From positions 22,165 to 86,164 of the forward strand of contig CAZQRQ010000006.1 in assembly GCA_964595725.1 (NCBI GenBank): a DNA stretch of 64,000 nucleotides. The letters run 5' to 3'. The stretch comes from an uncultured Rikenellaceae bacterium. GTDB lineage: Bacteria; Bacteroidota; Bacteroidia; Bacteroidales; VadinHA17. Below the pieces are notes generated by a model that was not told where the DNA came from, made no database searches, and saw only the letters and a program-made list of their open reading frames with translations. Both the position numbers and the translations under genes were made by a program. This document shows, piece after piece, positions 1-64,000 of the stretch (the first letter of the stretch is position 1; every line of letters starts with the position of its first letter).

Positions 1-5
1 TGTTC

Positions 6-266
6 ATGGATAAATGGCAGTATACTATCAAGGAGATGGAAGGGACTGTTTTTGGCGATAACGGGGAATCGATCCCTGTTTTAACATACGAGGAACTCGC
101 TGGCCTTGTACTTGGATATGATCCATGGGAGCTTGGATTGCAGTATCATATGGTTCAGTCTGAACCTCTTCTAAGGAAAATGGGCATTGAAATCAATGAG
201 GAAACAAAATACATTACCAGGGATGGCAAGAAATTGCCGGTTCCGGAGAATCTAATGAATGTATGA
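6..266 (+). CDS. small hypothetical protein; may begin upstream of the window
   Basis: 86-aa ORF in the track. The frame stays open to the window edge (TTC at 3-5). Its stop overlaps the next start (ATGA at 263-266). No Cys and no motif I recognise. Confidence 0.4.
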   Translation: MDKWQYTIKEMEGTVFGDNGESIPVLTYEELAGLVLGYDPWELGLQYHMVQSEPLLRKMGIEINEETKYITRDGKKLPVPENLMNV

Positions 267-1297
267 CCAGTGCCGGTATTATAGCAATAATTGGCGGAGG
301 GGTGGCAGGTATAGAGTCAGCAGGCCAGCTTGCCAGGGCTGGTTATAAAGTAATTATTGCTGAAAAATCCGGTTCAAAAGGAGGGCACCTGGCTGACTGG
401 CACCAGCTTTTCCCCGACCGACGAAACGGTAAGGATATTATGGATTATCTTGAGAAACAGGCTGGTCACAATAATATCAGCTTTCTGTATGATACCGAAA
501 TATCAGGTATAGATAAGAAACATGGAATATTCATCCTGTCAACCGGCAATGGTAAAAAAATTGAGGCAGATGCGGTAGTGGTCGCATCGGGGTTCGATCT
601 GTTTCGCAGTGAGCGAAAGGAAGAATACGGTTATGGCATATATGATAATGTAGTTACGTCTGCCGACCTGGAACAAATGTTCCGGAATGGCAAAATACAG
701 ATGACCAGCGGGGAAGAGCCACAGAGGATAGGCCTGATACATTGTGTGGGTTCGAGGGATGAAAAAGTCGGAAATCTTTACTGCTCGAAATTATGTTGTG
801 TGACCGCGGTTAAGCAGGCTATAGAGATCAAGGAACATATAAAAGATGCAAGAATCTATTGCTTCTATATGGATATGCGGATGGGAGGAGCCTATTATGA
901 GGAACTCTACAGGGAGGCCCAGGAGAAATATAATGTCAGTTTTATAAGAGGTAAGGTCTCAGAGATAGGTGTCAGCTTTGACAGGAAACTTATTGCAAAA
1001 GTAGAAGATACCCTTGCAGGCAGGCCGCTGAAGATGGAACTTGATATGATGGTTCTTATGGTTGGCATGGAGGCCTCAAAGTCAGGAAGAACACTGGCAG
1101 AGAATTCCGGACTGAAATCTGGTAAGAATCGCTTCTTCGAATCAGCTGACAGTTATTTCAGGACAAACAGGAGTAATATTAACGGCATCTTCTATGCCGG
1201 TACATGTACGGCACCTATGAGTGTTCCTGAAACGATTTCGCACGCCCGGGCTGCAGCATCTGAAGCCCTGGATTATCTAAAAAATGGTAAAACATAG
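263..1297 (+). CDS. HdrA-like FAD-dependent oxidoreductase (heterodisulfide reductase subunit A family)
   Basis: 344 aa. N-terminal dinucleotide-binding motif IIGGGVAGIESA. HdrA-type FeS motif CVGSRD-x7-CSKLCC. Translationally coupled to its neighbours. Confidence 0.8.
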   Translation: MTSAGIIAIIGGGVAGIESAGQLARAGYKVIIAEKSGSKGGHLADWHQLFPDRRNGKDIMDYLEKQAGHNNISFLYDTEISGIDKKHGIFILSTGNGKKIEADAVVVASGFDLFRSERKEEYGYGIYDNVVTSADLEQMFRNGKIQMTSGEEPQRIGLIHCVGSRDEKVGNLYCSKLCCVTAVKQAIEIKEHIKDARIYCFYMDMRMGGAYYEELYREAQEKYNVSFIRGKVSEIGVSFDRKLIAKVEDTLAGRPLKMELDMMVLMVGMEASKSGRTLAENSGLKSGKNRFFESADSYFRTNRSNINGIFYAGTCTAPMSVPETISHARAAASEALDYLKNGKT

Positions 1298-1643
1298 TAT
1301 GGACAAGTTTGGCTATACAATAAATAAGCCCAGGGTAATCGATTATGATTCGAACGACAGGAGGATTGCAGAATATATCCTGTCAAGGGAGCCGACCTTC
1401 AGGTTGTGCATTGAGTGCGGGGGATGTGCGGCAACCTGCACTACTGGTAATTACACGTCTTTCAGCCTCAGGGAGATACACGTCCTGATTAAGCGCGGGG
1501 AAAATGACGTCGCAAGGACTAAAATAAAACAATGTATGCTCTGCGGAAAATGTTCTCTGGTTTGTCCACGGGGTGTTAATACGCGCAACATCGTGTTTCT
1601 GACAAAAAAAGCATTCAAAAAATTCGATAATAATGAATTTTGA
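1284..1643 (+). CDS. HdrC-like 4Fe-4S ferredoxin-domain protein
   Basis: 119 aa with two cluster motifs, CIECGGCAATC and CMLCGKCSLVCP. An alternative ATG at 1299 would remove the 14-nt overlap with the upstream gene. Confidence 0.7.
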   Translation: MVKHSMDKFGYTINKPRVIDYDSNDRRIAEYILSREPTFRLCIECGGCAATCTTGNYTSFSLREIHVLIKRGENDVARTKIKQCMLCGKCSLVCPRGVNTRNIVFLTKKAFKKFDNNEF

Positions 1644-3537
1644 CCCTTTTGTAATACCTTTCAATATTGGACTATACTTTATTCTTATATACTGTATTGT
1701 AAGGTGCGTTATTTGGTTCAGGGAATTATCGAGAGCAGATAAACTGAGACTCCAGAGAGGATTTTTCGGCCGGGCTTTCGGGCAAAGCCTGAAAGAGATA
1801 TTTCTTGAAAGCCTGATTCACCGTAAGATATTGAAAACAAACCCAAGGCTTGGATATATGCATATGAGCCTGGCTTTCGGGTGGTTCCTGCTTATTGTCT
1901 TTGGTACTATCGAAGCGGATTTCTTTGGAGAGAGCCATCTTAATCCACCTTATAAATCAATCTTTTTTAAATTTTTCAATCCGGCATATGGGGTAACTGA
2001 TCTTGAGAAAGCTTACTCTTTCCTGATGGATTTTATTTTGCTCTTTATCCTTTCAGGTTTAGCCCTGGCAATTATAAAAAGATTTTCCTCAGGAGTGGTT
2101 GGAATGAAGAAGACTACCGTTCTTAGGCTCCGCGATAAAATTGCACTCACAGCTCTCTGGCTGGTGTTTCCCAGCAGGCTTATCGCTGAAAGTCTGACCA
2201 GCGGAGCATATGGTACAGGCAGCTTTCTTACCGGATCACTGGGATCACTTCTGGCGGAATTTCTTCCAGCCCGGCAGCTTGCATATCCCTTCTGGTGGCT
2301 TTATTCACTTTCTCTGGGTACGTTTTTTATTCTCCTTCCACTTACCAGATACATGCATATACCGACAGAATTGTTTCTTATCTTTATGAGGAACTCCGGT
2401 ATTTCTACAGGAGATAAAACCGGTACCTATTCTGAAGTTGAAGTTTATTCATGCTCATCCTGCGGAATTTGTATTGATACCTGCCAGCTCAATTTCAGCG
2501 CCGGGATAAATAATATCCAGTCAGCATACCTGCTGAAAGCGATCCGTAATAATGATGATGCCTACGAAATTTCACACAATTGCCTTCTTTGCGGCCGTTG
2601 TGACAAATCGTGCCCTGTCGGGATTGAGCTTTCTCCAATAAGGATGATTCAGCGCAGGGAAGAGGAACCGGATATGGATATGAAAAATATCTGGAAAGGA
2701 TATTTCAGGTCACATCAGATAAATCCGGTACCCAGGAACTCTTTAGAACCATCTTATGGGTTTCTTCCGGAAATGAAATCCGGAAAGGCTGATATCATCT
2801 ATTTTGCTGGCTGCATGACCCATCTGACACCGGGAATAAAGGATGCAATGATGAAAATCTTCAGAACCGCCGGTGAGAATGTCTTGTTTATGGACGAAGA
2901 TGGAGGAGCCTGCTGCGGAAGGCCATTGATGCTGGCAGGACAGGACCATGAAGCCCGCGAACTGATCAATTTCAATTCGGAGATCATATGGAAGTCAGGT
3001 GCTCATACACTTGTTACATCATGCCCCATCTGCTATAAAATATTTAAGGAAAGCTATTACCTGGATGTGCAGGTGCTTCATCATTCACAATATATCAGGA
3101 ATATTATCGAAGAAGGATTGATAAGGCTTAATTATTCCCGTCAGAAAGTGGTTTATCATGATCCCTGTGAATTGGGAAGGGGTTCAGGTATATATAAGGA
3201 ACCAAGAGAAGTCCTGGCCTGGGTTGCCGAATTAATGAACACAGAATATGACGGGGAAAATTCCCTCTGTTGCGGAGGAAGCATAGCTAACATAAAGCTG
3301 GATCAGCGTAAGAAATCTGCAATAGCATCTGATGTGATAGCCCGGATGACATCAGGTGATCCTGATGTTCTGGCAACAGCCTGTCCCCTGTGTAAAAAGA
3401 CATTTTCGAAAATAGATGGAGTCAGGGTAGCTGATATTGCAGAAATAGTTGCAGGAGAGCTATCAGAGGTTCAGAAAAAGAAAACCAGGGCTTCTGTGCT
3501 TAATATCAAAGAGCTAATGAATATCTCGCTTCAGTAA
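1633..3537 (+). CDS. membrane-anchored FeS/CCG-domain oxidoreductase (HdrE/DsrM-like membrane part fused to HdrD/DsrK/GlpC-like part)
   Basis: 634 aa. The hydrophobic N-terminal ~250 aa holds several helices and His residues (GYMHMS, TRYMHIP). Two ferredoxin motifs, CSSCGICIDTCQ and CLLCGRCDKSCP. Two CCG-type Cys-rich domains (CCGRP..CPICYK and CCGGS..CPLCKK). Confidence 0.8.
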   Translation: MNFDPFVIPFNIGLYFILIYCIVRCVIWFRELSRADKLRLQRGFFGRAFGQSLKEIFLESLIHRKILKTNPRLGYMHMSLAFGWFLLIVFGTIEADFFGESHLNPPYKSIFFKFFNPAYGVTDLEKAYSFLMDFILLFILSGLALAIIKRFSSGVVGMKKTTVLRLRDKIALTALWLVFPSRLIAESLTSGAYGTGSFLTGSLGSLLAEFLPARQLAYPFWWLYSLSLGTFFILLPLTRYMHIPTELFLIFMRNSGISTGDKTGTYSEVEVYSCSSCGICIDTCQLNFSAGINNIQSAYLLKAIRNNDDAYEISHNCLLCGRCDKSCPVGIELSPIRMIQRREEEPDMDMKNIWKGYFRSHQINPVPRNSLEPSYGFLPEMKSGKADIIYFAGCMTHLTPGIKDAMMKIFRTAGENVLFMDEDGGACCGRPLMLAGQDHEARELINFNSEIIWKSGAHTLVTSCPICYKIFKESYYLDVQVLHHSQYIRNIIEEGLIRLNYSRQKVVYHDPCELGRGSGIYKEPREVLAWVAELMNTEYDGENSLCCGGSIANIKLDQRKKSAIASDVIARMTSGDPDVLATACPLCKKTFSKIDGVRVADIAEIVAGELSEVQKKKTRASVLNIKELMNISLQ

Positions 3538-3709
3538 TTATTTCTATTTCAGGAATGTCCTGTTCATTTGCCAAACAGGTTTGATCAAAAGATCATTTTT
3601 TATATCGATAGAACAAAATTTTCCGCTTACTTTGTCGTTTATAAATTACTGTACATTCAACCATTACTTTAATGGTTATGGTAGTTTTATTCATTATAAG
3701 GGGGATAAT

Positions 3710-4264
3710 ATGAAATTGAAGGTTTATTTAGTTTTTTTGAGTGTGTTAATGGTTATTACAGCTTCATGTGGTAATTCAGGATCTGTTGAGTCGGGAAAGA
3801 ATAAAACAGCAGACAACAAGATAATTCAGCAGGATGATGGAACGATATCTCTGGATATCAGTAAGGCGTCTTGCTACAATAACTCAGCTGATCCTTCATC
3901 AAATACTGCTGAGTGGAGCTTTGTGGTTTCCAGGGCAGGAAGGTATAACGTCTGGCTTTCCAGCGCTACTACCGATACACTAAATCTTAATTATAATACA
4001 TCTGTTAAGATCACTTTACTTGATGAGCGGCTGGAAGTAAAACCTGTCGGAGACAAAATAGTGCTCGATACACGTGATGTGAGGCGTCCTTATTTCAGGG
4101 CCGATTCTTATATGGGTTCATTTTATATCCAGGATCCGGGAGAATATACCATCCAGTTAATAAGTGAGAAAGTGGCTTCGGAGGCAATGGCGACAGAAGG
4201 CGAAAAAGAATCTTCCCCGTCAACAAAGCTCATGTCGGTTATTCTCACCCCAATGACAAGGTAA
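3710..4264 (+). CDS. hypothetical lipoprotein
   Basis: The internal ATG at 3710 gives MKLKVYLVFLSVLMVITASCGNSG, a signal peptide with a lipobox Cys. The track ORF start at 3581 adds a non-signal extension and is less likely. No catalytic motif recognised. Confidence 0.6.
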   Translation: MKLKVYLVFLSVLMVITASCGNSGSVESGKNKTADNKIIQQDDGTISLDISKASCYNNSADPSSNTAEWSFVVSRAGRYNVWLSSATTDTLNLNYNTSVKITLLDERLEVKPVGDKIVLDTRDVRRPYFRADSYMGSFYIQDPGEYTIQLISEKVASEAMATEGEKESSPSTKLMSVILTPMTR

Positions 4265-4273
4265 AAGCAGGAT

Positions 4274-7200
4274 TCAGCCTGTTATCGTGCTATTCTCTAT
4301 CCATCTTCTGGCATTAACAAAGGCTTTTATCCAAGGTGTAACGTCGTCCATTCTCCTTTCGGAAGGATAATATCCACATTGCCATGGGAAGTAAGTTCTT
4401 TCAAGGTGAGGCATCATAACAAGGTGACGGCCATCGTCTGAACAGAGCGCTGCTGTATCATAATCTGATCCGTTTGGATTGGCAGGATAGGTATGATGGC
4501 TGAACTTCATGGGAATCCTGTAACGGTTCTCCTCAAGGGGAAGGCTGAACCTTCCTTCTCCATGAGCGACCCATATCCCCAGTTCCATTCCCGCCATGTT
4601 ACCAAGCATCACTGAATCGTTATCCTGTATTTTTACACCAATGAAACCAGATTCAAATTTACCCGACCTGTTTATAAGCAAACGCGGCATTTTTTCATGG
4701 TCGGGATATATAAGGTCAAGTTCTGCCATAACCTGGCAGCCATTGCAGACTCCAAGAGAAAGGGTATCATTTCTTTTATAAAATTCCTCAAGGGCTTCCT
4801 TTGCCTTTTTGTTGTACCTGAAAGCTCCTGCCCATCCTTTTGCGGAGCCCAGAACATCTGAGTTTGAGAATCCTCCCACAAAGACGATCATGTTTATTTC
4901 CCTGAGTGTTTCGCGCCCTGATATAAGATCAGTCATGTGAACATCCTTCACGTCAAAGCCTGACAGCCAGAGAGCGTATGCCATCTCGCGGTCGCCGTTA
5001 ACGCCTTTTTCCCGTATTATAGCAGCTTTTATACCACTTTTCTTTTGTCTCTCGGGAGAGATATCAAGCGACCTGAAAGAACCATCAAAGTGGTCAATGT
5101 TAAAACTGAGTGCATGGTTTTCAAAACTGGTATAGCGTTCATGTGCAAGATTATTGGCACACTGATGCATGTCAAGCATATAGGAGCTCCTGAACCATTC
5201 TTTCCTGAGTTCATCAATCTCAAATGTATATGATTCCTCCCCGTTAATAACGTACAGCTTCCTGTCAAGCACAGGATGACCAACAGCAAGGTACCCGATT
5301 CCGTTCTCAAGCAGGAATTCAGCCACTTCGTTCTCATCCTTTACCTGGATGATAATTCCCGGGTTCTGGCTGAAAAGAAGCTTCACCGTATCCGGCTCAT
5401 TTACAGATGTAAGGTTAATATTGATACCACCTGATGTGTTGGCAAAACACATCTCGAGTAATGTTGTGATCATGCCTCCGGCTGAAATGTCATGGCCGGA
5501 AAGAATTTTACCTTTTTTTATTAACTTTTGAATAGTCTTAAAGACCTCGGCGAAATATGCCGGGTCTTTCACCGTTGGGGTATTGTTCCCAATCCTGTTC
5601 ATGATCTGTCCGAAGGCGCTTCCTCCAAGGTTGTGCTGATCCCTGCTCATATCGATGTAGATAAGGCTTGTGTACGGATCATCTACTATCACGGGTTCAA
5701 CTATACTCCGTATATTCTCCACTTCACCTGCAGCTGAAATTATTACTGATCCGGGAGCCAGAACTGTTTGATCCCGGTATTTTTGAGTCATTGAAAGGCT
5801 GTCCTTCCCGGTCGGGATATTAATTCCAAGTTCTATGGCAAACCTGCTGGCTGCCGATACAGCCTTGTATAACCGTGAGTCTTCCCCGCTGTTTTTACAA
5901 GGCCACATCCAGTTGGCAGAGAGTGAAACACTTTTCAGGCTTTCTTTCAGGGGTGCCCATATAATATTTGTAAGAGCTTCGGCTATTGACAGAATTGATC
6001 CTGCAGCCGGATCGATGAGTCCTGCAACTGGCGAGTGCCCCAGAGATGTAGCCATTCCTGCCTTACCCCTGTAATCAAGTGCAATAGTACCAGGGTTATT
6101 AAGAGGAAGTTGCAGGGGGCCCGCACATTGCTGTTTGGCGATCCTGCCTGTTACAGACCTGTCCACTTTATTGGTGAGCCAGTCTTTGCAGGCTACCTCT
6201 TCCAGTTGCAGTACCATCTCAACATACTTATTCAGGTTATCTTTATTGTATGTTAATTCTGTAAAGCCCGCCGGCACCGACTGGTCTTTCATGATTGTCC
6301 GTGGTGGATTCCCGAACAATGATACCAGGGGTATATCAATTGGTTTTTCTCCAGATGCCGTATTTAAAAAAGTGAGGTTATGATCACCGGTCACCTCACC
6401 TATTATGTAGAAAGGAGATCTTTCCCTTTCCGATATTCTTCTCAGTCGCTCCGATTCATCTTTTCTAAGGATAAGTCCCATTCTTTCCTGGGATTCATTA
6501 CCGATTATCTCCCGTGCTGATAATGTCGGATCACCTTTAGGAATCTTGCTGATGTCAATTTTTCCGCCGGCAGATTCCACAAGTTCTGACAGGCAGTTAA
6601 GATGGCCCCCCGCTCCATGATCATGAATTGAGATGATGGGATTGTCTTTCGCTTCACCCAACGCCCTGATAGCATTATATACACGCTTCTGCATTTCCGG
6701 GTTGGCTCTCTGTACTGCATTGAGTTCAATAGAACTGTCATACTGGCCGGTGTCAACAGACGATACAGCCCCTCCTCCCATTCCGATCCTGTAATTATCT
6801 CCCCCAAGGAGAATAATAAGGTCACCTTTTTCAGGAGTGTCTTTGAAGCTGTCTTTCTTTTTGGCAAGACCTATGCCTCCTGCAAGCATTATTACCTTAT
6901 CATAGCCCCATAAATTATTGTTTTCCGAATGTTCAAAAGTGAGAACTGAGCCGCAGATAAGAGGCTGACCGAACTTATTGCCAAAATCACTTGCCCCGTT
7001 TGATGCTTTGATCAGTATATCCACAGGTGTCTGGTAAAGCCATTTCCTTTCTTTGATCTTGGCTTCCCAGGGCTTTACATTTCCTGTTCTGGGATATGCG
7101 GTCATGTATACTGCTGTACCGGCTACCGGGAATGAACCCTTGCCTCCTGCTATCCTGTCTCTTATTTCACCACCTGTACCAGTTGAGGCACCATTGAAAG

Positions 7201-7969
7201 GCTCAACGGTTGTAGGAAAATTGTGAGTTTCAGCTTTCAGTGATAGAACTGATTCAAAGCTGTTTACGATGAAGAAATCAGGTTTGTCCTGTGTGGCAGG
7301 CGCAAACTGTTCAACAACGGGTCCCTGTATTAATGCGCAGTTATCCTTATATGCTGATATAACACTGTTCCTGTTAAGATGAGTAGTGTTCTTTATTAAC
7401 TGGAAAAGTGTCGATTCCTTTTCTTCCCCGTCAATTACAAAAATACCATTGAATATTTTATGGCGGCAGTGTTCAGAGTTTACCTGTGAGAATCCAAAGA
7501 CCTCGCTGTCTGTCAACTTCCGACCTATCGATAGAGACAGTTTTTCAAGGTAGCTGATTTCATCGCTGCTCAGTGCCAGACCTTCTTTTAAATTATACTC
7601 TTCGATGTTTTCAATATATATAATCGGATCCGGTTTATGGTCTATGCTAAAAATATCCTGTCCCAGGTTGCTGTAAACCGACTGAAGCATACGATCATGC
7701 TCCGGAGAATCATTTTCTGAAGGGAAAAACTCCTCTATGCGGACAATCCCTGAGATTCCCATATTCTGAGTTATTTCAACTGCATTTGTACTCCAGGGAG
7801 TAATCATTTCTTTCCTTGGTCCGACAAAAATCCCTGGCACCTCATCTCTTTCAAGCTGCTTTGCATTGCCAAATAACCATATCAACTTGTGAGTATCTTC
7901 TCCGGCCAGAGGCCCGGATGTTCCCACGACAATAACATTTTTAGTTTTGTTTTCGAAGAAAAGAATCAT
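4274..7969 (-). CDS. purL: phosphoribosylformylglycinamidine synthase, single-chain large form
   Basis: 1231 aa. Has the typical FGAM synthase architecture: N-terminal domain, AIR-synthase-like repeats, and a C-terminal glutamine amidotransferase with GVCNGCQ and a His/Glu end region. Confidence 0.95.
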   Translation of the reverse strand: MILFFENKTKNVIVVGTSGPLAGEDTHKLIWLFGNAKQLERDEVPGIFVGPRKEMITPWSTNAVEITQNMGISGIVRIEEFFPSENDSPEHDRMLQSVYSNLGQDIFSIDHKPDPIIYIENIEEYNLKEGLALSSDEISYLEKLSLSIGRKLTDSEVFGFSQVNSEHCRHKIFNGIFVIDGEEKESTLFQLIKNTTHLNRNSVISAYKDNCALIQGPVVEQFAPATQDKPDFFIVNSFESVLSLKAETHNFPTTVEPFNGASTGTGGEIRDRIAGGKGSFPVAGTAVYMTAYPRTGNVKPWEAKIKERKWLYQTPVDILIKASNGASDFGNKFGQPLICGSVLTFEHSENNNLWGYDKVIMLAGGIGLAKKKDSFKDTPEKGDLIILLGGDNYRIGMGGGAVSSVDTGQYDSSIELNAVQRANPEMQKRVYNAIRALGEAKDNPIISIHDHGAGGHLNCLSELVESAGGKIDISKIPKGDPTLSAREIIGNESQERMGLILRKDESERLRRISERERSPFYIIGEVTGDHNLTFLNTASGEKPIDIPLVSLFGNPPRTIMKDQSVPAGFTELTYNKDNLNKYVEMVLQLEEVACKDWLTNKVDRSVTGRIAKQQCAGPLQLPLNNPGTIALDYRGKAGMATSLGHSPVAGLIDPAAGSILSIAEALTNIIWAPLKESLKSVSLSANWMWPCKNSGEDSRLYKAVSAASRFAIELGINIPTGKDSLSMTQKYRDQTVLAPGSVIISAAGEVENIRSIVEPVIVDDPYTSLIYIDMSRDQHNLGGSAFGQIMNRIGNNTPTVKDPAYFAEVFKTIQKLIKKGKILSGHDISAGGMITTLLEMCFANTSGGININLTSVNEPDTVKLLFSQNPGIIIQVKDENEVAEFLLENGIGYLAVGHPVLDRKLYVINGEESYTFEIDELRKEWFRSSYMLDMHQCANNLAHERYTSFENHALSFNIDHFDGSFRSLDISPERQKKSGIKAAIIREKGVNGDREMAYALWLSGFDVKDVHMTDLISGRETLREINMIVFVGGFSNSDVLGSAKGWAGAFRYNKKAKEALEEFYKRNDTLSLGVCNGCQVMAELDLIYPDHEKMPRLLINRSGKFESGFIGVKIQDNDSVMLGNMAGMELGIWVAHGEGRFSLPLEENRYRIPMKFSHHTYPANPNGSDYDTAALCSDDGRHLVMMPHLERTYFPWQCGYYPSERRMDDVTPWIKAFVNARRWIENSTITG

Positions 7970-8130
7970 TGTTGTTTAATTAGAATGCAGTATATCAGTA
8001 TATTAGTGTTTTAAAGGGCTGGCACTAAAGCCTTCCCAAAGATAGCATTTGTTTTTTCTTCTGCGTGCCAGCCAGCTGGTCCTTCATTTTCCTGCTGGTA
8101 AGCTGCTGAGATATCCATGCCTTTATGATG

Positions 8131-10161
8131 TCATTTCAATCCACTTCTCTCAAGCAAGGCATCGGCAGATGGTTCCCTGCCCCTGAATGAGACATAGAGG
8201 TCGATTGGCTTATCTGACCCCCCCTTTTCCAGGACATTCTTCCTGAAAGCAGTGGCCGGTACCTTGTTGAAGACACCTTTCTCCCTGAAGTAGCTGAATG
8301 CATCTGCGTCCAGTACCTCTGCCCACTTATACCCGTAATATCCGGCAGCATAACCACCTCCGAAAAGATGTGTGAAAGAACAGCTCATATTAGCAGATTC
8401 GATTACCGGGAATAGGTCCATTTCTGATAATATCCCGGATTCAAAAAGGGCAACATCCGTCTCAACCGGTTTTGTTATCGTATGCCACGCCATATCCAGG
8501 AAACCAAATCCAAGTTGCCTGTCACATGCATACCCCTCATTAAACGTCGCGGCTTCTTTTATTCTCTGAATAATTTCGAACGGGATTTTCTCACCACTCT
8601 TATAATGTACAGCCCATGTGTCAAGCCATACCTGTTCATAAGCCCAGTTTTCCATAAATTGTGAAGGTAGTTCCACAAAGTCCCTGGCAACATTTGTCCC
8701 GGACACACCTTTATAATTGCATTTGCTTAAGATAGCATGAAGGGCATGGCCGAATTCATGAAGGAAAGTGGTAAGTTCAGTGAATGAGAGGAGGGAAGGG
8801 TTTTTCCCGGTAGCACGAATGAAATTTGTAACTATGGAAACGAAAGGCCTGATATCCTTTGAGCCACTTTTTCTCTGTTCCCTGAACGATGTCATCCATG
8901 CTCCTCCATTCTTGCCTGGCCGTGGATGATAATCAAGATAGAGCAGGGCGAGGTGACTGCCATCATGATCTGACACCTCCCATGTTTTTACTTCGGGGTG
9001 ATACACAGCTATATCTGTTATTTCCCTGAAGCTTATTCCGTAAAGATTCCCCGCCAGTCCGAAGACGGCTTCCTGAACCGATTCAAGGCTAAAATAAGGT
9101 CTCAATATTTCATCGTCGATATTATATTTTGATCTCTTAAGCTTTTCTGAAAAGTATGCCCAGTCCCATCTTTCAACTGGATAAAAATGCCCCAGGTTCT
9201 CAGCAAAATCCTTTATTTCCTTAAAATCCCTTAATGCAGCAGGATGAGAGTAACTGAAAAGGTCATCCAGGAATGCTTCAACTTTTTCCTGATTTTCAGC
9301 CATTCTGTCTCCAAGGACCATCTGGGCATAATTCTTAAAGCCAAGGAGATTTGCAAGTTCCAGCCTTAGATTTGAGATCCTGATCACCAGTTCCCTGTTA
9401 TCGAATTCATTTCCCCTGAATGCCCTTGAGCTGAAGGCTTTAAGCATCTTTTCACGCAAACATCTTTTTTCGGAGTATTGCATAAAGGGTATATAACTAG
9501 GGTAGTGAAGAGTGAAGACCCAGCCTTCTTTTTTTAGCTTGGCTGCCTCCATGGAAGCTGCTTCAATTAATGCCTCCGGCAATCCTGCAAGGTCTTCCTG
9601 CCCAGTAATATGGAGTTCAAAGGAATTTGTTTCCTCAAGTACATTTTCCTCGAATTTAAGACACAGTCGGGAAAGTTCTTCAGATACCTTCCTGAAACGT
9701 TTCCTTTTTTCCTCGGAAAGAGAAGCTCCGCCTAGCAGGAAGCTCCGGTATGTTTTTTCAAGGAGCATTTTCTGTTCCTGGTCGAGGTTACTGTCATTTC
9801 TTTGATTATATACCTCTTCAATACGGCTGAACAATTTCCTGTTTAATGTGATATCGTTTGCAAACCTTGTTAGCACAGGAGATATTTCCTGCGTTGTAGT
9901 CTGCAGTTCCTTGCTGGTCTCTGCACTGTTAAGGTTGAAAAGTACAGCAGTTATACTATCGAGTTTTTCTCCAGTTCTGTCAAGAGCTGCAATACAGTTT
10001 TCAAAATCAGGCGGGGAAGCATTCTCTGTTATAACTATTATTTCTTCCCTGGTATTTTCAATGCAATTTTCTATTGCCGGCTTAAAATGTTCAATATGAA
10101 ATTCACCAAATGGCGGGGTACTGAATGGAGTAGTCCATTCCCTCAGAAGGGGGTTATCCAT
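8131..10161 (-). CDS. dcp: M3 family metallopeptidase (peptidyl-dipeptidase Dcp type)
   Basis: 676 aa. Zinc motif HEFGHALH. Length and overall similarity fit Dcp/oligopeptidase A. Confidence 0.9.
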   Translation of the reverse strand: MDNPLLREWTTPFSTPPFGEFHIEHFKPAIENCIENTREEIIVITENASPPDFENCIAALDRTGEKLDSITAVLFNLNSAETSKELQTTTQEISPVLTRFANDITLNRKLFSRIEEVYNQRNDSNLDQEQKMLLEKTYRSFLLGGASLSEEKRKRFRKVSEELSRLCLKFEENVLEETNSFELHITGQEDLAGLPEALIEAASMEAAKLKKEGWVFTLHYPSYIPFMQYSEKRCLREKMLKAFSSRAFRGNEFDNRELVIRISNLRLELANLLGFKNYAQMVLGDRMAENQEKVEAFLDDLFSYSHPAALRDFKEIKDFAENLGHFYPVERWDWAYFSEKLKRSKYNIDDEILRPYFSLESVQEAVFGLAGNLYGISFREITDIAVYHPEVKTWEVSDHDGSHLALLYLDYHPRPGKNGGAWMTSFREQRKSGSKDIRPFVSIVTNFIRATGKNPSLLSFTELTTFLHEFGHALHAILSKCNYKGVSGTNVARDFVELPSQFMENWAYEQVWLDTWAVHYKSGEKIPFEIIQRIKEAATFNEGYACDRQLGFGFLDMAWHTITKPVETDVALFESGILSEMDLFPVIESANMSCSFTHLFGGGYAAGYYGYKWAEVLDADAFSYFREKGVFNKVPATAFRKNVLEKGGSDKPIDLYVSFRGREPSADALLERSGLK

Positions 10162-10179
10162 AGATTATTATTTTCATCA

Positions 10180-12855
10180 TTACAGATCATCATCATCGTC
10201 ATCGTCGTTATCGGTCCCGGACCCTGCGTATTTTGAAGGATAAGGAGCATGTCCTTTCGCGGAGAACCATAGAATACGGTTGAGTAGGTCATCATTGCCC
10301 GAGTCAATTCCATCGAATTCGGGAAGCATGCTTTTCCTGGCAAAGTGAAGTGCCCTGCCATTAAGAGATGACAGCTGTGGATTCATTTCATCCAGCATTA
10401 TTTTATTTTTGACAGCTGTGTACGGAGTGAGATCAGCATCCATTCCAAAGCAGTCGGACATGGGATTTGCAATTGCATCCTGGATATTCATTGGAGGCAG
10501 TCCAAGTATTTGTTCAATCGTCCTTACAAGCGATGGCTGCGTGTAATAAGTGTGATTAACAGACCTTAGCCTGGAGTACGGACTTATTACCAGGCTTACG
10601 GTCCGGTATGCCGAGACATGGTCCCAGCCTCCCTGCGAATCATCTTCTACAACGAAGATCACGGTATTCTCCCAGAACCTGCTTTTTGAGAAAGCCTCCA
10701 CTATTCTTCCGAGAGCAAGGTCATTATCAGCTACCATTGCCCGAGGGGTAGGATATCCCGGACGTGTTCCGGCGGTGTGATCGTTCGGAAGAGCCACTAT
10801 CATAAGCTCAGGAAGCTGATCGCCAGGCACGACTTCATATTTCTTAAGATCCCCGATCAGCACATCAGCACGCATTACATCGGTAAATTCGTGGTTTCCG
10901 TACGACGGGTAATCCTGACTGAGAATAGCTTTTACCGGCTCAACTGTAGTTTTGTTATAGAAGTCGACCTTTTCACCGTTAAGATATTTCCTGTACACAT
11001 CTGTCCATGTAATCCTTTCATTAAAGACTGGTATTGATGCCTCTCCATATATCATCACGGACTTATCGTTTTTCATTGCATTGTCCCATATAAAACCGGT
11101 GGGTGCATATACCAGGGCATCTGTTTGAACATGGGCATAGCTTCTGAACCAGGCCCGCATGTTCTTTTCAATATAATCTGTGACAATGGAGGCATCTGTC
11201 CACTGGTGTCCTTCAGCGGAACATTTTCCGGACACATGAAAATTATCAAGAAGGATGAATTCATCAACCAGTTTATGAGTATTGGGAGTTATCTCCTCTC
11301 CATATATGCAAAGGGAAGGATCACCATCACCTTTTTTAACATCTCCGAGTATCTGGTCGTAAGTCCGGTTTTCCTTGATTATATAAACAACATGTTTTAA
11401 CAGTGAAGGCTCACCGATTCGGTCAGGTACCGGTTTGGATTCTGAACCATTTCTGGGTTCTTCTCTTGCCAGGGTAGCTCTTGAAAGATCGTTTACTGCT
11501 ATAACTGTGTCAGTATATGCTTTCAGCTGTTTTTTAAACGGAGCCCTTATCCTGGATACAGACGCCAGCATATGATGACTGTTGTATATGATGTTATCTG
11601 AATCCTCATCCCTGAAACCTAATGTAACTCCCTCACCTTCAAGGTTACATATAAAAAGGTATGATTTTCTCAGACAGGCAATAGCAGAAGGATATGCCCC
11701 TGTAGGAATAAACCCAAGCACAGTACTTTTTTCTCGCTTTGAAGCAGATGATGCGTTATTACCTAAGGAGACTACTGCGATTGCATTGTCCATTCCATTT
11801 GCCACATAAAGGATTTTATTGTTTTTAGAAAGACAAAGGCCGTTAGGTGAATCACCGAAGAATGGATTAATCTCAGGCTGAAGTCTTACACTTATTATTT
11901 CGGAAACAGTATCATCTGTCGTATTTACAACAGATACATTATCGGAACTGGCATTAGATACATATACAAACCTTCCTGACTTGTCACTTATAATATCATT
12001 GGGGTGCAGCCCAACCAATATTTCTTTAAGTACCTTTCCGGTTGCGGGATCAATGACAGCAACACTTCCCTCTTTTGTAGCTCCTCCTGCATTGATGTTA
12101 TCAACTCGGGCCAGGCCCCATGGTACACCTGCAACATCTGTGTCACCGTTTTCAGGATGTCTTCCCGCCCAGTTGCTGACATAGAGTTTCCCGGATGCCA
12201 TAGCTATTCCGTATGGTGCGACACCTGGATCTGTTACCCAGATAGTATCGCCTGTAAAAAAGTCCTGCTTAATAACATTATTATTTCCATTGAGTACTAC
12301 ATACAGAAAAGTCTTATCTGACTCCCTTCTGATCAGGAATTCATTTGGCAATGCCATATCAGCGTCGCTGTCACGTCTGTATTCAAACACTCGTCCGAAT
12401 GTTGCAGAATTACCATCCCATCTGGCCGATACAATGTAAGACCTTTTGTTTCCTGCGATCACGCTCCACCATATCTCCGAAGTGTCATTATTCACATGCC
12501 ATGTTATTCCCGAATAAGTATTCATACCTCCTCTGAGAACTCTTAAATCATTGTTTGGAAGACGGTAATGAACTTTGTTGTCAGATGTGCTGATAAAAAC
12601 AATGCTATACCTTTCCATAACAGCCAGCCATTTCCCGTCCGGCGATAGTACTGCATCGATAGCGTGATTTTCGAGGTTTTCGTCCCCGAAGAAGATCTGA
12701 ATGCCGGCTGGCTGGATAAACCTGTTATAGGGCAGCCGTACCCTGGTCTGATCCTTAAGAACATTACCAGGTTCCTGTTGCGCTTTCAATAAAATGAAAA
12801 AAGATAACAGGCCGATGAGTAGTGTGATTTTTTTCATTTTCATATTTTCATGCAA
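10180..12855 (-). CDS. secreted beta-propeller (YncE-like) / phosphoesterase-family fusion protein
   Basis: 891 aa. Signal peptide MKMKKITLLIGLLSFFILLKAQ, so the start may be 12843. Repeated propeller-like segments (LYVSNW, VYVSNASSDNVSVV, LYVANGMDNAIAVV). C-terminal phosphoesterase motif VVYIIKENRTYDQILGD. Poly-Asp tail DNDDDDDDDL. Confidence 0.75.
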   Translation of the reverse strand: MHENMKMKKITLLIGLLSFFILLKAQQEPGNVLKDQTRVRLPYNRFIQPAGIQIFFGDENLENHAIDAVLSPDGKWLAVMERYSIVFISTSDNKVHYRLPNNDLRVLRGGMNTYSGITWHVNNDTSEIWWSVIAGNKRSYIVSARWDGNSATFGRVFEYRRDSDADMALPNEFLIRRESDKTFLYVVLNGNNNVIKQDFFTGDTIWVTDPGVAPYGIAMASGKLYVSNWAGRHPENGDTDVAGVPWGLARVDNINAGGATKEGSVAVIDPATGKVLKEILVGLHPNDIISDKSGRFVYVSNASSDNVSVVNTTDDTVSEIISVRLQPEINPFFGDSPNGLCLSKNNKILYVANGMDNAIAVVSLGNNASSASKREKSTVLGFIPTGAYPSAIACLRKSYLFICNLEGEGVTLGFRDEDSDNIIYNSHHMLASVSRIRAPFKKQLKAYTDTVIAVNDLSRATLAREEPRNGSESKPVPDRIGEPSLLKHVVYIIKENRTYDQILGDVKKGDGDPSLCIYGEEITPNTHKLVDEFILLDNFHVSGKCSAEGHQWTDASIVTDYIEKNMRAWFRSYAHVQTDALVYAPTGFIWDNAMKNDKSVMIYGEASIPVFNERITWTDVYRKYLNGEKVDFYNKTTVEPVKAILSQDYPSYGNHEFTDVMRADVLIGDLKKYEVVPGDQLPELMIVALPNDHTAGTRPGYPTPRAMVADNDLALGRIVEAFSKSRFWENTVIFVVEDDSQGGWDHVSAYRTVSLVISPYSRLRSVNHTYYTQPSLVRTIEQILGLPPMNIQDAIANPMSDCFGMDADLTPYTAVKNKIMLDEMNPQLSSLNGRALHFARKSMLPEFDGIDSGNDDLLNRILWFSAKGHAPYPSKYAGSGTDNDDDDDDDL

Positions 12856-12943
12856 GATCTTAAAGTAGTAAATAATTTCTCTGTTCAGCCTACAAGTTAA
12901 AAAAAGAGACTGAATTTTTAAGGTTCAGTCTCCATAGTTCCTT

Positions 12944-13324
12944 TCAGAAAGGGAGATCACTAAGCTCGTCATTATCTGGCGGGATATCCTCAAACGGAGG
13001 TTCCTGTTCAGTTATATCACCGGTACCGGCATCTCCTGCTCTTTCAATTTTCCAGGCGTCAAGGTTTGTAAAATAATTAACCTTTCCATCACGCTCCCAC
13101 CTGTTCCCTTTCAGATTAAAATAGACTTTAACGTCCTGGTGCAAGAATGATTCATCAATAAGTTCGCATTTATCCTGGACAAGCTGGAATTTAACATAAT
13201 CGATAAATACTGCTCCTCCTCCTGATTCCTTCTTTTCGATAACAAATTCACGTTTACGGAATTTGTCACTAACCTGGTTAACGGGAAATATATCCACTAC
13301 TTTACCTGTAATTTCAAATGCCAT
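12944..13324 (-). CDS. DUF3127 domain protein
   Basis: 126 aa. The MAFEITGKVV..FPV..VSDKFRKREFVIE pattern is typical of Bacteroidota DUF3127 OB-fold-like proteins. Acidic C-terminus. Confidence 0.7.
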   Translation of the reverse strand: MAFEITGKVVDIFPVNQVSDKFRKREFVIEKKESGGGAVFIDYVKFQLVQDKCELIDESFLHQDVKVYFNLKGNRWERDGKVNYFTNLDAWKIERAGDAGTGDITEQEPPFEDIPPDNDELSDLPF

Positions 13325-13326
13325 TT

Positions 13327-13788
13327 TTATTGAACATCATTGATTACTATCTTCTCTATAAGGTCACACTGACGTATTGTATCCACAATCTCAACTCCTT
13401 CTGTCACTTTGCCGAAACAGGTATGCTGTCTGTCAAGGTGACTGGTATTTGTCCTGCTATGGCATATAAAAAACTGGGATCCTCCTGTGTCTCTTCCGGC
13501 ATGAGCCATCGAGAGCACACCCCTGTCATGGTACTGCATGTTTCCTGTAAGTTCACATTTTATCTTGTAACCCGGTCCCCCGGTACCGACTCTTGGATCA
13601 CTCATATCCTTTGAGAAAGGGCATCCACCCTGGATTACAAAATCGGGAATGACCCTGTGAAATGCAAGGCCATCATAGAATCCTTGTTTCGCCAGGCTTA
13701 CGAAGTTGTCAACTGTACCAGGAGCATCCTCCTCGTAAAATTCAACCTTCATAATGCCTTTTGAAGTATGTATTTCTGCTGTTTTCAT
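13327..13788 (-). CDS. cyclophilin-type peptidyl-prolyl cis-trans isomerase
   Basis: 153 aa with [15 protein letters not shown] and GSQFFI motifs. Confidence 0.9.
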
Positions 13789-13789
13789 T

Positions 13790-14503
13790 CTACTCTTTTA
13801 CGATATCCAGAAGCTCAACTTCAAATATAAGCGTTGAATAAGGTTTAATTACATCACCTGCACCATTACCACCATATGCCAGGTCAGAAGGTAAATAAAG
13901 CATGAATTTGGATCCTACAGGCATGAGCTGCAAAGCCTCTACCCATCCTGAAATAACGCCGTTGACCATAAATTCTGCAGGTTCACCGTGATCAACAGAT
14001 GAATCAAACTTGGTCCCATCAATCAGGGTGCCTGTATAATGAACCCTTACAATATCTTCCGGCGTTGGTTTGGGACCGGTTCCCATTTTAATAACTTTGT
14101 ACTGGAGACCACTGGGAGTTACGATAACACCTTCAGCTTCCTTGTTCTTCTGCAGGAACGAGTCTCCCTCGGCGATCATATCCTTGTATAGTTCTTTGTT
14201 CATTGAAGCCTGTTCTTCCAGCCTCACCTGCTCCCTTTCGTTAATATAGGCATATATCCTCTCTCTTGCCATGTCATCATCCATAAAGGCTTTATCTTTT
14301 TCAGCATCAAGCATTGCTTTGGCAATGATGACCGGGTCGAGCTGAACGCTGTCAGACAGCAAAGAATTATATATGTTAATACCGAAAGCATATGAAAGGG
14401 AGTCGCTCTTTGTACCCACTTTCGCTTTCATAACAGCGCTCTTTCCACACGACATAACGACAAGAGCCAATACTACTGGAATTAATAATACTCTGATTTT
14501 CAT
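13790..14503 (-). CDS. FKBP-type peptidyl-prolyl isomerase, lipoprotein (Mip/FklB-like)
   Basis: 237 aa. Signal peptide with Cys (VVMSCGK). FKBP core [35 protein letters not shown]. Confidence 0.9.
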
Positions 14504-14572
14504 ATCCTGGTTTTTAAATTAGTTTCGCAAAGATAATATTTTGACATAAGTAAAAAAGTTAAATTCAACAAA

Positions 14573-15235
14573 TTATAAATTCTTAATGGCTCGCATTACT
14601 TCTCTCTTTCCGGGAGGACCCGGAAGAAGCTCAATGCTGAATCCGCAGCTCCTTAAAGCACGCTTTATAGATCCTTTCACAGAATAGGTAACGAGTATAC
14701 CGTTACCGGATATTTCCTCATATATATCTCTGAAAATATCTTCTGTCCACATTTCTGGTTGCTTATCAGGGCCAAAGGCATCAAAATAGATAAGGTCATA
14801 TTTACCTGAAGGGACATTTTCAGTGAGGTCACAGATCAGCTTTGTGAAGTGGAAGTATTCAGAAATTATAATTTCTTTTCCCCATGTTGCAGAATGGATT
14901 AAATCAAGTAAAGGTTTTCCCTCTTTGCCGGTATAGGAGGGATAATTAAGGAGATCTGTGATTTCAGATGAAAGCGGATGTTTTTCTACAGCCGTATAAT
15001 AAACATGTCTTTTTTCCTTTGTACACCTGATCGCAGTCAGCAATGCATTCAAACCGGTGCCTAAACCAGCTTCGAAAATTCTTAAAGGATTGGCTTCGCA
15101 ATAATGATAACCGTTCTTTATAAAGACAATTTCTGATTCCCTTACAGCGCCGTTAACAGAGTGATAATGTTCATCCAGACCGGGAACAAAAACAGTGTGT
15201 GAACCATCCTCCGTTATTATCAGTTGCAGTTGCAA
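14573..15235 (-). CDS. SAM-dependent tRNA mnm5s2U methyltransferase, MnmD / MnmC methyltransferase-domain like
   Basis: 220 aa with EAGLGTGLN (SAM motif I) and FDAFGPDKQPEMW (DUF752/MnmC signature). Confidence 0.7.
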   Translation of the reverse strand: MQLQLIITEDGSHTVFVPGLDEHYHSVNGAVRESEIVFIKNGYHYCEANPLRIFEAGLGTGLNALLTAIRCTKEKRHVYYTAVEKHPLSSEITDLLNYPSYTGKEGKPLLDLIHSATWGKEIIISEYFHFTKLICDLTENVPSGKYDLIYFDAFGPDKQPEMWTEDIFRDIYEEISGNGILVTYSVKGSIKRALRSCGFSIELLPGPPGKREVMRAIKNL

Positions 15236-15246
15236 TGGTGTATGGA

Positions 15247-17799
15247 TTAAAGTCTCATTCCTATGACCAGCACGTCATCGACCTGGTCATTTTCCCCCAT
15301 CCATTCAATGAATGTTGTTTCGAGTATCTCCCGCTGTATATTCAAAGGCTCCCTGTGTATTTTCAGCAGAAGTCTCTGGAATGGTTTGTACATGAATTTT
15401 TTGCCTTTTGGCCCGCCAAACTGATCCGAGTATCCATCGGAGAAAAGGTAAATATAGTCGCCTGGTTTAAATTCCAGCCTGTTATTGGTAAATGGGCTGA
15501 GGTCGGTAACATGAATACCTATTGGCATTTTATCGGCCGGGCATTTGATGAGATTACCATCCCTTATCAGATAGAGGGGATTATTCGCCCCTGCAAAATC
15601 AATCATTCCCTCTTTCCTGTTTATAATACAGAGCGAGATATCCATTCCATCCCTTGCCTCACCGACCGTACCCTTCTGTTTAAGAGTGTTAATTACTTCG
15701 GCCCTGAGCAGGTTAAGGATGCCTGCAGCATCTTTGACTTCTGTTGTGTTTACTATTTCATCGAGGAATGCATGGCCGAGCATACTCATGAAAGCTCCTG
15801 GTACTCCATGACCTGTGCAATCAGCCGCTGCAACTATGATTTTATCCTTCTTTGTCATACCCCAGTAGAAATCACCACTGACAATATCTTTAGGCTTATA
15901 GAGGATGAAATTATCAAATCCCAGTTCAGTCAGAAAATCAGCTGGTGGAAGCACTGCTGCCTGTATCCTGCTTGCATACTGAATACTGTCGGTTATTGAC
16001 TGGTTTTTTTGTTCAATTATTTCCTTTTGCTGCATAACCTCGGTGTTCTTAAACTCAAGATCTGCATTTATCTCCTCTATCTGTCTCTTGCTTTCCGCAA
16101 GCTTCTGGTTCTTTTTCCTTGTTGAAATCAATCCGGCAAGTATACTGATAGCTACGAGGACCATAAGTACGCCAAGTCCGACTGCAAGCCTTTTCACCTG
16201 TTTTTCCTTTTCTATCTCCATCACCTGCTGTATCCTTTCTTGTTCCAGGAGTTTATTGGACATTTCAAGGTCTGATGCCTTAAGACTAAGTCTTTCCTGT
16301 TCCAGGCTGTCAATAAGCTGTTGCTGCTGGAGTGACTGAAGCTGTTGTTCCCGCTCAGCAAGAATAAACCTGTCGCGTTCAAGGGCAAGAGACTGTTCAA
16401 GTCTCGATTTTTCCGACCTGTCGAGCTCCTGCTGTTTCAGAAGCAGCTTCATTTCATTTTCCCTTCTTTCCGATTCTGCCTTCAGGCTCTTCATTTCAAG
16501 ACCTGTTATCTCCTCGTCAGCAATATCCAATCGCAGTCTTTGCTCAAGGTCATCATAATAAGCCTGCCTGTCTATTTCGCTCTGGTCTGAAAGCCTATTC
16601 TCTAAACTAAGGGAATCTCTTATATTCAGATACTTTTCGTAGTAATCAAGGGCGGAAATAAAATCATTACCCTTTTCTTCTATCTGTGAATAGGTGAGAT
16701 AGCACTCCTGGAGGACCGGGTATGCTGATGCGCTTTTTGCAGCTTCGATGCAATCCTGGCAATAAAGCTCTGCATGATAGTTGTCTTCCTTATTGAAATA
16801 TACCAGTGAAAGCAGATGGCTTATCCTTGCTTCTTCATCTTTTCTTCCTGAATTTCTGGCACTTCTAAGAGCTTTAGTAAAGCTCTCCAGCATTTCCTCT
16901 TGTTGCCCGAGGTTCTGGTAACAAACTCCTGTATTGGAATAGACATCTGTCAGGAAATAATCATTGGGACCTGCTTTAAGGGAATTTTCAGTAGCAGACA
17001 GGAACTTCTCCAGAGCACTGTCAAAATCGTTCTCTTTAAAATGTAAAAATCCAAGATTATTATATACAGAAGCAAGGTTATTAAGGTCACGGGTTTTTGA
17101 ATATTTTTCAATCAGATGATTGTATATGTCTTCAGCCATTCTGAACTCTCCTAACCTTATGAATACCAGGGCTTGTTTCTGCAGGCATCTTATTTCACCG
17201 GCTTCATCCGGTATTTTCTCAAAATAGTGTATTGCTGCATTGAACCAGGTCACAGCAAGTGTATCATTTGGGAGATAATAATATGACAGTGCTGCCTTTT
17301 CTGCCGTTGCAGCAAGATTATCTATCTCATTATCATGGTACAGGGAAAACTCCTGTTCATAATAGTAGGCTGACTTGCTGTAAATTCCAAGATCAAAATA
17401 CCTTCCCGCCAGGATCCGGTTTATCTTTTGTTCATTTTCAGTGGCAATAATTCTTTTATAAAGCGACAAAGCCCTCAGGTAGTTTAAAAGCATTCCTTCC
17501 CAGTCGTCAGATTTCTCGTAGACTGAACCAGCGAGTTCATAATTTGCCCCTTCAATGAGGTAAAAACTGTTTTGTAAAGCGACATCGAGAGACACATCAA
17601 CATATATCAGGGCTGAGTCCGTTTTGCCTGATACCAGGTAATCTTGAGCTTTCTGAAGCAGGTTAACTGCTTTCAATGAATCATTCAGCCTGTTCATGGA
17701 GATCTCGTTGTTCACTAGCAGAGTATCCTGACCTGCAACCTTAAAAGAAAATTGACAGGCTACAATGACAATGAATGATATCGCAGATTTCAGGTTCAT
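15247..17799 (-). CDS. TPR-repeat / coiled-coil / single-TM sensor protein with C-terminal PP2C (SpoIIE-type) phosphatase domain
   Basis: 850 aa. N-terminal signal peptide, then TPR-like repeats for ~400 aa, then an E/Q/L-rich coiled coil. TM helix LAVGLGVLMVLVAISILAGLIS. C-terminal SGDFYW..ADCTGHGVPGA..DGMD..SDG..DDV PP2C motifs. Confidence 0.8.
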   Translation of the reverse strand: MNLKSAISFIVIVACQFSFKVAGQDTLLVNNEISMNRLNDSLKAVNLLQKAQDYLVSGKTDSALIYVDVSLDVALQNSFYLIEGANYELAGSVYEKSDDWEGMLLNYLRALSLYKRIIATENEQKINRILAGRYFDLGIYSKSAYYYEQEFSLYHDNEIDNLAATAEKAALSYYYLPNDTLAVTWFNAAIHYFEKIPDEAGEIRCLQKQALVFIRLGEFRMAEDIYNHLIEKYSKTRDLNNLASVYNNLGFLHFKENDFDSALEKFLSATENSLKAGPNDYFLTDVYSNTGVCYQNLGQQEEMLESFTKALRSARNSGRKDEEARISHLLSLVYFNKEDNYHAELYCQDCIEAAKSASAYPVLQECYLTYSQIEEKGNDFISALDYYEKYLNIRDSLSLENRLSDQSEIDRQAYYDDLEQRLRLDIADEEITGLEMKSLKAESERRENEMKLLLKQQELDRSEKSRLEQSLALERDRFILAEREQQLQSLQQQQLIDSLEQERLSLKASDLEMSNKLLEQERIQQVMEIEKEKQVKRLAVGLGVLMVLVAISILAGLISTRKKNQKLAESKRQIEEINADLEFKNTEVMQQKEIIEQKNQSITDSIQYASRIQAAVLPPADFLTELGFDNFILYKPKDIVSGDFYWGMTKKDKIIVAAADCTGHGVPGAFMSMLGHAFLDEIVNTTEVKDAAGILNLLRAEVINTLKQKGTVGEARDGMDISLCIINRKEGMIDFAGANNPLYLIRDGNLIKCPADKMPIGIHVTDLSPFTNNRLEFKPGDYIYLFSDGYSDQFGGPKGKKFMYKPFQRLLLKIHREPLNIQREILETTFIEWMGENDQVDDVLVIGMRL

Positions 17800-20192
17800 C
17801 AGTTGAGAGTGTATGTGAGTCCGATCTGCACTGTTCTTCCCGTCTGGGGATTATATGGCAGGGGAGCATTCATGCCTGAATAAACCGGTCCTCCATATTT
17901 CTCATCGAAGATATTGCATACCCGGACGAATGTGCTCAGATTATTTCCAAACCTGTAATGTGCCACAGCATCCATACTGTAAAAACCGTCGACATCATTT
18001 ATGATCTCATTGTAAAGATCCTTGAACGGGATAACAAGCCTGAGCCAGCTCGATTCCCAGATGCTCGAGATCTGGAGGTACAGGTTCCGGGCAGGTTGCA
18101 TTGAAATTCTGAGCTGACCGAAATGATTTGGCATGAGCTTAAAATTACCAAGGAAGTTATCAAAGACGTTTCCTGCTATCTCCAGTATGTCAGGGAAAGA
18201 CTCGCTGGATTTTGCAAAGGTAAGGCTTAGTTCTGCATCCATTTTAATGGATTTTATCAGGTCATTGAATTTAACTGTAGCCTGAAGTCCGTACAACCGC
18301 GAGATAGCCTTCTTATTATTTATCTTGGAATAAACGAACGATGTATCGGATTCGATTATTGCCAGTGCAAGGTCAGTCTCTGTCAGTGGCACTTTCCTGT
18401 CCAGGATCAGGTTTTTGATCTCATTATAATAAATGGAGATGTTAAGATTAATCTTTTCCCTGTATGTTTTGATAAGCCCGAGCTCAACAGACATATATTT
18501 TTCAGGCTCCAGGTCAGGATTGGGAATGAAAATATATTTCAGACTATCGTAATTTGATCCCGCTTTGTATGCAAGCGATTGCCATGCCATTGATGCAGGT
18601 GGTGCCTTATAGGCAAATCCAATAGATCCCCTGACAGAGGTTTTGGGACTGAATATGTAAAGCCCTGCCAGCCTGGGGCTTACTGATAATCCGTATTGCG
18701 AATTATTGTCGACCCTTACACCTCCCATGAACCTGAATGATTTCAGGGAATAATAACTCTGCGAGAATACAGAAAAATCATGGTGGAAGCCTGAATTTAT
18801 GCCGAATGATTTGTAGACAGGGTCATAGAATCCGACTTTCCCGCTCATGAATTTGTAATCCCTGGGATTGAAAGGAGCATCGAGGAAGTTTGTTTGTTTC
18901 AACAGGGCGGAATGCTGATAGGTAATTCCGGTAACTATCTCCAGCCCCTTCACAGGCAGTATCGAAAAAAGCTGTTCAAACAGAATATCCTTACTGGCAG
19001 AATACCTGTACACTTTATCAGTGTAATCAATAAAAGTAACTCCGAGACTTGAGTTATTGTCCATTTTATAAACCAGGTTTGACAGGTTTGTAGTAGTAGA
19101 GAATCTTGGAGTCCATTCGTGGCTGTAGCTTAGTGTCGTGGACCTGATCTTTTCTCCCCAGTAATTTTGCGGGTTGTTATATTTAAAAAGGAATGATGAT
19201 TGACCCAGGGAGCTGTGCGAGCGTCGGTACATATTATTAAACGAAAGACTTATACCCCTGTATTTAAGCTGAAACCCGAGGAGGTTACTTTCAGAAGGCA
19301 TATCTTCCATAGCCGGCAGAGTAAGATTCCCTTCATAGTTGACCGGGTAATTCTTATCAATGAACATCTGTGCACTTGTCCCGGAACTGGCAAGAAGATC
19401 TTCCGTAATTTCAATTGGTTCATGATAACCAGAAGGCGGAATATAATACTTATATCCCTGCTCCTGTGGATAATGAAGCGGGTTATAGACTTCATTATAA
19501 CCTTTTTTAATGTTCTGGTCGCCCATCTGGTTCAGGCCGCCATAGAATGAATACTGCAAAATATTCTTATTCTTGCCGGTCTTTCCGCCGATAATAAAAT
19601 CGGTATTCTGAAACTCCTGCTGCCCTATGCTGACATCCCCCAGCACGAATGTTCCCTTATCCGCTTCACGGGTAATAATATTTATGACACCCGAAACGGC
19701 ATCAGCACCGTAAACAGCTGCTGCAGGACCATAGATGATTTCTATTCTCTCTGCCTGGCGTATCGGAAGCTGTGCCAGTATCGGCATACCGATAACGGCA
19801 CTTGGTTTGATTGGCAATCCGTTAATAAGTATCATGGTATAAAGATTCCCGGTTAACCCGCGAAGCTGGAAGCTCTCTCCAAGCTCTCCAGTACCAGGCT
19901 GGGAAACCCTTATACCAGGAAGGTTTTTCAGTACGTCGATAAGCGAGTAGTAGTGATTAAGTAGTATTTCTTCACGGGTAACCACATATATGGTGATTGG
20001 GAGCTCACCTACTTTTTTTGAACTCCTCGACGCCGATGTAACGCTCATCTCAGCAGTATCTGTTGTGAACAGCAGGTCGGCCGCTTCCAGCTTCTGGATT
20101 CCATTCAGACCCTGGTCGCTGTTTTCCTTCTGTGCTTTAAGCGGAGAGAGAACAGCTGCAGCCAGCAGTAATATTATCCAGCCACTTTTCAT
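17799..20192 (-). CDS. TonB-dependent outer-membrane receptor
   Basis: 797 aa. Signal peptide, a plug region (ITIYVVTREEI..LPGIRV..GVINIITR), and a long beta-barrel-like C-terminal region. Its stop overlaps the start of the next gene by 1 nt (TGATG). Confidence 0.85.
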   Translation of the reverse strand: MKSGWIILLLAAAVLSPLKAQKENSDQGLNGIQKLEAADLLFTTDTAEMSVTSASRSSKKVGELPITIYVVTREEILLNHYYSLIDVLKNLPGIRVSQPGTGELGESFQLRGLTGNLYTMILINGLPIKPSAVIGMPILAQLPIRQAERIEIIYGPAAAVYGADAVSGVINIITREADKGTFVLGDVSIGQQEFQNTDFIIGGKTGKNKNILQYSFYGGLNQMGDQNIKKGYNEVYNPLHYPQEQGYKYYIPPSGYHEPIEITEDLLASSGTSAQMFIDKNYPVNYEGNLTLPAMEDMPSESNLLGFQLKYRGISLSFNNMYRRSHSSLGQSSFLFKYNNPQNYWGEKIRSTTLSYSHEWTPRFSTTTNLSNLVYKMDNNSSLGVTFIDYTDKVYRYSASKDILFEQLFSILPVKGLEIVTGITYQHSALLKQTNFLDAPFNPRDYKFMSGKVGFYDPVYKSFGINSGFHHDFSVFSQSYYSLKSFRFMGGVRVDNNSQYGLSVSPRLAGLYIFSPKTSVRGSIGFAYKAPPASMAWQSLAYKAGSNYDSLKYIFIPNPDLEPEKYMSVELGLIKTYREKINLNISIYYNEIKNLILDRKVPLTETDLALAIIESDTSFVYSKINNKKAISRLYGLQATVKFNDLIKSIKMDAELSLTFAKSSESFPDILEIAGNVFDNFLGNFKLMPNHFGQLRISMQPARNLYLQISSIWESSWLRLVIPFKDLYNEIINDVDGFYSMDAVAHYRFGNNLSTFVRVCNIFDEKYGGPVYSGMNAPLPYNPQTGRTVQIGLTYTLN

Positions 20193-20290
20193 AATTCATT
20201 ATCAAGTAATAAAAATATAAAAAAAAGGCGTATGTAACGTAAGAAGATTCAATACTTTATGAAATGGAATAACAGCAGTTGTTCGAAGAA

Positions 20291-20890
20291 CTACCAGTTG
20301 GAGTTGTACCATCTTCTCACATCAGTTACCTTCATCCCTGCTTTTCTGGCCGCTTCCATGCCGAATACACCATCTTCAAAAACTTCGATGAAACGGGATT
20401 CTATATCCATCATTTCAGCGCATCTCAGGAAAGTTTCCGGATGTGGCTTGAATTTATTTACATCATTTGCAGTAACAACTATGTCGAAGTATTTTTTCAG
20501 GCCGGTCGCTGAGAGGATCCTTTCTACGGCTTCCCGATGTCCACCGGTTCCAACAGCCATTGGTAGTTTTCCATAGTATTTTCTTACAATATCAACTACT
20601 GGTTCAATGGGCTTTATCTGATCCTGTATCTTATAAAATTCTTCCAGCTTAACGTTCATTATTTCATCGATAGAGACGTTCCCGTTCAGGCCTGTGGTTT
20701 TAATTATTGTTGATGCAATTTCCCAGCCCGGGATTCCGCTTTGGTTTCTCAGGAAAGACGGATCCATTTTAACTCCGAATCTATCACATGCCTTCTTCCA
20801 GCACAAAAAATGATATGGCATTGAGTCGACCAGCGTCCCGTCAAGATCGAAAATAAGTCCTTTTACCCCGTTTTTGATATCAAATTTCAT
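20291..20890 (-). CDS. HAD-superfamily hydrolase (beta-phosphoglucomutase-like subfamily)
   Basis: 199 aa with the FDLDGTLVDS motif I and downstream HAD motifs (VGTGG, KPHPE, FEDG). Confidence 0.85.
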   Translation of the reverse strand: MKFDIKNGVKGLIFDLDGTLVDSMPYHFLCWKKACDRFGVKMDPSFLRNQSGIPGWEIASTIIKTTGLNGNVSIDEIMNVKLEEFYKIQDQIKPIEPVVDIVRKYYGKLPMAVGTGGHREAVERILSATGLKKYFDIVVTANDVNKFKPHPETFLRCAEMMDIESRFIEVFEDGVFGMEAARKAGMKVTDVRRWYNSNW

Positions 20891-20982
20891 ATTCTGAAAT
20901 AAAAATGCAAAGGTATTGAAAACTATTAAGAAAGCCGTTCCTGATTTTCAGGAACGGCTCCTTCGAATGAGCATAATGTTTA

Positions 20983-23022
20983 TCATTTATATTGATCCAG
21001 GTAATCCCTGACCTGGCGATAAACATTCTCAGCTGTAAATCCGAATTTTTCATCCAGGACTTTATAGGATGCTGAATAGCCAAAACTCTCTAATCCCCAT
21101 ATCCTGCCTTTGTGTCCTGCAAGTCCGAGTAGAGTGACCGGCAGGCCTGCTGTTAATCCGAAGACCGGCACATTATCCGGTATTACAGATTCCCTGTATT
21201 CCTGAGGCTGTTGTCTGAACAGTCCTTCTGATGGTGCAGAAACGATCCGTACTTTTATGCCATCTGCTTTGAGAAAATCCGCACCTTCAACCAGCGTAGC
21301 GACCTCTGACCCGCTGGCTACCAGTATAATGTCAGGGTTGCCTTTACAGTCCTGTACAATATAGGCTCCTTTTTCAGACTTAAGGGCATCGTTATACCTT
21401 TTACCGCTTTCCGAAGGCAGGTCTTTAATGTTTTGTCTTGAAAGTAACAAAGCAGTAGGAGTGTTTTTGTTTTCAAGGGCTAATTTCCAGGCTACTGTTG
21501 TTTCTGTTGCGTCGGCTGGTCTGAGCACGATCATACTATTTTCTCCGTGGTGGTTTTTGAGGTGTTCCATGAGACGGATCTGTGCTTCCTGTTCAACAGG
21601 CTGGTGAGTGGGGCCGTCCTCACCGACCCTGAATGCATCATGAGTCCATATATATTTGACGGGTAGCCTCATCAGGCACGCCAGCCTTACAGCGGGCTTC
21701 ATATAATCGGAAAATACGAAAAATGTCCCGCATGCCGGGATCACTCCACCGTGAAGAGCCATCCCATTCATTACTGCCGCCATTGTCAGTTCTGATACGC
21801 CGGCATTCAGAAAAGCACCTGAAAAGTCATTCCTGACAAAAGGCCTGGTCTTTTTAAGAAAACCATCCGTTTTGTCGGAATTGGAAAGGTCGGCAGATGC
21901 CACGATCATGTTTTCAACTTTCTCTGCAAGATGTCCCAGTATAAGAGAGGAGGCAGCGCGCGTGGCTATCCCCTCTTTTTGCTTTATGCCGGAAAAGTCA
22001 ATTGAGGGCAGGTTTCCATTGTAAAAATCATTTAGTTTTTCAGCCAGTTCCGGGTTTCCAATTTCCCAACTGACTTTTTTCTCATTCCAGGAAACAGCAT
22101 ATTCTTTCTTTGTTTTCAGGATTTGAGTATAATACTCCTTGACATCTTCAAATATTTTGAACGGATCTGCAGGATTACCACCGAGGTTGAGGAGTGATTT
22201 TTCAAATGATCCTCCGGCTTCTCCGACAGGCATACCATGCGTCGATGTCTTCCTCTCGAAACTATTTCCGTCATTGTCAAGCAATCCCTTCCCCATAATG
22301 GTTTTGCCAATTATGAGGGTTGGTTTCTCAGCCTCTTCATTTGCCTTTGCAAGGGCTGATCTGATCTGATCATGATTATTACCCTCAACAGTCAGTACAT
22401 TCCATCCCCACGAAGTATATTTCATCGCGGTATCTTCAATTGTTACTGCCTTTGTTTCTGTTGAAAGCTGGATATCATTGGAATCATAGAACATGATAAG
22501 GTTTTTCAGGCCCAGGAATCCTGCAAGCCTACCGGCTCCCTGGGAAATCTCTTCCTGCACTCCCCCGTCAGAAATAAAAGTATATATTTTGTGCTCAAAC
22601 AGGTCACCAAACCTGGATGAGAGAAACCTTTCGGCTATAGCTGCACCCACAGCCATCGTATGTCCCTGGCCCAGGGGCCCGGAAGTGTTTTCTATCATCC
22701 TGCTCAGGTCGAGTTCAGGATGACCAGGAGTCGGGCTGCCCCATTGCCTGAAGTTTTTCAGGTCGTCGATGGAAAAATGACCAGTCAGCGTAAGGATTGA
22801 ATAGAGCATTGGGGACATATGTCCCGGATCGAGGAAAAACCTGTCACGGTTGATCCACGAAGGATTATCAGGATCAAACCTGAGGTACTCCGAGAAAAGA
22901 ATGTGTATAAAATCGGCGCCTCCCATGGCTCCTCCTGGATGACCCGATTTTGCCTTTTCGACCATTGACATTGAAAGGATGCGGATGTTATCGGCAGCCC
23001 TTAAACTTAATTCTTTATTCAT
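20983..23022 (-). CDS. tkt: transketolase
   Basis: 679 aa with GHPGGAMG, a TPP-binding region and the THDAFRVGEDGPTHQPVEQ signature. Confidence 0.95.
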   Translation of the reverse strand: MNKELSLRAADNIRILSMSMVEKAKSGHPGGAMGGADFIHILFSEYLRFDPDNPSWINRDRFFLDPGHMSPMLYSILTLTGHFSIDDLKNFRQWGSPTPGHPELDLSRMIENTSGPLGQGHTMAVGAAIAERFLSSRFGDLFEHKIYTFISDGGVQEEISQGAGRLAGFLGLKNLIMFYDSNDIQLSTETKAVTIEDTAMKYTSWGWNVLTVEGNNHDQIRSALAKANEEAEKPTLIIGKTIMGKGLLDNDGNSFERKTSTHGMPVGEAGGSFEKSLLNLGGNPADPFKIFEDVKEYYTQILKTKKEYAVSWNEKKVSWEIGNPELAEKLNDFYNGNLPSIDFSGIKQKEGIATRAASSLILGHLAEKVENMIVASADLSNSDKTDGFLKKTRPFVRNDFSGAFLNAGVSELTMAAVMNGMALHGGVIPACGTFFVFSDYMKPAVRLACLMRLPVKYIWTHDAFRVGEDGPTHQPVEQEAQIRLMEHLKNHHGENSMIVLRPADATETTVAWKLALENKNTPTALLLSRQNIKDLPSESGKRYNDALKSEKGAYIVQDCKGNPDIILVASGSEVATLVEGADFLKADGIKVRIVSAPSEGLFRQQPQEYRESVIPDNVPVFGLTAGLPVTLLGLAGHKGRIWGLESFGYSASYKVLDEKFGFTAENVYRQVRDYLDQYK

Positions 23023-23178
23023 ATAATATTTTGATGGAAATTAATTTAGTGGCAAAAATAGAATTATTTGATTACAAAGCGAATATTTTTAAAAGCTATA
23101 ATGACTATAAAGGCAACATGTGTCATATGTTGCAACAGACAATAGTATTTACAGATGCTATAATACAGAAAGATTAAT

Positions 23179-23205
23179 TGGTCCTGCGGTCTTGTGGTCC
23201 TGCGG
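23179..23205. repeat. short direct repeat TGGTCCTGCGG x2 separated by TCTTG
   Basis: Read directly in the spacer between the tkt start and the 3' end of the hydrogenase operon. Confidence 0.5.
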
Positions 23206-23292
23206 GAAAAATTCTTTGTATGACTCAGTGGTTCCCATGCAACACAATCATATCCTGAATCTAAAAAACCATTAACACGTTAACCAGAATAT

Positions 23293-23706
23293 CTACAAAT
23301 ACTTCCTGTCTTCTTCAGGCAGGTCGAAGTATTTATTGTAGAGATTGGCGTCAGGGCCCTGCTTTTCAATCTGATGACCACTTATCTTATAGGTACATTT
23401 TTCTCCGGCTATATCGGAAAAGTAAATGTCATATTCTTTCCTGTTATCATCCACCATTATAATCCTGACGAGGTGATCATACTTAGCACTGTTAAGCCTT
23501 GAATGACAGATCGGGCATGTATACAAAAACTCCTCTCCCTGCTCTATTGAAAATGAGTGATGAGTTGTTATTGTATAGTTTCCAAGCTCAGGATTAAGAT
23601 ATACCAATCCTCTTTTTGCGTTTTTTAAATTCTGTGCAGCCAGCACAATGGATGTTTTTACATTGAGCACACCCCTGCAAGCTTTACATAAAAACTCAGT
23701 AGCCAT
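23293..23706 (-). CDS. hypothetical Zn-ribbon protein, last gene of the hydrogenase operon
   Basis: 137 aa with two CxxC pairs (CKAC near the N-terminus, CPIC mid-protein). It overlaps the endopeptidase gene by 11 nt. I do not recognise a family. Confidence 0.6.
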   Translation of the reverse strand: MATEFLCKACRGVLNVKTSIVLAAQNLKNAKRGLVYLNPELGNYTITTHHSFSIEQGEEFLYTCPICHSRLNSAKYDHLVRIIMVDDNRKEYDIYFSDIAGEKCTYKISGHQIEKQGPDANLYNKYFDLPEEDRKYL

Positions 23707-24163
23707 TTTGCACCTCCTGTTTATTAATTAATTGAACAATTTTGTTTGCTTCTTCCATTACAAGATATGAAATATTTTCTCCGAAATCAATACTAAATGG
23801 CTGAATCCCCAGTATGCAGGAAGGGAACTTGAAGAAGCCCGTCAGTTTGCTGATAGAGATATTATGAGTATTGAATGTAAGGTCCGCTGTCTTACCCGCC
23901 TCAATTAGAGCGCTTTCTCCCGGAGTGGTTTTCATATCCACACAATCTAAGATTACAAGTATATCCGGGTTGATGGAATTTATCTTTCCGAGGTAGTTTT
24001 CAAGGCTAACTTCTACTGTAAGAGATTTTATTCTTACGTTTTCCTTAATTCTGGAACTTATATATACTCCAACGCCGTCATCCTGCCTCAGGACATTTCC
24101 AACTCCCACGAATAAGATTCTTTTCCAGGGACCTCTAAGGAGGTTTTCAAGATCGGCCGACAC
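23696..24163 (-). CDS. [NiFe] hydrogenase maturation endopeptidase (HycI/HybD family)
   Basis: 155 aa. ILFVGVGNVLRQDDGVGV signature, plus conserved Asp (LDCVD) and His (FNTHNIS). Confidence 0.85.
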   Translation of the reverse strand: MSADLENLLRGPWKRILFVGVGNVLRQDDGVGVYISSRIKENVRIKSLTVEVSLENYLGKINSINPDILVILDCVDMKTTPGESALIEAGKTADLTFNTHNISISKLTGFFKFPSCILGIQPFSIDFGENISYLVMEEANKIVQLINKQEVQNGY

Positions 24164-24165
24164 TT

Positions 24166-24795
24166 TTAGATATATTTTACCAGGACAAGCCTTAAACAGT
24201 TAGGGCAAAGAATATTGAACATATCCTTTCTCTTAAGATCATCTTTGATATCCACCTCCACGTCATTGCCTTCGGCCAGCTTCAACCTGTCATTTAGTGT
24301 GTTGAGATTCAGAATTGATGAAAAGGCCTTCGGACCCAGCTTATTGTGAAGATAATTAAGGTGATCGACAGTTGTAATGACAGTGTTGCAGTTTCTGCAT
24401 ACAATGAGTTCCTTTTCCTGTTTTTCTACATTGAGAGAACGATCGAACTGAGCCATATCATAAATCGTGTCCGAAAGTATGACTCCCTTTCCTGTAATAC
24501 AATGTTCCTGGCATTGTCCGCAAAAAATACACTTGCCAAAATCCCTGGTTATTGTCCGTAACCTGTTGACAGGATCATCAATGAATGTAATTGCTTCCGA
24601 AGGACAAACATTGGCACATGTTTCGCATCCCACACAGTTTCCGTCGTCAACAACCGGTTTCCCCCTGAAATCCTTGTATGGGATATGAGGTTTCTTGGGA
24701 AACTTGGAAGTATAGGCAGGTGTTACAAGTGATGTAACAGCCTCTTTGAGCTCTCTTATTTTTGGATATTTCATTTCACCTGGTTTTATAATCAT
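24166..24795 (-). CDS. NuoI/MbhN/HycF-like 2x[4Fe-4S] subunit with a C-terminal CxxC..CxxC extension
   Basis: 209 aa with CVGCETCANVCP and CIFCGQCQEHC, followed by CRNC ... CPNC about 80 aa later. An alternative start at 24774 avoids overlap with the upstream gene. Confidence 0.8.
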   Translation of the reverse strand: MIIKPGEMKYPKIRELKEAVTSLVTPAYTSKFPKKPHIPYKDFRGKPVVDDGNCVGCETCANVCPSEAITFIDDPVNRLRTITRDFGKCIFCGQCQEHCITGKGVILSDTIYDMAQFDRSLNVEKQEKELIVCRNCNTVITTVDHLNYLHNKLGPKAFSSILNLNTLNDRLKLAEGNDVEVDIKDDLKRKDMFNILCPNCLRLVLVKYI

Positions 24796-25087
24796 CCTTC
24801 ACACTCCGGTCGCTCATTTTCACTCCGAAAAGGTAAGTTCCTCTTATCAGTGCATGTGCTGCTACTGTAGAGGTAAAGAAGAGAAGCGGTATTGCAATGA
24901 GGGCCTTCATTCCTCCATTGTTTATACCGAAGTGAAACAGAACCCCGAGCAGAATGCTGCAGGTACCCAGCGTGACACATTTTGTTGCAGCCTGGAGCCT
25001 GTTGTAAACATCAGGCAGACGCAACAATCCTATGCAGCCGAAAATGTTGAACAGTACACCTATGCTTATTAATATTAATGAAACCAT
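24776..25087 (-). CDS. MrpG/MnhG-like antiporter subunit
   Basis: 103 aa. The GCIGLLRLPDVYNRLQAATK motif is typical of MnhG/PhaG. Confidence 0.8.
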   Translation of the reverse strand: MVSLILISIGVLFNIFGCIGLLRLPDVYNRLQAATKCVTLGTCSILLGVLFHFGINNGGMKALIAIPLLFFTSTVAAHALIRGTYLFGVKMSDRSVKDDYKTR

Positions 25088-25088
25088 A

Positions 25089-25355
25089 TCACTCGTTTAG
25101 TTTTTTCCCGCTTAAATATTTTGCCAGCGTGATAGTACCGATGAAGCTCAGTATAATCCAGGCAATACCTATATCAAGAATGAAGGATCTGTCGGTTTGC
25201 ACCGAGATTATAGCACAGATCCCTACAACAAGAATTCCGAAAATATCTATGCCAACCATCCGGTCTGGGATTGTCGGGCCTCTTACGATCCTGTAAAGGC
25301 ATATGGCTGACAAGCCTATAAGGATATAAAGCAGTATATTCAGATAGTCACTCAT
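25089..25355 (-). CDS. MrpF/MnhF-like antiporter subunit
   Basis: 88 aa, 3 TM helices. The YRIVRGPTIPDRMVGID motif is typical of MnhF. Confidence 0.8.
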   Translation of the reverse strand: MSDYLNILLYILIGLSAICLYRIVRGPTIPDRMVGIDIFGILVVGICAIISVQTDRSFILDIGIAWIILSFIGTITLAKYLSGKKLNE

Positions 25356-25837
25356 TCGACAATTTTTTTAATATATTTTTCAAATGCACCCATTATCATC
25401 CCTGTATATACCTCCGGGTCGTCCGAACGGATATATATCCAGTGTATATAAAAATAGTCCCCGATAATATCGACTGTAAGAGTCCCGGGCGTCATAGTGA
25501 TTGAATTGGCTAAAAGTGTTCTTGCAAAGCCTGAAGTAAGGGTTGTCCTTACCTTAACAATTCCAGGTTTTATCGGCATCGCGGGATGAAGAACCCTGTA
25601 TGCAACATCAATATTTGCCTTGATGCATGACCATGTAAACACAAACAGGTAAATAATGAACCAGAAGTACCTGTGAGGTTGAAGGAACTTCTTAACATCA
25701 TGGAAATAATACCTGGCAAATATTAAGGAACATATCAGGGAAGCTATCGCCCCGACAATAATATTTGAGGCCGTGAAACTGAATGTGATCAGCAGCCAGA
25801 ATATAATTCCCAATACAAAAATCGCTATATATCTCAT
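25352..25837 (-). CDS. MrpE/MnhE-like antiporter subunit
   Basis: 161 aa. Two N-terminal TM helices and a soluble C-terminal domain containing the TMTPGTLTVD motif. Its position between the MrpD-like and MrpF-like genes fits. Confidence 0.75.
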   Translation of the reverse strand: MRYIAIFVLGIIFWLLITFSFTASNIIVGAIASLICSLIFARYYFHDVKKFLQPHRYFWFIIYLFVFTWSCIKANIDVAYRVLHPAMPIKPGIVKVRTTLTSGFARTLLANSITMTPGTLTVDIIGDYFYIHWIYIRSDDPEVYTGMIMGAFEKYIKKIVE

Positions 25838-25838
25838 A

Positions 25839-27377
25839 TCACATACCTAGTATTGCCGATGAATAATCACCTGGATTTAACAGTACATTAATTGCAGGGG
25901 TGAGTATATCTTCACGTAATGACGGTATTGCCAGAAGGCTGAGAAGCAGGCACATCAAAGCCATGATTATCATGCTGAATACCATCGGGAACGGAACTTC
26001 CTTAACTTTGCTGCGTTTTGCCTCCTGGTCCTGGTTGTGGAATGCATACCTCTGGAACTTCATGAAAGATGCTAGTGTGATAATGCTTGCCAGGACTGCC
26101 AGTGCAGCAAGAAGATAGAACCTTGCCATTACGGCAGCAATAATAATAATCAGTTTACTGAAAAACCCGTTAAATGGTGGAATTCCTGCTATAGAGAGTG
26201 AGGCAATCATCGATGTTGATGATGTGGCCGGCATAGCTTTTGCCAGGCCTCCCATTTCTTTCAGATCACGGGCACCTGTCGAATACTCTATAGCACCTGC
26301 ATTTAGGAAAAGCAAACCTTTGAAAGCAGCATGGTTGATAAGATGAAAAAGACCTCCTGTAAGTGCAAGAACTGCCACTTCATGCTTTATTCCCTTTGAT
26401 AACAGTATCATGCCCATTCCTGCAGCTAGTACAACATATCCCATTTGGCTTATGCTGTGATAAGCCAGGAGCCTCTTGATATCCCATTGTTCAATAGCCA
26501 GGAAGACACCTATCACCATCGAAACTGCTCCAAGGGTTGTCAAAAGGACTGCCATTGGAGTACTTATCTCGAACATGTTAAAGAATAGCCGTATAATTAC
26601 ATAGATACCTATAGCCTTAATCAATACACCTGAAAGCATGGCTGAAATGGGGGAGGGGGCTGATGAATGGGCGTCAGGAAGCCAGGAATGAAACGGTATT
26701 ATCGCTGCCTTTAGTCCAAAGCCGCTTAGAATCAGTAATTGTACAAAAAGATAATATTTCCTCTCGTAACCTTGAGAGAAGGCTTCCCTGATATCAGCTA
26801 TATTCAGAGTTTTTGCTTTCCAGTAGATAAGGCCTATGCCAAAAAGAATCAGGAAGGATGCCAGTCCCCCGAGAACCTGGTATTTGAAAGTTGCCTCCAG
26901 TTCAGGCTTCTCCACACCAAAAGCAACCAGGGCATAAGAAGAAATAGCTGATATTTCAACAAATACAAAAATATTAAAAATGTCTCCGCTAAGAACTACC
27001 CCGTTCATTCCTGCTATCATAAGACAGAAAAGAGAATAGAAATAATTTCCTGAAGTGTACCGGCTGATATATGAGATGGAGTATATTACAGCCAGGAATC
27101 CGAGTACATTTATAATACAGAGAATGATCACATTAAAGCTGTCGAGAACCATATATATTCCGACAGGTACATTGTTTACAGGTGCCCAGCCCCCAACCCT
27201 GTATACGGAAAACCCTCCTGTATTTCCTGCCAGTGCTGAAACAGAAAGCACAACAAGAGATAAAAGCAGCAGGCTGGCAAGATACTTGTTCAACTCCCTG
27301 AAGAATTTTCCGAGTATCATTATCAGGAAAGCTCCTGCTAATGGTATAACAACAAATAATGGCAACATCGGATTCAT
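25839..27377 (-). CDS. MrpD / NuoM/N-like proton-conducting antiporter subunit
   Basis: 512 aa polytopic membrane protein with complex I antiporter-like motifs (WLPDAHSSAPSPISAMLSG, LAYHSISQMGY). Confidence 0.85.
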   Translation of the reverse strand: MNPMLPLFVVIPLAGAFLIMILGKFFRELNKYLASLLLLSLVVLSVSALAGNTGGFSVYRVGGWAPVNNVPVGIYMVLDSFNVIILCIINVLGFLAVIYSISYISRYTSGNYFYSLFCLMIAGMNGVVLSGDIFNIFVFVEISAISSYALVAFGVEKPELEATFKYQVLGGLASFLILFGIGLIYWKAKTLNIADIREAFSQGYERKYYLFVQLLILSGFGLKAAIIPFHSWLPDAHSSAPSPISAMLSGVLIKAIGIYVIIRLFFNMFEISTPMAVLLTTLGAVSMVIGVFLAIEQWDIKRLLAYHSISQMGYVVLAAGMGMILLSKGIKHEVAVLALTGGLFHLINHAAFKGLLFLNAGAIEYSTGARDLKEMGGLAKAMPATSSTSMIASLSIAGIPPFNGFFSKLIIIIAAVMARFYLLAALAVLASIITLASFMKFQRYAFHNQDQEAKRSKVKEVPFPMVFSMIIMALMCLLLSLLAIPSLREDILTPAINVLLNPGDYSSAILGM

Positions 27378-27380
27378 CTT

Positions 27381-27719
27381 TTACCCTCTTAAGTTTTTAA
27401 TCTCCCTGATATCGAATGTCTTGTATTTTCTGTATATCCTTATTATTACCGCCATAAGCATTGCAGTTGTAGCCAGGCCGATCACAATTGCGGTAAGTAC
27501 AAGTGCCTGCGGAAGCGGATCCACATAGTTCTTTATCGGATCAGACGGATCTACTATTGGGGCAACACCACCTTCCCTGTATCCGATGAGTGCCAGGAAA
27601 AGAAAGGTGCTGAACTCAATGATACTTAGTGATATCACTATCTTAATCAGGTTCCTTCTTGTAAACACGCCGTACAATCCGGTCAGGAACAATATGAAGC
27701 ATAAAATGTAAACTATCAT
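27381..27719 (-). CDS. MrpC / NuoK-like subunit
   Basis: 112 aa, 3 TM helices. NuoK/MnhC-like, with LTAIVIG..A and embedded Glu residues. Confidence 0.8.
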   Translation of the reverse strand: MIVYILCFILFLTGLYGVFTRRNLIKIVISLSIIEFSTFLFLALIGYREGGVAPIVDPSDPIKNYVDPLPQALVLTAIVIGLATTAMLMAVIIRIYRKYKTFDIREIKNLRG

Positions 27720-28153
27720 TTCGACATTTCTTCTTTGAAAATTATGAGAGCAAGGAAGATGGAAAGCACTGATGCTGCTACTTCTATGCCAATAAAAATA
27801 TTATAAAGCGGTAGTGTACCGGCACTGACCAGCTCTCCGGTAACTCCCCTGGGCAGCCAGTTATTGAAGAAAATTCCGGTACCAGCCAGCAGGCCTGCTG
27901 TCGCAATCATTAATGCAATAAGTATTGCCAGGTTCTCTATCAGTGTGGTACCTGTTTCTTCATTTAAAAGTTTAATAAAATCACTTCCAAATGCAAGTAT
28001 CACCAGGATAAATGAACCGGCAAGGATCACACCCCCTGCAAAACCGCCTCCGGGAGTAAGATGCCCGTGCACAATTACATAAATACCGTAAAGAAACACA
28101 AGCCCCGCTATCAGCTGGGTAGTTTTCTTTACTATTACCGTCATCCCTTTCAT
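27716..28153 (-). CDS. MrpB/MnhB-domain subunit
   Basis: 145 aa, 4 TM helices. Has the GHLTPGGGFAGGV motif of the MnhB domain. Confidence 0.75.
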   Translation of the reverse strand: MKGMTVIVKKTTQLIAGLVFLYGIYVIVHGHLTPGGGFAGGVILAGSFILVILAFGSDFIKLLNEETGTTLIENLAILIALMIATAGLLAGTGIFFNNWLPRGVTGELVSAGTLPLYNIFIGIEVAASVLSIFLALIIFKEEMSK

Positions 28154-28172
28154 TTAAGCAGATTTTAAATAA

Positions 28173-28700
28173 TTACTTTTTACCTTTTATCCTTAAAACT
28201 GTCAGTACACCAATAACTGCCGTAACAAGCACCGTAGCCTCTCCCAGAGTATCATAACCCCTGAAGTCAAATATTACTCCTGTAACAAGGTTGGCACTGC
28301 CTGTTTTTGAAGCTGCTCCGTCTATATACGTCTCGGCCATCCTCAGGTTACCTTCCCCGAACGGGGCAAGGGTAGAAGCGGCAGATTTGAAAAAGTATAG
28401 CAGTACAAGGAGGATAAGGACAGCTGATATGGCATTTATGTAGCCCTGCCTGTCAGGTTTTGTGAAAGCCTCCTCACGTGAGCTGTCAAGGACCACGGCA
28501 ACCATTATTACAAGCGAGATAGTCTCCACAACAATCTGTACTATTGCCAGGTCGGGTGCTCTTAGTAAAAGGAAACATATAACGAGTCCGTAGCCCACTA
28601 TACCACCTGATATAACTGCCGAAAGAAGGTCCCTGGCATGAATGGCATAGAGAGCCCCGAAGATCATTAAGACAATTATAACCGAAATAGCCACTTCCAT
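28173..28700 (-). CDS. MbhD/MbhE-like subunit (equivalent to the C-terminal part of MrpA)
   Basis: 175 aa, hydrophobic. It sits between the NuoL-like and MrpB-like genes, where the MrpA C-terminal domains are expected. DUF4040-like pattern. Confidence 0.65.
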
Positions 28701-28715
28701 AGAAGCCTCTTTTAA

Positions 28716-30620
28716 TTATATCATTATCAATAACATTATTATCAAGCCTGCGAATACCCACAGTATGTATCCTGTCAGAACACCGTTATGGGCATCGCTG
28801 AAGATTTTCCCTAACCAGAAAACAAACCTCCTGGAAAGGTCATATACGTCAAACCATTTGCGGTCTGCCTTCCTGTAAAACCAGGAAATCAGCCTGAACT
28901 CATTTACTGTTTTATAGAATTCAGGTGTGGAATAAGATGTCACTTCGCGAAGATCCTCTCCGCCTATAAAGCTGTCATCGGTGCGAAATTTCTTTATTGC
29001 CGTTGAGAGGTAGATGATGATGCCAATTATTATTGATATCAGGACGAGAGCGGATACAGTTATTGAATCCCAGAATCCTGTGAATTCGAATGTGCCTGAT
29101 ATTGGCATAAATAATGCTGGTACAACAAGCCGGGTTGCAAAAATACCTAAGCCAATACACAGGAGTGCCAGAATAACCTGAGGTATCCACATTAAAGGCT
29201 TCACTTCTTTTATTTCCAGAAGTTCCTGCTTTTTACGGCCAAGGAAAATACCTCCCACCAACTTAATAAAGCTTGCCAGTGTAAGAGCAGAGCCAAGCAC
29301 GGCAAGCCCAAGCCATACTATCCATAACTGGTTGGCAATTCCTGTACCATTTCCGAATTCAATTATACCCTGGTAAATCATCCATTTTGATGCAAATCCA
29401 TTGAACGGAGGAACCCCCGAGATAGACATTGCAAACACCAGTGACGCAAAAAAAGTAAACGGCATAGCCTTTGATAATCCTCCCAGGTCCTCTATATTAT
29501 CAATGCCGGTTTGTTGTTCGACAGAACCGGCGGCCAGGAATAAGCCACTTTTATATATTGCATTATTCAGCATATGGAAAAGCCCTGCTGCCACACCTAT
29601 CATCGATCCGAGACCAAAACCGACTATCATATAACCTACCTGTGAAACTGCATGGAATCCCAGCAGCTTCTTGTAGTTATGCTGTACAAGTGCCATCATA
29701 ACAGCTGTTATAATGGTAACAACACCTGTGATAAGAAGTATCAGCTGCATAATATCGGTGAGGATAAATATATTACATGTAATCCTTGCCAAAAAATAGA
29801 TACCAAGCAGTTTATCTAGAGATGCAGGCAGAAAAGCAGTTGAAGATGCAGGTGCCTCCCTGGAGTAGTCAGGAACCCATGTGTGGAATGGGAATGCACC
29901 TGCTTTTGTAAAACTACCGATAAGTAGTGCTATGAATGACGCTATTGCGAGGCCACCGCTTGTGGAGACAGACATTTCGCTCACATTAAATGAACCCGTC
30001 ATCTTCCAGAGTATACCAATCCCAATTATCATGACACTGTCTGATGCGCCGATAAGTATTAGGGTCTTCTTGGCTGCTGCCGAACTATCTTCATCATCAC
30101 CATGGATAAGCCTGTAAAGGGTTATCCCAAGGATGCCCCAGAAGAAAAGGAAGACAAGGAGGTTATCAGAAAGAACAGCTCCTGTTGAACAGCCCAGTGT
30201 GATAAGAAAATATGAGTAGTAGTTCTTAACCCGGTCTTTCTTCTGATATGCAAGCGAATAGAGAAGCATAAGGAATGTGAAAATACTTATGCAAACGACA
30301 ATCAATTTGCTCAACCCGTCACTTCTGAATGATATAAAGTCAGCTGTACCGCTGATTATCCCCTGTTCGCCATTTCCGCTTTTACCCAGTATTTCTGCCA
30401 GTGTTATCGTCTCTGTTTGTGTCCTGAATAAAACCAGTGTGAAGAAAATTGACAATGCACTTATTAACAGTGATGTAATCCCCTTAAGGAGTTTTAGCCT
30501 ATCGGTGATACAGAAAAGGATCATTCCGGTAATTACGGGTATAAGTATGGAACTGGTAATTCCGAAATTCAACATTCCGGCATTCACGGGATCTGTAATT
30601 ATATTAAGCAACTCTGTCAT
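28716..30620 (-). CDS. MrpA N-terminal / NuoL-like antiporter subunit
   Basis: 634 aa polytopic membrane protein with the motifs HTWVPDYSREAPASSTAFL and LGFHAVSQVGYM. Confidence 0.85.
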   Translation of the reverse strand: MTELLNIITDPVNAGMLNFGITSSILIPVITGMILFCITDRLKLLKGITSLLISALSIFFTLVLFRTQTETITLAEILGKSGNGEQGIISGTADFISFRSDGLSKLIVVCISIFTFLMLLYSLAYQKKDRVKNYYSYFLITLGCSTGAVLSDNLLVFLFFWGILGITLYRLIHGDDEDSSAAAKKTLILIGASDSVMIIGIGILWKMTGSFNVSEMSVSTSGGLAIASFIALLIGSFTKAGAFPFHTWVPDYSREAPASSTAFLPASLDKLLGIYFLARITCNIFILTDIMQLILLITGVVTIITAVMMALVQHNYKKLLGFHAVSQVGYMIVGFGLGSMIGVAAGLFHMLNNAIYKSGLFLAAGSVEQQTGIDNIEDLGGLSKAMPFTFFASLVFAMSISGVPPFNGFASKWMIYQGIIEFGNGTGIANQLWIVWLGLAVLGSALTLASFIKLVGGIFLGRKKQELLEIKEVKPLMWIPQVILALLCIGLGIFATRLVVPALFMPISGTFEFTGFWDSITVSALVLISIIIGIIIYLSTAIKKFRTDDSFIGGEDLREVTSYSTPEFYKTVNEFRLISWFYRKADRKWFDVYDLSRRFVFWLGKIFSDAHNGVLTGYILWVFAGLIIMLLIMI

Positions 30621-31822
30621 TTTCTGCTATTATGCTTTTCCATTATTTCTCCGGTTAAAGTGGCCGATGAACTAATAAGCTCATTGGCGTTCATCAGCCT
30701 GACCCCGGAGTTAATATCAAATACAGCAGCCATCCTCTCTGTGCAGCAGTAACATGGATCAACGGCTGCCAGTGAAATGGTGGCATCCGAAATACTCTGG
30801 CCAATGCACGATTTCCGGAAAGTTGCAATATTGACGTAGCTTGGAGCCCTTATTTTATGTCGTGCCGGTGAGTTGGACCCATCCGAGAAGACACAGTGAA
30901 ATACTTCGCCTCTTGGTGCTTCAGCACGCCCCGTTCCCATTCCCTCAGGTATCTCCTTGATCTTAGCAGCTATTTCACCCTCTTTAAGCTTCCTTAAGGC
31001 TGCAAGACACTGTTCTATAATGGAGATCGATTCATACATCTCGAGAAGCCTGACCTCTGCCTTTGCATAGACATCGCCCGTTTCGGCTGTTATTACTTTC
31101 CAGTTAACCAGATCATAAGCTGCATAGGGATCATCTTTCCTGACATCAATAGCCACTCCCGACGCCCTGGCTGTCGGGCCAACAGCTGCATAATCAAGTA
31201 TATCCTGCTTTGTAAGGATGCCGACACCTTTAGTCCTGGCATGAATTACAGGATCATCCATCACAGCTCCCGTCAGCAGGTCTGTCTTTTTCTTAAGTTC
31301 TCCTAGAACTTTTTCCACAGATGGTATTTTGTGTGCTTCTATGTCTCTCCTGACTCCCCCTATCTTGAACATGGCATAGCTGTTCCTGTTTCCTGTTATC
31401 ATTTCGAAAAGTTCAAGCACCGGTTCGCGGTATTTCCATGCCCACATGAAGACCGTATTGTAACCGAGGAAATGTCCGGCCAGCCCAACCCATAGAAGAT
31501 GGCTGTGAATTCTTTCCAGCTCCCCGATTATGGTCCTTATATATTTAGCCCTGTCGGGTATTTCCTCGTTCACTATCTCTTCCACGGCATTGGCGAATGC
31601 GAAAGGGTGGGAGGTGGAGCATATTCCGCAGATCCGCTCTACAAGGAAGAATACCTGGTCATAAGTTTTGGATTCTGAGAGTTTCTCTATACCACGATGG
31701 TTGTATCCTGTTTCCCACTTGATATCCCTGACAATTTCCCCGTCACAGTAAAGTTTGAAAAGTTCAGGCTCTTCCTGCAGTGGGTGATACGGACCGATTG
31801 GTATTAATGTTGGTTTGCTCAT
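30617..31822 (-). CDS. group-4 [NiFe] hydrogenase large (catalytic) subunit, NuoD/MbhL/EchE-like
   Basis: 401 aa. N-terminal ligand motif ERICGICSTSH, C-terminal DPCYCCTER, then a 38-aa tail. Confidence 0.9.
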   Translation of the reverse strand: MSKPTLIPIGPYHPLQEEPELFKLYCDGEIVRDIKWETGYNHRGIEKLSESKTYDQVFFLVERICGICSTSHPFAFANAVEEIVNEEIPDRAKYIRTIIGELERIHSHLLWVGLAGHFLGYNTVFMWAWKYREPVLELFEMITGNRNSYAMFKIGGVRRDIEAHKIPSVEKVLGELKKKTDLLTGAVMDDPVIHARTKGVGILTKQDILDYAAVGPTARASGVAIDVRKDDPYAAYDLVNWKVITAETGDVYAKAEVRLLEMYESISIIEQCLAALRKLKEGEIAAKIKEIPEGMGTGRAEAPRGEVFHCVFSDGSNSPARHKIRAPSYVNIATFRKSCIGQSISDATISLAAVDPCYCCTERMAAVFDINSGVRLMNANELISSSATLTGEIMEKHNSRK

Positions 31823-31830
31823 ACTTCAGA

Positions 31831-32268
31831 TCATTTGAACTCTTTTCTGTAGGGATAAACACCTTCTGCCCAGTTGCCTTCAGAGATAAGCTTCTCCTGG
31901 TTCGGATGGTTTATGAAATCGATGCCGAAAAGTTCATGCATCTCACGTTCTATCCAGTTTGAAGCGTTAAACATGTTAGAAAGAGATTCAATGTGAGGGT
32001 TTTCATGACTCAGCATTACATGTATATTAAGCACCAGCCCCGTCTCGTCCTTGCTGAAATGGTAATGTATCTCGAATCCCGTCCTGGTATGAAGTGCAGA
32101 TGCAATTATGAACCTCAGCCCTGCGTCTTTGTAAAGATGCTCAGCCATGCCTGTAATTGCCTCCGGATTAATAGTTATGGTTACCCTCTTCTCATTTTTC
32201 ACGGCAATATTCAGGATGTAAGCCCTGAACTTCTCTTGAATCTTGTTTATAATCTCTTCCGTATTCAT
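31831..32268 (-). CDS. NuoC/MbhK-like hydrogenase subunit
   Basis: 145 aa with an ANWIEREMHELFGIDF motif (NuoC/30 kDa family). Confidence 0.85.
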   Translation of the reverse strand: MNTEEIINKIQEKFRAYILNIAVKNEKRVTITINPEAITGMAEHLYKDAGLRFIIASALHTRTGFEIHYHFSKDETGLVLNIHVMLSHENPHIESLSNMFNASNWIEREMHELFGIDFINHPNQEKLISEGNWAEGVYPYRKEFK

Positions 32269-32334
32269 CTGTATTCATTTTCCATTTCTTGCTCACCTCT
32301 TTCATTTACCATCCGGGGAGGTGATTCCTGGGTG

Positions 32335-32745
32335 CTATTTTCCGGCAAGTTTCACTATACCTGCAATTATTGCTTCTGGTTTTGGCGGACACCCCGGAAT
32401 ATATGCATCAACCGGTATTATTTTATCGACTGGACCAGCAAAAACATTTCCCTCGGCAAAGATGCCCCCTGTGCACCCGCAGGCTCCTATTGCAACGACA
32501 AGAACAGGTTTCGGTGCCTGGTTATATATCTCCAGCAGCCTGTCGCGATCGCGCCTGTTAATGGAACCATTTACAAGGAGTACATCGGCATGTCGTACAC
32601 TGCCGACCAGCAATATTCCAAATCTTTCCAGGTCGTGCTTCGGGGTGAGGCAGTCCAGGATCTCGATGTCACAGTTATTACAGGACGCCCCGCCGAAGTG
32701 GAAAATCCAGAGTGATTTTTTGAAGCAATAGCTTTTAAAACCCAC
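32335..32745 (-). CDS. NuoB/MbhJ-like hydrogenase small subunit (proximal 4Fe-4S)
   Basis: 136 aa with the Cys ligands GGASCNNC, GACGCTGG and IPGCPP. Confidence 0.9.
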   Translation of the reverse strand: MGFKSYCFKKSLWIFHFGGASCNNCDIEILDCLTPKHDLERFGILLVGSVRHADVLLVNGSINRRDRDRLLEIYNQAPKPVLVVAIGACGCTGGIFAEGNVFAGPVDKIIPVDAYIPGCPPKPEAIIAGIVKLAGK

Positions 32746-32757
32746 AGCTTTCTGTAT

Positions 32758-33690
32758 TTAATATCCAAATATTATCAACACTATAGCAATCACAGCAAGC
32801 AGATTCATCCATATCATGAAGAAGCTCATTGCCTGTTTTATCTTAAGCCTGGGATTGGTGTTTCTTATAAGAGTCAGAAGCAGCACAATGCCCAGTATCT
32901 TTAACACTGCCCAGAGTATGTTAACACCGGTGAGGTTGATACCATTCATCATCAGAGCAGTAATAAAAGCCGGTAGAATAAAGAACATGATGTACTTTGT
33001 CAGCTTTATTAGTGCGTAGGCAGAACCTGAATACTCAATAAAAGCACCTTCGGTTATTTCAGTTTCAGCCTCAGCCATATCGAACGGAACAAGAGCAAGC
33101 TTAGCCTGTATGCAGAAAACAGCCACAATGAACAGCAGTACGCCTGAAACACTTCCTATGAAAGGAGACCCGTTCTGCTGGGCTTCAATTATACCATTAA
33201 TATCAATATGCTGTCCGGCCTTCATTACAATGCCCGCCACAACCAGGATAAATGTAAGCTCATAGCTGAGGATCAGTTTCATTTCCCTTGATGCCCCTAC
33301 CGCCGCGAGTGGATTGCCTGATGCTAAAGCTCCTATTACATAAGAGAATGATGGTATTGTAAGAAGGTAAAACACGACGAGCACATCTCCTTTAAAACCT
33401 GTTGCAATGTTAAAAAGCGGTAGCAGGATAAAGACAGAAGCCATAGTTGCCCCGAAAAGAGCGAAGATGGGTGCAAGCAGGAAGATCAGGGGTGATCCCT
33501 GTTTTGGCAATATTGTCTCCTTTACCAGCAGCAACTTGAAGAAATCGTAGAATGGCTGTAATATTGGAGGCCCTTTCCTGAACTGGAGCCGCGCTGTTAT
33601 TTTCCTGTCGAACCAGGAGAGAAATCCCCCCGTTATCCCGGAAAATAAGAGACCGGGAAAGACAAGAAAATAAAAGAGATAGGCTGCCAT
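32758..33690 (-). CDS. NuoH/MbhM/HycD-like membrane subunit
   Basis: 310 aa, ~8 TM helices. Motifs RKITARLQFRKGP and PFDMAEAETE, the latter being the NuoH signature. Confidence 0.85.
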   Translation of the reverse strand: MAAYLFYFLVFPGLLFSGITGGFLSWFDRKITARLQFRKGPPILQPFYDFFKLLLVKETILPKQGSPLIFLLAPIFALFGATMASVFILLPLFNIATGFKGDVLVVFYLLTIPSFSYVIGALASGNPLAAVGASREMKLILSYELTFILVVAGIVMKAGQHIDINGIIEAQQNGSPFIGSVSGVLLFIVAVFCIQAKLALVPFDMAEAETEITEGAFIEYSGSAYALIKLTKYIMFFILPAFITALMMNGINLTGVNILWAVLKILGIVLLLTLIRNTNPRLKIKQAMSFFMIWMNLLAVIAIVLIIFGY

Positions 33691-33700
33691 AACTAATATA

Positions 33701-34198
33701 TTACTGATTATCCTGTTTATAAATTATATCCTTGACAAGAACCTTATCATTAAGCTTGAAAATGTTTGATCCTGGAGCTTCCCTGGCATCTGTGATTGTA
33801 ACTGTACCCGGGGGACATGCAGCAACAAATTTTTCCATCTCCGACGTATCACTCAGATTGTAAAACAGATCCCTGTTGCGGTGATGACTGAAAAAATCGA
33901 CCATCATTGTCCCGAATGGGCATATTGTAACACACGATTTACACGACACACAGAGATTGGTATAACGATTAATTACACCCTCCTCATCTTTTTCAAGTGC
34001 TTCGGCAGGACATGCAGCTATACATGGAGCATCTTCGCATTTTCTGCATGTATACCTGAAGGTCGCCAGTTCAATGATACTTTTAAGGCCGTTATTGTTA
34101 GGCTGAATGTAGAAAAATCCTTCAGGTAGTTTTCTCTGCGGATTTTCTGCCATTGCTGCCCGAAGCCTTATCATATCTATCAATATCTTTTGCGCCAT
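33701..34198 (-). CDS. HycB-like 2x[4Fe-4S] ferredoxin-domain electron-transfer subunit
   Basis: Motifs CRKCEDAPCIAACP and CVSCKSCVTICP. I chose the start at MAQKILID (34198), 1 nt after the upstream stop. The track start at 34267 would overlap the upstream gene by 68 nt. Confidence 0.75.
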   Translation of the reverse strand: MAQKILIDMIRLRAAMAENPQRKLPEGFFYIQPNNNGLKSIIELATFRYTCRKCEDAPCIAACPAEALEKDEEGVINRYTNLCVSCKSCVTICPFGTMMVDFFSHHRNRDLFYNLSDTSEMEKFVAACPPGTVTITDAREAPGSNIFKLNDKVLVKDIIYKQDNQ

Positions 34199-34199
34199 A

Positions 34200-35024
34200 T
34201 CAGTTCCAGATGTTGGGTTGATCCTTAATCTCATCATAGGTAAATACCGGCCCGTCCTTGCAGACAAAGTATTTTCCCATCATGCAGTGTCCGCATTTTC
34301 CAAGTCCGCACGACATGTTTTTCTCCATAGAGAGGTATATATCATGCTCTGGATATCCCATCTGAAGCAATTTCAGAGTTCCAAACTTCATCATTATTGG
34401 CGGGCCGCAGACCACGGCAATAGAGTTATCAATGTCGACTTTAACATCATCAAGCAGCACAGTAACAACCCCGACACGCTCGGTCCAGGTGTCATCCCCT
34501 CTGTCAACGCTCCTCAGTACCTCAAATTTCGGAGTATCGCGGAGTACCGAGATATATGGCTTGTAGATACAATCCTCAGGCGTTTTCGATCCATAACAAA
34601 GAGTTACCTTTCTCAGCTTGTCGGAGATTGCTATAAGCGAATACAGTAATGATCTTATAGGAGCAAATCCGCAACCTCCTCCCAGGATCAGCACCTCCTT
34701 GTCGTAAAATTTCTCAACGGGATATCCTCTCCCGTATGGCCCTCTTATGCCCATATATGATCCCGGCTTCATATTGTGCATGTATTCAGTAACATATCCG
34801 GTCTTCATGATTGTGACCTCAATCGTGTCTTTTACTAGTGGTGATGAAGATGGTGTGAAGGGAGCCTCGCCTATATTTTCAACCGATAATTCAATAAACT
34901 GACCTGTTCCGAACGAAAATTCCTCCTGGGGAGAGAGCACAAAAGTCCTGATCAGAGGTGATTCCTCAATAACGTCTGTCAATTTTGCCCTTATCGGCCT
35001 GTATATGTTCTTTTTATTAGGCAT
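34200..35024 (-). CDS. FNR-fold FAD/NAD(P)-binding protein with C-terminal [2Fe-2S] (sulfhydrogenase gamma / AsrB / PyrK-like)
   Basis: 274 aa. FAD motif APFTPSS, nucleotide motif LILGGGCGFAPI, C-terminal cluster CGLGKCGHCMMGKYFVC. Confidence 0.85.
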   Translation of the reverse strand: MPNKKNIYRPIRAKLTDVIEESPLIRTFVLSPQEEFSFGTGQFIELSVENIGEAPFTPSSSPLVKDTIEVTIMKTGYVTEYMHNMKPGSYMGIRGPYGRGYPVEKFYDKEVLILGGGCGFAPIRSLLYSLIAISDKLRKVTLCYGSKTPEDCIYKPYISVLRDTPKFEVLRSVDRGDDTWTERVGVVTVLLDDVKVDIDNSIAVVCGPPIMMKFGTLKLLQMGYPEHDIYLSMEKNMSCGLGKCGHCMMGKYFVCKDGPVFTYDEIKDQPNIWN

Positions 35025-35030
35025 ATCGGC

Positions 35031-36023
35031 TTATTTTGCCAGTTCCCTGAATATTTCATTTTTGTTGATCCTTCCGATGCATGCTTCAATGCACCTGCCG
35101 CAGCCTGTACAGGCCACTGACCTGAACCGCGCCGGTTTCCATACATACTTGCATTTATACCTGTTCATGAATCTGAGAGATAGCTCATGAAGGGCATCCT
35201 CGCCTCCCGCAACCCTTTCAAATCCCGGATACTGACATGCATCCATCTGCTTGACTTTGTGAAATCCGGGTTTGTCAAGCAGGAGGAAGCAGCTGCAGGT
35301 AGGACAAATGGTCGTGCATGCACCACACGAAACGCATTTGCCGGAGTATTTCTCCCAGACTCCCATACCAGCGTTCTCGACCAGCTTCCCCGTGGCTTTA
35401 TAGTCGGGTAAACCTGTATTGGAAGCATTCAGGAGCACCCCGACTTCCTTTCTTTTCTTGTCTATATATGCTTCAATATCACGGTCATTCATGATATTAA
35501 CACCTTCAAGCCGTTGTATCAGCGCTGCACCTTTATCAGAAATATCCCTGAGGATCACAGAACCATTGTACAGAATTACCGAGATATCAGCATTTCTTTC
35601 AGCAAATGGACTAATACCATATGCAGTACAGTGGCAATGTTCCTGAATATTAAAACAATCAGTTGAGATTATCAGCGTGTTTTCCCTTCTGTTCCTGTAA
35701 AAGATATCCTCAAAAGTATCATCAAGATATATCTCGTCAAGAATATTCAAAGCCTCAACATCACAATTGGGAACTCCAATTATTATCCTGGGCCTGTCCC
35801 CTTTGGGAAGGGACGATACATTTTCCTTGACAGGCAGGAAAAAGCTCTTGAGAGGAGTAACGGGCTTTGCCTTATTATAACTTATTTCGGCTATATTTAC
35901 CGATGACAGGATCTGATAATCTTGAGTATTTCCGTTATTTACCGAAGCATAAATCAGGAAATCTCCGGTCAGACCTTCCAGATTCCTATCCCATTTCTCC
36001 CTATTAATTATATGATATTTCAT
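35031..36023 (-). CDS. 4Fe-4S dicluster protein (sulfhydrogenase beta / AsrA-like), first gene of the hydrogenase operon
   Basis: 330 aa with CVSCGACTTICPTCSCF and CTGCGRCIEAC, plus additional Cys (CHCTAYG). Confidence 0.8.
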   Translation of the reverse strand: MKYHIINREKWDRNLEGLTGDFLIYASVNNGNTQDYQILSSVNIAEISYNKAKPVTPLKSFFLPVKENVSSLPKGDRPRIIIGVPNCDVEALNILDEIYLDDTFEDIFYRNRRENTLIISTDCFNIQEHCHCTAYGISPFAERNADISVILYNGSVILRDISDKGAALIQRLEGVNIMNDRDIEAYIDKKRKEVGVLLNASNTGLPDYKATGKLVENAGMGVWEKYSGKCVSCGACTTICPTCSCFLLLDKPGFHKVKQMDACQYPGFERVAGGEDALHELSLRFMNRYKCKYVWKPARFRSVACTGCGRCIEACIGRINKNEIFRELAK

Positions 36024-36025
36024 TT

Positions 36026-36043
36026 ATGTGAGAAGTATCACAT
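36026..36043. promoter_or_regulatory. Rex-type operator candidate 1 (ATGTGAGAAGTATCACAT)
   Basis: Perfect TGTGA-N6-TCACA palindrome 3 nt upstream of the ATG of the first hydrogenase-operon gene. It resembles the Rex consensus TTGTGAAnnnnTTCACAA. Confidence 0.55.
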
Positions 36044-36210
36044 ATAAAAGTATATCGTTGAATAATTTACTTAAATGAAAATTGTCAGGGTTTTTATTGT
36101 TATTTTATTAACAAGCCAGTTAATAAATTATATATCAGTATGATAATTATAATGTTTTTTTTGATAAAAAAATAATTATCTTGCACTAATACATTGGTTA
36201 AATTATTTTG

Positions 36211-36228
36211 ATGTGAAACAAATCACAA
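36211..36228. promoter_or_regulatory. Rex-type operator candidate 2 (ATGTGAAACAAATCACAA)
   Basis: TGTGAA-N4-(A)TCACAA palindrome with 2 mismatches to the 14 specified consensus positions. It overlaps the GTG start (36213) of rex itself. Confidence 0.6.
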
Positions 36229-36893
36229 AATATGTAATCAAGAACAGCCTGAAGAGGATATTCCTTTACCGGTCGAGTCTTCTGAGGCTGAAGAAAATGG
36301 GAGTACAAAGGATCTTCTCTTATACCCTGGCAAATGAAACAGGAGTGACACCGGACCAGGTTAGAAAGGATTTTTCTGAATTTGGGATCAGGGGAAATAA
36401 GAGAGGCGGTTATGAGATTGATGATCTTCTGCATGCGATGGAAGACATATTTCACAGAAACAAGGACAATAACATAGTGCTTATCGGCATGGGAAACCTC
36501 GGCCAGGCCCTTTCAAAGTACAGCAGGTTCGTTCAGCGGAACATGAATATCGTTGCCACATTCGATATAGACCCTTTTAAACAGAAGATGAGATCGGGTA
36601 TGCCTGTGTATAATATGAGCAGGCTTAAAGAAATAGTTGACAGGTTTAAGGTAAGGGTTGCCATACTGGCCGTGCCTGAAATCTCTGCACAGGAGGTCGC
36701 CGATGAGGTGATAAAATACGGTATCAAGGGTATAATAAATTTTGCCCCGGTGCTTCTGAAAGTACCGGGCGACATAGTCGTAAATAACGTAAACCTGTGT
36801 GATGAGCTGGAGAGCGTCATCTACTATGTGCATCATATCCTCAAAGCCGACGGTCTTAAAAACATAAGTATATTATACGGGGATACGAAATAA
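36213..36893 (+). CDS. rex: redox-sensing transcriptional repressor Rex
   Basis: 226 aa. N-terminal winged-helix region (LKRIFLYRSSLLRL..VTPDQVRKDFSEFGIRGNKRGGYEI) and a Rossmann NAD(H) domain (IVLIGMGNLGQAL). GTG start: no in-frame ATG lies upstream before a stop. Confidence 0.9.
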   Translation: MKQITKYVIKNSLKRIFLYRSSLLRLKKMGVQRIFSYTLANETGVTPDQVRKDFSEFGIRGNKRGGYEIDDLLHAMEDIFHRNKDNNIVLIGMGNLGQALSKYSRFVQRNMNIVATFDIDPFKQKMRSGMPVYNMSRLKEIVDRFKVRVAILAVPEISAQEVADEVIKYGIKGIINFAPVLLKVPGDIVVNNVNLCDELESVIYYVHHILKADGLKNISILYGDTK

Positions 36894-39136
36894 TGATAAA
36901 AGGGCTGGTTCAGGGGGTCGGTTTCCGGCCTTTTATTTACAGGCTGGCAACAAACTACCACCTGAAAGGTGAAGTTGATAACAGGACAAATGGAGTTTTG
37001 ATTTCAGTTGAAGGGGAAGAAGAGAATGTTTTCCTGTTCAGGGATGCTGTTCTTAATTCAGCGCCAGCGGCTTCTCAGATAAAATCTGTTGATGTAAGGG
37101 AAAAGAAACTTGCGGGATTTACAACCTTTGAAATAGTACGGAGCCGTGACGATCTGAACCAGATCACTGAAATAAGCCCTGATATAGCTGTTTGTGATGA
37201 GTGTATATCGGATATGACCAATGATGAGAACAGGAAAGACTATCCATTTATAAATTGCACAAACTGCGGTCCCAGGTTTTCAATTATCGAAGGATTGCCT
37301 TACGATCGTGAAATGACCTCAATGAAAGTATTTCCGATGTGCCCTGACTGTGAAAAGGAGTATAATGATATTTCCGACAGGAGATTTCATGCCCAGCCGA
37401 TAGCATGCAATAAATGCGGTCCGGCTTATTCTTACACAGATACCGAAAGGTCGGCAGAAAGAATCAGTGAAATACTGGATTTGATAGCTTTAAGGATCAA
37501 CAGGGGAGAAGCTGTGGCAATCAAGGGATTAGGCGGATATAACCTCGTATGTGATGCCCTGAATGAAAATGCCGTGCATGAGCTGAGATTAAGGAAACAA
37601 AGAGATGCCAAGCCATTTGCTGTAATGTTCCGTGATATTGAGGCAGCAGGGGAGTTCTGTCATCTGACAAAAGAGGAGAGACAATCACTGGAATCATGGA
37701 AAAGACCTATCGTCATACTGGATCAGATGAAATCACTGGCTCCATCTGTGAATAATGGTCTGAATACCGTAGGAGCAATGCTGCCTTACCTGCCTCTTCA
37801 CTACCAGATATTTAAGAAGACAGATACTCCGGCAATAGTACTTACTAGTGGTAATCTCTCTGATGAACCTATTATTATCGATGATGATATAGCTTTTAAG
37901 AAGCTGATGCCTGTTGCCGGGGCTGTTGTGACAAATAACAGGGCGATTGTGAACAGGTGTGATGATTCCGTCATCAGATATTACGATAAGAAACCAGGGA
38001 TGATAAGAAGATCAAGAGGATTCGTACCATCTCCCATTGATCTTAAGATGAATGCAGATGGTATACTGGCTCTGGGGGCCGAGCAAAAAAACACTTTTAC
38101 CATAGGAAGGGATAACCAGGCGATTATGAGCCAGTATATTGGTGATCTCAAAAACTATCCCGCTTATACATTCCTATGTGAGGCTGTTGACAGGTTCAGG
38201 AAGATGTTTCTCTTTGAACCTGCAATGATTGCATGTGACCTTCATCCTGATTATCTTTCTACCTCACATGCCAGGCTTCTTGAAGAGCAACTCGGAATAC
38301 CGCTTGTAAAGGTCCAGCACCATCATGCACACATTGCGTCATGCATGGCTGAACAAAGCCTGGACGAGGAAGTAATTGGTATATGCCTTGATGGTACAGG
38401 CTTCGGAGCCGATGGTAATACCTGGGGCAGTGAATTCTTCAGAGCTGGTCTTTCCGGTTATACAAGGTTGACGCATTTTGATTATATCCCGTTACCGGGA
38501 GGTGATAAGGCGGTTGATGAACCATGGCGAATGGCTGTCTCATATATTTATAAGTATTTTGGCAAAGCATTTAACTACCAATCGGTTCCCTCGCTGAAAC
38601 AAATACCGGATGATAAGATAGCCCTGGTGATCGAGATGATTGAAAAAGGTATTAATACACCGCTTACATCAGGAGCAGGCCGGCTTTTTGATGCTGTATC
38701 AGTGATCACGGGTCTTTGTATTGAGTCTGCCTTTGACTCGGAGGCACCTATGCGTCTTGAATCCATTGCTGATCCCAAGGTCAGGGATCATTATCCTTTC
38801 AGGTTGGGTGAGTGTATTGTCTTCTCAGACACTATAAAAGCTGTTATGGAAGACCTGGGAAAAGCTGATGTGGCGGTTATTGCAGCTAGGTTTCACAACA
38901 CGGTTGCTGAAGCCATTGTCCAGACCGCCATTAAGATTCGTGAAAGTACTTACCTGAACAATGTTGTGCTGTCAGGAGGGGTCTTCCAGAACAGGTATCT
39001 GCTTGAGAGGTGCCTGGGAATGCTTGAAAAAAATAACTTTATAATCAATACCAACAGGCTAGTACCGGCAAATGACGGGGGAATTTCCCTGGGCCAGCTT
39101 GCTGTGGCATCAAAAATCAGAGAATTATGTGTCTGA
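36893..39136 (+). CDS. hypF: [NiFe] hydrogenase maturation carbamoyltransferase HypF
   Basis: 747 aa. Acylphosphatase motif VQGVGFRP, two Zn-finger pairs (CDEC..CTNCGPR, CPDC..CNKCGP), and YrdC-like and Kae1-like domains. The start overlaps the rex stop (TAATG). Confidence 0.95.
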   Translation: MIKGLVQGVGFRPFIYRLATNYHLKGEVDNRTNGVLISVEGEEENVFLFRDAVLNSAPAASQIKSVDVREKKLAGFTTFEIVRSRDDLNQITEISPDIAVCDECISDMTNDENRKDYPFINCTNCGPRFSIIEGLPYDREMTSMKVFPMCPDCEKEYNDISDRRFHAQPIACNKCGPAYSYTDTERSAERISEILDLIALRINRGEAVAIKGLGGYNLVCDALNENAVHELRLRKQRDAKPFAVMFRDIEAAGEFCHLTKEERQSLESWKRPIVILDQMKSLAPSVNNGLNTVGAMLPYLPLHYQIFKKTDTPAIVLTSGNLSDEPIIIDDDIAFKKLMPVAGAVVTNNRAIVNRCDDSVIRYYDKKPGMIRRSRGFVPSPIDLKMNADGILALGAEQKNTFTIGRDNQAIMSQYIGDLKNYPAYTFLCEAVDRFRKMFLFEPAMIACDLHPDYLSTSHARLLEEQLGIPLVKVQHHHAHIASCMAEQSLDEEVIGICLDGTGFGADGNTWGSEFFRAGLSGYTRLTHFDYIPLPGGDKAVDEPWRMAVSYIYKYFGKAFNYQSVPSLKQIPDDKIALVIEMIEKGINTPLTSGAGRLFDAVSVITGLCIESAFDSEAPMRLESIADPKVRDHYPFRLGECIVFSDTIKAVMEDLGKADVAVIAARFHNTVAEAIVQTAIKIRESTYLNNVVLSGGVFQNRYLLERCLGMLEKNNFIINTNRLVPANDGGISLGQLAVASKIRELCV

Positions 39137-39357
39137 GCGTACCGGCACGGGTGATAAGGATTGAAGGACAGATGGCGGATGTCTCAGTGGGAGGAACTGT
39201 ATTCAAAGCGGGTCTTCACATGTTAGAAGATGTCAGCGTGGGAGATTACGTTCTTCTTCATACTGGATTCGCCATCCAGAAGATTAGCGAGGAGGAAGCT
39301 GTTGAGACAATGAAACTCCTTAAGGAAATAGACGAGGCAAACAAGCGGGATGGATGA
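39127..39357 (+). CDS. hypC: hydrogenase assembly chaperone HypC/HupF
   Basis: 76 aa with the characteristic MCLSVPARV N-terminus. Confidence 0.9.
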   Translation: MCLSVPARVIRIEGQMADVSVGGTVFKAGLHMLEDVSVGDYVLLHTGFAIQKISEEEAVETMKLLKEIDEANKRDG

Positions 39358-40439
39358 AGTATATCGAGGAATACCGAAACAGCGATCTGATCCATAGTCT
39401 TGCCACCCTTATTAACAGGGTAGCAGTCAGGGAATATACTTTTATGGAGGTATGCGGAGGACATACTGCTGCCATTCACAGGTTTGGAATTCCTTCCCTG
39501 TTGCCAGCTGGCATAAGGCTTATCTCCGGACCCGGCTGCCCGGTGTGCGTTACCAGCCGGGAATATATCGACAGGGTGGTTGCCTGTTCCGGACTTAAGG
39601 ATGTAATAGTGGCCACATTTGGAGACCTGCTCAGGATACCCGGATCAGATACATCACTCGAAAAGCAGAAAGCTTCCGGGGCAGATATCCGTATCGTTGT
39701 ATCAGCCCTTGATGCTCTTTCGCTTGCAACCGGTAATCCCGGGAAAAAGGTTTTGTTCCCTGCTATAGGTTTTGAAACCACTGCCCCCGGTACCGCGGTT
39801 ACAATAAAGGAGGCTTTTAAAGCCGGGGTAAATAATTTCTTCGTGCTGAGCGCCCATAAGATTATGCCTCCAGCCATGGAACTTCTGATACGGGATGGTG
39901 TAAAGATTGATGGATTTATCTGTCCCGGACATGTGGCAGCAATAACAGGCTCAAAAATATTCGGTTTTATACCGGAGGGATATGGTCTAGGCTGCGTGGT
40001 GACAGGATTTGAGCCAACAGATCTGTTGCAGGCTGTTTATATGCTTGTGCAGCAGGTAAATACGAATAAACCTGAAATCCAGATACAGTACTCCCGGGCA
40101 GTCACATTTTCCGGCAACGAAAAGGCGGTTAATCTCATGGATGAGATTTTTGTAAAGGCTGACGATTACTGGAGGGGATTCGGGATTATACCCGGTAGCG
40201 GCTTAAAGCTTGGGAAAAAGTATGAGAGATTTGACGCAGAAAAGGCAATGCCTGTCAAGGTAAATACCAGGGAAGACGACAGGGCATGTATATGCGGTGA
40301 AATCCTGAGAGGTCTTAAAACTCCCGATGAATGTAAACTGTTCGGGAGCAGATGTAAGCCTGACAATCCTGTTGGAGCCTGCATGGTCTCGAATGAAGGA
40401 GTATGCAATACTTATTATAAATACAGATCCGATGCATGA
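39354..40439 (+). CDS. hypD: hydrogenase formation protein HypD
   Basis: 361 aa with CGGHT, GPGCPVCV, FETT and PGHV motifs. Confidence 0.95.
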   Translation: MKYIEEYRNSDLIHSLATLINRVAVREYTFMEVCGGHTAAIHRFGIPSLLPAGIRLISGPGCPVCVTSREYIDRVVACSGLKDVIVATFGDLLRIPGSDTSLEKQKASGADIRIVVSALDALSLATGNPGKKVLFPAIGFETTAPGTAVTIKEAFKAGVNNFFVLSAHKIMPPAMELLIRDGVKIDGFICPGHVAAITGSKIFGFIPEGYGLGCVVTGFEPTDLLQAVYMLVQQVNTNKPEIQIQYSRAVTFSGNEKAVNLMDEIFVKADDYWRGFGIIPGSGLKLGKKYERFDAEKAMPVKVNTREDDRACICGEILRGLKTPDECKLFGSRCKPDNPVGACMVSNEGVCNTYYKYRSDA

Positions 40440-41439
40440 TATAATTACTTTGAATCATGGCAGCGGGGGGCTTACTGCCAGCAAGCTCATACGGGAGATG
40501 TTTGCTGACAGGTTCGGTATGGATGAACCACTTACAGATTCTGCTGCCGTTGAGCTTCAGGGTTTAATGTTGGCATTTACAACGGACTCGTATGTTATTG
40601 ACCCTGTATTCTTCCCAGGTGGTAATATCGGGAAGCTGGCTGTGTGTGGAACTATTAACGATCTTTGCGTAGCCGGTGCGACACCTCAGTACCTTTCGGC
40701 TGCCTTTATAATTGAAGAAGGATTTCCTGTTGATGAACTGAGGCAGATTGTGGATTCAATGTCAGAAGAATCCCGTGGAGCAGGCGTCAGAATAGTCACT
40801 GGCGATACCAAGGTCGTTGAAAGGGGTAAGTGCGACAGGATTTTTATAACAACTTCCGGTACGGGTATTATAAGGCCTGGACTTGAGCATATTGGCAAAG
40901 CAGATAAGGTGAAGCGGGGAGATTGCCTTCTTATTAACGGACCTCTGGGGAATCACTCAATAGCGGTTCTGGGTGCAAGAAAGGAGCTTTCCTTTACAAC
41001 GCCTGTTACTTCAGATTGTGCATCCCTGAAAGATCTCATCTCAGATATTCTTCAGGTATCCGGTAATGTCCATTTTATGAGGGACCTTACCAGGGGAGGA
41101 CTGGCGTCAGTGCTGAATGAGCTTGCCAATATGATATCTGAAGGTATTGTTGTCGATGAAAGCTCTATACCGGTAGATGAACCGGTTGCAGGCCTGTGCG
41201 AGATGTTCGGGTTTGACCCGTTATACCTGGCCAATGAGGGAAAGCTGCTTGTTGTTGTGTCAGAAGACGATACTGAAAAGGTGCTTAGAGTAATGAGGAG
41301 TAATCCTCTGGGAAGCAACTCGGGTTTAATCGGCAGGATATCCGGTGAGACAGGGGGCAGGGTGGTGGTAAATACTTTTACAGGAGGCAGGAAAATACTG
41401 GATTTACCTTCCGGGACCCAGCTTCCGAGGATATGTTAA
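40432..41439 (+). CDS. hypE: hydrogenase expression/formation protein HypE
   Basis: The start at MHDIITLNHGSGG (40432) overlaps the hypD stop by 8 nt. AIR-synthase-like fold. C-terminal PRIC motif. Confidence 0.9.
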   Translation: MHDIITLNHGSGGLTASKLIREMFADRFGMDEPLTDSAAVELQGLMLAFTTDSYVIDPVFFPGGNIGKLAVCGTINDLCVAGATPQYLSAAFIIEEGFPVDELRQIVDSMSEESRGAGVRIVTGDTKVVERGKCDRIFITTSGTGIIRPGLEHIGKADKVKRGDCLLINGPLGNHSIAVLGARKELSFTTPVTSDCASLKDLISDILQVSGNVHFMRDLTRGGLASVLNELANMISEGIVVDESSIPVDEPVAGLCEMFGFDPLYLANEGKLLVVVSEDDTEKVLRVMRSNPLGSNSGLIGRISGETGGRVVVNTFTGGRKILDLPSGTQLPRIC

Positions 41440-41449
41440 TACTACAATT

Positions 41450-41791
41450 ATGCACGAACTGGCAATAGCAAAGGAATTATCGGGAATAGTCTATGAAGTG
41501 GCCGGAAGGGAAAACCTGGAGAAGGTCACGAAGATTGATGTATGCTTTGGACAGATGATACAGGTTGTCCCCGAGATATTCACTTTTGCCCTCGAGGAAA
41601 CAATACGTGATACGGTTGCAGATGGAGCTGAGATAGCGATAGAAGTGTTGCCGGCGATCCTGCTCTGCAGAAGTTGCGGCAGAGAGTTCAAGCTGGAGAA
41701 CAACACCTTTGTTTGTCCCGGTTGTGGTTCATCTGAGATTGAGATGAAGCAGGGCAGGGAGATATATGTAAAAAGTATAGAAGGAGAATAG
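41450..41791 (+). CDS. hypA: hydrogenase nickel insertion protein HypA
   Basis: 113 aa with the MHE N-terminus and a Zn site CRSC..CPGC. Confidence 0.85.
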   Translation: MHELAIAKELSGIVYEVAGRENLEKVTKIDVCFGQMIQVVPEIFTFALEETIRDTVADGAEIAIEVLPAILLCRSCGREFKLENNTFVCPGCGSSEIEMKQGREIYVKSIEGE

Positions 41792-41793
41792 AT

Positions 41794-42438
41794 ATGGAAA
41801 TCAAGATTATGAAAAACATTCTGGACAGGAACCAGAATAAGGCAAACGAAGTGAGAAAGATACTTCACGAAAACAAGGTTCTGATGGTCAATCTTATTAG
41901 CTCCCCGGGAGCCGGTAAGACTACCCTTCTTGAAAGGACATGTGCGGCATTATCGGAAAGCATTAAGATTGGTGTGATAGAGGGCGATGTTACCACTGAC
42001 AGGGATGCACAACGGCTTGCCAGGTACAATATACCTATAGTGGTTATCAACACTGAAGGCGGTTGTCATCTCGACTCGCACAGCATATCAAAAGTACTGC
42101 CTGAGTTCGACCTTCAGAACCTGGAAATACTTTTTGTGGAAAATGTTGGGAACCTTATCTGCCCCACGGCATTCGACCTTGGCGAAGAATTCAAGGTCGC
42201 AGTTGTCAGCACGGCAGAAGGCGATGATAAACCGGGTAAGTATCCAATGATCTTCAGGGATGCCAGGGCCGTCATACTTAACAAGACAGACCTGATACCG
42301 TATACAAACTTCAGCATGAAGAGTTTCAGGAATGATCTGGCAAGGATCAATTCGAGGGTACCTCTTTTCGAGGTATCATGTACAAAAAAGACCGGCCTTG
42401 ATGCCTGGTATAAATGGTTGAGGGAAAAGATCTTTTAA
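41794..42438 (+). CDS. hypB: hydrogenase nickel incorporation GTPase HypB
   Basis: 214 aa. P-loop SSPGAGKTTLL, CH motif (GGCHLD), ENVGNLICP, NKTDL. No His-rich N-terminal stretch. Confidence 0.9.
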   Translation: MEIKIMKNILDRNQNKANEVRKILHENKVLMVNLISSPGAGKTTLLERTCAALSESIKIGVIEGDVTTDRDAQRLARYNIPIVVINTEGGCHLDSHSISKVLPEFDLQNLEILFVENVGNLICPTAFDLGEEFKVAVVSTAEGDDKPGKYPMIFRDARAVILNKTDLIPYTNFSMKSFRNDLARINSRVPLFEVSCTKKTGLDAWYKWLREKIF

Positions 42439-42444
42439 GAAGCA

Positions 42445-44220
42445 TCAATATATGCTTACTTCCCTTTTCTTTTTTTGTCCCTGCCTGTTGTGAGACTCGA
42501 TAAAACCCATGAAGAAATATCTGGCGTTTATACCCAGAGTCTGTGTCCTGTAACCACCTTCCTGGACAATAAGTGTCGGCAGGTTCAGTTCTCCGATCAT
42601 AGTGCCGTTTTTTTCGAAATCGCCGGAGCCCAGCTTCCATGTTCCCGTCGGATCACCTTTGGCAGTATCAAGCCCGAGAGCAACAACAAGAAAGGCAGGA
42701 TTGAACTTTCTTATTCTTTCAATTGCTTTCGCAAGGGTTTTCCTGTACGTTACACCGTCTATCACTTCTTCCAGGGGGTAATTGATATTATACCCGAATC
42801 CAGCATCAAGACCCCGTTCTTCCCTGAAGCCTGAGAAATAAGGATACGCGAATGACGGATGACCGTGAATCGACACTGTAAGTACATCATTTCTTGAATA
42901 GAAAATCTGCTGCTGCCCGTTGCCGTGGTGGTAATCAATATCCAGGATTGCAACCCGGCCATAACGGCTCAGGAAATTAGCCGCTATCGCATTATTGTTG
43001 AAATAGCAGAATCCACCGAAAACATATCTTTCCGCATGATGACCTGGAGGACGTGTAAGGACGTACGCTGCAGATGTTCCGGAGAGTATCTCGTTGGAGG
43101 CTGTCAGGGCACAGTTCACACCCATACGTGCGGCCATAAAAGCGTTTTTATTTAATGGTGTGAAAGTGTCGATGCAATAGTAACCTGCCCTTACCGAAAG
43201 TTCAATCGGAGGGCGGGAAGAGTTCCTTATGGGAAAAACATAGGGGTAAACAGATTTTCCCTCAGGCAGGTTGCTGCAGACTGTTTTAAAATACCTTACA
43301 TATCCCTTGTCATGAATTTCAAGAATGTACTTTTCAGGGAATTCCTCAGCTTTACCCTGCCTGAATATACCCGTTTTATCCAGTTCCCTGGTTATATAGG
43401 GTATTCTTACCGGCGATTCTACATACCCTCTCTGGTGTATATTGTGTATAGCATGGTGATTGTTTAATATCAGGTATATTTTGTTTCTGTCGGAAAGATG
43501 GGTCCTGAATTCCCTTTTCTTCTCACTTTTTGTATACCTGAATGGCCTTAGTTTTACAGGATCATCATTAATACTGTCAATAACCTTTCTTACATAGTCT
43601 TCAGGGCAATAATCGCTGTAAACCCTTTCCAGGATAGCCTTTACTATCTTCCTGGCGTCTTTCCTTGGAATAGAATCAGATACGCCAAGCCCGTCGTAAA
43701 CAAGGTACGGAGGACAGTCATCCTCAGGTTTGACAACAGTTTCGTAGAGGGTATTCACTATCGGCCTGGCCCCGAACTTTTCATAGAATGCAAGCCTCTT
43801 CGCATTCTGTTCAACGTATTTCCTGTCCCTGCATAATTCGGGATCGTCGGGAAGACATTCAAAAAAAAGGCCTGTGGCGCCCATCGACTCAGATTCCTCC
43901 CTTACCCTCTGGTAGAGGGCCCCTCCAACACCGGAAGAAGTCCTGCCGGGGGTGACTGCTATGAAATCAAGAAAAGAGAAGCTCAGGTCGGGAACATTTT
44001 TCAGCAGGGCAAAACCAAGTATTGTATCTGAAATATTCTCAGCGATAATAAGTGAAGACTGGTATCTGAATTTCAAAGGGTTAATAAGCTGTTCGTCGAG
44101 TATGTCGATCTTTTCCTTCAGCAGGTCCGGGAACTGTGTAGCCATAATAGCCTTTACCTTCTTTACAGCTTCAACATTTGATCCAAGGTATGGATTGATT
44201 ATCTTCCTGATTCTTAACAT
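42445..44220 (-). CDS. fusion protein: N-terminal GNAT-like acetyltransferase domain + C-terminal histone-deacetylase-family (AcuC/acetylpolyamine amidohydrolase-like) domain
   Basis: 591 aa. The N-terminal ~230 aa carries a GNAT acetyl-CoA motif region (TSSGVGGALYQRVREE). The C-terminal region has the HDAC motifs RPPGHHAE, CYFNNNAIAA, ILDIDYHHGNGQQ, GLDTAKGDP and EGGY. Confidence 0.8.
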   Translation of the reverse strand: MLRIRKIINPYLGSNVEAVKKVKAIMATQFPDLLKEKIDILDEQLINPLKFRYQSSLIIAENISDTILGFALLKNVPDLSFSFLDFIAVTPGRTSSGVGGALYQRVREESESMGATGLFFECLPDDPELCRDRKYVEQNAKRLAFYEKFGARPIVNTLYETVVKPEDDCPPYLVYDGLGVSDSIPRKDARKIVKAILERVYSDYCPEDYVRKVIDSINDDPVKLRPFRYTKSEKKREFRTHLSDRNKIYLILNNHHAIHNIHQRGYVESPVRIPYITRELDKTGIFRQGKAEEFPEKYILEIHDKGYVRYFKTVCSNLPEGKSVYPYVFPIRNSSRPPIELSVRAGYYCIDTFTPLNKNAFMAARMGVNCALTASNEILSGTSAAYVLTRPPGHHAERYVFGGFCYFNNNAIAANFLSRYGRVAILDIDYHHGNGQQQIFYSRNDVLTVSIHGHPSFAYPYFSGFREERGLDAGFGYNINYPLEEVIDGVTYRKTLAKAIERIRKFNPAFLVVALGLDTAKGDPTGTWKLGSGDFEKNGTMIGELNLPTLIVQEGGYRTQTLGINARYFFMGFIESHNRQGQKKKREVSIY

Positions 44221-44244
44221 AAATGAACTTGTATAGTATTAATA

Positions 44245-45057
44245 TTATGATTTTCTCATCGTTATTACCCTCTGTGGGAAAGGTATGGTTATCCCGTTCT
44301 TGGCAAAAAGATCAAAGATCCTGATCCTGATCTCGCTCTTTACATTTTCTACCCTGAATACTTCATCAGACCAGAACATTAGTTGAAGATCCACGGAAGA
44401 ATTTCCGAAGTCGACAAGTCTTACAAAAGGTTTTGGTTTCTTCAGAACATGTTTATGCTCCTCAGCTACTTTATCCATTATATGCATAGCCTTATGGATA
44501 TCGGATGCGTAATCAACGCCAACCAGGATTTCAAACCTTGAAGTAAGATGTCCATGTGTCCAGTTAATTAGCTGGCTGCTGGTAAGTGCCGAATTTGGGA
44601 GTATAATGTATTTGTCATCTCTGGTTAGCACCGTCGTAGTGCGGATATTTATCTTCTGAACCTTCGCCACAAGTCCGTTTATCTCGATGATGTCATTTAC
44701 CTTGACCGAGGAGTCCAGGAGTACAATGACACCCGAGACAAAGTCATTAAACAGGTTCTGAAGTCCCAGGCCCACACCTACCAGCAGAGCGGCAGAACCT
44801 GCCAGCATCACCTTTATGTTAACTCCCAGGATGGTCAGTGAAGTTATGAATGCAGTTAATATCAGCATGTATTTTATGATCTGATATATTGCATACTGCT
44901 TTGATTCGTGTATCCTGAAATTCTTACCAATGATTCGCTTAAACAACTTAAGGAACAGCCAAACCGTAATTACTATAAGAAGAATTGCCGAAACATTCAT
45001 CACGGTCAGGGTATAGGACCCTATCTCGAGTAACCTGTATTCAAGGATCTTTTCCAT
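44245..45057 (-). CDS. small-conductance mechanosensitive channel (MscS family)
   Basis: 270 aa. Three N-terminal TM helices followed by the MscS beta-domain pattern (VKVNDIIEINGLVAKVQKINIRTTTVLTRDDKYIILPNS). Confidence 0.85.
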   Translation of the reverse strand: MEKILEYRLLEIGSYTLTVMNVSAILLIVITVWLFLKLFKRIIGKNFRIHESKQYAIYQIIKYMLILTAFITSLTILGVNIKVMLAGSAALLVGVGLGLQNLFNDFVSGVIVLLDSSVKVNDIIEINGLVAKVQKINIRTTTVLTRDDKYIILPNSALTSSQLINWTHGHLTSRFEILVGVDYASDIHKAMHIMDKVAEEHKHVLKKPKPFVRLVDFGNSSVDLQLMFWSDEVFRVENVKSEIRIRIFDLFAKNGITIPFPQRVITMRKS

Positions 45058-45388
45058 TTTTATTTATGAATATGAAGGATTTACTAATTGTTTGATGACC
45101 ATCGATCCGGTACACCTTTTAACAAGATAATAAAAAAAAATGATTATTAATAATCCGGCTATCATTTTTGTTATTAACGGATTATTTGCTAACTTATAAC
45201 AATATTACCAGTTTGAACCTGGCTGCAAGATTTGTTAAAATCGGTCTGAAAACTTACAATAGTTTATTTTCATTCTAAATTAAAAAGTATGACATAAGTA
45301 AGTTTTTTATTGATCCTATTGTTTTTAAATTCACAGTTTCAAAAATTTTTAGTTTTTCTAATAAAAATAATTTAAAATTTTAACCGAA

Positions 45389-45856
45389 ATGTATCACGTT
45401 GGAAATCTGGTAAAGGAGCTGACTGAAAAGCATGGAAGGACCAGGGAAAGCCTGATGCCAATCCTGCAGGGTATAGTGAGCAAGCATAATTACCTTACTG
45501 ATGAAGCCATGGTCGAGATTGCAAAAGAGCTTGACATATCTGCAGCAGAGGTTTACGGGACAGCATCCTTCTACACATTCCTCGACACGATTCCGAGGGG
45601 AAAGTATATTATTAGGGTATGCAAAACGATAACATGTTCCATGAAGGGGAAAAATGATATTCTTCAGACTATTGAGGATATGTTGAAGATCAAGGTGGGA
45701 CAGACAACCTCGGATAACCAGTTCAGCTTGCTGGAGACCAATTGTATAGGATGGTGCCACAAGGCTCCTGCTATACTTATAAATGAAATACCTTATACCG
45801 AGCTGACTACGGAGAAGGTAGTGGAGATTATCAAAGGTTATATGCAAAACATTTAA
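45389..45856 (+). CDS. NuoE/HydC-like [2Fe-2S] thioredoxin-fold subunit
   Basis: 155 aa with Cys ligands CKTITC and CIGWCH. First gene of the [FeFe] hydrogenase operon. Confidence 0.85.
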   Translation: MYHVGNLVKELTEKHGRTRESLMPILQGIVSKHNYLTDEAMVEIAKELDISAAEVYGTASFYTFLDTIPRGKYIIRVCKTITCSMKGKNDILQTIEDMLKIKVGQTTSDNQFSLLETNCIGWCHKAPAILINEIPYTELTTEKVVEIIKGYMQNI

Positions 45857-45869
45857 TACCAGGACAGAC

Positions 45870-47030
45870 ATGGCAAGAAAAGGGCTGACTAAAGTAGATC
45901 TCATATTTGAGAATGTTGATGCACGGGCCGTGCTCGAGAAAGCTAACGAGATGACCACTGAGGAGATAATCGGGCAGATTCTTGAATCAGGTCTTAAAGG
46001 AAGAGGAGGGGCCGGATTTCCAACAGGTTTGAAGTGGAAATACTGCGCCGCAGAGAGTGATCCTGAAAAATATATTGTATGCAACGCCGATGAAGGTGAA
46101 CCCGGAACATTCAAGGACAGGGAGATCCTCGACCGTGTTTCGTACAAGGTTTACAGTGGAATGGCGATTGCCGGACTAGCGATAGGTGCCAAGGAAGGGA
46201 TAGTATACCTCAGGGGGGAGTATCGTTTCATGCTTTCAAAACTGTTATCGGAAGCCGAGAGGTTTCACCAGCTCCTTAAAGATATAGGTATGGATTTCAG
46301 GATAAGGTATTACCTGGGTAGTGGAGCATATATATGCGGCGAGGAGAGTGCCTTATTCGAATCAATCCAGGGCGAGAGGGGTGAACCAAGGAACAAGCCA
46401 CCTTACCCTACCTCATCAGGGGTATTCTTTAAACCCACTTCTATTAACAACGTTGAAACGCTGGTAACCGCAATGATGATCATTCATCATGGTGCATCAA
46501 AGTACAATCAGCTGGGGACACGCGACTCCCGGGGCTCTAAAGTATTTTCAGTATCAGGTGATACTCCCGTTCCGGGGATATATGAACTGGAACTGGGAAT
46601 GACGGTGCAGCAGTTTGTAAATGAATTTGGCGACGGGGATACCAAGGCCGTACAGGTAGGAGGCGCTTCAGGATTCTGCGTGCCCAGGAAGAAGTTCGGA
46701 GACACAATAATTGGATTTGAAGGGGTGCCGACTGGAGGCTCGATGAAGCTTTTTAACAGCTCCCGTTCCATGTATAACGTACTGCATAACTATCTCGATT
46801 TCTTCACTGAAGAGTCGTGCGGACAATGCACTCCATGCCGTGTTGGGTGCCAGGAGCTGCTGAAAGGAATTCAGAAGGTGAAAAAGAGGGAAGTCAATTC
46901 CCTTTACCTGAACGAGCTGATGAAGCTGGCCGATACCATGAAGATAGCTTCCAAATGTGGTCTGGGACAGTCTGTGGGAAATGCCTTCAGGTCAATTGTT
47001 GAGAATTTCAGGGAGGAAATAATTTATTAA
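45870..47030 (+). CDS. NuoF/HydB-like FMN- and NAD(H)-binding subunit, minimal form
   Basis: 386 aa. FMN motif GRGGAGFPTGLKW, NADH motif GSGAYICGEESAL, 4Fe-4S motif ESCGQCTPCRVG..CGLG. No extra ferredoxin or 2Fe-2S domains. Confidence 0.9.
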   Translation: MARKGLTKVDLIFENVDARAVLEKANEMTTEEIIGQILESGLKGRGGAGFPTGLKWKYCAAESDPEKYIVCNADEGEPGTFKDREILDRVSYKVYSGMAIAGLAIGAKEGIVYLRGEYRFMLSKLLSEAERFHQLLKDIGMDFRIRYYLGSGAYICGEESALFESIQGERGEPRNKPPYPTSSGVFFKPTSINNVETLVTAMMIIHHGASKYNQLGTRDSRGSKVFSVSGDTPVPGIYELELGMTVQQFVNEFGDGDTKAVQVGGASGFCVPRKKFGDTIIGFEGVPTGGSMKLFNSSRSMYNVLHNYLDFFTEESCGQCTPCRVGCQELLKGIQKVKKREVNSLYLNELMKLADTMKIASKCGLGQSVGNAFRSIVENFREEIIY

Positions 47031-47044
47031 AACAAGAAGACATC

Positions 47045-48826
47045 ATGATAAAGCTGACTATAAATGAACAAAAGATATCAGTAGAGCCGGGAACAACAGT
47101 CCTGGATGCAGCCAAGAGACTGAATATCACTATTCCTACATTATGCAACCATCCTGACCTCTGTGTCGCGGGTAACTGCCGCGTGTGTGTTGTCGAGCAG
47201 GTAGGTGCAAGAACGCTTATCGCAGCATGCGCAACACCGGCTTCTGAAGGGATGAATATAATGACCAACTCACTGAAAGTGCGTAACGCACGTAAGCATA
47301 TAGTTGAACTCCTTCTTGCCGAACATAACAGTGACTGTACAAAGTGCTACAAGAACCAGAAGTGTGAGCTTCAGAAACTGGCAAACGAATTTGCATTCGG
47401 CGACCATGTCCTGCTCGACCTGGTTGAAGACCATAATTACACGATAGACAGGTCATCTGCAGCATTTATAAAGGACGACAGTAAGTGTATCAGATGCCAG
47501 AGATGTGTGAGAACATGCTCAGAACTTCAGTATATTTCAGCTATCTCGGTGTCAAAAAAGGGAGCTCACCAGAAGATATCTTCCTTCCACGACAGGCCGA
47601 TGAGTCATGTCGTTTGCACTAACTGCGGCCAGTGTGTAATTCGCTGTCCTACTGGAGCACTCGTCGAGAAAACTTATATCGACTATGTCTGGGATGCAAT
47701 TTATGATTCAGACAAACATGTGGTGGTTCAAACAGCTCCGGCAGTAAGGGTTGCACTTGGTGAAGATCTCGGGTATGATCCCGGTGAGAGGGTTACAGGC
47801 AAACTGGTTACAGCCCTCAGACAACTTGGTTTTGACTCAGTACTCGATACTGATTTTTCCGCAGACCTAACAATTATGGAGGAGGGGACAGAGCTGCTGA
47901 CAAGGCTTAAGAGACTGCTGGTTGTCGGCGATACCAAGACATCAGTACCAATGTTTACTTCATGTTCTCCCGGATGGATTAAGTTTGTCGAGCACAAATA
48001 CCCGGAATTCCTTCCAAACCTTTCTACCTGCAAATCACCCCAGCAGATGTTCGGTGCACTGGCAAAAACCTATTTTGCCCAGAAAAAGGGAATCGATCCT
48101 TCAAAGATAGTATCAGTGTCGATAATGCCATGCACGGCCAAGAAATATGAGGCTGACAGGCCCGAGATGAGGGCAAGTGGTTATAAGGATGTCGATTATG
48201 TCCTCACCACCCGTGAGCTGGCAATAATGATAAAGCAGGCAGGTCTCGACTTCAGAACCCTTGAGCCGACTCATTATGATTCACTGATGGGCGATTCAAC
48301 AGGAGCAGGAGTAATATTTGGCGCTACGGGAGGTGTTATGGAAGCAGCTCTCAGAACGGCTTATGAGATCGTTACCGGCAAGGAAGTTCCGTTTAAGAAC
48401 CTTAATATTACACCGGTGAGAGGTCTTGAGGGAGTTAAGGAGGCTACCCTCAAGATCGAGGGATGCACAAAAGACTGGAAATTCCTCGAGGGAGCTGAAC
48501 TCAAAGTAGCAATTGCGCATGGCCTGACGAATGCCAATAAAATAATGAAACGTGTTAAGGAAGGTAAGTCATCTTACCATTTTATTGAGATAATGGCATG
48601 TCCCGGGGGGTGTATAGGTGGAGGTGGTCAGCCTATTCCTACCAGCCAGGAAATAAGGGAGAAACGTATCAAGGCCATATATGCCGAGGATGAAAATATG
48701 ACACTTCGCAAATCGCATGAAAATCCTGAAGTGATAGCCGTTTACAGGGATTTCCTTGAAAAGCCAAACAGCCATAAGGCTCATGAGCTTCTCCATACAC
48801 ATTATGTGGAGAGGGAACAGTACTGA
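47045..48826 (+). CDS. [FeFe] hydrogenase catalytic subunit (M3-type: 2Fe-2S, His-ligated 4Fe-4S, 2x4Fe-4S, H-domain)
   Basis: 593 aa. Accessory cluster motifs HNSDCTKCYKNQKC, CIRCQRCVRTC and CTNCGQCVIRCP. H-cluster motifs L1 TSCSPGW (non-canonical), L2 MPCTAKKYE and L3 EIMACPGGCIGGGGQP. Confidence 0.9.
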   Translation: MIKLTINEQKISVEPGTTVLDAAKRLNITIPTLCNHPDLCVAGNCRVCVVEQVGARTLIAACATPASEGMNIMTNSLKVRNARKHIVELLLAEHNSDCTKCYKNQKCELQKLANEFAFGDHVLLDLVEDHNYTIDRSSAAFIKDDSKCIRCQRCVRTCSELQYISAISVSKKGAHQKISSFHDRPMSHVVCTNCGQCVIRCPTGALVEKTYIDYVWDAIYDSDKHVVVQTAPAVRVALGEDLGYDPGERVTGKLVTALRQLGFDSVLDTDFSADLTIMEEGTELLTRLKRLLVVGDTKTSVPMFTSCSPGWIKFVEHKYPEFLPNLSTCKSPQQMFGALAKTYFAQKKGIDPSKIVSVSIMPCTAKKYEADRPEMRASGYKDVDYVLTTRELAIMIKQAGLDFRTLEPTHYDSLMGDSTGAGVIFGATGGVMEAALRTAYEIVTGKEVPFKNLNITPVRGLEGVKEATLKIEGCTKDWKFLEGAELKVAIAHGLTNANKIMKRVKEGKSSYHFIEIMACPGGCIGGGGQPIPTSQEIREKRIKAIYAEDENMTLRKSHENPEVIAVYRDFLEKPNSHKAHELLHTHYVEREQY

Positions 48827-48827
48827 A

Positions 48828-48856
48828 AAAAGCCGGGGAACCGGCTTTTCTTTATC
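48828..48856. terminator. bidirectional intrinsic terminator hairpin between convergent genes
   Basis: AAAAGCCGG-GGAA-CCGGCTTTT: a 9-bp stem and 4-nt loop, with an A-tract upstream and a T-tract downstream. It starts immediately after the hydrogenase stop codon. Confidence 0.6.
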
Positions 48857-48859
48857 TTA

Positions 48860-48882
48860 TGGTTTACTGGTTTACTGGTTTG
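48860..48882. repeat. short tandem repeat TGGTTTAC x2 plus a partial third unit
   Basis: Read directly. It lies between the terminator hairpin and the stop of the convergent flavoprotein gene. Confidence 0.5.
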
Positions 48883-48885
48883 AGG

Positions 48886-49458
48886 CTATTGTATCTTTTC
48901 TGCCAGCCATGCAATATTTTCGCCCAGCTTTTGCATGGTCTTTATTCCCTCCTCGTCACTGAGTACCTCTCCTTTTTCCCGTCCTATTCCTATGTTCCAG
49001 TAGGAGGAGCCAGGTATTATCATCTCGTTTATAAGGAAGAAATGATTGATTGTGTCCAGTGCATGCATGGCACCTGTTCGTCTTACTGCTATTACCGCGG
49101 CGCCTATCTTCCTTCTCAGGGCATTACCTGCTCCCCGGATCGCATACCCGGCAATGTCTATCAGGGCTTTGGTCTCGGTCGTGACATCTGAAAAGTAGAC
49201 AGGTGAACCGATAAGTATGATGTCTGCCTTAAGCATTTTTTTTATGCATTTGTTCAGGAAATCATTCTCCTGATGACATTGCCCGTCACCCTTCTTCCGG
49301 CATTTCATGCAGGCAACGCACCCGTGTACATCCTTGCCTCCAATACGTATTATTTCTGTAGTGATGCCCTTGTTTTCAAGTACTTTGAGAACTTCGCCAA
49401 GGAGTAATTCTGTATTGCCGCCCTTTCTTGAACTTCCGTTAAATGCAACTGCCTTCAT
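48886..49458 (-). CDS. flavodoxin-fold FMN protein with compact Cys cluster (iron-sulfur flavoprotein Isf-like / NAD(P)H-dependent FMN reductase family)
   Basis: 190 aa with MKAVAFNGSSRKGGNT, CVACMKC-x7-C and IGSPVYF motifs. Confidence 0.75.
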   Translation of the reverse strand: MKAVAFNGSSRKGGNTELLLGEVLKVLENKGITTEIIRIGGKDVHGCVACMKCRKKGDGQCHQENDFLNKCIKKMLKADIILIGSPVYFSDVTTETKALIDIAGYAIRGAGNALRRKIGAAVIAVRRTGAMHALDTINHFFLINEMIIPGSSYWNIGIGREKGEVLSDEEGIKTMQKLGENIAWLAEKIQ

Positions 49459-49527
49459 GAATATTTAGTTTCTTGCGAATATACAACAATATTGAGAAAA
49501 GAGAGGGAAAAGAGTAGATGGGACGAT

Positions 49528-50454
49528 TTAAGAATCATCACCGGAGCTCTCAAGTTCTTCGTCCAGCCTCGGCTTTGCATATAGATCCTCAACCCGGACC
49601 CTGCCCCCATTGTCCTCTCCATAAACAGGAAGTACGACATCATCTTCGCGTGCTTTACCGTTAAAGTACAGAATATAGGCAAAGATCGGAAGGAGCGGAA
49701 GAGTAAGTGCATTAACTGCCGATGACAGGAAAAGGAAGATCGGATCAGTCGTCAGACTCATGATCCTGGATGTGTCTTCCGGGTTTGCCATGGTCTTGAT
49801 GAAACTCCCTGCGAAAGGTATCAGGACGATACCGGACAGGACTATTGATACTATGATCATCAGTATCAGGAAAACAGCCGTCCATCCCATGTTTAACCAG
49901 AAATTGGTATGCGATAGCTTCACTACTCTCGTGATGCTGTTCCCGATGTTCGTATCCTCAACCATCATCACCGGGAGGATAAACATGGATATCATGGCTA
50001 TGTATGTTATAGAAAAGAAAACTCCTATTATAAGAACAAAAATACCCAGTATTACCGCTATAGAACCCACAAAAGCGAGAATGATCATTAATACAATATA
50101 GGGCAGGAAGTATTTAAGCGACTTAATGATACATATAAAAATATTACACTGAGGATAGATGGGTTTATGAAGAACGTAATAATGAAGTATGGTTGTAAAG
50201 AGGAGGCTTACAACCGTTATTATCAGCATCGGAACCAGCATTGCTTTAAACTTCTCCAGGATAAGTTCTATATCAGTGGTCGTCTGCAGATCCTTGAAAT
50301 CAATGAACATTGTGGCATATTGCTGTACCAGCGACATTCCCAGGGAAATGAGGAATAGGGCTACAAATCTGGTCTTATAAAATTCCCAGAGGGCATTCAT
50401 AGCACTGTCAATGTTATGTTTCCGGTATAGAGGATGTTCCTTTATCTGCTCCAT
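49528..50454 (-). CDS. hypothetical polytopic membrane protein
   Basis: 308 aa with about six hydrophobic helices and an acidic C-terminal tail. No motif recognised. Confidence 0.55.
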   Translation of the reverse strand: MEQIKEHPLYRKHNIDSAMNALWEFYKTRFVALFLISLGMSLVQQYATMFIDFKDLQTTTDIELILEKFKAMLVPMLIITVVSLLFTTILHYYVLHKPIYPQCNIFICIIKSLKYFLPYIVLMIILAFVGSIAVILGIFVLIIGVFFSITYIAMISMFILPVMMVEDTNIGNSITRVVKLSHTNFWLNMGWTAVFLILMIIVSIVLSGIVLIPFAGSFIKTMANPEDTSRIMSLTTDPIFLFLSSAVNALTLPLLPIFAYILYFNGKAREDDVVLPVYGEDNGGRVRVEDLYAKPRLDEELESSGDDS

Positions 50455-50630
50455 TTTTTACTGATAATTCTTTATGGTTCAAAGATAATCTTTATTGTCA
50501 ACCAATAAAACAAAAATTAGGTTAAAGGTTAGGCCAGGTATAGGTGTGTAATTAAGCTGGCACTAAGGTGCCGGGAGCATGATTATCATTCCGTCAGACT
50601 GTCAGCCCGTAAATTCGCCGACCCTTTTAC

Positions 50631-53621
50631 TTACTCCAGTATTTCAAGTATCTGGTCTATATCAATATCCCTTAACGGGTTGTTGCTTCTGACAAATGCG
50701 TCGGCGAGGTTTGACTTTTTCTCCTGGAGCCTTATTATTTTCTCCTCTATGCTGCCAGTCGAAATGTACCGATATACGAAGACACTCTTGTCCTGGCCTA
50801 TCCTGTGTGCCCTGTTGAGTGCCTGTATCTCTGCGGCAGGATTCCACCACGGGTCGAGAATAAACACATAATCTGCTGCCGTAAGGTTAAGGCCTACTCC
50901 ACCGGCCTTAAGCGAGATAAGAAAGACCCTGTTTAGCGAATCATTCTGAAAACCGTTAACGATTTTTTCCCTGTTTACACTTGCACCGGTGAGGATGGAA
51001 TATCTGATTCTTTTCCTCGCCAAGACATCGGAATATAATTCCAGGTGTTTTACAAAGGATGAAAATACCAGTATCTTATGACCTTCTGAAATCACACTCT
51101 CAATATCGTGCAGAACAGTCTCGAACTTTCCCGATCCGGCAGCAGAATCTTCGTATGCCATTACCGGATGGTTCGAGATCTGCCTCAGCTTCATCAGTCC
51201 CTGTAAGACCACAATGGCTGATTTCTCCAGGCCTGAAGATTCATGGTTTTTAAGTATGCTGTTCCGTATCGATGATTTTTCTTTTTCGTAGATCTCTCCC
51301 TGCTCATCTGTCATATCGCAATAAACAGTCTGCTCCGAGACAGGAGGGAGGTCCTGTGCAACCATTTCCTTGGTTCTTCTGAGTATAAAGGGTTTTATTA
51401 TTTTCCTGAGCTGTAACTCTTTGTCATCGTCCTTCTTCTTTTCTATCGGTTTCGCATATTCTCTCCTGAAAAATGCAAGGCTGCCCAGCAGGCCCGGATT
51501 CACAAAATTAAGCTGCGTCCAGAGGTCTGTGAGAGAATTTTCCACCGGGGTTCCTGTAAGGACCAGGCGGTAATCTGATTTAAGACGTGTGACTGTTTTG
51601 AATATCTGTGATGCTGGATTCTTTATTACCTGGCTCTCGTCGAGTATTACGTAGTGGAACAGGAACTGTGAAAAAATGTCAATATCCTGTCGAACAGTAT
51701 GATAACTTGAAAGGATTATGTCAAAATGATAGAAATATGAGACTGATTTACGTCGCTGGTTACCCTTATGAGAATATACTTTCATGCCGGGAGCAAATCT
51801 TCTGATCTCATTCTCCCAGTTATAAAGAAGTGATGCCGGTACTACAATAAGTGATGTGAGTTTCTGCACCGGGGCATCGAACAGGGTCTGGTTGCCGGGA
51901 ATTTCCTTTCCGTCTGTCCCGTTATTATTTTCTTTGTTATGGATCAGGAGGGCAATAGTCTGCACAGTTTTCCCGAGACCCATATCATCAGCCAGGCATC
52001 CACCGAGGTTGGCTGACTGTAGCCAGTGTATCCAGCTGAGGCCATCAAGCTGGTACTTTCTCATTTTACAGGCAAGGCCCGAAGGTGTAGCAAGGGTAAC
52101 AATATTTTCAGGAATCAGCATTTTTTCCAGCTGCCCGCAATCAATGCATTCCTTTTCATCAAATGTATCCGACAGCAATGAGAAATGCTGCTTGTGGATT
52201 AGGAGGGAGCTGTCCCTGTCCATCCCGAATTCAAAGATACTCTTATACTTGGTGAACCAGGCTTCCGGCAGTATGCAGACCGACCCATCGGGTAGCTCAT
52301 ATTCCCTTATGCCATTGAGAATATTCTTCCTGAACCTTACGAAAGGGATTTCGAATCTCCCGACTCTTACAGTCGCCTGAAGATCGAACCAGTCGTCGAT
52401 CAACTGGTGACTAATTATAACTGATACACTATTAATATTATATCTTGTGTCGAGCCGCGTTGTATTGACTGTGAAACCGGCACCGGTCAGATCCTCAAGG
52501 TTGGAGCTGACAGTCTCCAGGGTCCTGTAAAGGTCATTTTTCCTGTCTCCCGACAATCCGTCCAAAAAGTAATTTACGTCATCGTCAGAAAAAAAACCGA
52601 ATTCACCCAGCAGTCTTGCTTTATCTGCTTCCCAGTCATAATCCCTGTAGTATTTGCTGAAAACAAAATGCCCGTTATCATTTTCGAAATGTGTGAAAGA
52701 CTGGGCATCATCATTCGGATATATAATACTCCCGGAGTAATTGAAACTCAATATGACAACAGGTGTTCCATCCATGCCGATCTCGAGATCCAGCATCGCT
52801 TCTTTTTCGGGTAGAAGTTCTTTTATCTCAAACCCGGTACCTTCAACCTTAAACCTGTTGATAGCATTAAGTACGAAACTGGAAAAGTACTTTATCTCTG
52901 CATTCTTGGGAATTAAAATATTCTCCCTGTTAAAGAAGGGCCTGAGTTTGGACCCGTCGATATCATTTATGAATATTACCTTGTTGTCGTCCCTTATCAT
53001 GCACGGGTTATCGCACAGTATTTCACTTGTCCCTTTTTTCAGGCTTATAATAATACCGCCGAAATCAATCTTAAGGCTGTAAGTGCTCTGTGTGTCATTC
53101 CTGTTAAATACAAAAAGAGGGTGAGCGGATTCCCCGGTCAGATCGAGCATATCCTCTTCGTGAATTGTACTTATCTTTGACTTCTGGAGGTAAACCGGCA
53201 GCGCTTCATCCCTGGCAATACTGAAACATTTGTAAAGACGGGTCTCAATATAAGGACGGATATCACTTTCAATTTTTTCAGTATCGACCTTCTCAAGAAA
53301 TTCCTTAACTGTCTTGTTTTTAGAGAAAAGCTTAAAGAGATTGCGATCGGTATATTCGTTTATGACAGAGACAACTTCCCTTTCTTCGGGCGCGAGTGTG
53401 CTTAAAGTATCAATATTCGGGAAAGGGGTCAATACCTCGAAAAGCCTGTAGTATGTCCTGTTAGTATCATTGACTACTATATACGGAACAAGTATTGTAC
53501 CCCAAAGCCTGTGTTGGGTCAGTATCAGTGCAAAGAGCCTGTTTTTTTTCTGGGAAACCGTTTCCAAAAGTCTTGAAAAAGTATATTCATGCAAGATGCT
53601 AAATGCCACCGTGATTTCCAA
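50631..53621 (-). CDS. SNF2-family DEAD/DEAH-box helicase/translocase with a large uncharacterised N-terminal region
   Basis: 996 aa. Helicase motifs LADDMGLGKTVQ (I), LDESQVIKN (II), LTGTPVEN (III), QALNRAHRIGQ (VI). The first ~520 aa have no motif I recognise. Confidence 0.85.
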   Translation of the reverse strand: MEITVAFSILHEYTFSRLLETVSQKKNRLFALILTQHRLWGTILVPYIVVNDTNRTYYRLFEVLTPFPNIDTLSTLAPEEREVVSVINEYTDRNLFKLFSKNKTVKEFLEKVDTEKIESDIRPYIETRLYKCFSIARDEALPVYLQKSKISTIHEEDMLDLTGESAHPLFVFNRNDTQSTYSLKIDFGGIIISLKKGTSEILCDNPCMIRDDNKVIFINDIDGSKLRPFFNRENILIPKNAEIKYFSSFVLNAINRFKVEGTGFEIKELLPEKEAMLDLEIGMDGTPVVILSFNYSGSIIYPNDDAQSFTHFENDNGHFVFSKYYRDYDWEADKARLLGEFGFFSDDDVNYFLDGLSGDRKNDLYRTLETVSSNLEDLTGAGFTVNTTRLDTRYNINSVSVIISHQLIDDWFDLQATVRVGRFEIPFVRFRKNILNGIREYELPDGSVCILPEAWFTKYKSIFEFGMDRDSSLLIHKQHFSLLSDTFDEKECIDCGQLEKMLIPENIVTLATPSGLACKMRKYQLDGLSWIHWLQSANLGGCLADDMGLGKTVQTIALLIHNKENNNGTDGKEIPGNQTLFDAPVQKLTSLIVVPASLLYNWENEIRRFAPGMKVYSHKGNQRRKSVSYFYHFDIILSSYHTVRQDIDIFSQFLFHYVILDESQVIKNPASQIFKTVTRLKSDYRLVLTGTPVENSLTDLWTQLNFVNPGLLGSLAFFRREYAKPIEKKKDDDKELQLRKIIKPFILRRTKEMVAQDLPPVSEQTVYCDMTDEQGEIYEKEKSSIRNSILKNHESSGLEKSAIVVLQGLMKLRQISNHPVMAYEDSAAGSGKFETVLHDIESVISEGHKILVFSSFVKHLELYSDVLARKRIRYSILTGASVNREKIVNGFQNDSLNRVFLISLKAGGVGLNLTAADYVFILDPWWNPAAEIQALNRAHRIGQDKSVFVYRYISTGSIEEKIIRLQEKKSNLADAFVRSNNPLRDIDIDQILEILE

Positions 53622-53717
53622 ATAGTAAATGATTAAAAATTACAGGTTCTGAAGGTTGATTCCTGGTCTGTTAAAAACTCCTAACTTTAAGCATTCTAGT
53701 CAGCCCATGCACTTGCT

Positions 53718-54785
53718 ATGAGGAAAATAATCCATATTGACATGGATGCCTTCTTTGCTTCTGTTGAACAGCTTGACAACCCGGAGCTCAGGGGTAAGCC
53801 TGTCGCTGTTGGAGGGAGCAGCGAGAGGAGTGTCGTGGCTGCTGCAAGCTATGAAGCCAGGAAATTCGGGGTGAGATCTGCAATGCCATCCGTAACTGCA
53901 AAGAGGTTATGCCCGGAACTGATCTTTGTCCGTCATCATTTCGACAGATACCAGGAATTATCACAGCAGGTATTTGATATATTCAGAGAGTATTCTGATC
54001 TGGTTGAGCCATTATCTATTGATGAAGCATTCCTGGATGTTACTACAGACAGGAAGAATATTGGTTCAGCGACACTTATTGCAGGGGCTATAAAGGAAGA
54101 GATAAAGGAGAAGACCGGGCTGACTGCCTCTGCAGGTGTCTCTGTAAACAAATTCCTCGCCAAGATCGCCTCTGATATTAACAAGCCCGACGGATTATAT
54201 GTTATCCTGCCTGAGGATGCGGAAAAATTCATTGAGACTCTTCCTGTCGAGCGATTTTACGGCATTGGAAGGGTTACCGCTGAAAAAATGCACAGGCTCG
54301 GTATTCATACGGGAAATGATCTCAGGATGGCGGATCGTCTTTCTCTTATACGTAATTTCGGAAAGAGCGGACTCTTCTTTTACGATATTGTCAGAGGGAT
54401 AGACAACAGGCCCGTTGAAGTGTCGCAGGAAAGGAAATCAATAGGTACTGAATACACTTTTGAGAAAGACCTGGTCACTACATTTGAGATTGTGGCCGAG
54501 TTATATAAAATTGAAAAGGAGTTAATGAACAGAATTGAAGATGCCGGGACTACCGGAAGGACAGTGACCCTGAAGGTCAAGTTCGCCGATTTCAGGCAGA
54601 TCACCAGGAGTAAAACCCTCCCTTACTATATAAGGAAATTCGATTCCCTGCATCAAGAAGTAACCAATATCCGTAAAAAACTTGATCTGAAAGGATCACG
54701 GATAAGATTACTGGGAGTAACAGTGTCTAATCTTGAAAATGATGATACCGACGATCCTCAGCTTCACCTCTTTGAGGAACTGTAA
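53718..54785 (+). CDS. dinB: DNA polymerase IV (Y-family)
   Basis: 355 aa with IIHIDMDAFFASVEQ and SIDEAFLDVT motifs. Confidence 0.95.
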   Translation: MRKIIHIDMDAFFASVEQLDNPELRGKPVAVGGSSERSVVAAASYEARKFGVRSAMPSVTAKRLCPELIFVRHHFDRYQELSQQVFDIFREYSDLVEPLSIDEAFLDVTTDRKNIGSATLIAGAIKEEIKEKTGLTASAGVSVNKFLAKIASDINKPDGLYVILPEDAEKFIETLPVERFYGIGRVTAEKMHRLGIHTGNDLRMADRLSLIRNFGKSGLFFYDIVRGIDNRPVEVSQERKSIGTEYTFEKDLVTTFEIVAELYKIEKELMNRIEDAGTTGRTVTLKVKFADFRQITRSKTLPYYIRKFDSLHQEVTNIRKKLDLKGSRIRLLGVTVSNLENDDTDDPQLHLFEEL

Positions 54786-54809
54786 ACAGGGAATTGCCGA
54801 CCATTCGGT

Positions 54810-56078
54810 CTAAACAATCATTCCTGCCGCTACAGTCTCGTTTGTCGCTTCATCGATAAGAACCAGGCTGCCGGTTATGTTATTCTTCTTGTATGTGTCG
54901 TAATAGATAGACCGGGTGGTTCGGATGGTTATATGGGCAATGTCATTCATTTTTACTTCCGGATCTGACTTTTCAAGCTCCAGGGTGTTTATGTTTACTT
55001 TATAATCAACCGACTTGATAACACACCCGGTCTCGAGGCTGTGGTTCCTGACAATATACCTGCAGTTCTCTTGGAGAGACTTTTTGTTGAACCAGCAAGC
55101 CATTATCCCTATTTCCTGGCCTTCCCGGGGGAGATCATCTGGCTTTACTATAAGGTCACCTCGACTGATATCTATCTGGTCTTCAAGGGTGATGGTAACC
55201 GAGTCGCCGGTTAATGCCTCACTGAGGTTTCTTTCAAAGGTGTTTATTTCCCTTATTTTTGATTTCAGCAGGGAAGGCAGAACAATAATTTCATCACCGG
55301 GTTTGAATGAGCCCCCGGCAACCCTGCCGGCATAGCCCCTGTAATCGTGGAATTTATCCGATTGCGGCCTGATGATGGTTTGTACCGGGAATCTACCGTT
55401 AATGGTGTTCTTTTCCTTCTTAATATCTAAAGTCTCAATATAGGTCAGGAAAGTATCCCCGTTGTACCATGGCATATTGAGCGACTTCGTTACTACGTTA
55501 TCACCGTACTTTGCACTTAAGGGGATGTAACAGGGATCTTCGATTTTCAGTTTTCCTGCGATGCCTTCAAGGTTCGATTTTATTGCCAGGAAGACTGATT
55601 CATTATAGTTAACCATGTCCATCTTGTTGATGCAAAACACTATGTGCCTGATATCAAGAAGTGTTGCTATATATGAATGTCTCAGTGTTTGCTCCAGGAC
55701 ACCTTTCCGGGCATCGACCAGGATCACCGCGAGGTCGGCAGTACTTGCACCGGTAACCATATTGCGGGTGTACTGAATATGCCCTGGTGTATCGGCGATT
55801 ATGAATTTACGTTCCGGGGTTGCAAAATACCTGTAAGCAACATCGATCGTGATTCCCTGTTCACGTTCAGCTCTTAATCCGTCAGTCAGCAGCGAGAGGT
55901 CGATTTCCTCTTTTCCAAGCCTCTTGCTCGACTGTGCTATATGGTCCATCTGGTCTTCAAAGATTGACTTACTGTCATACAACAGTCTGCCGATAAGAGT
56001 ACTTTTCCCATCATCCACACTTCCTGCCGTAGTAAACCTGAGCAGGCTCCTGCTATATCCGTTACCGTTGATACCCAT
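54810..56078 (-). CDS. cysN: sulfate adenylyltransferase subunit 1 (GTPase), without a fused APS kinase domain
   Basis: 422 aa with GSVDDGKSTLIGRL, DTPGH and NKMD motifs. Confidence 0.9.
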   Translation of the reverse strand: MGINGNGYSRSLLRFTTAGSVDDGKSTLIGRLLYDSKSIFEDQMDHIAQSSKRLGKEEIDLSLLTDGLRAEREQGITIDVAYRYFATPERKFIIADTPGHIQYTRNMVTGASTADLAVILVDARKGVLEQTLRHSYIATLLDIRHIVFCINKMDMVNYNESVFLAIKSNLEGIAGKLKIEDPCYIPLSAKYGDNVVTKSLNMPWYNGDTFLTYIETLDIKKEKNTINGRFPVQTIIRPQSDKFHDYRGYAGRVAGGSFKPGDEIIVLPSLLKSKIREINTFERNLSEALTGDSVTITLEDQIDISRGDLIVKPDDLPREGQEIGIMACWFNKKSLQENCRYIVRNHSLETGCVIKSVDYKVNINTLELEKSDPEVKMNDIAHITIRTTRSIYYDTYKKNNITGSLVLIDEATNETVAAGMIV

Positions 56079-56174
56079 CTATTATATAATCACAATTTTA
56101 ATATTCTCCTTATTATACAGCTTGTAAAGTGTTTCGATCTTTAGTTGCGTTGTGAGGAGGTTTTTGTTATTTTA

Positions 56175-56196
56175 TTATTTCGTTATTTCGTTATTC
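56175..56196. repeat. short tandem repeat TTATTTCG x2 plus a partial unit
   Basis: Read directly in the 139-nt spacer between cysD and cysN. Confidence 0.5.
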
Positions 56197-56217
56197 TTCA
56201 CCATAGCCTCTACTGCC

Positions 56218-57120
56218 TCAAAAATATCCTTCCTTTTTCCTGTCTTCCATTGCAGCTTCTGATCTCTTGTCGTCGTATCTTCCTCCCCGTTCGGTGACCC
56301 TGGTTGCTGCTATTTCCGTAACGATCTCATCCAGCGACCTGGCTTCTGAAAGAGTAACACCGGTACAGGTTATATCACCGATAGTACGACAGCGTACATC
56401 AGCTTCAAAAACGTTTTCCGTAGGCTTCAGCTTCATAAAGGGTGCCCAGGCAAGGTATACACCGTTCCTCTTGAATATTTTTCGGCGATGGGTGTAATAT
56501 AGTTCAGGTAATTTAATGTTCTCGCTCATTATATATTGCCATACATCGAGTTCGGTCCAGTTGCTTATCGGGAATACCCTGAAATGTTCTCCCTGGTTCT
56601 TCCTGCCGTTGAAGATATTCCACAGTTCGGGCCTCTGGTTTTTAGGGTCCCACTGTCCGGATTCATTACGGTGTGAAAAGAACCTCTCTTTAGCCCTTGC
56701 CTTTTCCTCATCTCTTCGGCCACCACCTATTGCCACGTCGATATTAAGCTCTTCGATTGCATCAAGAAGGGTTACTGACTGTGCTTTATTGCGGCTGGCA
56801 TTTATTCCCTGCTCCTCAGTCACCCTTCCGTTGTCGATAGAGTCCTGCACAAGTTTGACTATCATTTCCACACCAAGCTCCCTGGCAAGGTCGTCCCTGA
56901 ACTTCAGGGTTTCTTCAAAATTATGACCTGTATCAATATGCATAAGGCTGAAAGGTATCTTGGCGGGCCAGAAAGCCTTTTTCGCAAGATGCACGAGAAC
57001 GATAGAGTCTTTTCCTCCCGAGAACAGGATCACTTTCCTTTCAAACTGAGCTGCCACTTCTCGCATGATGTAAATGGCTTCATTCTCAAGCTCCAGTAAA
57101 TGCTGGTCGTTAATATTCAT
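56218..57120 (-). CDS. cysD: sulfate adenylyltransferase subunit 2
   Basis: 300 aa. PAPS-reductase-fold ATP pyrophosphatase with the ILFSGGKDS motif and the typical CysD C-terminus. Confidence 0.95.
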   Translation of the reverse strand: MNINDQHLLELENEAIYIMREVAAQFERKVILFSGGKDSIVLVHLAKKAFWPAKIPFSLMHIDTGHNFEETLKFRDDLARELGVEMIVKLVQDSIDNGRVTEEQGINASRNKAQSVTLLDAIEELNIDVAIGGGRRDEEKARAKERFFSHRNESGQWDPKNQRPELWNIFNGRKNQGEHFRVFPISNWTELDVWQYIMSENIKLPELYYTHRRKIFKRNGVYLAWAPFMKLKPTENVFEADVRCRTIGDITCTGVTLSEARSLDEIVTEIAATRVTERGGRYDDKRSEAAMEDRKKEGYF

Positions 57121-57177
57121 TTTACAAAATAGTCAGTAAATAATTTCTTTAATTAGCTCTGTGCTATGAGCCTTTTG

Positions 57178-57885
57178 CTATTTAACATGGCACCCGCATT
57201 CTTTGGGTCCGTCATTTTCCCACCACCATCTTCCGGCCCTGAAATCCTGGCCTTTTATTATAGGCCGTGTGCAAGGTTCGCATCCGATACTTACATAACC
57301 CTTGTCATATAATGAGTTATATGGTACCTCGTTATCCTTAATGTATTTCTCTACTTCTTCTAAGGTCCAGTCAAACAGGGGATGAATCTTTATTAAATTC
57401 TTTGTTTCGTCATATTCAATATTCTCCATACCGGTCCTGTTATTGGATTGTTCAGCCCTTATCCCGGTTATCCACACTTTTTTCCCATTGAGTGCCCTGT
57501 TAAGGGGAACCACTTTCCTGAGCCTGCAGCATTCAAGCCTGTTTTCCCTGGATTCATAAAAGCTGAACGGCCCTTTTTCTGTAACCATTTTCTCAACTGC
57601 CTCATGATCGGGAAAGTATACTTCAATATTTTTCCTGTACTTAATTATGGTATTGGAAAAAACCTTGTATGTCTCGGGGAACAGTCTTCCAGTATCAAGA
57701 GTGGCAACTGCGATCTTGATGTTGTCGTCAAAAATTGCATGAGTAATTACCTGATCTTCAATTCCGAAGCTTGTAGTAAAAATTACTTCACCAGGGAAAA
57801 GTGGTTCAATCGTTCTGAGACTGTCTGTTAATGGTAACCCTTTAAGCCGACTGCTTAATTCTTTCAACTCTGTAACGCTTCTCAT
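57178..57885 (-). CDS. cysH: assimilatory adenylyl-sulfate (APS)/PAPS reductase, FeS-cluster type
   Basis: 235 aa. Has the Cys pairs ECCRLRKVVPL and SIGCEPCT that mark the 4Fe-4S-containing APS-reductase subgroup, plus the C-terminal KECGCH catalytic motif. Confidence 0.9.
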   Translation of the reverse strand: MRSVTELKELSSRLKGLPLTDSLRTIEPLFPGEVIFTTSFGIEDQVITHAIFDDNIKIAVATLDTGRLFPETYKVFSNTIIKYRKNIEVYFPDHEAVEKMVTEKGPFSFYESRENRLECCRLRKVVPLNRALNGKKVWITGIRAEQSNNRTGMENIEYDETKNLIKIHPLFDWTLEEVEKYIKDNEVPYNSLYDKGYVSIGCEPCTRPIIKGQDFRAGRWWWENDGPKECGCHVK

Positions 57886-58219
57886 CTGCTTTTAACCAAC
57901 CTTTTAGTTTTATCCTGTGGATATGCGCCCACAACCTCTCATGGAAATAATAGAGAATTGTTTTGGTCACCACTTCAACACTACCGATTGACAGAGCAAG
58001 GGTAATTTTGCCTGTGATGAAATAGCTGATAATCATTGTATCCAGCGTCCCTACTATCCTCCATGAAATGGCTTTCAGTGCGCTTTTTACCGGTTTGTCA
58101 GAACGATCACTGACCCTGATGACTTCATTAGTTGATGATTTTTCCTCCGGCCTGGTTATCAGTACATCTAACATAGGTGTATGTTTTGGTTGTTTCAAAA
58201 GTACGCCCTGTAAAGGCAC
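57842..58219 (-). CDS. DUF2061 membrane protein, leading the cys operon
   Basis: The KAISWRIVGTLDTMIISYFITGK pattern is typical of DUF2061. The start is uncertain (58219 or the internal Met at 58174). It overlaps the cysH start by 44 nt. Confidence 0.6.
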   Translation of the reverse strand: MPLQGVLLKQPKHTPMLDVLITRPEEKSSTNEVIRVSDRSDKPVKSALKAISWRIVGTLDTMIISYFITGKITLALSIGSVEVVTKTILYYFHERLWAHIHRIKLKGWLKADEKRYRVERIKQSA

Positions 58220-58603
58220 TTATCGTTAGCAATAATGCTTGAAATGTATCAGTATAAATGCATATCGGGGTATATGTAAATATCTCCATTTTTGCCTGGT
58301 TTATTGCGGTTCTCATCAATCGCGGGATTTTCCAGTATACTTGCAAATCTCTGTACAGTAATTTGAATAGTGATGTAAATGCTTAATTATTTGATAAATG
58401 AACCGAGATGCCTACATACATTTTTCGGTTATGTTTCTTTGTTAATAAGCATGCTGATCAATTATTAAGGCTTTTTACTGTTATTCCCGTAACAGCACGT
58501 GTGAAAACATTAACAGTAAAAATATACTTTTAAACGGGCTATATACCCGGTTATTCTATGATCCGGTTATTTGAGATTTTTGTACCTTTCAGCAAAAGCA
58601 ATT

Positions 58604-59173
58604 ATGGAGTTATATTTAACCACGAGGGAGGAGTGGCGTGAATGGCTGAGACTGAACCATTCAACAGAAGAAGAGGTGTGGCTCATCTATTATAAGAAAG
58701 GCTCAGGGCGTAAGCGAATCCCGTATGATGATGCCGTGGAAGAGGCACTTTGTTTTGGATGGATCGATGGCAAAATAAAAAGGATTAACGACGATTACTT
58801 CATTCAGCGGTTTACCCCGAGAAGAAAAGGCAGCAGGTGGTCGAAATACAATATTGAAAGAGTTGAGAAGATGCTTAAAGAGGGGCGGATGGAACCTGCC
58901 GGCCTTTTTGCCTTCAGGGAGGTAATGGAAAATCCAGCTCTTATATATGAGAACAGGTCCGATAGCGACCCGGAGATACCCGGGGATCTGATGTCCGGGC
59001 TCAGCCTGAATGAAGAAGCTCTTACCAATTTCAGTAATTTTTCACCATCATCGCGCAGGATGTATATTCAATGGCTCAACAGCGCCAGGAGAGATGAAAC
59101 CAGGATTAGACGGATCGGGAAGATTGTAGATCTGGCTCAAAAGAATATCCGCCCGGGAATGAACGTGATCTAA
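58604..59173 (+). CDS. YdeI/OmpD-associated family protein
   Basis: A start at MELYLTTREEWREWL (58604) fits the family N-terminus. Motifs WLIYYKKGSG and ALCFGWIDG. Confidence 0.65.
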   Translation: MELYLTTREEWREWLRLNHSTEEEVWLIYYKKGSGRKRIPYDDAVEEALCFGWIDGKIKRINDDYFIQRFTPRRKGSRWSKYNIERVEKMLKEGRMEPAGLFAFREVMENPALIYENRSDSDPEIPGDLMSGLSLNEEALTNFSNFSPSSRRMYIQWLNSARRDETRIRRIGKIVDLAQKNIRPGMNVI

Positions 59174-59226
59174 CCTCTCTTTAGACAGGTAATTAATTAT
59201 CACACTTCACTTAGCTCTGGCATCAT

Positions 59227-59253
59227 ATTTCTGATTTCTGATTTCTGATTTCT
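59227..59253. repeat. tandem heptamer ATTTCTG x3 plus a 6/7 partial unit
   Basis: Read directly in the spacer between convergent genes. Confidence 0.6.
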
Positions 59254-59258
59254 CACTC

Positions 59259-59858
59259 TCACTTCCCTCCTCTCCATCTTCTTATTACGTTGCTGAAGGG
59301 GAAGGCGCCATTGCTCTTTCTTGGAGGAAAGACTCCCTCCCTGGTGGACCTCACATCCTCGATGGTGAAAAAGGCTTTGGGGTTGATACTGTTGATTATT
59401 TTAACGACTTGGCCCAGGTCGTTTCTCTGAACAACTGTATAGATAAGATGTACTTTTTCGCGAGCCCCGTGAGCTTCAACAATTGTTGCTCCAAATCCTC
59501 TTTCATTCAATTCATGAACGAGCTCTGTGCCTTTCTGGTGAGTTATTACCCTTATAAGCTGTATCCCAACAGCAAGTCTTTCCTCAATGATCATTCCAAT
59601 GAGGTTTCCCATTGCAAATCCACCCGCATATGCTACATAGTTAAAATAATTATCGATGTTCTGCATGATCTTACTCACGGCTGTGATCCAGATTAGCACC
59701 TCGAAAAATCCCAGCACGGGGGCAATATTCCTTTTCCCTTTTGAAGTAAATATAATTCTCATTGTGCCCAGTGTTACGTCACAGATCCTGGCGATAAAAA
59801 TAAGCAGAGGAAGGAACAGATAACTGAAGAGGTTGGAGTCAAAAAAGTTTGTGTCCAT
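59259..59858 (-). CDS. UPF0316 / DUF2179-domain membrane protein
   Basis: 199 aa. ARICDVTLGTMRIIF N-terminal membrane region and a C-terminal DUF2179-like soluble domain (GATIVEAHG). Confidence 0.75.
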   Translation of the reverse strand: MDTNFFDSNLFSYLFLPLLIFIARICDVTLGTMRIIFTSKGKRNIAPVLGFFEVLIWITAVSKIMQNIDNYFNYVAYAGGFAMGNLIGMIIEERLAVGIQLIRVITHQKGTELVHELNERGFGATIVEAHGAREKVHLIYTVVQRNDLGQVVKIINSINPKAFFTIEDVRSTREGVFPPRKSNGAFPFSNVIRRWRGGK

Positions 59859-59992
59859 GATTCTTGATTTAAGTTGAACAAATATGCAACGAAAAGGGAA
59901 AAAGACAATACGAAAAATACAAAATACAGTATCTCTCCTTGAAAAGAAAAATTATTATAATAATGAGGTCTCAGTTGCCTCCTCCACGGCCT

Positions 59993-60967
59993 CTATTTGA
60001 CGCTTACCGGTGTTCCAGTTCTGACGATAACATCCTTTACCCATTCGTACCTTGATCCGTTCCCGATATCCAGGAGTACGTCATATGATCCCGGAGGGCA
60101 GGGATATCGTTGGTTTACAGGGTCATAGCATAGGATTTCCCTTGTTTTGTCAGGTTTGGCGACTCCCTGCATCCTGTTGGCGGTACCCGAAGGATACATG
60201 TGCATTTTGCTGATATCTCTCCTTGTTCCTCCGTATGTGATGTCTCCTGCATTCAGGTTAGTGTTTATCTTGTAATTCATATTGGGTTTAAATGTCATAT
60301 TATTCAGCCATATTTTCTGGTCTGAACCGCAAACATCAAGAGTTAACATGACATCGTAAGTTCCGGGCTTAATCTTTCCAGAAAGTGCATCTGTCTTCTG
60401 ATCAGGAGATATTGCAGACTGGTGATTGCCTTTTGGATAAAATTCAGGTCTGCCGCATGAAGGGCTTGCCTGAGCATTTCCCTTATATTTATATACCTTG
60501 GAGTCGTACCCGGCAAAGCCGTTGTTATTTCCCTGGGCCTCAGAAATATATATCTGGTATGAATAGATCGTAATTGATACTGTGGTTTTCATGTTAGGCT
60601 TCACTACAATCCCATTCACATCAAATGAGATACTGCCCGGCATCTCTGCAAGTGCTGTGGTTACTTTAAGATCATAGGTTCCTGCCTTTGCATCCTTCAT
60701 CCTGACATCTTTTCCTGCAGAAGTCAGCTTGAATGTAGATCCTTTGGAAAGATCTCCCATGGTCCTTACTGTAATAACAACAGATTGCGGGTCACCGTTA
60801 GGAGCGAAGGCATCCTGACGTTGCTGGACCCATACATGTCCCCAATCCTTATCCATTGTAATAACTGTTCCGTTATCAAAATTATAGCTGAAATTGGAGA
60901 CTTTTTGAGCTTCAAGCGGCACAAAAAAAACCGCAAAGACGAGAATTGCGATGACATTCTTTTTCAT
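59993..60967 (-). CDS. hypothetical secreted protein with three internal repeat modules
   Basis: A start at MKKNVIAILVFAVFFVPLEAQ (60967) gives a signal peptide. The motif recurs three times: AGTYDLKV, PGTYDVML, PGSYDVLL. Confidence 0.55.
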   Translation of the reverse strand: MKKNVIAILVFAVFFVPLEAQKVSNFSYNFDNGTVITMDKDWGHVWVQQRQDAFAPNGDPQSVVITVRTMGDLSKGSTFKLTSAGKDVRMKDAKAGTYDLKVTTALAEMPGSISFDVNGIVVKPNMKTTVSITIYSYQIYISEAQGNNNGFAGYDSKVYKYKGNAQASPSCGRPEFYPKGNHQSAISPDQKTDALSGKIKPGTYDVMLTLDVCGSDQKIWLNNMTFKPNMNYKINTNLNAGDITYGGTRRDISKMHMYPSGTANRMQGVAKPDKTREILCYDPVNQRYPCPPGSYDVLLDIGNGSRYEWVKDVIVRTGTPVSVK

Positions 60968-61134
60968 GATCCTATCTTTTTTGTTGAACACTCTTCTATC
61001 AAAATTACGATATAAAATTGACATGGAGAGTATTTAAACAATGTTTATATCACTGTCATTAATTATGAAAAACAGACCAATTTGAATATATTTGTTAAGG
61101 CTTGTCTGTTCGTTGCTTATTGATAATTTAATTA

Positions 61135-62199
61135 ATGAAAAATCCCTGCCTGTATATCGCCAGTGAGCATTCGGATAACGATAGACTTGTTATTGCAACA
61201 CTTATTTCAACCAGAGGTTCAACACCTCAAAAACCCGGAAGCTCGGCCATTTTCGATTCAAAAGGACTGGTTTATGGAACTATCGGTGGAGGTGTCCTTG
61301 AAGGCAGGGTTACTGAAATTGCCATGAAAGCATCTGGTTCCGGAGAATCAGGGATTTATCATTTTGACCTGGATAAGGACATCGTTAATAGCGATGAGGC
61401 AATATGCGGAGGCACCGCAGATGTGGCAATAGATGCCCGGCCAGCAGATCACCTGGCGATTTTCAGAGATGCTGAGAGACTTCTGACAACTCGCACTCCA
61501 TGCGTGATAGTAACAATTTTGAGTGAAGCTGGAGATGGTAGTTTAACCATTGAAAGGTATGTTTATTCATCCGGAAGTTCGGGGGAGATACCTTTAGGTT
61601 TAGCTCCCGGGATTATTGAAAATGCAGATAAGCTGCTGTCTGATAATATCCAGGATGCCTGTAAATTGATTATTACAGAGCCGGCTGAGGAAGGACATAA
61701 AAAGATGATCTTTCTCGAACCGCTGTTTCCTGTCTCAAGACTTGTAATAGCAGGAGCAGGGCATATCGGGAAAGCCCTGTGCCATCTCGGAAGCCGGCTT
61801 GACTTTGAAGTTACAGTCGTAGATAACAGGCCGGAATATGCAAATAGTGAGAACCTCCCGGAGGCCGACTCAATCGTTGTTGGAAATATAGGTGAGGTAC
61901 TCGGGGAGATCGAGAAGGACAGCAACACATATATTGTAATAGTTACCAGGGGTCATAGTGATGATTCAGAAGCATTGAGAGCCTGTATAAACAGCAATGC
62001 AAAGTATATAGGTATGATAGGCAGCCGGACAAAAATAGAGAAAATGCACAGAAATTTCATTGAAAACAAATGGGCTGGTGAGGATGAGTGGTCTGCCGTT
62101 CATGCTCCTATCGGTCTTGATATTAAATCTCAATCTGTTGAAGAGATTGCGATAAGTATTGCAGGCCAGCTGGTACTTGAGAGAAATAAGGCAACATGA
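61135..62199 (+). CDS. XdhC/CoxI-family molybdoenzyme maturation protein
   Basis: 354 aa. N-terminal XdhC_CoxI-like region (ATLISTRGSTPQKPGS) and a Rossmann-like C-terminal domain (LVIAGAGHIGKAL). Confidence 0.85.
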   Translation: MKNPCLYIASEHSDNDRLVIATLISTRGSTPQKPGSSAIFDSKGLVYGTIGGGVLEGRVTEIAMKASGSGESGIYHFDLDKDIVNSDEAICGGTADVAIDARPADHLAIFRDAERLLTTRTPCVIVTILSEAGDGSLTIERYVYSSGSSGEIPLGLAPGIIENADKLLSDNIQDACKLIITEPAEEGHKKMIFLEPLFPVSRLVIAGAGHIGKALCHLGSRLDFEVTVVDNRPEYANSENLPEADSIVVGNIGEVLGEIEKDSNTYIVIVTRGHSDDSEALRACINSNAKYIGMIGSRTKIEKMHRNFIENKWAGEDEWSAVHAPIGLDIKSQSVEEIAISIAGQLVLERNKAT

Positions 62200-62783
62200 G
62201 GATTGAAGCAGTCATACTGGCAGCAGGAGAGTCAAAACGAATGAGATCATCAAAAATGCTTCTCCCCTTTATGGGAAGGACCATCATTGAGTGCGTTATC
62301 AGAAATACTCTTGCATCGGAAGTTGATTCAGCAACCGTTGTAACAGGTGGCTGGAAAGAGGATATTGGAAAAGTGATAGGCAGGTATGATATTAATATTG
62401 TCTTCAACGAGAATTACGGTGAAGGGATGCTCTCTTCGGTAAGGTGCGGTATTAGATCGTTGCCTGCTGGCTGCGATGCAGCACTGGTAATACCCGGAGA
62501 TATGCCTTTGATCACAGGAGATGTTATTAATGAAGTTATAAATTCGTACATTACGTCCGCAAAACGTATAATAATACCGGTTTGCAAGGGCAGGAGGGGG
62601 CACCCTATACTCGTGGCATCAGACTTGTTTGGTGAAATAAACCGTCTTGATGAAAATGAGGGTTTGCGGCAACTGGCACAATGGTACCCGGGTGATATAT
62701 ACGAGACTGAAATAGCTAATGATGCGATACTTAAAGATATAGATACAATAACAGAATATCGTAAAGAGATTAACTCAAATTAA
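62196..62783 (+). CDS. MobA-like nucleotidyltransferase (molybdenum cofactor cytidylyltransferase MocA-like)
   Basis: 195 aa with AVILAAGESKRM and a PGDMPLI motif. ATGA overlap with the XdhC-like gene. Confidence 0.8.
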   Translation: MRIEAVILAAGESKRMRSSKMLLPFMGRTIIECVIRNTLASEVDSATVVTGGWKEDIGKVIGRYDINIVFNENYGEGMLSSVRCGIRSLPAGCDAALVIPGDMPLITGDVINEVINSYITSAKRIIIPVCKGRRGHPILVASDLFGEINRLDENEGLRQLAQWYPGDIYETEIANDAILKDIDTITEYRKEINSN

Positions 62784-63266
62784 ATGATCATGGAACAGAC
62801 AATCCGGTTTGAACTGAATGGTAAGAGAACTGAGGTTCAGATTGATCCCTCCCAAACGTTGTTATGGGTGCTCAGGAATCACTTTGGTCTTACAGGCACC
62901 AAATTCGGCTGTGGAACAGGTTTCTGCGGTGCCTGCACAGTCCTTATTGACAATGAAGCTGTCAGGTCATGCCAGTTGCCTTTTGGAGACGTTGAAGGCA
63001 AGAAGGTGGTAACAATTGAAGGTTTGGAGATGAACGGAAAGCTACATGCAATGCAACAGGCATTTGTCGATCACGATGCTTTGCAGTGTGGTTTTTGTAC
63101 CCCCGGAATGATATTGACGGCAGTGGCACTGCTTATTAAGAATCCACAGGCTACAAGACAGGATATTATCGATGGCATGGAGGATAACCTTTGTCGTTGC
63201 GGGGCACATGTGCGAATACTGGATGCAATTGAGACAGCTGCAAATAAAATGAAAGGAGGAAAATAA
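62784..63266 (+). CDS. (2Fe-2S)-binding small subunit of a xanthine dehydrogenase/aldehyde oxidoreductase family enzyme
   Basis: 160 aa. Plant-type motif CGTGFCGACTV and a second cluster CGFCTPG..CRCG. Confidence 0.9.
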   Translation: MIMEQTIRFELNGKRTEVQIDPSQTLLWVLRNHFGLTGTKFGCGTGFCGACTVLIDNEAVRSCQLPFGDVEGKKVVTIEGLEMNGKLHAMQQAFVDHDALQCGFCTPGMILTAVALLIKNPQATRQDIIDGMEDNLCRCGAHVRILDAIETAANKMKGGK

Positions 63267-63268
63267 TA

Positions 63269-64000
63269 ATGAAAAATGAAGTATACGACTATAACAAGGA
63301 TAACGAACAAAATGATAACGGCATATATAACCTTAAAAGAAGGGATTTCTTCAAGGTACTTGGCGGTGGTATGATTATTTTCTTCAGACCATGGGATGCT
63401 GCAGCTATTATGGCTGAACCGGCAGAGCAGGCCAGGTCGCTGACAAAGGACTATACCGCTTTCCTTCATATTGCCGGGGATGGAATGGTTACCTGTTATA
63501 CCGGGAAGATAGAAATGGGCCAGGGCATTATTACATCACTGGCAATGCAAATGGCAGAAGAGCTGAATGTGGAGTATGAAAAAGTGAAGATGGTGATGGG
63601 GGATACAGACCTGTGTCCCTATGACCAGGGTACCTGGGGGTCACTGACAACACGACAATTCGGTCCCAACATGAGGGCAGCGGCGGCCGAGGCAAAAGGA
63701 GTCCTTGTGGAAATGGCATCAGAAGAGATGAAAGTTCCGACAGAGCAGCTTGACGTGAAGGACGGAGTCGTTTTTGATACCAGGAATCCCTCGAAAAAAA
63801 TCTCTTATGGTCAACTGACACAGGGTAAGAAACTTGAGAAATACCTTGATGTCAAACCCCCAGTTGAAGACGTATCGGAATTTACGTATGTGAGTAAACC
63901 ATACTACCGTGCAGATTCATACCTTAAAGTAACCGGTAAGGCAAAATATACAGGCGACCTTAAGTTGCCGGGCATGCTCTTTGCCAGGATACTGAGGCCT
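63269..64000 (+). CDS. molybdopterin-binding large subunit (IorB/CoxL/aldehyde oxidase family), 3'-truncated by the window end
   Basis: This is my own translation from ATG 63269. It is absent from the ORF track because no stop lies inside the window. It reads MKNEVYDYNKDNEQNDNGIYNLKRRDFFKVLGGG.., with a twin-arginine signal, then GKIEMGQGIITSLAMQMAEEL and GDTDLCPYDQGTWGS. The frame stays open for all 244 codons to position 64000. Confidence 0.8.
   Translation, partial: MKNEVYDYNKDNEQNDNGIYNLKRRDFFKVLGGGMIIFFRPWDAAAIMAEPAEQARSLTKDYTAFLHIAGDGMVTCYTGKIEMGQGIITSLAMQMAEELNVEYEKVKMVMGDTDLCPYDQGTWGSLTTRQFGPNMRAAAAEAKGVLVEMASEEMKVPTEQLDVKDGVVFDTRNPSKKISYGQLTQGKKLEKYLDVKPPVEDVSEFTYVSKPYYRADSYLKVTGKAKYTGDLKLPGMLFARILRP

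What the first reader, a model, noticed from the sequence alone, without database searches (positions are those of the whole stretch)
23293..36023. 18-gene operon: Mrp-coupled group-4 [NiFe] hydrogenase with an NAD(P)H-type flavoprotein input module
Eighteen minus-strand genes run from 36023 to 23293 with tiny gaps or overlaps. In order they are: an AsrA/HydB-like FeS protein, an FNR-fold FAD/NAD(P) + 2Fe-2S protein, a HycB-like ferredoxin, NuoH-, NuoB- and NuoC-like subunits, and a [NiFe] large subunit with all four Cys ligands (RICGICSTSH, DPCYCCTER). Next comes a complete Mrp set in canonical order: MrpA split into a 634-aa NuoL-like and a 175-aa MbhD/E-like protein, then B, C, D, E, F and G. 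The operon ends with a NuoI-like subunit, the endopeptidase and a Zn-ribbon protein. The characterised Mrp-linked group-4 enzymes I know take electrons from ferredoxin (archaeal Mbh) or from formate dehydrogenase or CODH (Mrp-linked hydrogenlyases). None of those partners is encoded here. The only candidate electron entry/exit module is the nucleotide-binding flavoprotein pair. Given standard potentials (H+/H2 about -414 mV, NAD+/NADH about -320 mV), such a complex could run either way. It could conserve energy from H2-dependent NAD(P)+ reduction, or use the ion gradient to vent NAD(P)H as H2. I do not recognise this architecture as a characterised enzyme, and a bacterial (Bacteroidota-like) host is unusual for Mbh-type complexes.
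Basis: partly seen in the sequence, partly recalled or inferred. Interest (0 to 1): 0.8.

Follow-up and report, generated by a model that had tools for sequence, protein, structure and literature searches.

The report
NAD(P)H-linked Mrp-type membrane [NiFe] hydrogenase
This is an 18-gene operon for a membrane-bound, ion-pumping hydrogen enzyme whose only encoded electron entry point looks like an NAD(P)H-binding flavoprotein; the design is common in uncultured anaerobic Bacteroidales, sits under an NADH-sensing repressor, and has never been tested biochemically.

Summary
Eighteen tightly packed minus-strand genes (23293-36023) encode the following:
- homologues of the beta and gamma subunits of P. 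furiosus sulfhydrogenase I;
- a HycB-type ferredoxin;
- a complete group-4 [NiFe] hydrogenase core;
- a full Mrp set;
- a HycI protease;
- a conserved Zn-ribbon protein.

All cofactor ligands are conserved.

New here: the operon faces a divergent rex-hypFCDEAB operon. The window's only two TGTGA-N6-TCACA boxes lie in that 190-bp gap, and 52 of 56 related loci keep a box there.

The architecture is collinear in 44 of 45 complete Bacteroidales loci. It recurs in Planctomycetota and other metagenome lineages, sometimes with an extra degenerate molybdopterin-like subunit.

The large subunit is only 40% identical to MbhL and 37% to HycE, and forms its own clade.

Best reading: a reversible, ion-coupled NAD(P)H:H+ oxidoreductase, induced when NADH accumulates. 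This is inferred and not shown.

Similar clusters ('Mbh-Mrp-oxidoreductase') were noted in Saganbacteria and Elusimicrobia with function unknown.

Verdict: a new variant of a known kind, interest about 0.65.

The parts
35031..36023 (-). g1, beta subunit: AsrA/HydB/ShyB-like multi-[4Fe-4S] protein (330 aa)
   Evidence: Pfam Fer4_22. NCBIfam ShyB 6e-40, HydB and AsrA, all below the curated cut-offs. The only PDB match is P. furiosus sulfhydrogenase I beta, 9nez_B, 3.7e-31, with all Cys aligned. 15 of 16 Cys are at least 98% conserved in 82 orthologues and one is 81% conserved.
34200..35024 (-). g2, gamma subunit: FNR/PyrK-fold flavoprotein with FAD, NAD(P)H and [2Fe-2S] sites (274 aa)
   Evidence: Pfam FAD_binding_6, NAD_binding_1 and DHODB_Fe-S_bind. 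Best PDB match is sulfhydrogenase I gamma, 9nez_C, 4.5e-47, followed by NqrF and PyrK. GGGxGxxP, CGPP and CxxxxCxxC...C are conserved in 91 orthologues of 33-90% identity.
33701..34198 (-). g3, HycB/HydN-type 2x[4Fe-4S] connector ferredoxin (ORF runs to 34267 from a TTG; probable ATG start at 34198, 165 aa)
   Evidence: Pfam Fer4_11. PDB matches are HDCR HycB3/HycB4 and E. coli FHL HycB 7z0s_B. Eight cluster Cys are 100% conserved in 71 orthologues.
32758..33690 (-). g4, NuoH/HycD/MbhM-like membrane anchor
   Evidence: Pfam NADHdh 4.6e-64.
32335..32745 (-). g5, NuoB-like hydrogenase small subunit with one [4Fe-4S]
   Evidence: Pfam Oxidored_q6 1.7e-31. C22, C25, C89 and C119 are 100% conserved in 138 relatives.
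31831..32268 (-). g6, NuoC-like subunit
   Evidence: Pfam Complex1_30kDa 1.2e-22. It is fused to the large subunit in the Planctomycetota sister clade.
30617..31822 (-). g7, [NiFe] large subunit (401 aa) with L1 RICGICSTSH, L2 DPCYCCTER and a 38-aa C-terminal extension after the Arg
   Evidence: Pfam Complex1_49kDa + NiFeSe_Hases. It aligns over its whole length to MbhL 6cfw_L and HycE 7z0s_E. Identity is 40% and 37%, in a separate NJ clade. The four ligand Cys are 100% conserved in 162 relatives.
28716..30620 (-). g8, NuoL/MrpA-N-like antiporter subunit (634 aa)
   Evidence: Pfam Proton_antipo_M. It aligns end to end with the NuoL model NF005141 (query 24-633 to model 8-609 of 615).
28173..28700 (-). 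g9, C-terminal part of MrpA (MbhD + MbhE domains)
   Evidence: Pfam MbhD and MbhE. It matches residues ~600-790 of the MrpA models.
27716..28153 (-). g10, MrpB/MnhB
   Evidence: Pfam MnhB 7.3e-24.
27381..27719 (-). g11, MrpC/NuoK-like
   Evidence: Pfam Oxidored_q2 3e-29.
25839..27377 (-). g12, MrpD-like second large antiporter subunit (512 aa)
   Evidence: Pfam Proton_antipo_M 1e-65. NCBIfam antiporter subunit D 1.4e-120.
25352..25837 (-). g13, MrpE
   Evidence: Pfam MNHE 1.6e-40.
25089..25355 (-). g14, MrpF
   Evidence: Pfam MrpF_PhaF 1.4e-14.
24776..25087 (-). g15, MrpG
   Evidence: Pfam PhaG_MnhG_YufB 2.1e-23.
24166..24795 (-). g16, NuoI/HycF-like 2x[4Fe-4S] subunit with two extra conserved CxxC pairs near the C-terminus
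   Evidence: NCBIfam FHL iron-sulfur subunit 1.7e-26 and NuoI. All 12 Cys are at least 96% conserved.
23696..24163 (-). g17, HycI-type maturation endopeptidase
   Evidence: Pfam HycI. NCBIfam hycI 9.4e-22 and hydrog_prot above its cut-off.
23293..23706 (-). g18, conserved 137-aa Zn-ribbon-like protein (CxxC...CPxC, C-terminal PEEDRKYL), function unknown
   Evidence: No Pfam or NCBIfam hit. It is present in all 45 complete Bacteroidales loci at 43-78% identity. It is absent from the Planctomycetota loci. The AF2 model was unusable.
36027..36042 (.). Rex-type operator 1, TGTGAGAAGTATCACA, ending 3 nt upstream of the g1 start codon
   Evidence: It is one of only two TGTGA-N6-TCACA sites in 64 kb, against 0.04 expected. 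A box at the same offset (about 19-20 nt from the start) is seen in most of 56 related loci.
36212..36227 (.). Rex-type operator 2, TGTGAAACAAATCACA, overlapping the rex start codon
   Evidence: All 100 occurrences of the motif in 1.34 Mb of related loci fall in this intergenic region.
36213..36893 (+). rex, redox-sensing (NADH/NAD+) repressor, divergent from g1 and first gene of the hyp operon
   Evidence: Pfam Put_DNA-bind_N + CoA_binding. NCBIfam Rex NF003996 scores 212.6 bits against a cut-off of 138. It is divergent upstream of beta in 54 of 54 loci.
36893..42438 (+). hypF (36893-39136), hypC (39127-39357), hypD (39354-40439), hypE (ORF 40327-41439), hypA (41450-41791), hypB (41794-42438): the full [NiFe] maturation set
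   Evidence: Pfam hits. hypA is identified from its MHE... start and CxxC...CxxC pattern.
23113..23133 (-). Terminator-like hairpin between g18 and the downstream transketolase gene (20983-23022)
   Evidence: Consensus scan only. It lies in the 270-nt gap after g18.

Best explanation
The 18 genes encode one membrane complex: a group-4 energy-converting [NiFe] hydrogenase joined to a complete Mrp-type cation/proton antiporter module. Its peripheral arm is extended by a HycB-type ferredoxin and a beta/gamma pair of the sulfhydrogenase-I type.

Proposed electron path (inferred by homology): NAD(P)H -> FAD -> [2Fe-2S] in gamma -> the [4Fe-4S] clusters of beta -> the 2x[4Fe-4S] of the HycB-like g3 -> the 2x[4Fe-4S] of the NuoI-like g16 -> the [4Fe-4S] of the NuoB-like g5 -> the NiFe site in g7, where 2H+ <-> H2.

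Redox turnover at the NuoB/NuoD/NuoH interface would be coupled to H+/Na+ movement through g8-g15. The enzyme would therefore be a reversible, ion-coupled NAD(P)H:H+ oxidoreductase. At low H2 it vents NAD(P)H as H2 near equilibrium. At higher H2 the ion gradient drives that reaction. In reverse, H2 oxidation would reduce NAD(P)+ and build a gradient.

A dedicated Rex repressor would switch on the operon and its hyp maturation genes when NADH/NAD+ rises. That points to NADH disposal, meaning H2 evolution, as the main physiological direction.

Shown here: gene content, cofactor motifs, synteny, operator conservation and phylogenetic separateness. Inferred: physical assembly, the electron path, nucleotide use, direction and the coupling ion.
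For: 1. Tight operon. Gaps are at most 66 nt, and only 1-10 nt around g1-g4.
2. Beta and gamma match the solved NADPH-dependent sulfhydrogenase I beta and gamma (9nez) best, or uniquely. All Cys ligands and the FAD, NAD(P) and 2Fe-2S motifs are present. They are conserved in 82-91 orthologues down to 25-33% identity.
3. g3 belongs to the HycB family. In FHL (7z0s) and HDCR (7qv7) that family wires a soluble dehydrogenase to a hydrogenase (plus established knowledge).
4. beta-gamma-HycB-core-Mrp-NuoI-HycI is collinear in 44 of 45 complete Bacteroidales loci. The same order is found in Planctomycetota. It is also found in every metagenome locus whose large subunit is at least 56% identical and that reaches far enough; 13 of 20 of those have no other candidate input subunit.
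5. Rex passes its curated cut-off. The only two TGTGA-N6-TCACA boxes in 64 kb (0.04 expected) flank the rex-g1 gap. 52 of 56 related loci keep a box there, and no other copy occurs in 1.34 Mb.
6. The NiFe ligands, HycI, a cleavable C-terminal extension and the full hypFCDEAB set argue for an active hydrogenase.
7. No FDH or CODH is encoded in or near the operon.
Against: - There are no biochemical or expression data.
- NCBIfam scores for beta and gamma are far below the equivalog cut-offs, so they are relatives of ShyB/ShyC/AsrA/AsrB and not members.
- NADH versus NADPH cannot be read from the sequence.
- NAD(P)H -> H2 is uphill at standard conditions, so an ion-consuming mode would cost the cell energy.
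- The same window already encodes a trimeric NuoEF-type [FeFe] hydrogenase that could remove NADH.
- Rex regulons in other anaerobes include ferredoxin-dependent hydrogenases, so Rex control does not prove that NADH is the direct substrate (own knowledge).
- Sister loci carry an extra MopB-like subunit between gamma and HycB. An Ech-like family has a true FdhA next to beta-gamma. Beta-gamma may therefore have originated as part of a formate-linked module.
- Ferredoxin could still dock at g16, as it does at MbhN in P. furiosus Mbh.
- Single-sequence AF2 models of gamma and g18 failed, so there is no structural check of the nucleotide pocket.
Confidence: 0.55

Rival explanations
1. Ferredoxin-driven Mbh-type hydrogenase with a side branch. 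Reduced ferredoxin, for example from PFOR, is the main donor at the NuoI-like or HycB-like subunit, as assumed for all 'group 4g' enzymes. Beta/gamma form a second port that lets the same complex exchange electrons with NAD(P)+. The complex is then a three-way Fd / NAD(P)H / H2 hub, or an Rnf-like Fd:NAD(P)+ oxidoreductase with H2 as overflow.
For: - The closest solved enzyme, P. furiosus Mbh, takes ferredoxin at MbhN, the homologue of g16 (plus established knowledge).
- Published genome papers uniformly presume ferredoxin coupling for Mrp-linked bacterial group-4 enzymes (PMC8542988, PMC9324843, PMC7886697).
- Ferredoxin-driven H2 evolution is exergonic enough to pump ions, which fits a full Mrp module better than NADH-driven evolution does.
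Against: - Mbh itself needs no HycB-like or beta/gamma subunits. Here three extra redox genes are strictly conserved with the core across phyla.
- In the group-4 enzymes with known structures, the ones that have a HycB/CooF connector are wired to a dedicated dehydrogenase (established knowledge).
- No ferredoxin or PFOR gene is linked to the operon.
Confidence: 0.2
2. Beta, gamma and the HycB-like protein form a separate soluble enzyme, for example an NAD(P)H:ferredoxin or NAD(P)H:polysulfide oxidoreductase. It is merely co-transcribed with a conventional Mrp-Mbh hydrogenase and talks to it only through a diffusible carrier.
For: - Beta/gamma-like pairs work in several soluble enzymes, including sulfhydrogenase and AsrABC.
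- Nothing here shows physical contact, and no multimer modelling was possible.
Against: - The gene order beta-gamma-HycB-NuoH is invariant, with 1-10 nt junctions.
- The module co-evolves with the core over large distances. Beta is 26-33% identical and the large subunit 56-60% identical in the same loci.
- HycB-family proteins are structural bridges in FHL and HDCR.
Confidence: 0.08
3. Formate hydrogenlyase-type enzyme whose formate dehydrogenase is encoded elsewhere in the genome and docks on the HycB-like subunit. Beta/gamma are an accessory.
For: - E. coli fdhF is unlinked to hyc (established knowledge).
- The sister clade carries a MopB-superfamily gene exactly between gamma and HycB.
- An Ech-like family has a bona fide FdhA (Pfam Molybdopterin 4e-51) next to beta-gamma.
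- The Saganbacteria cluster also has a molybdopterin oxidoreductase (PMC6349859).
Against: - The MopB-like proteins of the sister clade are extremely divergent. One has no Pfam hit and no PDB hit at E<0.01; the other has only weak NuoG/FdhA hits. They look like degenerate scaffolds.
- 64 Bacteroidales loci and 13 of 20 other loci lack the MopB-like gene entirely.
- No MopB gene is present in the 64-kb window.
Confidence: 0.07
4. Membrane-bound 'sulfhydrogenase'. Beta/gamma act as a sulfur or polysulfide (or sulfite) reductase, using electrons from H2 or from the membrane complex, by analogy with the S0-reducing activity reported for P. furiosus hydrogenase I and with AsrAB.
For: - Beta/gamma are annotated 'sulfhydrogenase subunit beta (sulfur reductase)' by JGI.
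- They hit the AsrA and AsrB models.
Against: - No AsrC (siroheme) gene is present.
- The in-vitro S0 reduction of sulfhydrogenase is not considered physiological (own knowledge).
- NiFe ligands, HycI and Hyp genes point to H2 chemistry, and Rex control points to NADH balance.
Confidence: 0.04

Closest known systems
P. furiosus membrane-bound hydrogenase Mbh (HydDB group 4d; PDB 6CFW)
   Same: Both have the NuoB/C/D/H/I-type hydrogenase core plus MrpB, C, D, E, F, G and MbhD/E-type subunits. Mbh gives the best PDB hit for the large subunit (8.9e-82). Both would couple H2 chemistry to Na+/H+ movement.
   Different: - The large subunit is only 40% identical and sits in a separate NJ clade.
- Here there are two large antiporter-like subunits (NuoL/MrpA-like and MrpD-like) instead of one.
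- Gene order differs: here the hydrogenase core comes first, then Mrp, then NuoI.
- Here there are three extra redox subunits (beta, gamma, HycB-like) and a HycI protease.
- Mbh takes ferredoxin directly.
Formate hydrogenlyases: E. coli FHL-1 (group 4a, PDB 7Z0S) and Mrp-linked Fdh-Mfh-Mnh / CODH-Mch-Mnh of Thermococcus onnurineus (group 4b)
   Same: - A HycB-type connector ferredoxin sits between a soluble dehydrogenase module and the NuoI-like subunit.
- The large subunit has a HycE-like DPCY.CT.R|M cleavage context together with a HycI protease.
- The 4b enzymes also carry a full Mrp/Mnh module (own knowledge).
   Different: - No FdhF or CODH is encoded.
- The large subunit is 37% identical to HycE and lies outside its clade.
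- The input module is a flavoprotein pair. Only sister clades keep a degenerate MopB-like subunit.
P. furiosus soluble sulfhydrogenase I (group 3b; PDB 9NEZ), beta and gamma subunits
   Same: Beta keeps all Cys, and gamma is about 45% identical and keeps the FAD, NAD(P)H and [2Fe-2S] motifs. These are the best or only PDB matches. In SHI this pair carries electrons between NADPH and the hydrogenase dimer.
   Different: In SHI the pair is attached to a cytosolic group-3 alpha/delta dimer. Here it is encoded with a membrane-bound group-4 core and connected through a HycB-like protein. NCBIfam scores are far below the ShyB/ShyC/HydB/HydG cut-offs.
'Mbh-Mrp-oxidoreductase type' clusters of Saganbacteria RX5A and groundwater Elusimicrobia (PMC6349859; bioRxiv 10.1101/765248)
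   Same: These clusters combine hydrogenase and Mrp-like subunits with cooF, asrA and asrB in one region. The authors suggest these form an oxidoreductase module of unknown function. They match the Planctomycetota variant found here.
   Different: Those clusters include a molybdopterin oxidoreductase, which the window's operon lacks. Neither paper proposes NAD(P)H coupling, Rex control or a Bacteroidota distribution. I could not compare sequences directly.
Respiratory complex I (NuoA-N)
   Same: The functional logic is the same. An NADH-oxidising flavoprotein module feeds an Fe-S chain into the NuoB/D/H junction, which drives antiporter-like subunits. The MopB-like relic in sister clades parallels the Mo-free MopB domain of NuoG.
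   Different: - The acceptor is H+ at a NiFe site, not quinone.
- The NADH module is an FNR/PyrK-fold FAD protein plus an AsrA-like protein, not NuoEF (FMN).
- The membrane arm is a full Mrp set.

Membership tests
Group 4 (energy-converting, membrane-bound) [NiFe] hydrogenases | Large subunit of NuoD type with L1 (C[GS][ILV]C[AGNS]xxH) and L2 ([DE][PL]Cx[AGST]Cx[DE][RL]) NiFe-binding motifs | tested here: met
   L1 is CGICSTSH. L2 is DPCYCCTER, where only position 5 (Cys instead of A/G/S/T) departs from the published pattern (motifs as quoted in PMC7886697). The four ligand Cys are 100% conserved.
Group 4 (energy-converting, membrane-bound) [NiFe] hydrogenases | Core of NuoB-like small subunit, NuoC-, NuoH- and NuoI-like subunits and at least one antiporter-like subunit | tested here: met
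   Pfam hits for all of them.
Group 4 (energy-converting, membrane-bound) [NiFe] hydrogenases | H2-evolving or H2-consuming activity coupled to ion translocation | not testable with these tools
   Needs enzyme assays.
Mbh-type, ferredoxin-coupled Mrp-linked hydrogenase (HydDB 4d) | Large subunit groups with P. furiosus MbhL | tested here: not met
   40% identity. The NJ tree of 77 cluster representatives places the window with P0241, P0242 and P0244, away from the MbhL clade (rough tree, no support values).
Mbh-type, ferredoxin-coupled Mrp-linked hydrogenase (HydDB 4d) | Mrp-derived small subunits (MrpB, C, E, F, G and MbhD/E) present | tested here: met
Mbh-type, ferredoxin-coupled Mrp-linked hydrogenase (HydDB 4d) | No dedicated dehydrogenase or connector subunits; ferredoxin binds MbhN directly | tested here: not met
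   Three additional conserved redox genes, g1-g3, are present.
Formate/CO-linked hydrogenlyases (HydDB 4a, 4b, 4c) | HycB/CooF-type connector ferredoxin | tested here: met
   g3 hits HycB of FHL and HycB3/4 of HDCR.
Formate/CO-linked hydrogenlyases (HydDB 4a, 4b, 4c) | Formate dehydrogenase or CODH catalytic partner | tested here: not met
   None is present in the operon or the 64-kb window. An unlinked gene elsewhere in the genome cannot be excluded.
Formate/CO-linked hydrogenlyases (HydDB 4a, 4b, 4c) | Large subunit groups with HycE | tested here: not met
   37% identity and a separate clade.
HydDB group 4g (heterogeneous, uncharacterised, presumed ferredoxin-coupled) | Assignment by the HydDB classifier | not testable with these tools
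   HydDB is not available here. Mrp-linked bacterial enzymes are usually reported as 4g (PMC8542988, PMC9324843), so this is the likely label.
Sulfhydrogenase (group 3b) beta/gamma diaphorase module | Beta with the full Cys set for its Fe-S clusters | tested here: met
   Residue-by-residue alignment to 9nez_B, with conservation shown.
Sulfhydrogenase (group 3b) beta/gamma diaphorase module | Gamma with FAD site, GGGxGxxP / CGP NAD(P)H site and C-terminal [2Fe-2S] site | tested here: met
Sulfhydrogenase (group 3b) beta/gamma diaphorase module | Partnered with group-3 alpha and delta subunits; scores above the NCBIfam ShyB/ShyC/HydB/HydG cut-offs | tested here: not met
   The partner is a group-4 core. 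Scores are 137 bits against a cut-off of 690 (ShyB) and 175 against 600 (ShyC).
Sulfhydrogenase (group 3b) beta/gamma diaphorase module | NAD(P)H oxidation activity and nucleotide preference | not testable with these tools
   The residues after the second beta-strand of the NAD domain (YGSKTPxD) are ambiguous. The AF2 model failed.
Anaerobic sulfite reductase AsrABC | AsrC siroheme catalytic subunit next to AsrA/AsrB | tested here: not met
   No such gene is present. AsrA and AsrB scores are below their cut-offs (116 against 323, and 207 against 289).
Rex regulon | Rex protein (winged-helix N-domain plus Rossmann NADH domain) | tested here: met
   NF003996 scores 212.6 bits against a cut-off of 138.
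Rex regulon | Palindromic operator with TGTGA-N6-TCACA core in the promoter region, conserved in relatives | tested here: met
   Two sites in the window against 0.04 expected. 52 of 56 loci keep one, and 100 of 100 occurrences are in this gap. The same core also fits CRP/FNR-type sites, so assignment to Rex rests on adjacency.
Rex regulon | NADH-sensitive binding of Rex to the operator | not testable with these tools
   Needs EMSA or ChIP.

The most novel reading that the evidence does not exclude
A widespread, previously unrecognised class of respiratory-type enzyme: a reversible, Na+/H+-translocating NAD(P)H:proton oxidoreductase, in effect a hydrogen-evolving analogue of complex I. In this reading a group-4 hydrogenase independently recruited an NAD(P)H dehydrogenase module of the FNR/AsrA type instead of NuoEF. 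In some lineages a degenerate molybdopterin subunit remains, as NuoG does in complex I. It would let fermenting and syntrophic Bacteroidales, Planctomycetota and others set the NADH/H2 balance directly against the membrane potential, under Rex control.
Probability: 0.45. Interest if true: 0.85.

Novelty: new variant of a known kind. Interest (0 to 1): 0.65.

Why it matters
Every characterised energy-converting [NiFe] hydrogenase takes electrons from ferredoxin, formate or CO. Direct coupling of the NAD(P)H pool to H2 through an ion-translocating complex has not been shown.

If the inferred wiring is right, three things follow:
1. It gives a one-enzyme route for NADH-dependent H2 production, or H2-dependent NAD(P)+ reduction with energy conservation. 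Models of fermentation and syntrophy currently assign this to Rnf plus a ferredoxin hydrogenase, or to confurcating [FeFe] enzymes.
2. It concerns organisms that are abundant in sediments, peat, digesters and guts. Close relatives of the large subunit occur in several hundred species-level genomes. H2 budgets inferred from 'group 4g = ferredoxin-coupled' annotations would therefore need revision.
3. It is a natural experiment in the modular evolution that produced complex I. A different NADH module and a fading MopB subunit are grafted onto the same NuoB/D/H/I-Mrp chassis.

The conserved Rex switch and the compact operon make it testable by cloning or in a cultured carrier.

Tried and rejected
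- **Structure models.** They gave pLDDT 47 and 31. No fold search was attempted, so the structural test of the nucleotide pocket was not done.
- **Source organism.** The exact-sequence look-up found no name for the window's large subunit and no contig record. Taxonomy rests on the labels of 81-87% identical MAG loci, which are Bacteroidales, many labelled Rikenellaceae.
- **Promoters and terminators.** The sigma-70 promoter scan is not meaningful for Bacteroidota and gave only background-level hits. Terminator-like hits inside genes were at chance level, 16 against 10.5 expected.
- **Literature.** Ten full-text searches found no biochemical characterisation and no description of this architecture in Bacteroidota. 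Papers on Staphylothermus, the millipede gut, digesters and Guaymas were not relevant.
- **Rejected: AsrABC sulfite reductase.** There is no AsrC.
- **Rejected: MBS/Mbx-type sulfane reductase.** The NiFe ligands are intact and MBS 6u8y_L is a much weaker hit (1e-48).
- **Rejected: flavin-based electron confurcation.** This is my own reasoning. Gamma resembles the non-bifurcating PyrK/NfnA-type flavoprotein, and no second nucleotide or ferredoxin site is evident.
- **NADH versus NADPH.** Comparison with SHI gamma, NqrF and PyrK was ambiguous.
- **HydDB subgroup.** It could not be assigned because no classifier or labelled reference set was available.

Full report
**1. Observation**

The ORF list shows 18 consecutive minus-strand ORFs from 36023 down to 23293. 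Junctions range from a 20-nt overlap to a 66-nt gap. The junctions that join the flavoprotein genes to the hydrogenase genes are 1-10 nt.

- beta, an AsrA/HydB/ShyB-like protein (Fer4_22);
- gamma, with FAD_binding_6 + NAD_binding_1 + DHODB_Fe-S_bind;
- a HycB/HydN-like Fer4_11 protein;
- NuoH-, NuoB- and NuoC-like subunits;
- a NuoD-type [NiFe] large subunit;
- a 634-aa NuoL/MrpA-like protein;
- a 175-aa MbhD+MbhE protein, which matches residues about 600-790 of the MrpA models;
- MrpB, C, D, E, F and G;
- a NuoI/HycF-like protein;
- HycI;
- a 137-aa protein with no family hit.

The large subunit carries RICGICSTSH and DPCYCCTER, followed by a 38-residue extension. This is the same cleavage context as in HycE. 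The third gene probably starts at the ATG at 34198.

Downstream, a 270-nt gap with a terminator-like hairpin precedes a transketolase gene.

**2. Surroundings**

The gene that diverges from g1 is rex. Its NCBIfam score is above the curated cut-off (212.6 against 138). The rex stop overlaps the start of hypF, and hypC, hypD, hypE, hypA and hypB follow.

The 190-bp rex-g1 gap holds the only two TGTGA-N6-TCACA palindromes in the 64-kb window, against 0.04 expected. One ends 3 nt before the g1 ATG. The other overlaps the rex start codon.

Among 56 related loci that contain both rex and beta, 52 have the box in this gap, and most have both boxes at the same offsets. All 100 occurrences of the motif in 1.34 Mb of related DNA lie in this gap. 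TGTGA-N6-TCACA is the core of the published Rex consensus TTGTGAAnnnnTTCACAA (own knowledge). It also fits CRP-type sites, so assigning it to Rex rests on adjacency. The most economical reading is that a dedicated NADH/NAD+ sensor controls both the hydrogenase operon and its maturation genes.

**3. The electron-input genes**

Beta has a single PDB match, the beta subunit of P. furiosus sulfhydrogenase I (9nez_B, 3.7e-31). Every Cys of that protein is aligned.

Gamma matches 9nez_C best (4.5e-47, about 45% identity), followed by NqrF and PyrK. It shares the FAD loop, GGGxGxxP, CGPP and the CxxxxCxxC...C [2Fe-2S] motif.

These positions are conserved across 82-91 orthologues reaching down to 25-33% identity. 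The Fe-S Cys are 98-100% conserved. The module is therefore under selection as a redox-active flavoprotein/Fe-S pair.

g3 belongs to the HycB family, which includes FHL HycB and HDCR HycB3/4. In solved complexes these proteins bridge a soluble dehydrogenase to a hydrogenase (established knowledge).

NCBIfam scores of beta and gamma are far below the equivalog cut-offs. They are relatives of ShyBC, HydBG and AsrAB, not members of those families. No AsrC is present. NADH versus NADPH preference could not be decided.

**4. Place of the large subunit**

The best solved relatives are MbhL (6cfw_L) and HycE (7z0s_E). Identities are 40% and 37%.

In a library clustered at 50% identity, only two full-length clusters reach 59% identity or more. 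All others are at 48% or less.

A rough NJ tree of 77 representatives puts the window with P0241 (its own cluster), P0242 and P0244. This group lies apart from the MbhL and HycE clades. The HydDB subgroup could not be assigned. Such enzymes are usually reported as the uncharacterised group 4g, 'none biochemically characterized' (PMC7886697).

**5. Distribution**

The large subunit has thousands of database relatives. The top 120 are 83-100% identical, and all that carry a label are labelled Bacteroidales or Bacteroidota.

The best 80 loci are all Bacteroidales MAGs, many labelled Rikenellaceae. Of these 80 loci:
- 45 are long enough to hold all 18 genes, and 44 of those are collinear (span 12.5-14.6 kb);
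- rex is divergent upstream of beta in 54 of 54 loci;
- hypF follows rex in 44 loci.

The nearest other clade (P0242, with NuoC fused to NuoD) is labelled Planctomycetota/Phycisphaerae. It has the same order, beta-gamma-X-HycB-NuoH-NuoB-NuoCD-MrpA...G-NuoI-HycI. X is a 536-596-aa protein with only faint NuoG/FdhA similarity and a retained N-terminal CxxCxxxC...C motif.

A metagenome scan seeded with the next clusters returned 80 diverse loci. Every locus whose large subunit is at least 56% identical to the window's, and that reaches far enough, has beta, gamma, HycB and the full Mrp set in the same order. Thirteen of 20 have no X gene.

Loci at 50% identity or below mostly lack beta/gamma. The exception is a second, Ech-like architecture: FdhA-beta-gamma-HycI-antiporter-NuoCD-NuoH-NuoI-NuoB. 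Beta/gamma modules have thus been joined to group-4 hydrogenases at least twice, often alongside a MopB protein.

**6. Literature**

- Saganbacteria RX5A was reported to have hydrogenase and Mrp-like genes together with a molybdopterin oxidoreductase, cooF, asrA and asrB that 'might compose an oxidoreductase module' (PMC6349859).
- Elusimicrobia have 'Mbh-Mrp-oxidoreductase type' enzymes whose oxidoreductase is of unknown function (10.1101/765248).
- Papers on Cloacimonadota, Omnitrophota and Auribacterota call Mrp-linked bacterial enzymes group 4g and assume ferredoxin coupling.
- Ten full-text searches found no biochemical study, no proposal of NAD(P)H coupling, and no description of the Bacteroidales form or its Rex control.

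**7. Mechanism**

The best-supported model is a single complex. In it NAD(P)H reduces FAD in gamma. Electrons then pass through the gamma [2Fe-2S], the beta clusters, g3, g16 and g5 to the NiFe site. Turnover is coupled to ion movement in the Mrp arm.

With E0' of about -320 mV for NAD(P)+/NAD(P)H and -414 mV for H+/H2 (established values), H2 evolution is uphill at 1 atm H2. It reaches equilibrium near 75 Pa H2 (my calculation). The enzyme should therefore be reversible. At low H2 it vents NADH near equilibrium. At higher H2 it spends the ion gradient to do so. In reverse it conserves about 18 kJ per mol of H2. De-repression by Rex at high NADH favours NADH disposal as the usual role.

Only the parts list, motifs, synteny and operators are shown. 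Assembly, substrate, direction and coupling ion are inferred. I put confidence at 0.55.

The rivals are:
- ferredoxin as the main donor, with beta/gamma as a side port (0.2);
- a separate soluble beta/gamma/HycB enzyme (0.08);
- an unlinked FdhF docking on g3 (0.07);
- sulfur or sulfite reduction (0.04).

**8. Verdict**

It is a conserved, Rex-controlled enzyme type present in several hundred species-level genomes.

It belongs to the group-4 [NiFe] hydrogenases. It fails the tests for the Mbh (4d) and FHL (4a/4b) families. It borrows its input module from the group-3b family.

It is a new variant of a known kind that has been partly glimpsed in other phyla and is untested biochemically. The claim that a Bacteroidota host is unusual should be dropped.

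Noticed in passing
window 36027-36042 and 36212-36227; rex 36213-36893; hypFCDEAB 36893-42438: A dedicated rex gene heads the hyp maturation operon, divergent from the hydrogenase operon. The window's only two TGTGA-N6-TCACA palindromes lie in the shared 190-bp control region. They are conserved in 52 of 56 related loci and found nowhere else in 1.34 Mb of those loci.
   Followed up: yes
window 45389-48826 (+): About 9 kb from the NiFe operon lies a trimeric [FeFe] hydrogenase cluster. It consists of a NuoE-like 2Fe-2S protein (45389-45856), a NuoF-like flavoprotein of only 386 aa (45870-47030) and HydA (47045-48826). This is a second, NADH-linked route to H2 in the same organism. No exact Rex-type box precedes it.
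   Followed up: partly
L081:6337-7947, L083:6273-8063 (Planctomycetota); also L105, L112, L113: Sister-clade operons carry an extra 536-596-aa gene between gamma and HycB. The protein is a very divergent MopB-superfamily member with faint NuoG/FdhA hits and a retained N-terminal CxxCxxxC...C motif. It may be a degenerate scaffold, like the MopB domain of NuoG.
   Followed up: partly
L141, L150, L156, L157, L160, L163 (e.g. L157:2359-14185): A second architecture links beta/gamma to a group-4 hydrogenase. The order is a true FdhA-like molybdoenzyme, beta, gamma, HycI, one antiporter-like subunit, fused NuoCD, NuoH, NuoI and NuoB, with no MrpEFG and no HycB. In L157 an IS200-type transposase gene (11156-11893) sits between NuoCD and NuoH.
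   Followed up: partly
window 23293-23706 (-): g18 is a 137-aa protein with invariant CxxC...CPxC and a conserved C-terminal PEEDRKYL. It has no family hit, always comes last in the Bacteroidales operon and is absent from the Planctomycetota version. It occupies the place that a maturation factor such as HycH might take. The AF2 model was unusable.
   Followed up: partly
window 30617-31822 (-), residue 359: The L2 motif reads DPCYCCTER. An extra Cys sits next to the NiFe ligand, where the published pattern allows A/G/S/T. This Cys is present in about 70% of 162 relatives.
   Followed up: no
window 263-3537 (+): A pyridine-nucleotide-disulfide-oxidoreductase-like flavoprotein (263-1297) is followed by a 634-aa protein with a 4Fe-4S dicluster domain and two CCG (HdrD/GlpC-type) domains (1633-3537). 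This may be another redox module.
   Followed up: no
window 54810-57885 (-) and 61135-63266 (+): Two further clusters were seen. The first is sulfate-assimilation-type genes: a CysN-like GTPase and two PAPS_reduct-family proteins. The second is the start of a molybdenum-hydroxylase cluster: XdhC-like, MobA/MocA-like nucleotidyltransferase and a CoxS-like 2x[2Fe-2S] subunit. Neither is adjacent to the hydrogenase.
   Followed up: no
L085:403-1721: One non-Bacteroidales locus has an additional gamma-like gene followed by a NuoB-like small-subunit gene upstream of the operon. This may be part of a soluble group-3b hydrogenase next to the membrane enzyme.
   Followed up: no
L051, L059, L077, L078: A divergent Bacteroidales sub-clade has a large subunit 81-82% identical and g18 43-46% identical. 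It keeps rex but has no exact TGTGA-N6-TCACA box in the control region, so the operator may have drifted.
   Followed up: no

Follow-up and report, generated by a model that had tools for sequence, protein, structure and literature searches.

An AsrAB-like gene pair in an uncultured Rikenellaceae genome is very probably the HunAB electron-transfer module of a Hun-type membrane-bound [NiFe] hydrogenase

The stretch of an uncultured Rikenellaceae contig analyzed here (CAZQRQ010000006.1; 64,000 nt, hereafter referred to as the window) carries a minus-strand operon of 18 genes encoding an Mrp-linked group 4 [NiFe] hydrogenase. Sixteen of these genes run from position 36023 down to position 24166, and are followed by a hycI gene and one more open reading frame (Table 1). 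The two leading genes, encoding proteins of 330 and 274 aa, have the boundaries that an earlier note on this DNA had given them and are separated by 6 nt, while the likely start codon of the third is an ATG at position 34198, just 1 nt past the stop codon of the second. The earlier note had placed the pair at the head of a hydrogenase operon, and the genes that follow downstream agree with this assignment, encoding a 2x[4Fe-4S] protein, Nuo-like and [NiFe] subunits, MrpA-tail/B-G-like proteins and HycI. The hun letters A-P used here were assigned by gene order.

Table 1. Genes and predicted regulatory sites of the hydrogenase locus, in positions of the 64,000-nt window.
Feature	Position	Strand	Description
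hypF	36893..39136	+	HypF domains; further hyp genes after
rex	36213..36893	+	Put_DNA-bind_N and CoA_binding
Second predicted Rex-type operator	36212..36227	.	Overlaps rex start
Predicted Rex-type operator (TGTGA-N6-TCACA)	36027..36042	.	3 nt upstream of hunA start codon
hunA-like	35031..36023	-	330-aa multi-[4Fe-4S] protein, sulfhydrogenase beta/AsrA family (Fer4_22; ShyB/HydB/AsrA scores; 9nez_B)
hunB-like	34200..35024	-	274-aa FAD/NAD(P)/[2Fe-2S] flavoprotein, sulfhydrogenase gamma/AsrB/PyrK fold
hunC-like	33701..34198	-	165-aa 2x[4Fe-4S] connector ferredoxin, HycB/CooF/HydN-like (Fer4_11)
hunD (by order)	32758..33690	-	MbhM/NuoH-like membrane subunit (PF00146, 4.6e-64)
hunE (by order)	32335..32745	-	MbhJ/NuoB-like small subunit (PF01058, 1.7e-31)
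hunF (by order)	31831..32268	-	MbhK/NuoC-like subunit (PF00329, 1.2e-22)
hunG-like	30617..31822	-	[NiFe] large subunit (PF00346, PF00374); RICGICSTSH, DPCYCCTER, C-terminal tail
Antiporter-like membrane module	24776..30620	-	Eight genes, Pfam matches
MbhH/NuoL-like	28716..30620	-	Pfam
MbhD/E	28173..28700	-	Pfam
MnhB	27716..28153	-	Pfam
MnhC/NuoK	27381..27719	-	Pfam
MnhD	25839..27377	-	Pfam
MnhE	25352..25837	-	Pfam
MrpF	25089..25355	-	Pfam
MnhG	24776..25087	-	Pfam
hunP (by order)	24166..24795	-	NuoI/MbhN-like 2x[4Fe-4S] subunit (Fer4 families)
HycI-type maturation endopeptidase	23696..24163	-	PF01750
137-aa ORF	23293..23706	-	Two CxxC pairs; no significant Pfam family

The translated large subunit retains all four Ni-Fe cysteines, and its best match among solved structures is the large subunit of the Pyrococcus furiosus membrane-bound hydrogenase MBH (6cfw_L, 8.9e-82), with 7z0s also present among the PDB matches. 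The DPCYCCTER motif, with its CYCC signature, recurs in 16 of the 17 complete large-subunit homologs from Hun-context loci, in which the hunC-like gene invariably follows the gamma gene. Small and large partners of the soluble group 3b type, with a DPCxSCxxH-type L2 motif, are absent from the operon, where the partners are group 4 subunits; metagenomic 3b-like loci carry DPCISCSxH in their large subunit. The only other [NiFe] enzyme of the genome is an Mvh/Hdr-type cluster (contig C37).

Pfam searches matched the 330-aa protein to Fer4_22 (7e-20) and the 274-aa protein to FAD_binding_6, NAD_binding_1 and DHODB_Fe-S_bind, and the domain matches of both proteins are well beyond chance. The best solved-structure matches are the beta and gamma subunits of P. 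furiosus sulfhydrogenase I (SH1), with the 330-aa protein matching 9nez_B over residues 8-319 (3.7e-31) and the 274-aa protein matching 9nez_C over nearly its full length (4.5e-47). These matches to solved subunits settle the fold and support the suggestion of the earlier note that the pair shares its folds with sulfhydrogenase beta and gamma; in the full-length alignments, the predicted cofactor motifs (cysteines and nucleotide-binding segments) also line up. The beta-like gene is present in one copy in the genome, and 16 cysteines of its product are invariant or nearly so across 22 relatives. In the HunB-like protein, the flavin-binding PFTPSSSP, the GGGxGxAP and CGPP motifs and the [2Fe-2S] cysteines are conserved at 95% or more across 27 divergent Hun-context gamma sequences.

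Family models place the pair at a distance from the AsrA/AsrB and group 3b sulfhydrogenase equivalogs. The 330-aa protein scores 137 bits with ShyB, 116 bits with HydB and 116.1 bits with AsrA, and the 274-aa protein 207.4 bits with AsrB, 208 bits with PRK08345 and 175 bits with ShyC, each below the curated NCBIfam cut-off. The equivalog cut-offs are 323 bits for AsrA (TIGR02910) and 288.6 bits for AsrB (TIGR02911), and range from 600 to 750 bits for the group 3b models NF040829/NF040833 (beta) and NF040830/NF040835 (gamma), against which the pair reaches 137 and 116 bits and 175 and 160 bits, respectively. The earlier note had expected automated annotation to name the proteins AsrA and AsrB. 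Papers using KEGG-style annotation do so (asrA/asrB). For the 330-aa protein, however, current pipelines give not AsrA but "4Fe-4S dicluster domain-containing protein", "ferredoxin" or "sulfhydrogenase subunit beta", the full name assigned automatically by JGI being "sulfhydrogenase subunit beta (sulfur reductase)".

The lack of an adjacent AsrC-like gene, to which the earlier note had drawn attention, extends to the whole of the 97.6%-complete genome, in which a TIGR02912 search returned ferredoxin-motif matches only, scoring at most 26 bits, and the NIR_SIR domain (PF01077) had no match. An AsrC-like neighbor was likewise found at none of 80 related loci, and no true AsrA exceeded its cut-off in 401 sampled Bacteroidota genomes. 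A genome without AsrC or a siroheme domain, together with invariant synteny between the pair and the hydrogenase, upholds the view that the pair transfers electrons for the hydrogenase rather than reducing sulfite.

Gene contexts of relatives were obtained from an alignment-based metagenome scan followed by ORF clustering, which yielded the 80 nearest loci. The pair is syntenic with Mbh/Mrp genes in all eight related Bacteroidales genomes, and is linked to membrane-hydrogenase genes in all 28 metagenome relatives with readable context, down to approximately 30% beta identity. Phylogenetic inference on the beta subunit joins these 28 Mbh-linked relatives in one clan (SH-aLRT 100), and the gamma tree, rooted on PyrK/NfnA-like paralogs, likewise recovers the Mbh-linked sequences as one clade (SH-aLRT 94). 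Relatives of the 3b-like type and those linked to FrhB, HdrA or MvhD fall outside the Hun clan, and no other gene context appears inside the Mbh-linked beta clan, even when 97 further representatives are added. The Mbh-linked pair thus stems from a single recruitment. Of the phylogeny that the earlier note had proposed, with AsrA/AsrB, HydB/HydG, PyrK and NfnA-type proteins, the trees supply the Mbh-linked clan and the PyrK/NfnA-like root; since the 80 nearest loci include no bona fide AsrA or AsrB, true AsrAB and HydBG were compared through HMM scores and 3b-like metagenome stand-ins, with P. furiosus HydB/HydG entering as PDB alignments. The few named organisms among homolog cluster members belong to the Spirochaetota, Omnitrophota, Patescibacteria and Planctomycetota. 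Some relatives (L049, L052 and L058) carry a molybdopterin-like ORF between the gamma gene and hunC, which is absent from the window operon and from every close relative.

The rex and hypF genes lie divergently upstream of the operon, an arrangement kept in all eight related genome loci. The pattern TGTGA-N6-TCACA occurs twice in the 64-kb window, against 0.04 matches expected, and both matches fall within the 189-nt spacer between hunA and rex. A box matching the site next to hunA in position is found in six of the eight related genome loci and in seven metagenome loci, and a distantly related second Hun lineage (L043, L046 and L059) likewise has rex beside it. This shorter core was the informative pattern; a search with the strict 18-bp Rex consensus returned a single match, unrelated to the locus.

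An operon of this kind has been described as the Hun supercomplex, a Ni-Fe hydrogenase-Na+/H+ antiporter with AsrAB-like HunAB but no AsrC, a HunG signature of the form CGIC ... CYCC and a 16-gene core, in carriers including Bacteroidetes, Atribacteria, Omnitrophica and Elusimicrobia, with Kosmotoga isolates named as cultured carriers (Glass et al., 2021; 10.1101/536078). In the window, the AsrA/AsrB-like pair without AsrC is followed directly by an FeS HunC, the 16-subunit operon combines a Ni-Fe module with a NuoH/L-like proton module and an Mrp-like Na+ module, and RICGICSTSH and DPCYCCTER fit the HunG signature. Judged by the published description of the Hun supercomplex, whose reference HunG is RXG63129, the pair is almost certainly the HunA/HunB-type electron-transfer module of a Hun hydrogenase rather than a sulfite reductase. 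The large subunit would accordingly fall in HydDB group 4g, the class to which the Hun authors assigned HunG (10.1101/536078). The earlier note had singled out recruitment to a membrane-bound hydrogenase as the unusual part; the recruitment is real, but it is not new, since it defines the published Hun supercomplex (10.1101/536078), and the same linkage to membrane hydrogenases was recorded in 2019 for Saganbacteria (PMC6349859) and Atribacteria (PMC6469976). The finding is therefore correct yet previously described, the Hun type being known from Bacteroidetes as well.

With moderate confidence, we regard HunA and HunB as the cytoplasmic distal arm of this Hun-type Mrp-linked group 4 [NiFe] hydrogenase, including a link to NAD(P)H; donor, direction and ion coupling are all inferred from sequence, and gene linkage suggests that the pair associates with the membrane complex. 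In the mechanism suggested by cofactor motifs and homology to solved enzymes, NAD(P)H would bind at the FNR-type site of HunB and donate a hydride to FAD, from which single electrons would pass to the [2Fe-2S] cluster and be relayed onward by the [4Fe-4S] clusters of HunA. The HycB/CooF-like HunC would then bridge to the NuoI-like subunit and, through the NuoB-like subunit, to the large subunit, at whose Ni-Fe site protons would be reduced to H2, with the NuoH/NuoL/Mrp-like membrane arm coupling H2 formation to H+/Na+ movement. Reduced ferredoxin may enter the same chain. Such an enzyme would amount to a complex-I-like machine carrying a sulfhydrogenase-type beta/gamma module instead of the NuoEFG NADH module, and a Ni-Fe site instead of the quinone site.

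Two observations lead us to favor NAD(P)H, namely the conservation of the NAD(P)/flavin motifs and the Rex operators on either side of the promoter region. Rex would turn the operon on at high NADH/NAD+, and the operon would thus serve as an NADH sink. The position of a HycB/CooF-like connector right after the putative dedicated dehydrogenase module mirrors formate hydrogenlyase and CO-dependent hydrogenases, in which such a connector serves a dedicated dehydrogenase. The gamma subunit of SH1 is the NADPH site of that enzyme. In HunB, the residues YGSKTPED come after the second NAD-domain strand, and the segment to which they align has an acidic residue in this NADPH-using subunit too, so that the sequence is compatible with either NADH or NADPH. 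NADH is allowed as a donor by Bird et al. (PMC6469976).

The literature searched held no biochemical data on any Hun enzyme. Against NAD(P)H stands the proposal in the Hun paper that ferredoxin is the donor to HunABC (10.1101/536078). The HydDB label of group 4g as putatively ferredoxin-coupled points the same way. Electron transfer from NADH (E0' -320 mV) to H2 (-414 mV) is, moreover, uphill at standard conditions; with the coupling polarity that is conserved in the family, NADH-driven H2 formation could not export ions as well unless H2 were extremely low, and standard potentials set this limit at approximately 0.1-1 Pa. Such a requirement is consistent with the sediment and digester habitats of the operon. 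Rex also governs ferredoxin-dependent hydrogenases in other bacteria, and Rex control therefore cannot identify the donor. The wider proposition that Hun enzymes are energy-conserving NADH:proton oxidoreductases, in which a beta/gamma arm replaced or preceded NuoEFG and protons replace quinone, is put forward as tentative and less likely than not.

A strictly ferredoxin-dependent Hun, as interpreted by Glass et al. (10.1101/536078) and in agreement with the HydDB label, would use HunABC to lengthen the FeS wire of an MBH-like enzyme coupling the oxidation of reduced ferredoxin to H2 formation and ion export, with the HunB nucleotide site vestigial, regulatory or a side outlet making NAD(P)H from ferredoxin electrons. 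We consider this unlikely, although its energetics are simple, as ferredoxin at approximately -450 to -500 mV drives both H2 formation and pumping, and the core is most like that of the ferredoxin-dependent MBH (6cfw_L). The operon also keeps the NuoI/MbhN-like subunit, which docks ferredoxin in MBH. A vestigial site, however, would not hold flavin/NAD(P) motifs at the observed level across lineages with approximately 30% beta identity. MBH takes ferredoxin without beta/gamma subunits or HunC, and the retention of HunABC in 28 of 28 contexts therefore calls for an added function. That AsrAB takes electrons from ferredoxin is, furthermore, itself an assumption, AsrB having originally been predicted as an NADH-oxidizing flavoprotein.

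It is improbable that the beta/gamma arm instead passes electrons to a sulfur compound (polysulfide, elemental sulfur) or to some other soluble acceptor, with coupled oxidation of H2 or ferredoxin. Homology to sulfhydrogenase beta/gamma, for which sulfur-reductase activity has been reported, and the JGI automatic name would fit such a role, as would the molybdopterin-like ORF of some relatives, and Bird et al. mention possible sulfur-compound reduction (PMC6469976). The operon nevertheless lacks any sulfur-handling gene, the molybdopterin-like ORF is missing from it and from all of its close relatives, and Rex control and hyp linkage point to NADH/H2 balance. Sulfur reduction is, in addition, not considered the physiological role of sulfhydrogenase. 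The remaining reading, a real AsrA/AsrB pair serving a distant or unassembled AsrC beside an incidental hydrogenase, is scarcely credible and the AsrABC interpretation close to refuted: the AsrA and AsrB models do match both proteins and approximately 2.4% of the genome could be missing from the assembly, but both scores are far below the equivalog cut-offs, AsrC and NIR_SIR are missing genome-wide, related loci lack AsrC-like neighbors and sampled Bacteroidota a true AsrA, and linkage to the Mbh genes is invariant.

In current annotations and metabolic models the pair appears variously as two subunits of a sulfite reductase, as a sulfhydrogenase that reduces sulfur or as unnamed ferredoxins, and the attached hydrogenase is commonly modeled as ferredoxin-driven. 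The pair is a fixed, once-recruited part of Hun-type membrane hydrogenases, and its nucleotide site is strongly constrained. Were NAD(P)H the donor, models of redox balance and energy yield would change for many uncultured anaerobes of sediments and digesters, among them Bacteroidales such as that of the window, Atribacteria, Omnitrophica and Elusimicrobia, and Hun would represent a second, independent way of driving a complex-I-type pump by nicotinamide oxidation. If the NADH:proton oxidoreductase proposition held, fermenters at sub-pascal H2 could pump ions while shedding NADH as H2 under Rex control, and the label "ferredoxin-coupled (putative)" would be wrong for such group 4g members.

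Among known systems, the published Hun operon is the closest, sharing the gene order of the 16-gene core, the molybdopterin-like insert between HunB and HunC in some relatives and the co-occurrence of an HdrA/Mvh-type hydrogenase in the same genome. The window operon differs in ending with an extra HycI protease gene and the 137-aa ORF, and in its divergence from rex-hypF with two Rex boxes, of which the paper makes no mention; the paper also assumes a ferredoxin donor, whereas the motifs and Rex boxes seen here favor NAD(P)H (10.1101/536078). AsrABC of the Salmonella/Clostridium type resembles the pair in domain make-up, A-then-B order and recognition by the AsrA/AsrB models, but the scores reach only about a third (116/323 bits) and 70% (207/288.6 bits) of the cut-offs, and the downstream partners are hydrogenase subunits, with no AsrC or siroheme subunit at the locus or in the genome. 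P. furiosus sulfhydrogenase I (group 3b, HydB/HydG, 9nez) has a gamma subunit with the same FAD/NAD(P)/[2Fe-2S] layout and beta and gamma genes preceding those for the hydrogenase subunits. In contrast to its soluble delta/alpha dimer, the partner in the window is a membrane group 4 enzyme with an Mrp module, reached through the added connector ferredoxin HunC, and the pair lies far under the HydB/ShyB and HydG/ShyC equivalog cut-offs.

The P. furiosus MBH (group 4d, 6cfw) provides a homologous core and Mrp-like subunits, but lacks any dedicated dehydrogenase-type module. Formate hydrogenlyase and the CO-dependent hydrogenases (groups 4a-c) share the path from a dehydrogenase through a HycB/CooF-like ferredoxin and NuoI-like and NuoB-like subunits to the Ni-Fe site, although the module in the window is an NAD(P)-type flavoprotein with a poly-FeS protein and not FdhF or CooS. 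In Fdh3 of Thermococcus onnurineus, the NAD(P) subunit has been modeled on NfnI and is not HydG-like, and this enzyme was dropped from the comparison. Homology to complex I (Nuo) extends to its NuoB, C, D, H, I, K and L/M/N-type subunits. Should NAD(P)H indeed be the donor, the two machines would also share a peripheral arm beginning at a nicotinamide-oxidizing flavoprotein. The flavoprotein arm of Hun is, however, no homolog of NuoEFG, with an FNR/PyrK fold binding FAD in place of the FMN fold of NuoF, and its electrons would end at a Ni-Fe site reducing protons instead of at quinone.

The hunA-like and hunB-like genes, named for Hun, a published Mrp-linked group 4 [NiFe] membrane hydrogenase, and with products referred to as beta and gamma after the sulfhydrogenase subunits, are separated by 6 nt, and only a few nucleotides separate the genes downstream of them. 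ORF calls and domain matches confirmed the FeS protein and the FAD/NAD(P)/2Fe-2S protein that the earlier note had read here, and its placement of the pair at the head of a hydrogenase operon holds, with an Mbh/Mrp-type gene set directly downstream. The best NCBIfam scores were ShyB (137 bits), HydB (116) and AsrA (116) for beta, and PRK08345 'hydrogenase gamma' (208 bits), AsrB (207), ShyC (175), HydG (160) and PyrK (157) for gamma. Because all of these scores lie far below the curated cut-offs, the two proteins are members of the AsrA/HydB and AsrB/HydG superfamilies that fall outside all named equivalogs. Comparison with all PDB sequences bore out the structural analogy to archaeal sulfhydrogenase drawn in the earlier note: the best matches were the beta (9nez_B, 3.7e-31, residues 8-319) and gamma (9nez_C, 4.5e-47, residues 32-272) subunits of Pyrococcus furiosus sulfhydrogenase I, whose cysteine and nucleotide motifs align with those of the window's proteins. 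The beta-like gene is single-copy in the window's genome, and an alignment of 22 relatives identified 16 conserved cysteines in HunA.

Features of the Hun-type operon and its surroundings in the window
Feature	Coordinates	Strand	Remarks
hunA-like ORF (beta), 330 aa	35031-36023	-	Fer4_22 dicluster domain, 7e-20 (Pfam)
hunB-like ORF (gamma), 274 aa	34200-35024	-	FAD_binding_6, NAD_binding_1 and PyrK-type 2Fe-2S domains
HunC, 2x[4Fe-4S] HycB/CooF/HydN-like protein, 165 aa	ATG at 34198	-	directly 3' of the pair
NuoH-, NuoB- and NuoC-like subunits		-	after HunC
NuoD/[NiFe] large subunit, 401 aa		-	after NuoC-like subunit; RICGICSTSH and DPCYCCTER
NuoL-like subunit		-	after large subunit
MbhD/E, MnhB, MnhC, MnhD, MnhE, MrpF and MnhG homologues		-	after NuoL-like subunit
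NuoI-like 2x[4Fe-4S] protein		-	after MnhG homologue
HycI protease		-	after NuoI-like protein
137-aa ORF	23293-23706	-	last of operon; overlaps hycI; two CxxC pairs
rex, hypF and further hyp genes		+	divergent from the pair
Candidate Rex box 1	3 nt before hunA start		TGTGA-N6-TCACA
Candidate Rex box 2	over rex start		TGTGA-N6-TCACA
ORFs of 155, 386 and 593 aa	45389-48826	+	~10 kb from Hun operon

The large subunit retains all four Ni-Fe cysteines and a C-terminal tail, and its best match among solved structures is P. furiosus MBH (6cfw_L, 8.9e-82), followed by HycE of Escherichia coli FHL. The last ORF of the operon, for which no significant Pfam family was found, may encode a zinc-ribbon maturation accessory protein.

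The same arrangement, hypF-rex divergent from beta-gamma-HunC-MbhM-J-K-L-H-Mrp, occurs in all eight Bacteroidales genomes compared. A metagenome scan with the alignment of 22 relatives yielded 80 loci, in which ORFs were called and clustered with the window proteins as seeds, the remaining large clusters being named by Pfam. Beta, gamma and HunC precede Mbh/Mrp genes in 28 loci with sufficient downstream sequence, including loci with a beta just ~30-35% identical to that of the window, while 25 more distant loci carry (HdrA-MvhD-)FrhB-like-beta-gamma instead and three have beta-gamma followed by 3b-type small and large subunits (DPCISCSxH). From this invariant linkage, we infer that HunA and HunB are physically associated with the membrane complex. 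The beta gene is rare in the phylum, being found (E <=1e-40) in one of 400 sampled Bacteroidota reference genomes besides the window's own, and in metagenomes it is common: a 90%-clustered database yielded 1388 homologues, the best of them mostly Bacteroidales-like.

Several loci depart in detail from the window. Among close Bacteroidales relatives, an ORF of 175 or 151 aa (L025 and L026) or a ~520-nt gap (L014 and L021) lies between gamma and HunC, where the window has neither. In one distant locus, L048, the Hun operon is directly preceded by another, incomplete Mbh-like set (NuoC-, NuoD- and NuoH-like; ~4000-9900). The sister family of the Hun pair forms a conserved (NuoF-)HdrA-MvhD-FrhB-like-beta-gamma cluster (L055, L060, L062, L065, L070, L072, L077, L079, L082-L084, L087-L089, L091, L092, L094, L096-L100), frequently close to a histidine kinase, response regulators and NuoE/NuoF, and resembles a soluble complex of Hdr/Flx-like type with a link to NAD(P)H.

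A tree of 76 beta sequences (IQ-TREE, LG+C20) placed all 28 Mbh-context rows, together with 10 short-contig rows of unreadable context, on one side of a split (SH-aLRT 100%), and every FrhB/Hdr, 3b-like or other-context row on the opposite side. When 124 cluster representatives found by searching 1.8 billion proteins were added, this clan took in 97 of them (FastTree support 95), and no row of differing context fell inside it. For gamma, 27 Mbh and four short rows form one clade (SH-aLRT 94) in a tree whose root was set by PyrK/NfnA-like paralogs from the window's genome. In both trees the sulfhydrogenase type is represented by 3b-like metagenome loci, the comparison with true AsrA/AsrB and Pyrococcus HydB/HydG being one of HMM scores and PDB alignments. 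Because the Mbh-linked rows form one group in each tree, we conclude that recruitment of the pair to a group 4 hydrogenase happened a single time and that the association has persisted since.

The TGTGA-N6-TCACA core has two matches in the 64 kb (0.04 expected), both within the 189-nt spacer, and boxes lie at the same places in six of the eight genome loci and in seven metagenome loci; a distant lineage (L043/L046/L059) likewise has rex adjoining its Hun operon. The predicted boxes and the adjacency of rex indicate that the Hun operon is under putative Rex control. Rex derepresses at high NADH, which fits an NADH-consuming, H2-evolving role.

The order of the electron wire is legible from the cofactor motifs. 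Electrons would most likely pass from NAD(P)H to FAD and [2Fe-2S] in HunB, on through the [4Fe-4S] clusters of HunA, then the two clusters of HunC, the two of the NuoI-like subunit and the single cluster of the NuoB-like subunit, ending at the Ni-Fe site. In 27 Hun gammas, the flavin motif PFTPSSSP, GGGxGxAP, CGPPxMM and the cysteines of the 2Fe-2S cluster show conservation of 95% or more, and Hun repeats the FHL/Coo design, in which a dedicated dehydrogenase is followed by a HycB/CooF-like connector. On motif conservation, connector placement and Rex, we favour a live nucleotide site in HunB. Reduction of protons by NADH is uphill at 1 bar H2; judging from standard potentials, the H+/H2 couple would lie at about -240 to -270 mV at 0.1-1 Pa H2, leaving tens of mV, or at best about one ion per H2. 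An ion-gradient-driven NADH-to-H2 mode seems unlikely because, to our knowledge, ion export accompanies the flow of electrons into the catalytic site in every relative characterised so far. Either the Hun enzyme runs at very low H2, or ferredoxin would provide much of the driving force, and for this reason ferredoxin as the only donor keeps substantial weight beside the favoured NAD(P)H route. The choice between these donors concerns the whole Hun family.

A sulfite reductase function of the pair is all but ruled out: in the window's genome (3.54 Mb, 97.6% complete), TIGR02912 gave only ferredoxin-motif matches (<=26 bits) and no AsrC, NIR_SIR (PF01077) had no match in a search positive in 11 of 14 control genomes, and no AsrC-like neighbour occurs in the 80 related metagenome loci. 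The absence of AsrC beside the pair, noted earlier, thus extends genome-wide and, with the linkage to membrane hydrogenase genes, supports the earlier reading as an electron-transfer module. Service to an orphan soluble hydrogenase is likewise rejected, since the only other [NiFe] hydrogenase of the genome (MvhD-MvhG-MvhA with HdrA-like partners, contig C37) has its own electron-transfer subunits. This predicted Mvh/Hdr (group 3c)-like cluster (L106:3196-12106) comprises a HycI-like protease, a response regulator, MvhD, a small subunit, a 487-aa large subunit, two HdrA-like proteins and an FeS protein; HdrA-MvhAGD also accompanies Hun in Atribacteria (10.1101/536078). AsrA-family paralogs (one or two each, 120-170 bits) occur in 131 of 401 Bacteroidota genomes, mostly of one family with 2-3 Mb genomes (86/87), and since none exceeds the AsrA cut-off in the 401 genomes, 'AsrA-like' genes without true Asr function appear common in Bacteroidota.

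Recruitment to a membrane-bound hydrogenase, which the earlier note considered the unusual part, stands as linkage to group 4 Mbh/Mrp genes but is not new. Glass et al. (10.1101/536078) defined Hun as a 16-subunit Ni-Fe hydrogenase-Na+/H+ antiporter supercomplex with HunAB similar to AsrA/AsrB, AsrC missing, HunC an FeS protein, a HydDB group 4g large subunit (HunG) bearing CGIC ... CYCC in place of CGIC ... CxxC, and, in some genomes, a molybdopterin-like gene between HunB and HunC; among the organisms that carry it are Atribacteria, Omnitrophica, Elusimicrobia, Bacteroidetes and Kosmotoga isolates. Two papers predate it, one describing cooF, asrA and asrB beside Mrp-Mbh in Saganbacteria (Matheus Carnevali et al., PMC6349859), the other an atribacterial complex taking electrons 'from ferredoxin or NADH' (Bird et al., PMC6469976). 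In HydDB, group 4g carries the label 'ferredoxin-coupled (putative), undetermined role', and a literature search found no biochemical study of Hun. The CYCC signature is present in the window's large subunit and common to 16 of 17 complete homologues. Loci L049, L052 and L058 carry a 542-aa ORF between gamma and HunC (only Pfam match a weak Molydop_binding, 5e-4), probably both the intervening molybdopterin protein reported for Hun and the molybdopterin oxidoreductase that the Saganbacteria paper could not classify. Judged from the published description, every listed feature of Hun is matched by the window or its relatives, and the window is a further Bacteroidales example of this Hun-type group 4g hydrogenase, the 4g label following the Hun paper's classing of HunG.

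Follow-up and report, generated by a model that had tools for sequence, protein, structure and literature searches.

The stretch of DNA analyzed here, hereafter the window (64,000 nucleotides), carries a hydrogenase operon on its minus strand and, diverging from it on the plus strand, the gene for the redox-sensing repressor Rex followed by a set of hydrogenase maturation genes. The spacer between the two transcription units comprises 189 nt (36024-36212), bounded by the minus-strand ATG of the hydrogenase operon (36021-36023) and the GTG start codon of rex at 36213, and the features relevant to its function are the following, in order of position:

23293-36023, minus strand: group-4 membrane-bound [NiFe] hydrogenase operon, recognized by profile matches and Ni-Fe motifs
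36026-36043: O-hyd, predicted operator, ATGTGAGAAGTATCACAT, adjoining the start codon of the hydrogenase operon
36045-36052, minus strand: candidate -7-like box for the hydrogenase operon, TACTTTTA
36097-36114: third, weaker palindrome in mid-spacer, TTGTTATTTTATTAACAA, with TGTTA/TAACA arms
36177-36184, plus strand: candidate -7 box for rex, TATCTTGC, at a conserved distance from the operator
36211-36228: O-rex, predicted operator, ATGTGAAACAAATCACAA, overlapping the GTG start and codons 1-5 of rex
36213-36893, plus strand: rex, redox-sensing repressor of 226 aa with a GTG start (Pfam, NCBIfam and PDB matches)
36893-42438, plus strand: hypF-hypC-hypD-hypE-hypA-hypB, [NiFe] maturation genes (Pfam matches)
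45319-45336: TTGTTTTTAAATTCACAG, a weak candidate for a Rex-like site, some 53 nt upstream of the operon listed next
45389-48826, plus strand: HydABC-type [FeFe] hydrogenase operon

The minus-strand operon opens with an Fe-S protein resembling sulfhydrogenase beta/AsrA and an FAD/NAD-binding protein resembling the gamma/AsrB subunit, continues with a 4Fe-4S protein, NuoH-, NuoB- and NuoC-like subunits and a NuoD-like large subunit, and ends with several Mrp/Mbh antiporter-like subunits and a HycI-like protease. Both Ni-Fe cysteine motifs, RICGICSTSH and DPCYCC, are present in the large subunit (30617-31822), and we therefore regard the enzyme as a genuine [NiFe] hydrogenase of the membrane-bound group 4 that has an input module of the NAD(P)H type. 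The proposal, made in the original prediction of this control region, that the hydrogenase uses pyridine nucleotides fits the likeness of the first two gene products to the sulfhydrogenase beta and gamma subunits, which bind NAD(P)H. On the opposite strand, the start of hypF overlaps the rex stop codon (TAATG), and a hypF homologue begins no more than 3 nt from the end of rex in nearly all of the 78 related loci with a hypF match; the order of the first five hydrogenase-operon genes is likewise kept in 71-74 of 80 loci. Rex regulons consist of genes for NADH reoxidation, fermentation or hydrogenases, frequently with rex among them, and the genes at this locus fit that pattern: the group-4 [NiFe] hydrogenase and its NAD(P)H-type module, the hypFCDEAB set and rex itself.

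The rex product has the two domains expected of the family, a winged helix at the N-terminus and, at the C-terminus, a Rossmann domain that binds NAD(H), and is matched by the Pfam models PF06971 and PF02629. The solved Rex structures 3KEO, 3WG9, 2VT2 and 3IKT match it at E values between 2e-37 and 3e-28, both the GMGNLG dinucleotide-binding motif (GxGxxG) and the RKDFS recognition helix are conserved in alignments, and the C-terminal helix is in place. Together with a score of 212.6 bits against the NCBIfam Rex equivalog model, whose cutoff is 138, the best structural match (E = 2e-37) bears out the earlier identification of the adjacent gene as a genuine Rex.

Two Rex-type palindromes had been placed in the 189-nt spacer at 36026-36043 and 36211-36228, and these coordinates hold. 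In this genome both also share the form ATGTGA...ATCACA assigned to them at the time, but as a general description that form fails: most relatives have TTCACA at O-hyd, as opposed to ATCACA here, and the conserved form is TGTGA-N6-TCACA. The claimed resemblance to the Rex operator is upheld by a core that is complete (10/10) at both sites and by the agreement with the ROP consensus TTGTGAAnnnnTTCACAA over its 14 specified positions, at 12 of which O-rex matches, O-hyd at 10 and the consensus of the relatives' O-hyd sites at 11, with only partial agreement at its outer T/A and inner A/T positions. O-hyd forms a perfect 7+7 palindrome, TATGTGA/TCACATA, extending over 36025-36044; the O-rex palindrome is perfect over 5+5 only.

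Exact matches to TGTGA-N6-TCACA are confined to the spacer region, with two in the whole window (36027-36042 and 36212-36227) against a mean of 0.04 in shuffled versions of it, where two matches were reached in 1 of 100 shuffles. A scoring matrix built from 156 orthologous sites gives O-hyd and O-rex 26-27 bits and the runner-up position in the window 6.5 bits, no better than shuffles; this strict scan of the 64 kb yielded no further site above chance with a matrix that, trained on invariant arms, is blind to TGTTA/TAACA variants. When the core was relaxed to TGT[GT]A-N6-T[AC]ACA, the window contained six matches, against 0.36 expected.

The conservation of these elements was assessed in 80 loci from species-representative Bacteroidales genomes, whose Rex proteins are 72-84% identical to the query and whose flanking AsrA-like and HypF proteins show 52-63% identity. 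The Rex homologues are annotated as belonging to Bacteroidales metagenome-assembled genomes, and the relatives come from peat, sediment, lake and anaerobic-digester metagenomes. The original prediction had been staked on conservation of the palindromes in orthologous spacers, and conserved they are: the O-rex core is exact in 79 of 80 species and the O-hyd core in 73 of the 76 with enough upstream sequence. The remainder of the spacer, and its middle especially, is poorly conserved. In 74 loci, rex has an AsrA-like neighbor on its upstream side, the spacer measures 185-190 nt in 63 of the 70 in which both starts could be placed, and the centers of the two operators are 181-185 bp apart in 69 of 72 species, despite the drift of the sequence between them. 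In the three most divergent species (L073, L077 and L080), O-hyd has a 7-bp spacing or a degenerate arm and O-rex is intact.

Within the sites, the positions are fixed and the arms invariant, and the inner six bases vary from locus to locus, with GAAGAT, TAAGAT, TTGAAT, TTAAGT and others found at O-hyd. As read from these alignments, the combination of invariant arms with a variable center is the classic footprint of a dimeric DNA-binding protein. Furthermore, the exact core occurs 156 times in the 635 kb of the 80 species' loci, which comprise the matched genes and about 2-4 kb of flank on either side, and 153 of these occurrences fall at the homologous positions, two lie in mid-spacer and the single match elsewhere is found upstream of another hydrogenase operon, in locus L045. 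A chance origin of the palindromes in AT-rich DNA is ruled out by these locus counts, by the window shuffles and by the null for the relaxed core.

Because O-rex extends into the coding sequence, coding constraint was considered as the cause of its conservation and was ruled out by a synonymous-site test. The GTG start is found in 79 of 79 sequences, T at position -1 in 78 of 79 and ACA as the codon for Thr5 in 79 of 79, and Ile4, where present, is encoded by ATC in 59 of 59. For comparison, at 145 residues outside this region of rex that are just as well conserved, the most frequent codon accounts for 0.57 on average, and for 0.38 to 0.66 at the other Thr and Ile codons of the gene. The synonymous positions under O-rex are frozen, and the constraint therefore acts on the DNA. 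The same alignments support GTG 36213 as the real start of rex, as had been assumed originally: homologues conserve the N-terminus from this codon onward, and codons 7-12 vary synonymously with their amino acids fixed, which confirms the GTG as the point where translation begins. In NCBI, the identical protein (P0002) is annotated 28 residues shorter, and by this comparison the public start annotation is probably wrong.

An invariant palindrome next to a start codon could also act at the level of RNA, as a hairpin in the 5' leader that masks the start codon or stabilizes the transcript independently of any protein. Both palindromes do lie within or beside the predicted leaders and start codons, and O-hyd folds to -6.4 kcal/mol (z = -3.65); the stems are nevertheless short and weak, and the fold of the rex leader is no better than that of shuffles (z = -0.6). 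The arms, moreover, are invariant over 73-79 species with 0 compensatory changes, as expected for base-specific contact by a protein, and one arm sequence is common to both sites and to the different operon in L045. An Rfam scan of the whole window returned 0 matches, and thus no known RNA element explains the spacer. We consider the hairpin explanation scarcely credible.

Two loci in which the hydrogenase itself has changed bear on the identity of the protein. In L045 and L029, the membrane-bound operon gives way to a HycI-like protease gene followed by Mvh-type group-3 genes, so that the replacement set encodes a HycI-like protease, an MvhD-like protein and a group-3-type small subunit. Both loci retain O-hyd along with a remnant of the 5' end of the old first gene; in L045 the mvhD-like gene is preceded, at a distance of about 108 nt, by another exact box, ATGTGAACCCATTCACAA, and L029 has a one-mismatch copy of the box at the equivalent place. 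The box therefore stays with rex and the hydrogenase genes, whichever hydrogenase is present, a pattern that the original prediction had not noted. A hydrogenase-specific regulator, such as an H2 or nickel sensor, could in principle share the half-site and occupy these positions, with Rex acting elsewhere, and the confinement of the strict motif to the present locus within the 64-kb window would suit such a protein. However, rex is the only transcription factor gene conserved at the locus, and where a box covers the start codon of a repressor gene, the simplest candidate for its binder is the repressor itself; a dedicated regulator of this kind is, in our estimate, very improbable.

In addition to the two operators, the spacer contains the mid-spacer palindrome TTGTTATTTTATTAACAA, which the original prediction had missed and which matches the clostridial Rex consensus TTGTTAANNNNTTAACAA at 13 of 14 specified positions. 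Most relatives do not conserve the site; a perfect relaxed core at the same offset from O-hyd is found in 6 of 68 species, against a null of 1e-4 per locus, and these six include hybrid TGTGA..TAACA and full TGTGA..TCACA forms. It is probably an auxiliary Rex site, variable between lineages and part of the same regulon.

A comparable signal, likewise missed in the original prediction, precedes the [FeFe] hydrogenase operon, for which 61 unique upstream regions from metagenomic relatives were compared. The relaxed core lies no more than 200 nt upstream of the first gene in 44 of the 61 regions, against a null of 0.2%, in the form TGTTA..TAACA in 29 cases and TGTTA..TCACA in 15, and a conserved element, TTGTTATTAA(A/T)TT(C/A)ACAG, is found 68-81 nt upstream of the first gene in 40 regions. 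The window's own site at 45319-45336 has one extra mismatch, in its left arm. The mid-spacer site agrees with the [FeFe] upstream element at 14 of 18 positions, and the relatives' [FeFe] sites of the TAACA form match TTGTTAANNNNTTAACAA at 12 of 14. On these similarities, the [FeFe]-upstream site probably belongs to the same Rex regulon. Across both sets of loci, hybrids of the types TGTTA..TCACA and TGTGA..TAACA occupy homologous positions.

TGTGA-N6-TCACA is at the same time the classical consensus core for CRP. The palindromes could hence serve a regulator of the CRP/FNR family encoded elsewhere, which would activate or repress both divergent operons. The 10-bp core and the spacing are those of the E. 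coli CRP site, so that the motif alone names no protein, and in this genome O-hyd is flanked by AT-rich sequence and has neither the outer T/A nor the inner A/T pair of the Rex operator (10/14). Unlike a CRP site, however, the boxes are linked to rex rather than to any crp-like gene: the box lies on the rex start codon in 79 of 80 species and travels with rex when the neighboring hydrogenase changes, and a Pfam scan of 57 ORFs of the window detected no cNMP-binding or Crp-type HTH domain. They also tolerate G-to-T at arm position 4, with TGTTA/TAACA arms, a known Rex variant, accepted at homologous positions, whereas CRP makes a key contact with the second G of TGTGA; this G/T alternation mirrors the consensus pair TTGTGAAnnnnTTCACAA / TTGTTAANNNNTTAACAA and thereby favors Rex over a CRP-type protein. 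Finally, hydrogenases, a maturation operon and rex make up a target set typical of a Rex regulon (PMC6391272). We therefore judge a CRP/FNR-type regulator to be unlikely.

The position of the operators relative to transcription depends on promoters that can be predicted from the known architecture in this phylum. In the sigma-A promoters of Bacteroidota, the -7 box, TAnnTTTG, occupies positions -12 to -5 (PMC9723704, PMC7366714), and 5' UTRs of B. thetaiotaomicron are most often 23 nt long (PMC7366714). Both candidate boxes in the spacer are variants of the TAnnTTTG consensus. For rex, 63 of 80 loci have a box of the form TAnnTTG[CT] or TAnnTTTG whose end is 26-29 nt upstream of O-rex, from which we infer that transcription starts near 36189 with a leader of 24 nt, close to the B. 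thetaiotaomicron value; this would put O-rex at about +23 to +40, the position of a roadblock. Such a location downstream of the predicted start is unusual for simple promoter occlusion. For the hydrogenase operon, 73 of 75 loci have a TAnnTTTA that ends 2-4 nt upstream of O-hyd, with A as its last base in place of the consensus G, which would more tentatively put the start near 36040 and O-hyd at about -3 to +15, the classic position for occlusion.

A different rex promoter, with CTTG as the -33 element and TTATTTTG (36203-36210) as the -7 box, was rejected, its start falling at about 36215, past the GTG. A sigma-70 scan of the spacer gave five promoter-like matches compared with 2.6 ± 1.5 in shuffled sequence, a non-significant result from a model that is inapplicable to Bacteroidota, and a terminator scan of the spacer found none.

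Taken together, we propose, with a probability of roughly 0.8, that the palindromes are operators for the adjacently encoded Rex, through which both operons would be repressed in response to NADH/NAD+ and rex would be autoregulated. Here we infer Rex as the binder, as well as the repression, the NADH response and the placement of the promoters. When NADH is scarce relative to NAD+, Rex dimers would occupy both operators. At O-hyd, against the -7-like box and over the predicted start, they would keep RNA polymerase off the [NiFe] operon, and at O-rex they would block transcription of rex and hypFCDEAB, a negative autoregulation that would also couple maturation to the structural genes. As NADH rises, its binding to the Rossmann domain would cause Rex to leave the DNA, and the resulting derepression would allow the enzyme and its maturation machinery to be made together and reducing equivalents to be shed as H2.

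The Rex-operator system itself is known; it is well documented for hydrogenases in Bacillota and predicted in several other phyla. In Caldicellulosiruptor bescii, gel-shift and deletion experiments demonstrate that Rex controls the [NiFe] Ech, the [FeFe] Hyd, hydG and rex, with NADH-sensitive binding (PMC6391272), and Rex boxes have been predicted upstream of CODH/ECH operons (PMC13077300). The regulon proposed here resembles that of C. bescii and C. saccharolyticus in having Rex boxes at a group-4 [NiFe] hydrogenase, an [FeFe] hydrogenase, a maturation gene and rex (PMC6391272); binding in those organisms is NADH-sensitive and directed to an 18-bp inverted repeat, and the same is here predicted from sequence. 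Caldicellulosiruptor is a member of the Bacillota, while the present organism belongs to the Bacteroidota, with their other promoter architecture. Further differences from Caldicellulosiruptor are that rex heads the hypFCDEAB operon, that the autoregulatory box covers the start codon of rex and is not placed ahead of the gene, and that the [NiFe] enzyme has a sulfhydrogenase beta/gamma-like NAD(P)H module.

The consensus TTGTGAAnnnnTTCACAA is that of the canonical Rex operator known from Streptomyces, Staphylococcus, Bacillus and Thermus (PMC2883068; Ravcheev 2012, cited after PMC5317091). The sites described here share with it their length, spacing and 10-bp core, and with the cognate proteins the two domains and the recognition-helix motif; they differ in their relaxed outer T/A and inner A/T positions, ATGTGA...TCACAT, and in the TGTTA/TAACA variant that co-occurs in the same genomes. 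The clostridial form TTGTTAANNNNTTAACAA is the main motif in Clostridia (e.g., PMC5367854, PMC8457756), whereas here it seems to form a secondary class, probably weaker, beside the TGTGA sites. Another case in which rex is linked to hydrogenase genes is the rex-[FeFe] cluster of Caldithrix abyssi, a non-Firmicute relative of the Bacteroidota with a predicted box, cTGTGAATCAATTCACAt, upstream of rex (PMC5317091); in contrast to the present locus, that cluster has just one site, at 38 bp upstream of rex, and its only enzyme is of the [FeFe] type, with neither a hyp operon nor a divergent operator pair. A literature search found no published Rex regulon for Bacteroidota. What is new is therefore the setting, that is, the Bacteroidota host, the joining of rex to the hyp operon, the operator over the start codon and the two apparent operator classes.

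It is possible, if on balance doubtful, that Rex is a dedicated hydrogen-metabolism switch in these bacteria and not a regulator of metabolism at large, co-transcribed with the maturation genes, with two operator strengths (TGTGA/TCACA and TGTTA/TAACA) that would order the induction of hydrogenases as NADH rises and with an operator within the coding sequence that would have fixed the GTG and the first five rex codons throughout the clade. The systems so ordered may include the NAD(P)H-linked, ion-translocating Mrp-Mbh-type [NiFe] enzyme, the HydABC-type [FeFe] enzyme and, in some species, the Mvh-type enzyme. The locus offers a natural example of an operator within a coding sequence that fixes a non-ATG start codon, and it corrects the public start-codon annotation of rex. 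It also gives a regulatory hint of a tie between the pyridine-nucleotide pool and the little-understood group-4 hydrogenases that have a sulfhydrogenase beta/gamma-like module. In the source habitats, the H2 released by fermenters feeds methanogens and other consumers, and a conserved NADH-sensing switch over their hydrogenases would provide a testable rule for the timing of H2 release.

Spacing between the two predicted Rex operators, next to the start of the hydrogenase operon (O-hyd) and over the rex start codon (O-rex), is nearly invariant at 181-185 bp in 69 of 72 species (Bacteroidales rex loci L001-L080; window 36027-36227), despite poor conservation of the sequence between them. As 183 bp corresponds to ~17.4 turns at 10.5 bp per turn, it is not obvious that the two operators share one helical face. 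In two species (L045, 1380-3783, and L029, 168-2563), the membrane-bound operon beside rex has been replaced by genes for a HycI-like protease, an MvhD-like protein and a group-3-type small subunit; the operator and ~100 nt from the 5' end of the former first gene are still present in both, and the mvhD-like gene is preceded by a further predicted Rex box.

Across the window, the relaxed core, TGT[GT]A-N6-T[AC]ACA, is matched 6 times against 0.36 expected. The following features lie outside the rex-hydrogenase spacer:

58478-58516: adjacent pair of relaxed-core palindromes, CTGTTATTCCCGTAACAG and GTGTGAAAACATTAACAG, 21 bp apart
29705-29722: relaxed-core palindrome CTGTTATAATGGTAACAA, within the hydrogenase operon's NuoL-like gene
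45389-48826: HydABC-type [FeFe] hydrogenase operon (NuoE-like, NuoF-like, Fe-hydrogenase)
45319-45336: window copy of the [FeFe]-operon element, TTGTTTTTAAATTCACAG, upstream of 45389-48826
263-3537, plus strand: heterodisulfide-reductase-like set (pyridine-nucleotide-disulfide oxidoreductase, 4Fe-4S protein, CCG-domain protein)

The pair occupies the spacer between a DUF2061-like/cysH/cysD/cysN-like operon on the minus strand and a YdeI/OmdA-like gene on the plus strand, and the intragenic palindrome may be a chance match. Upstream of the [FeFe] hydrogenase operon, a relaxed core occurs within 200 nt in 44 of 61 relatives with unique sequences (loci L081-L160), compared to a null rate of 0.2%, and 40 of these 61 keep the element TTGTTATTAA(A/T)TT(C/A)ACAG at 68-81 nt 5' of the operon. 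The window copy carries one more arm mismatch than the relatives' element. The element is probably a Rex site of a second, weaker kind. For the heterodisulfide-reductase-like set, no Rex-like site was found in the 262 nt upstream within the window, and the cluster may begin beyond the window edge.

The hydrogenase encoded at 23293-36023 (minus strand) is itself an unusual hybrid, in which a sulfhydrogenase beta/gamma (AsrA/AsrB)-like NAD(P)H module precedes group-4 Mrp-Mbh-type membrane-bound [NiFe] genes; similar 'enigmatic' clusters are on record from Saganbacteria genomes (PMC6349859). As for the regulator, the NCBI copy of the window's Rex is a 198-residue protein with an annotated start at Met29 (window 36213-36296 is the stretch concerned). 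Alignment of homologues, together with the pattern of codon variation, shows that the true rex start is the GTG at 36213; a Rex starting at Met29 would be without the first helix of its DNA-binding domain.
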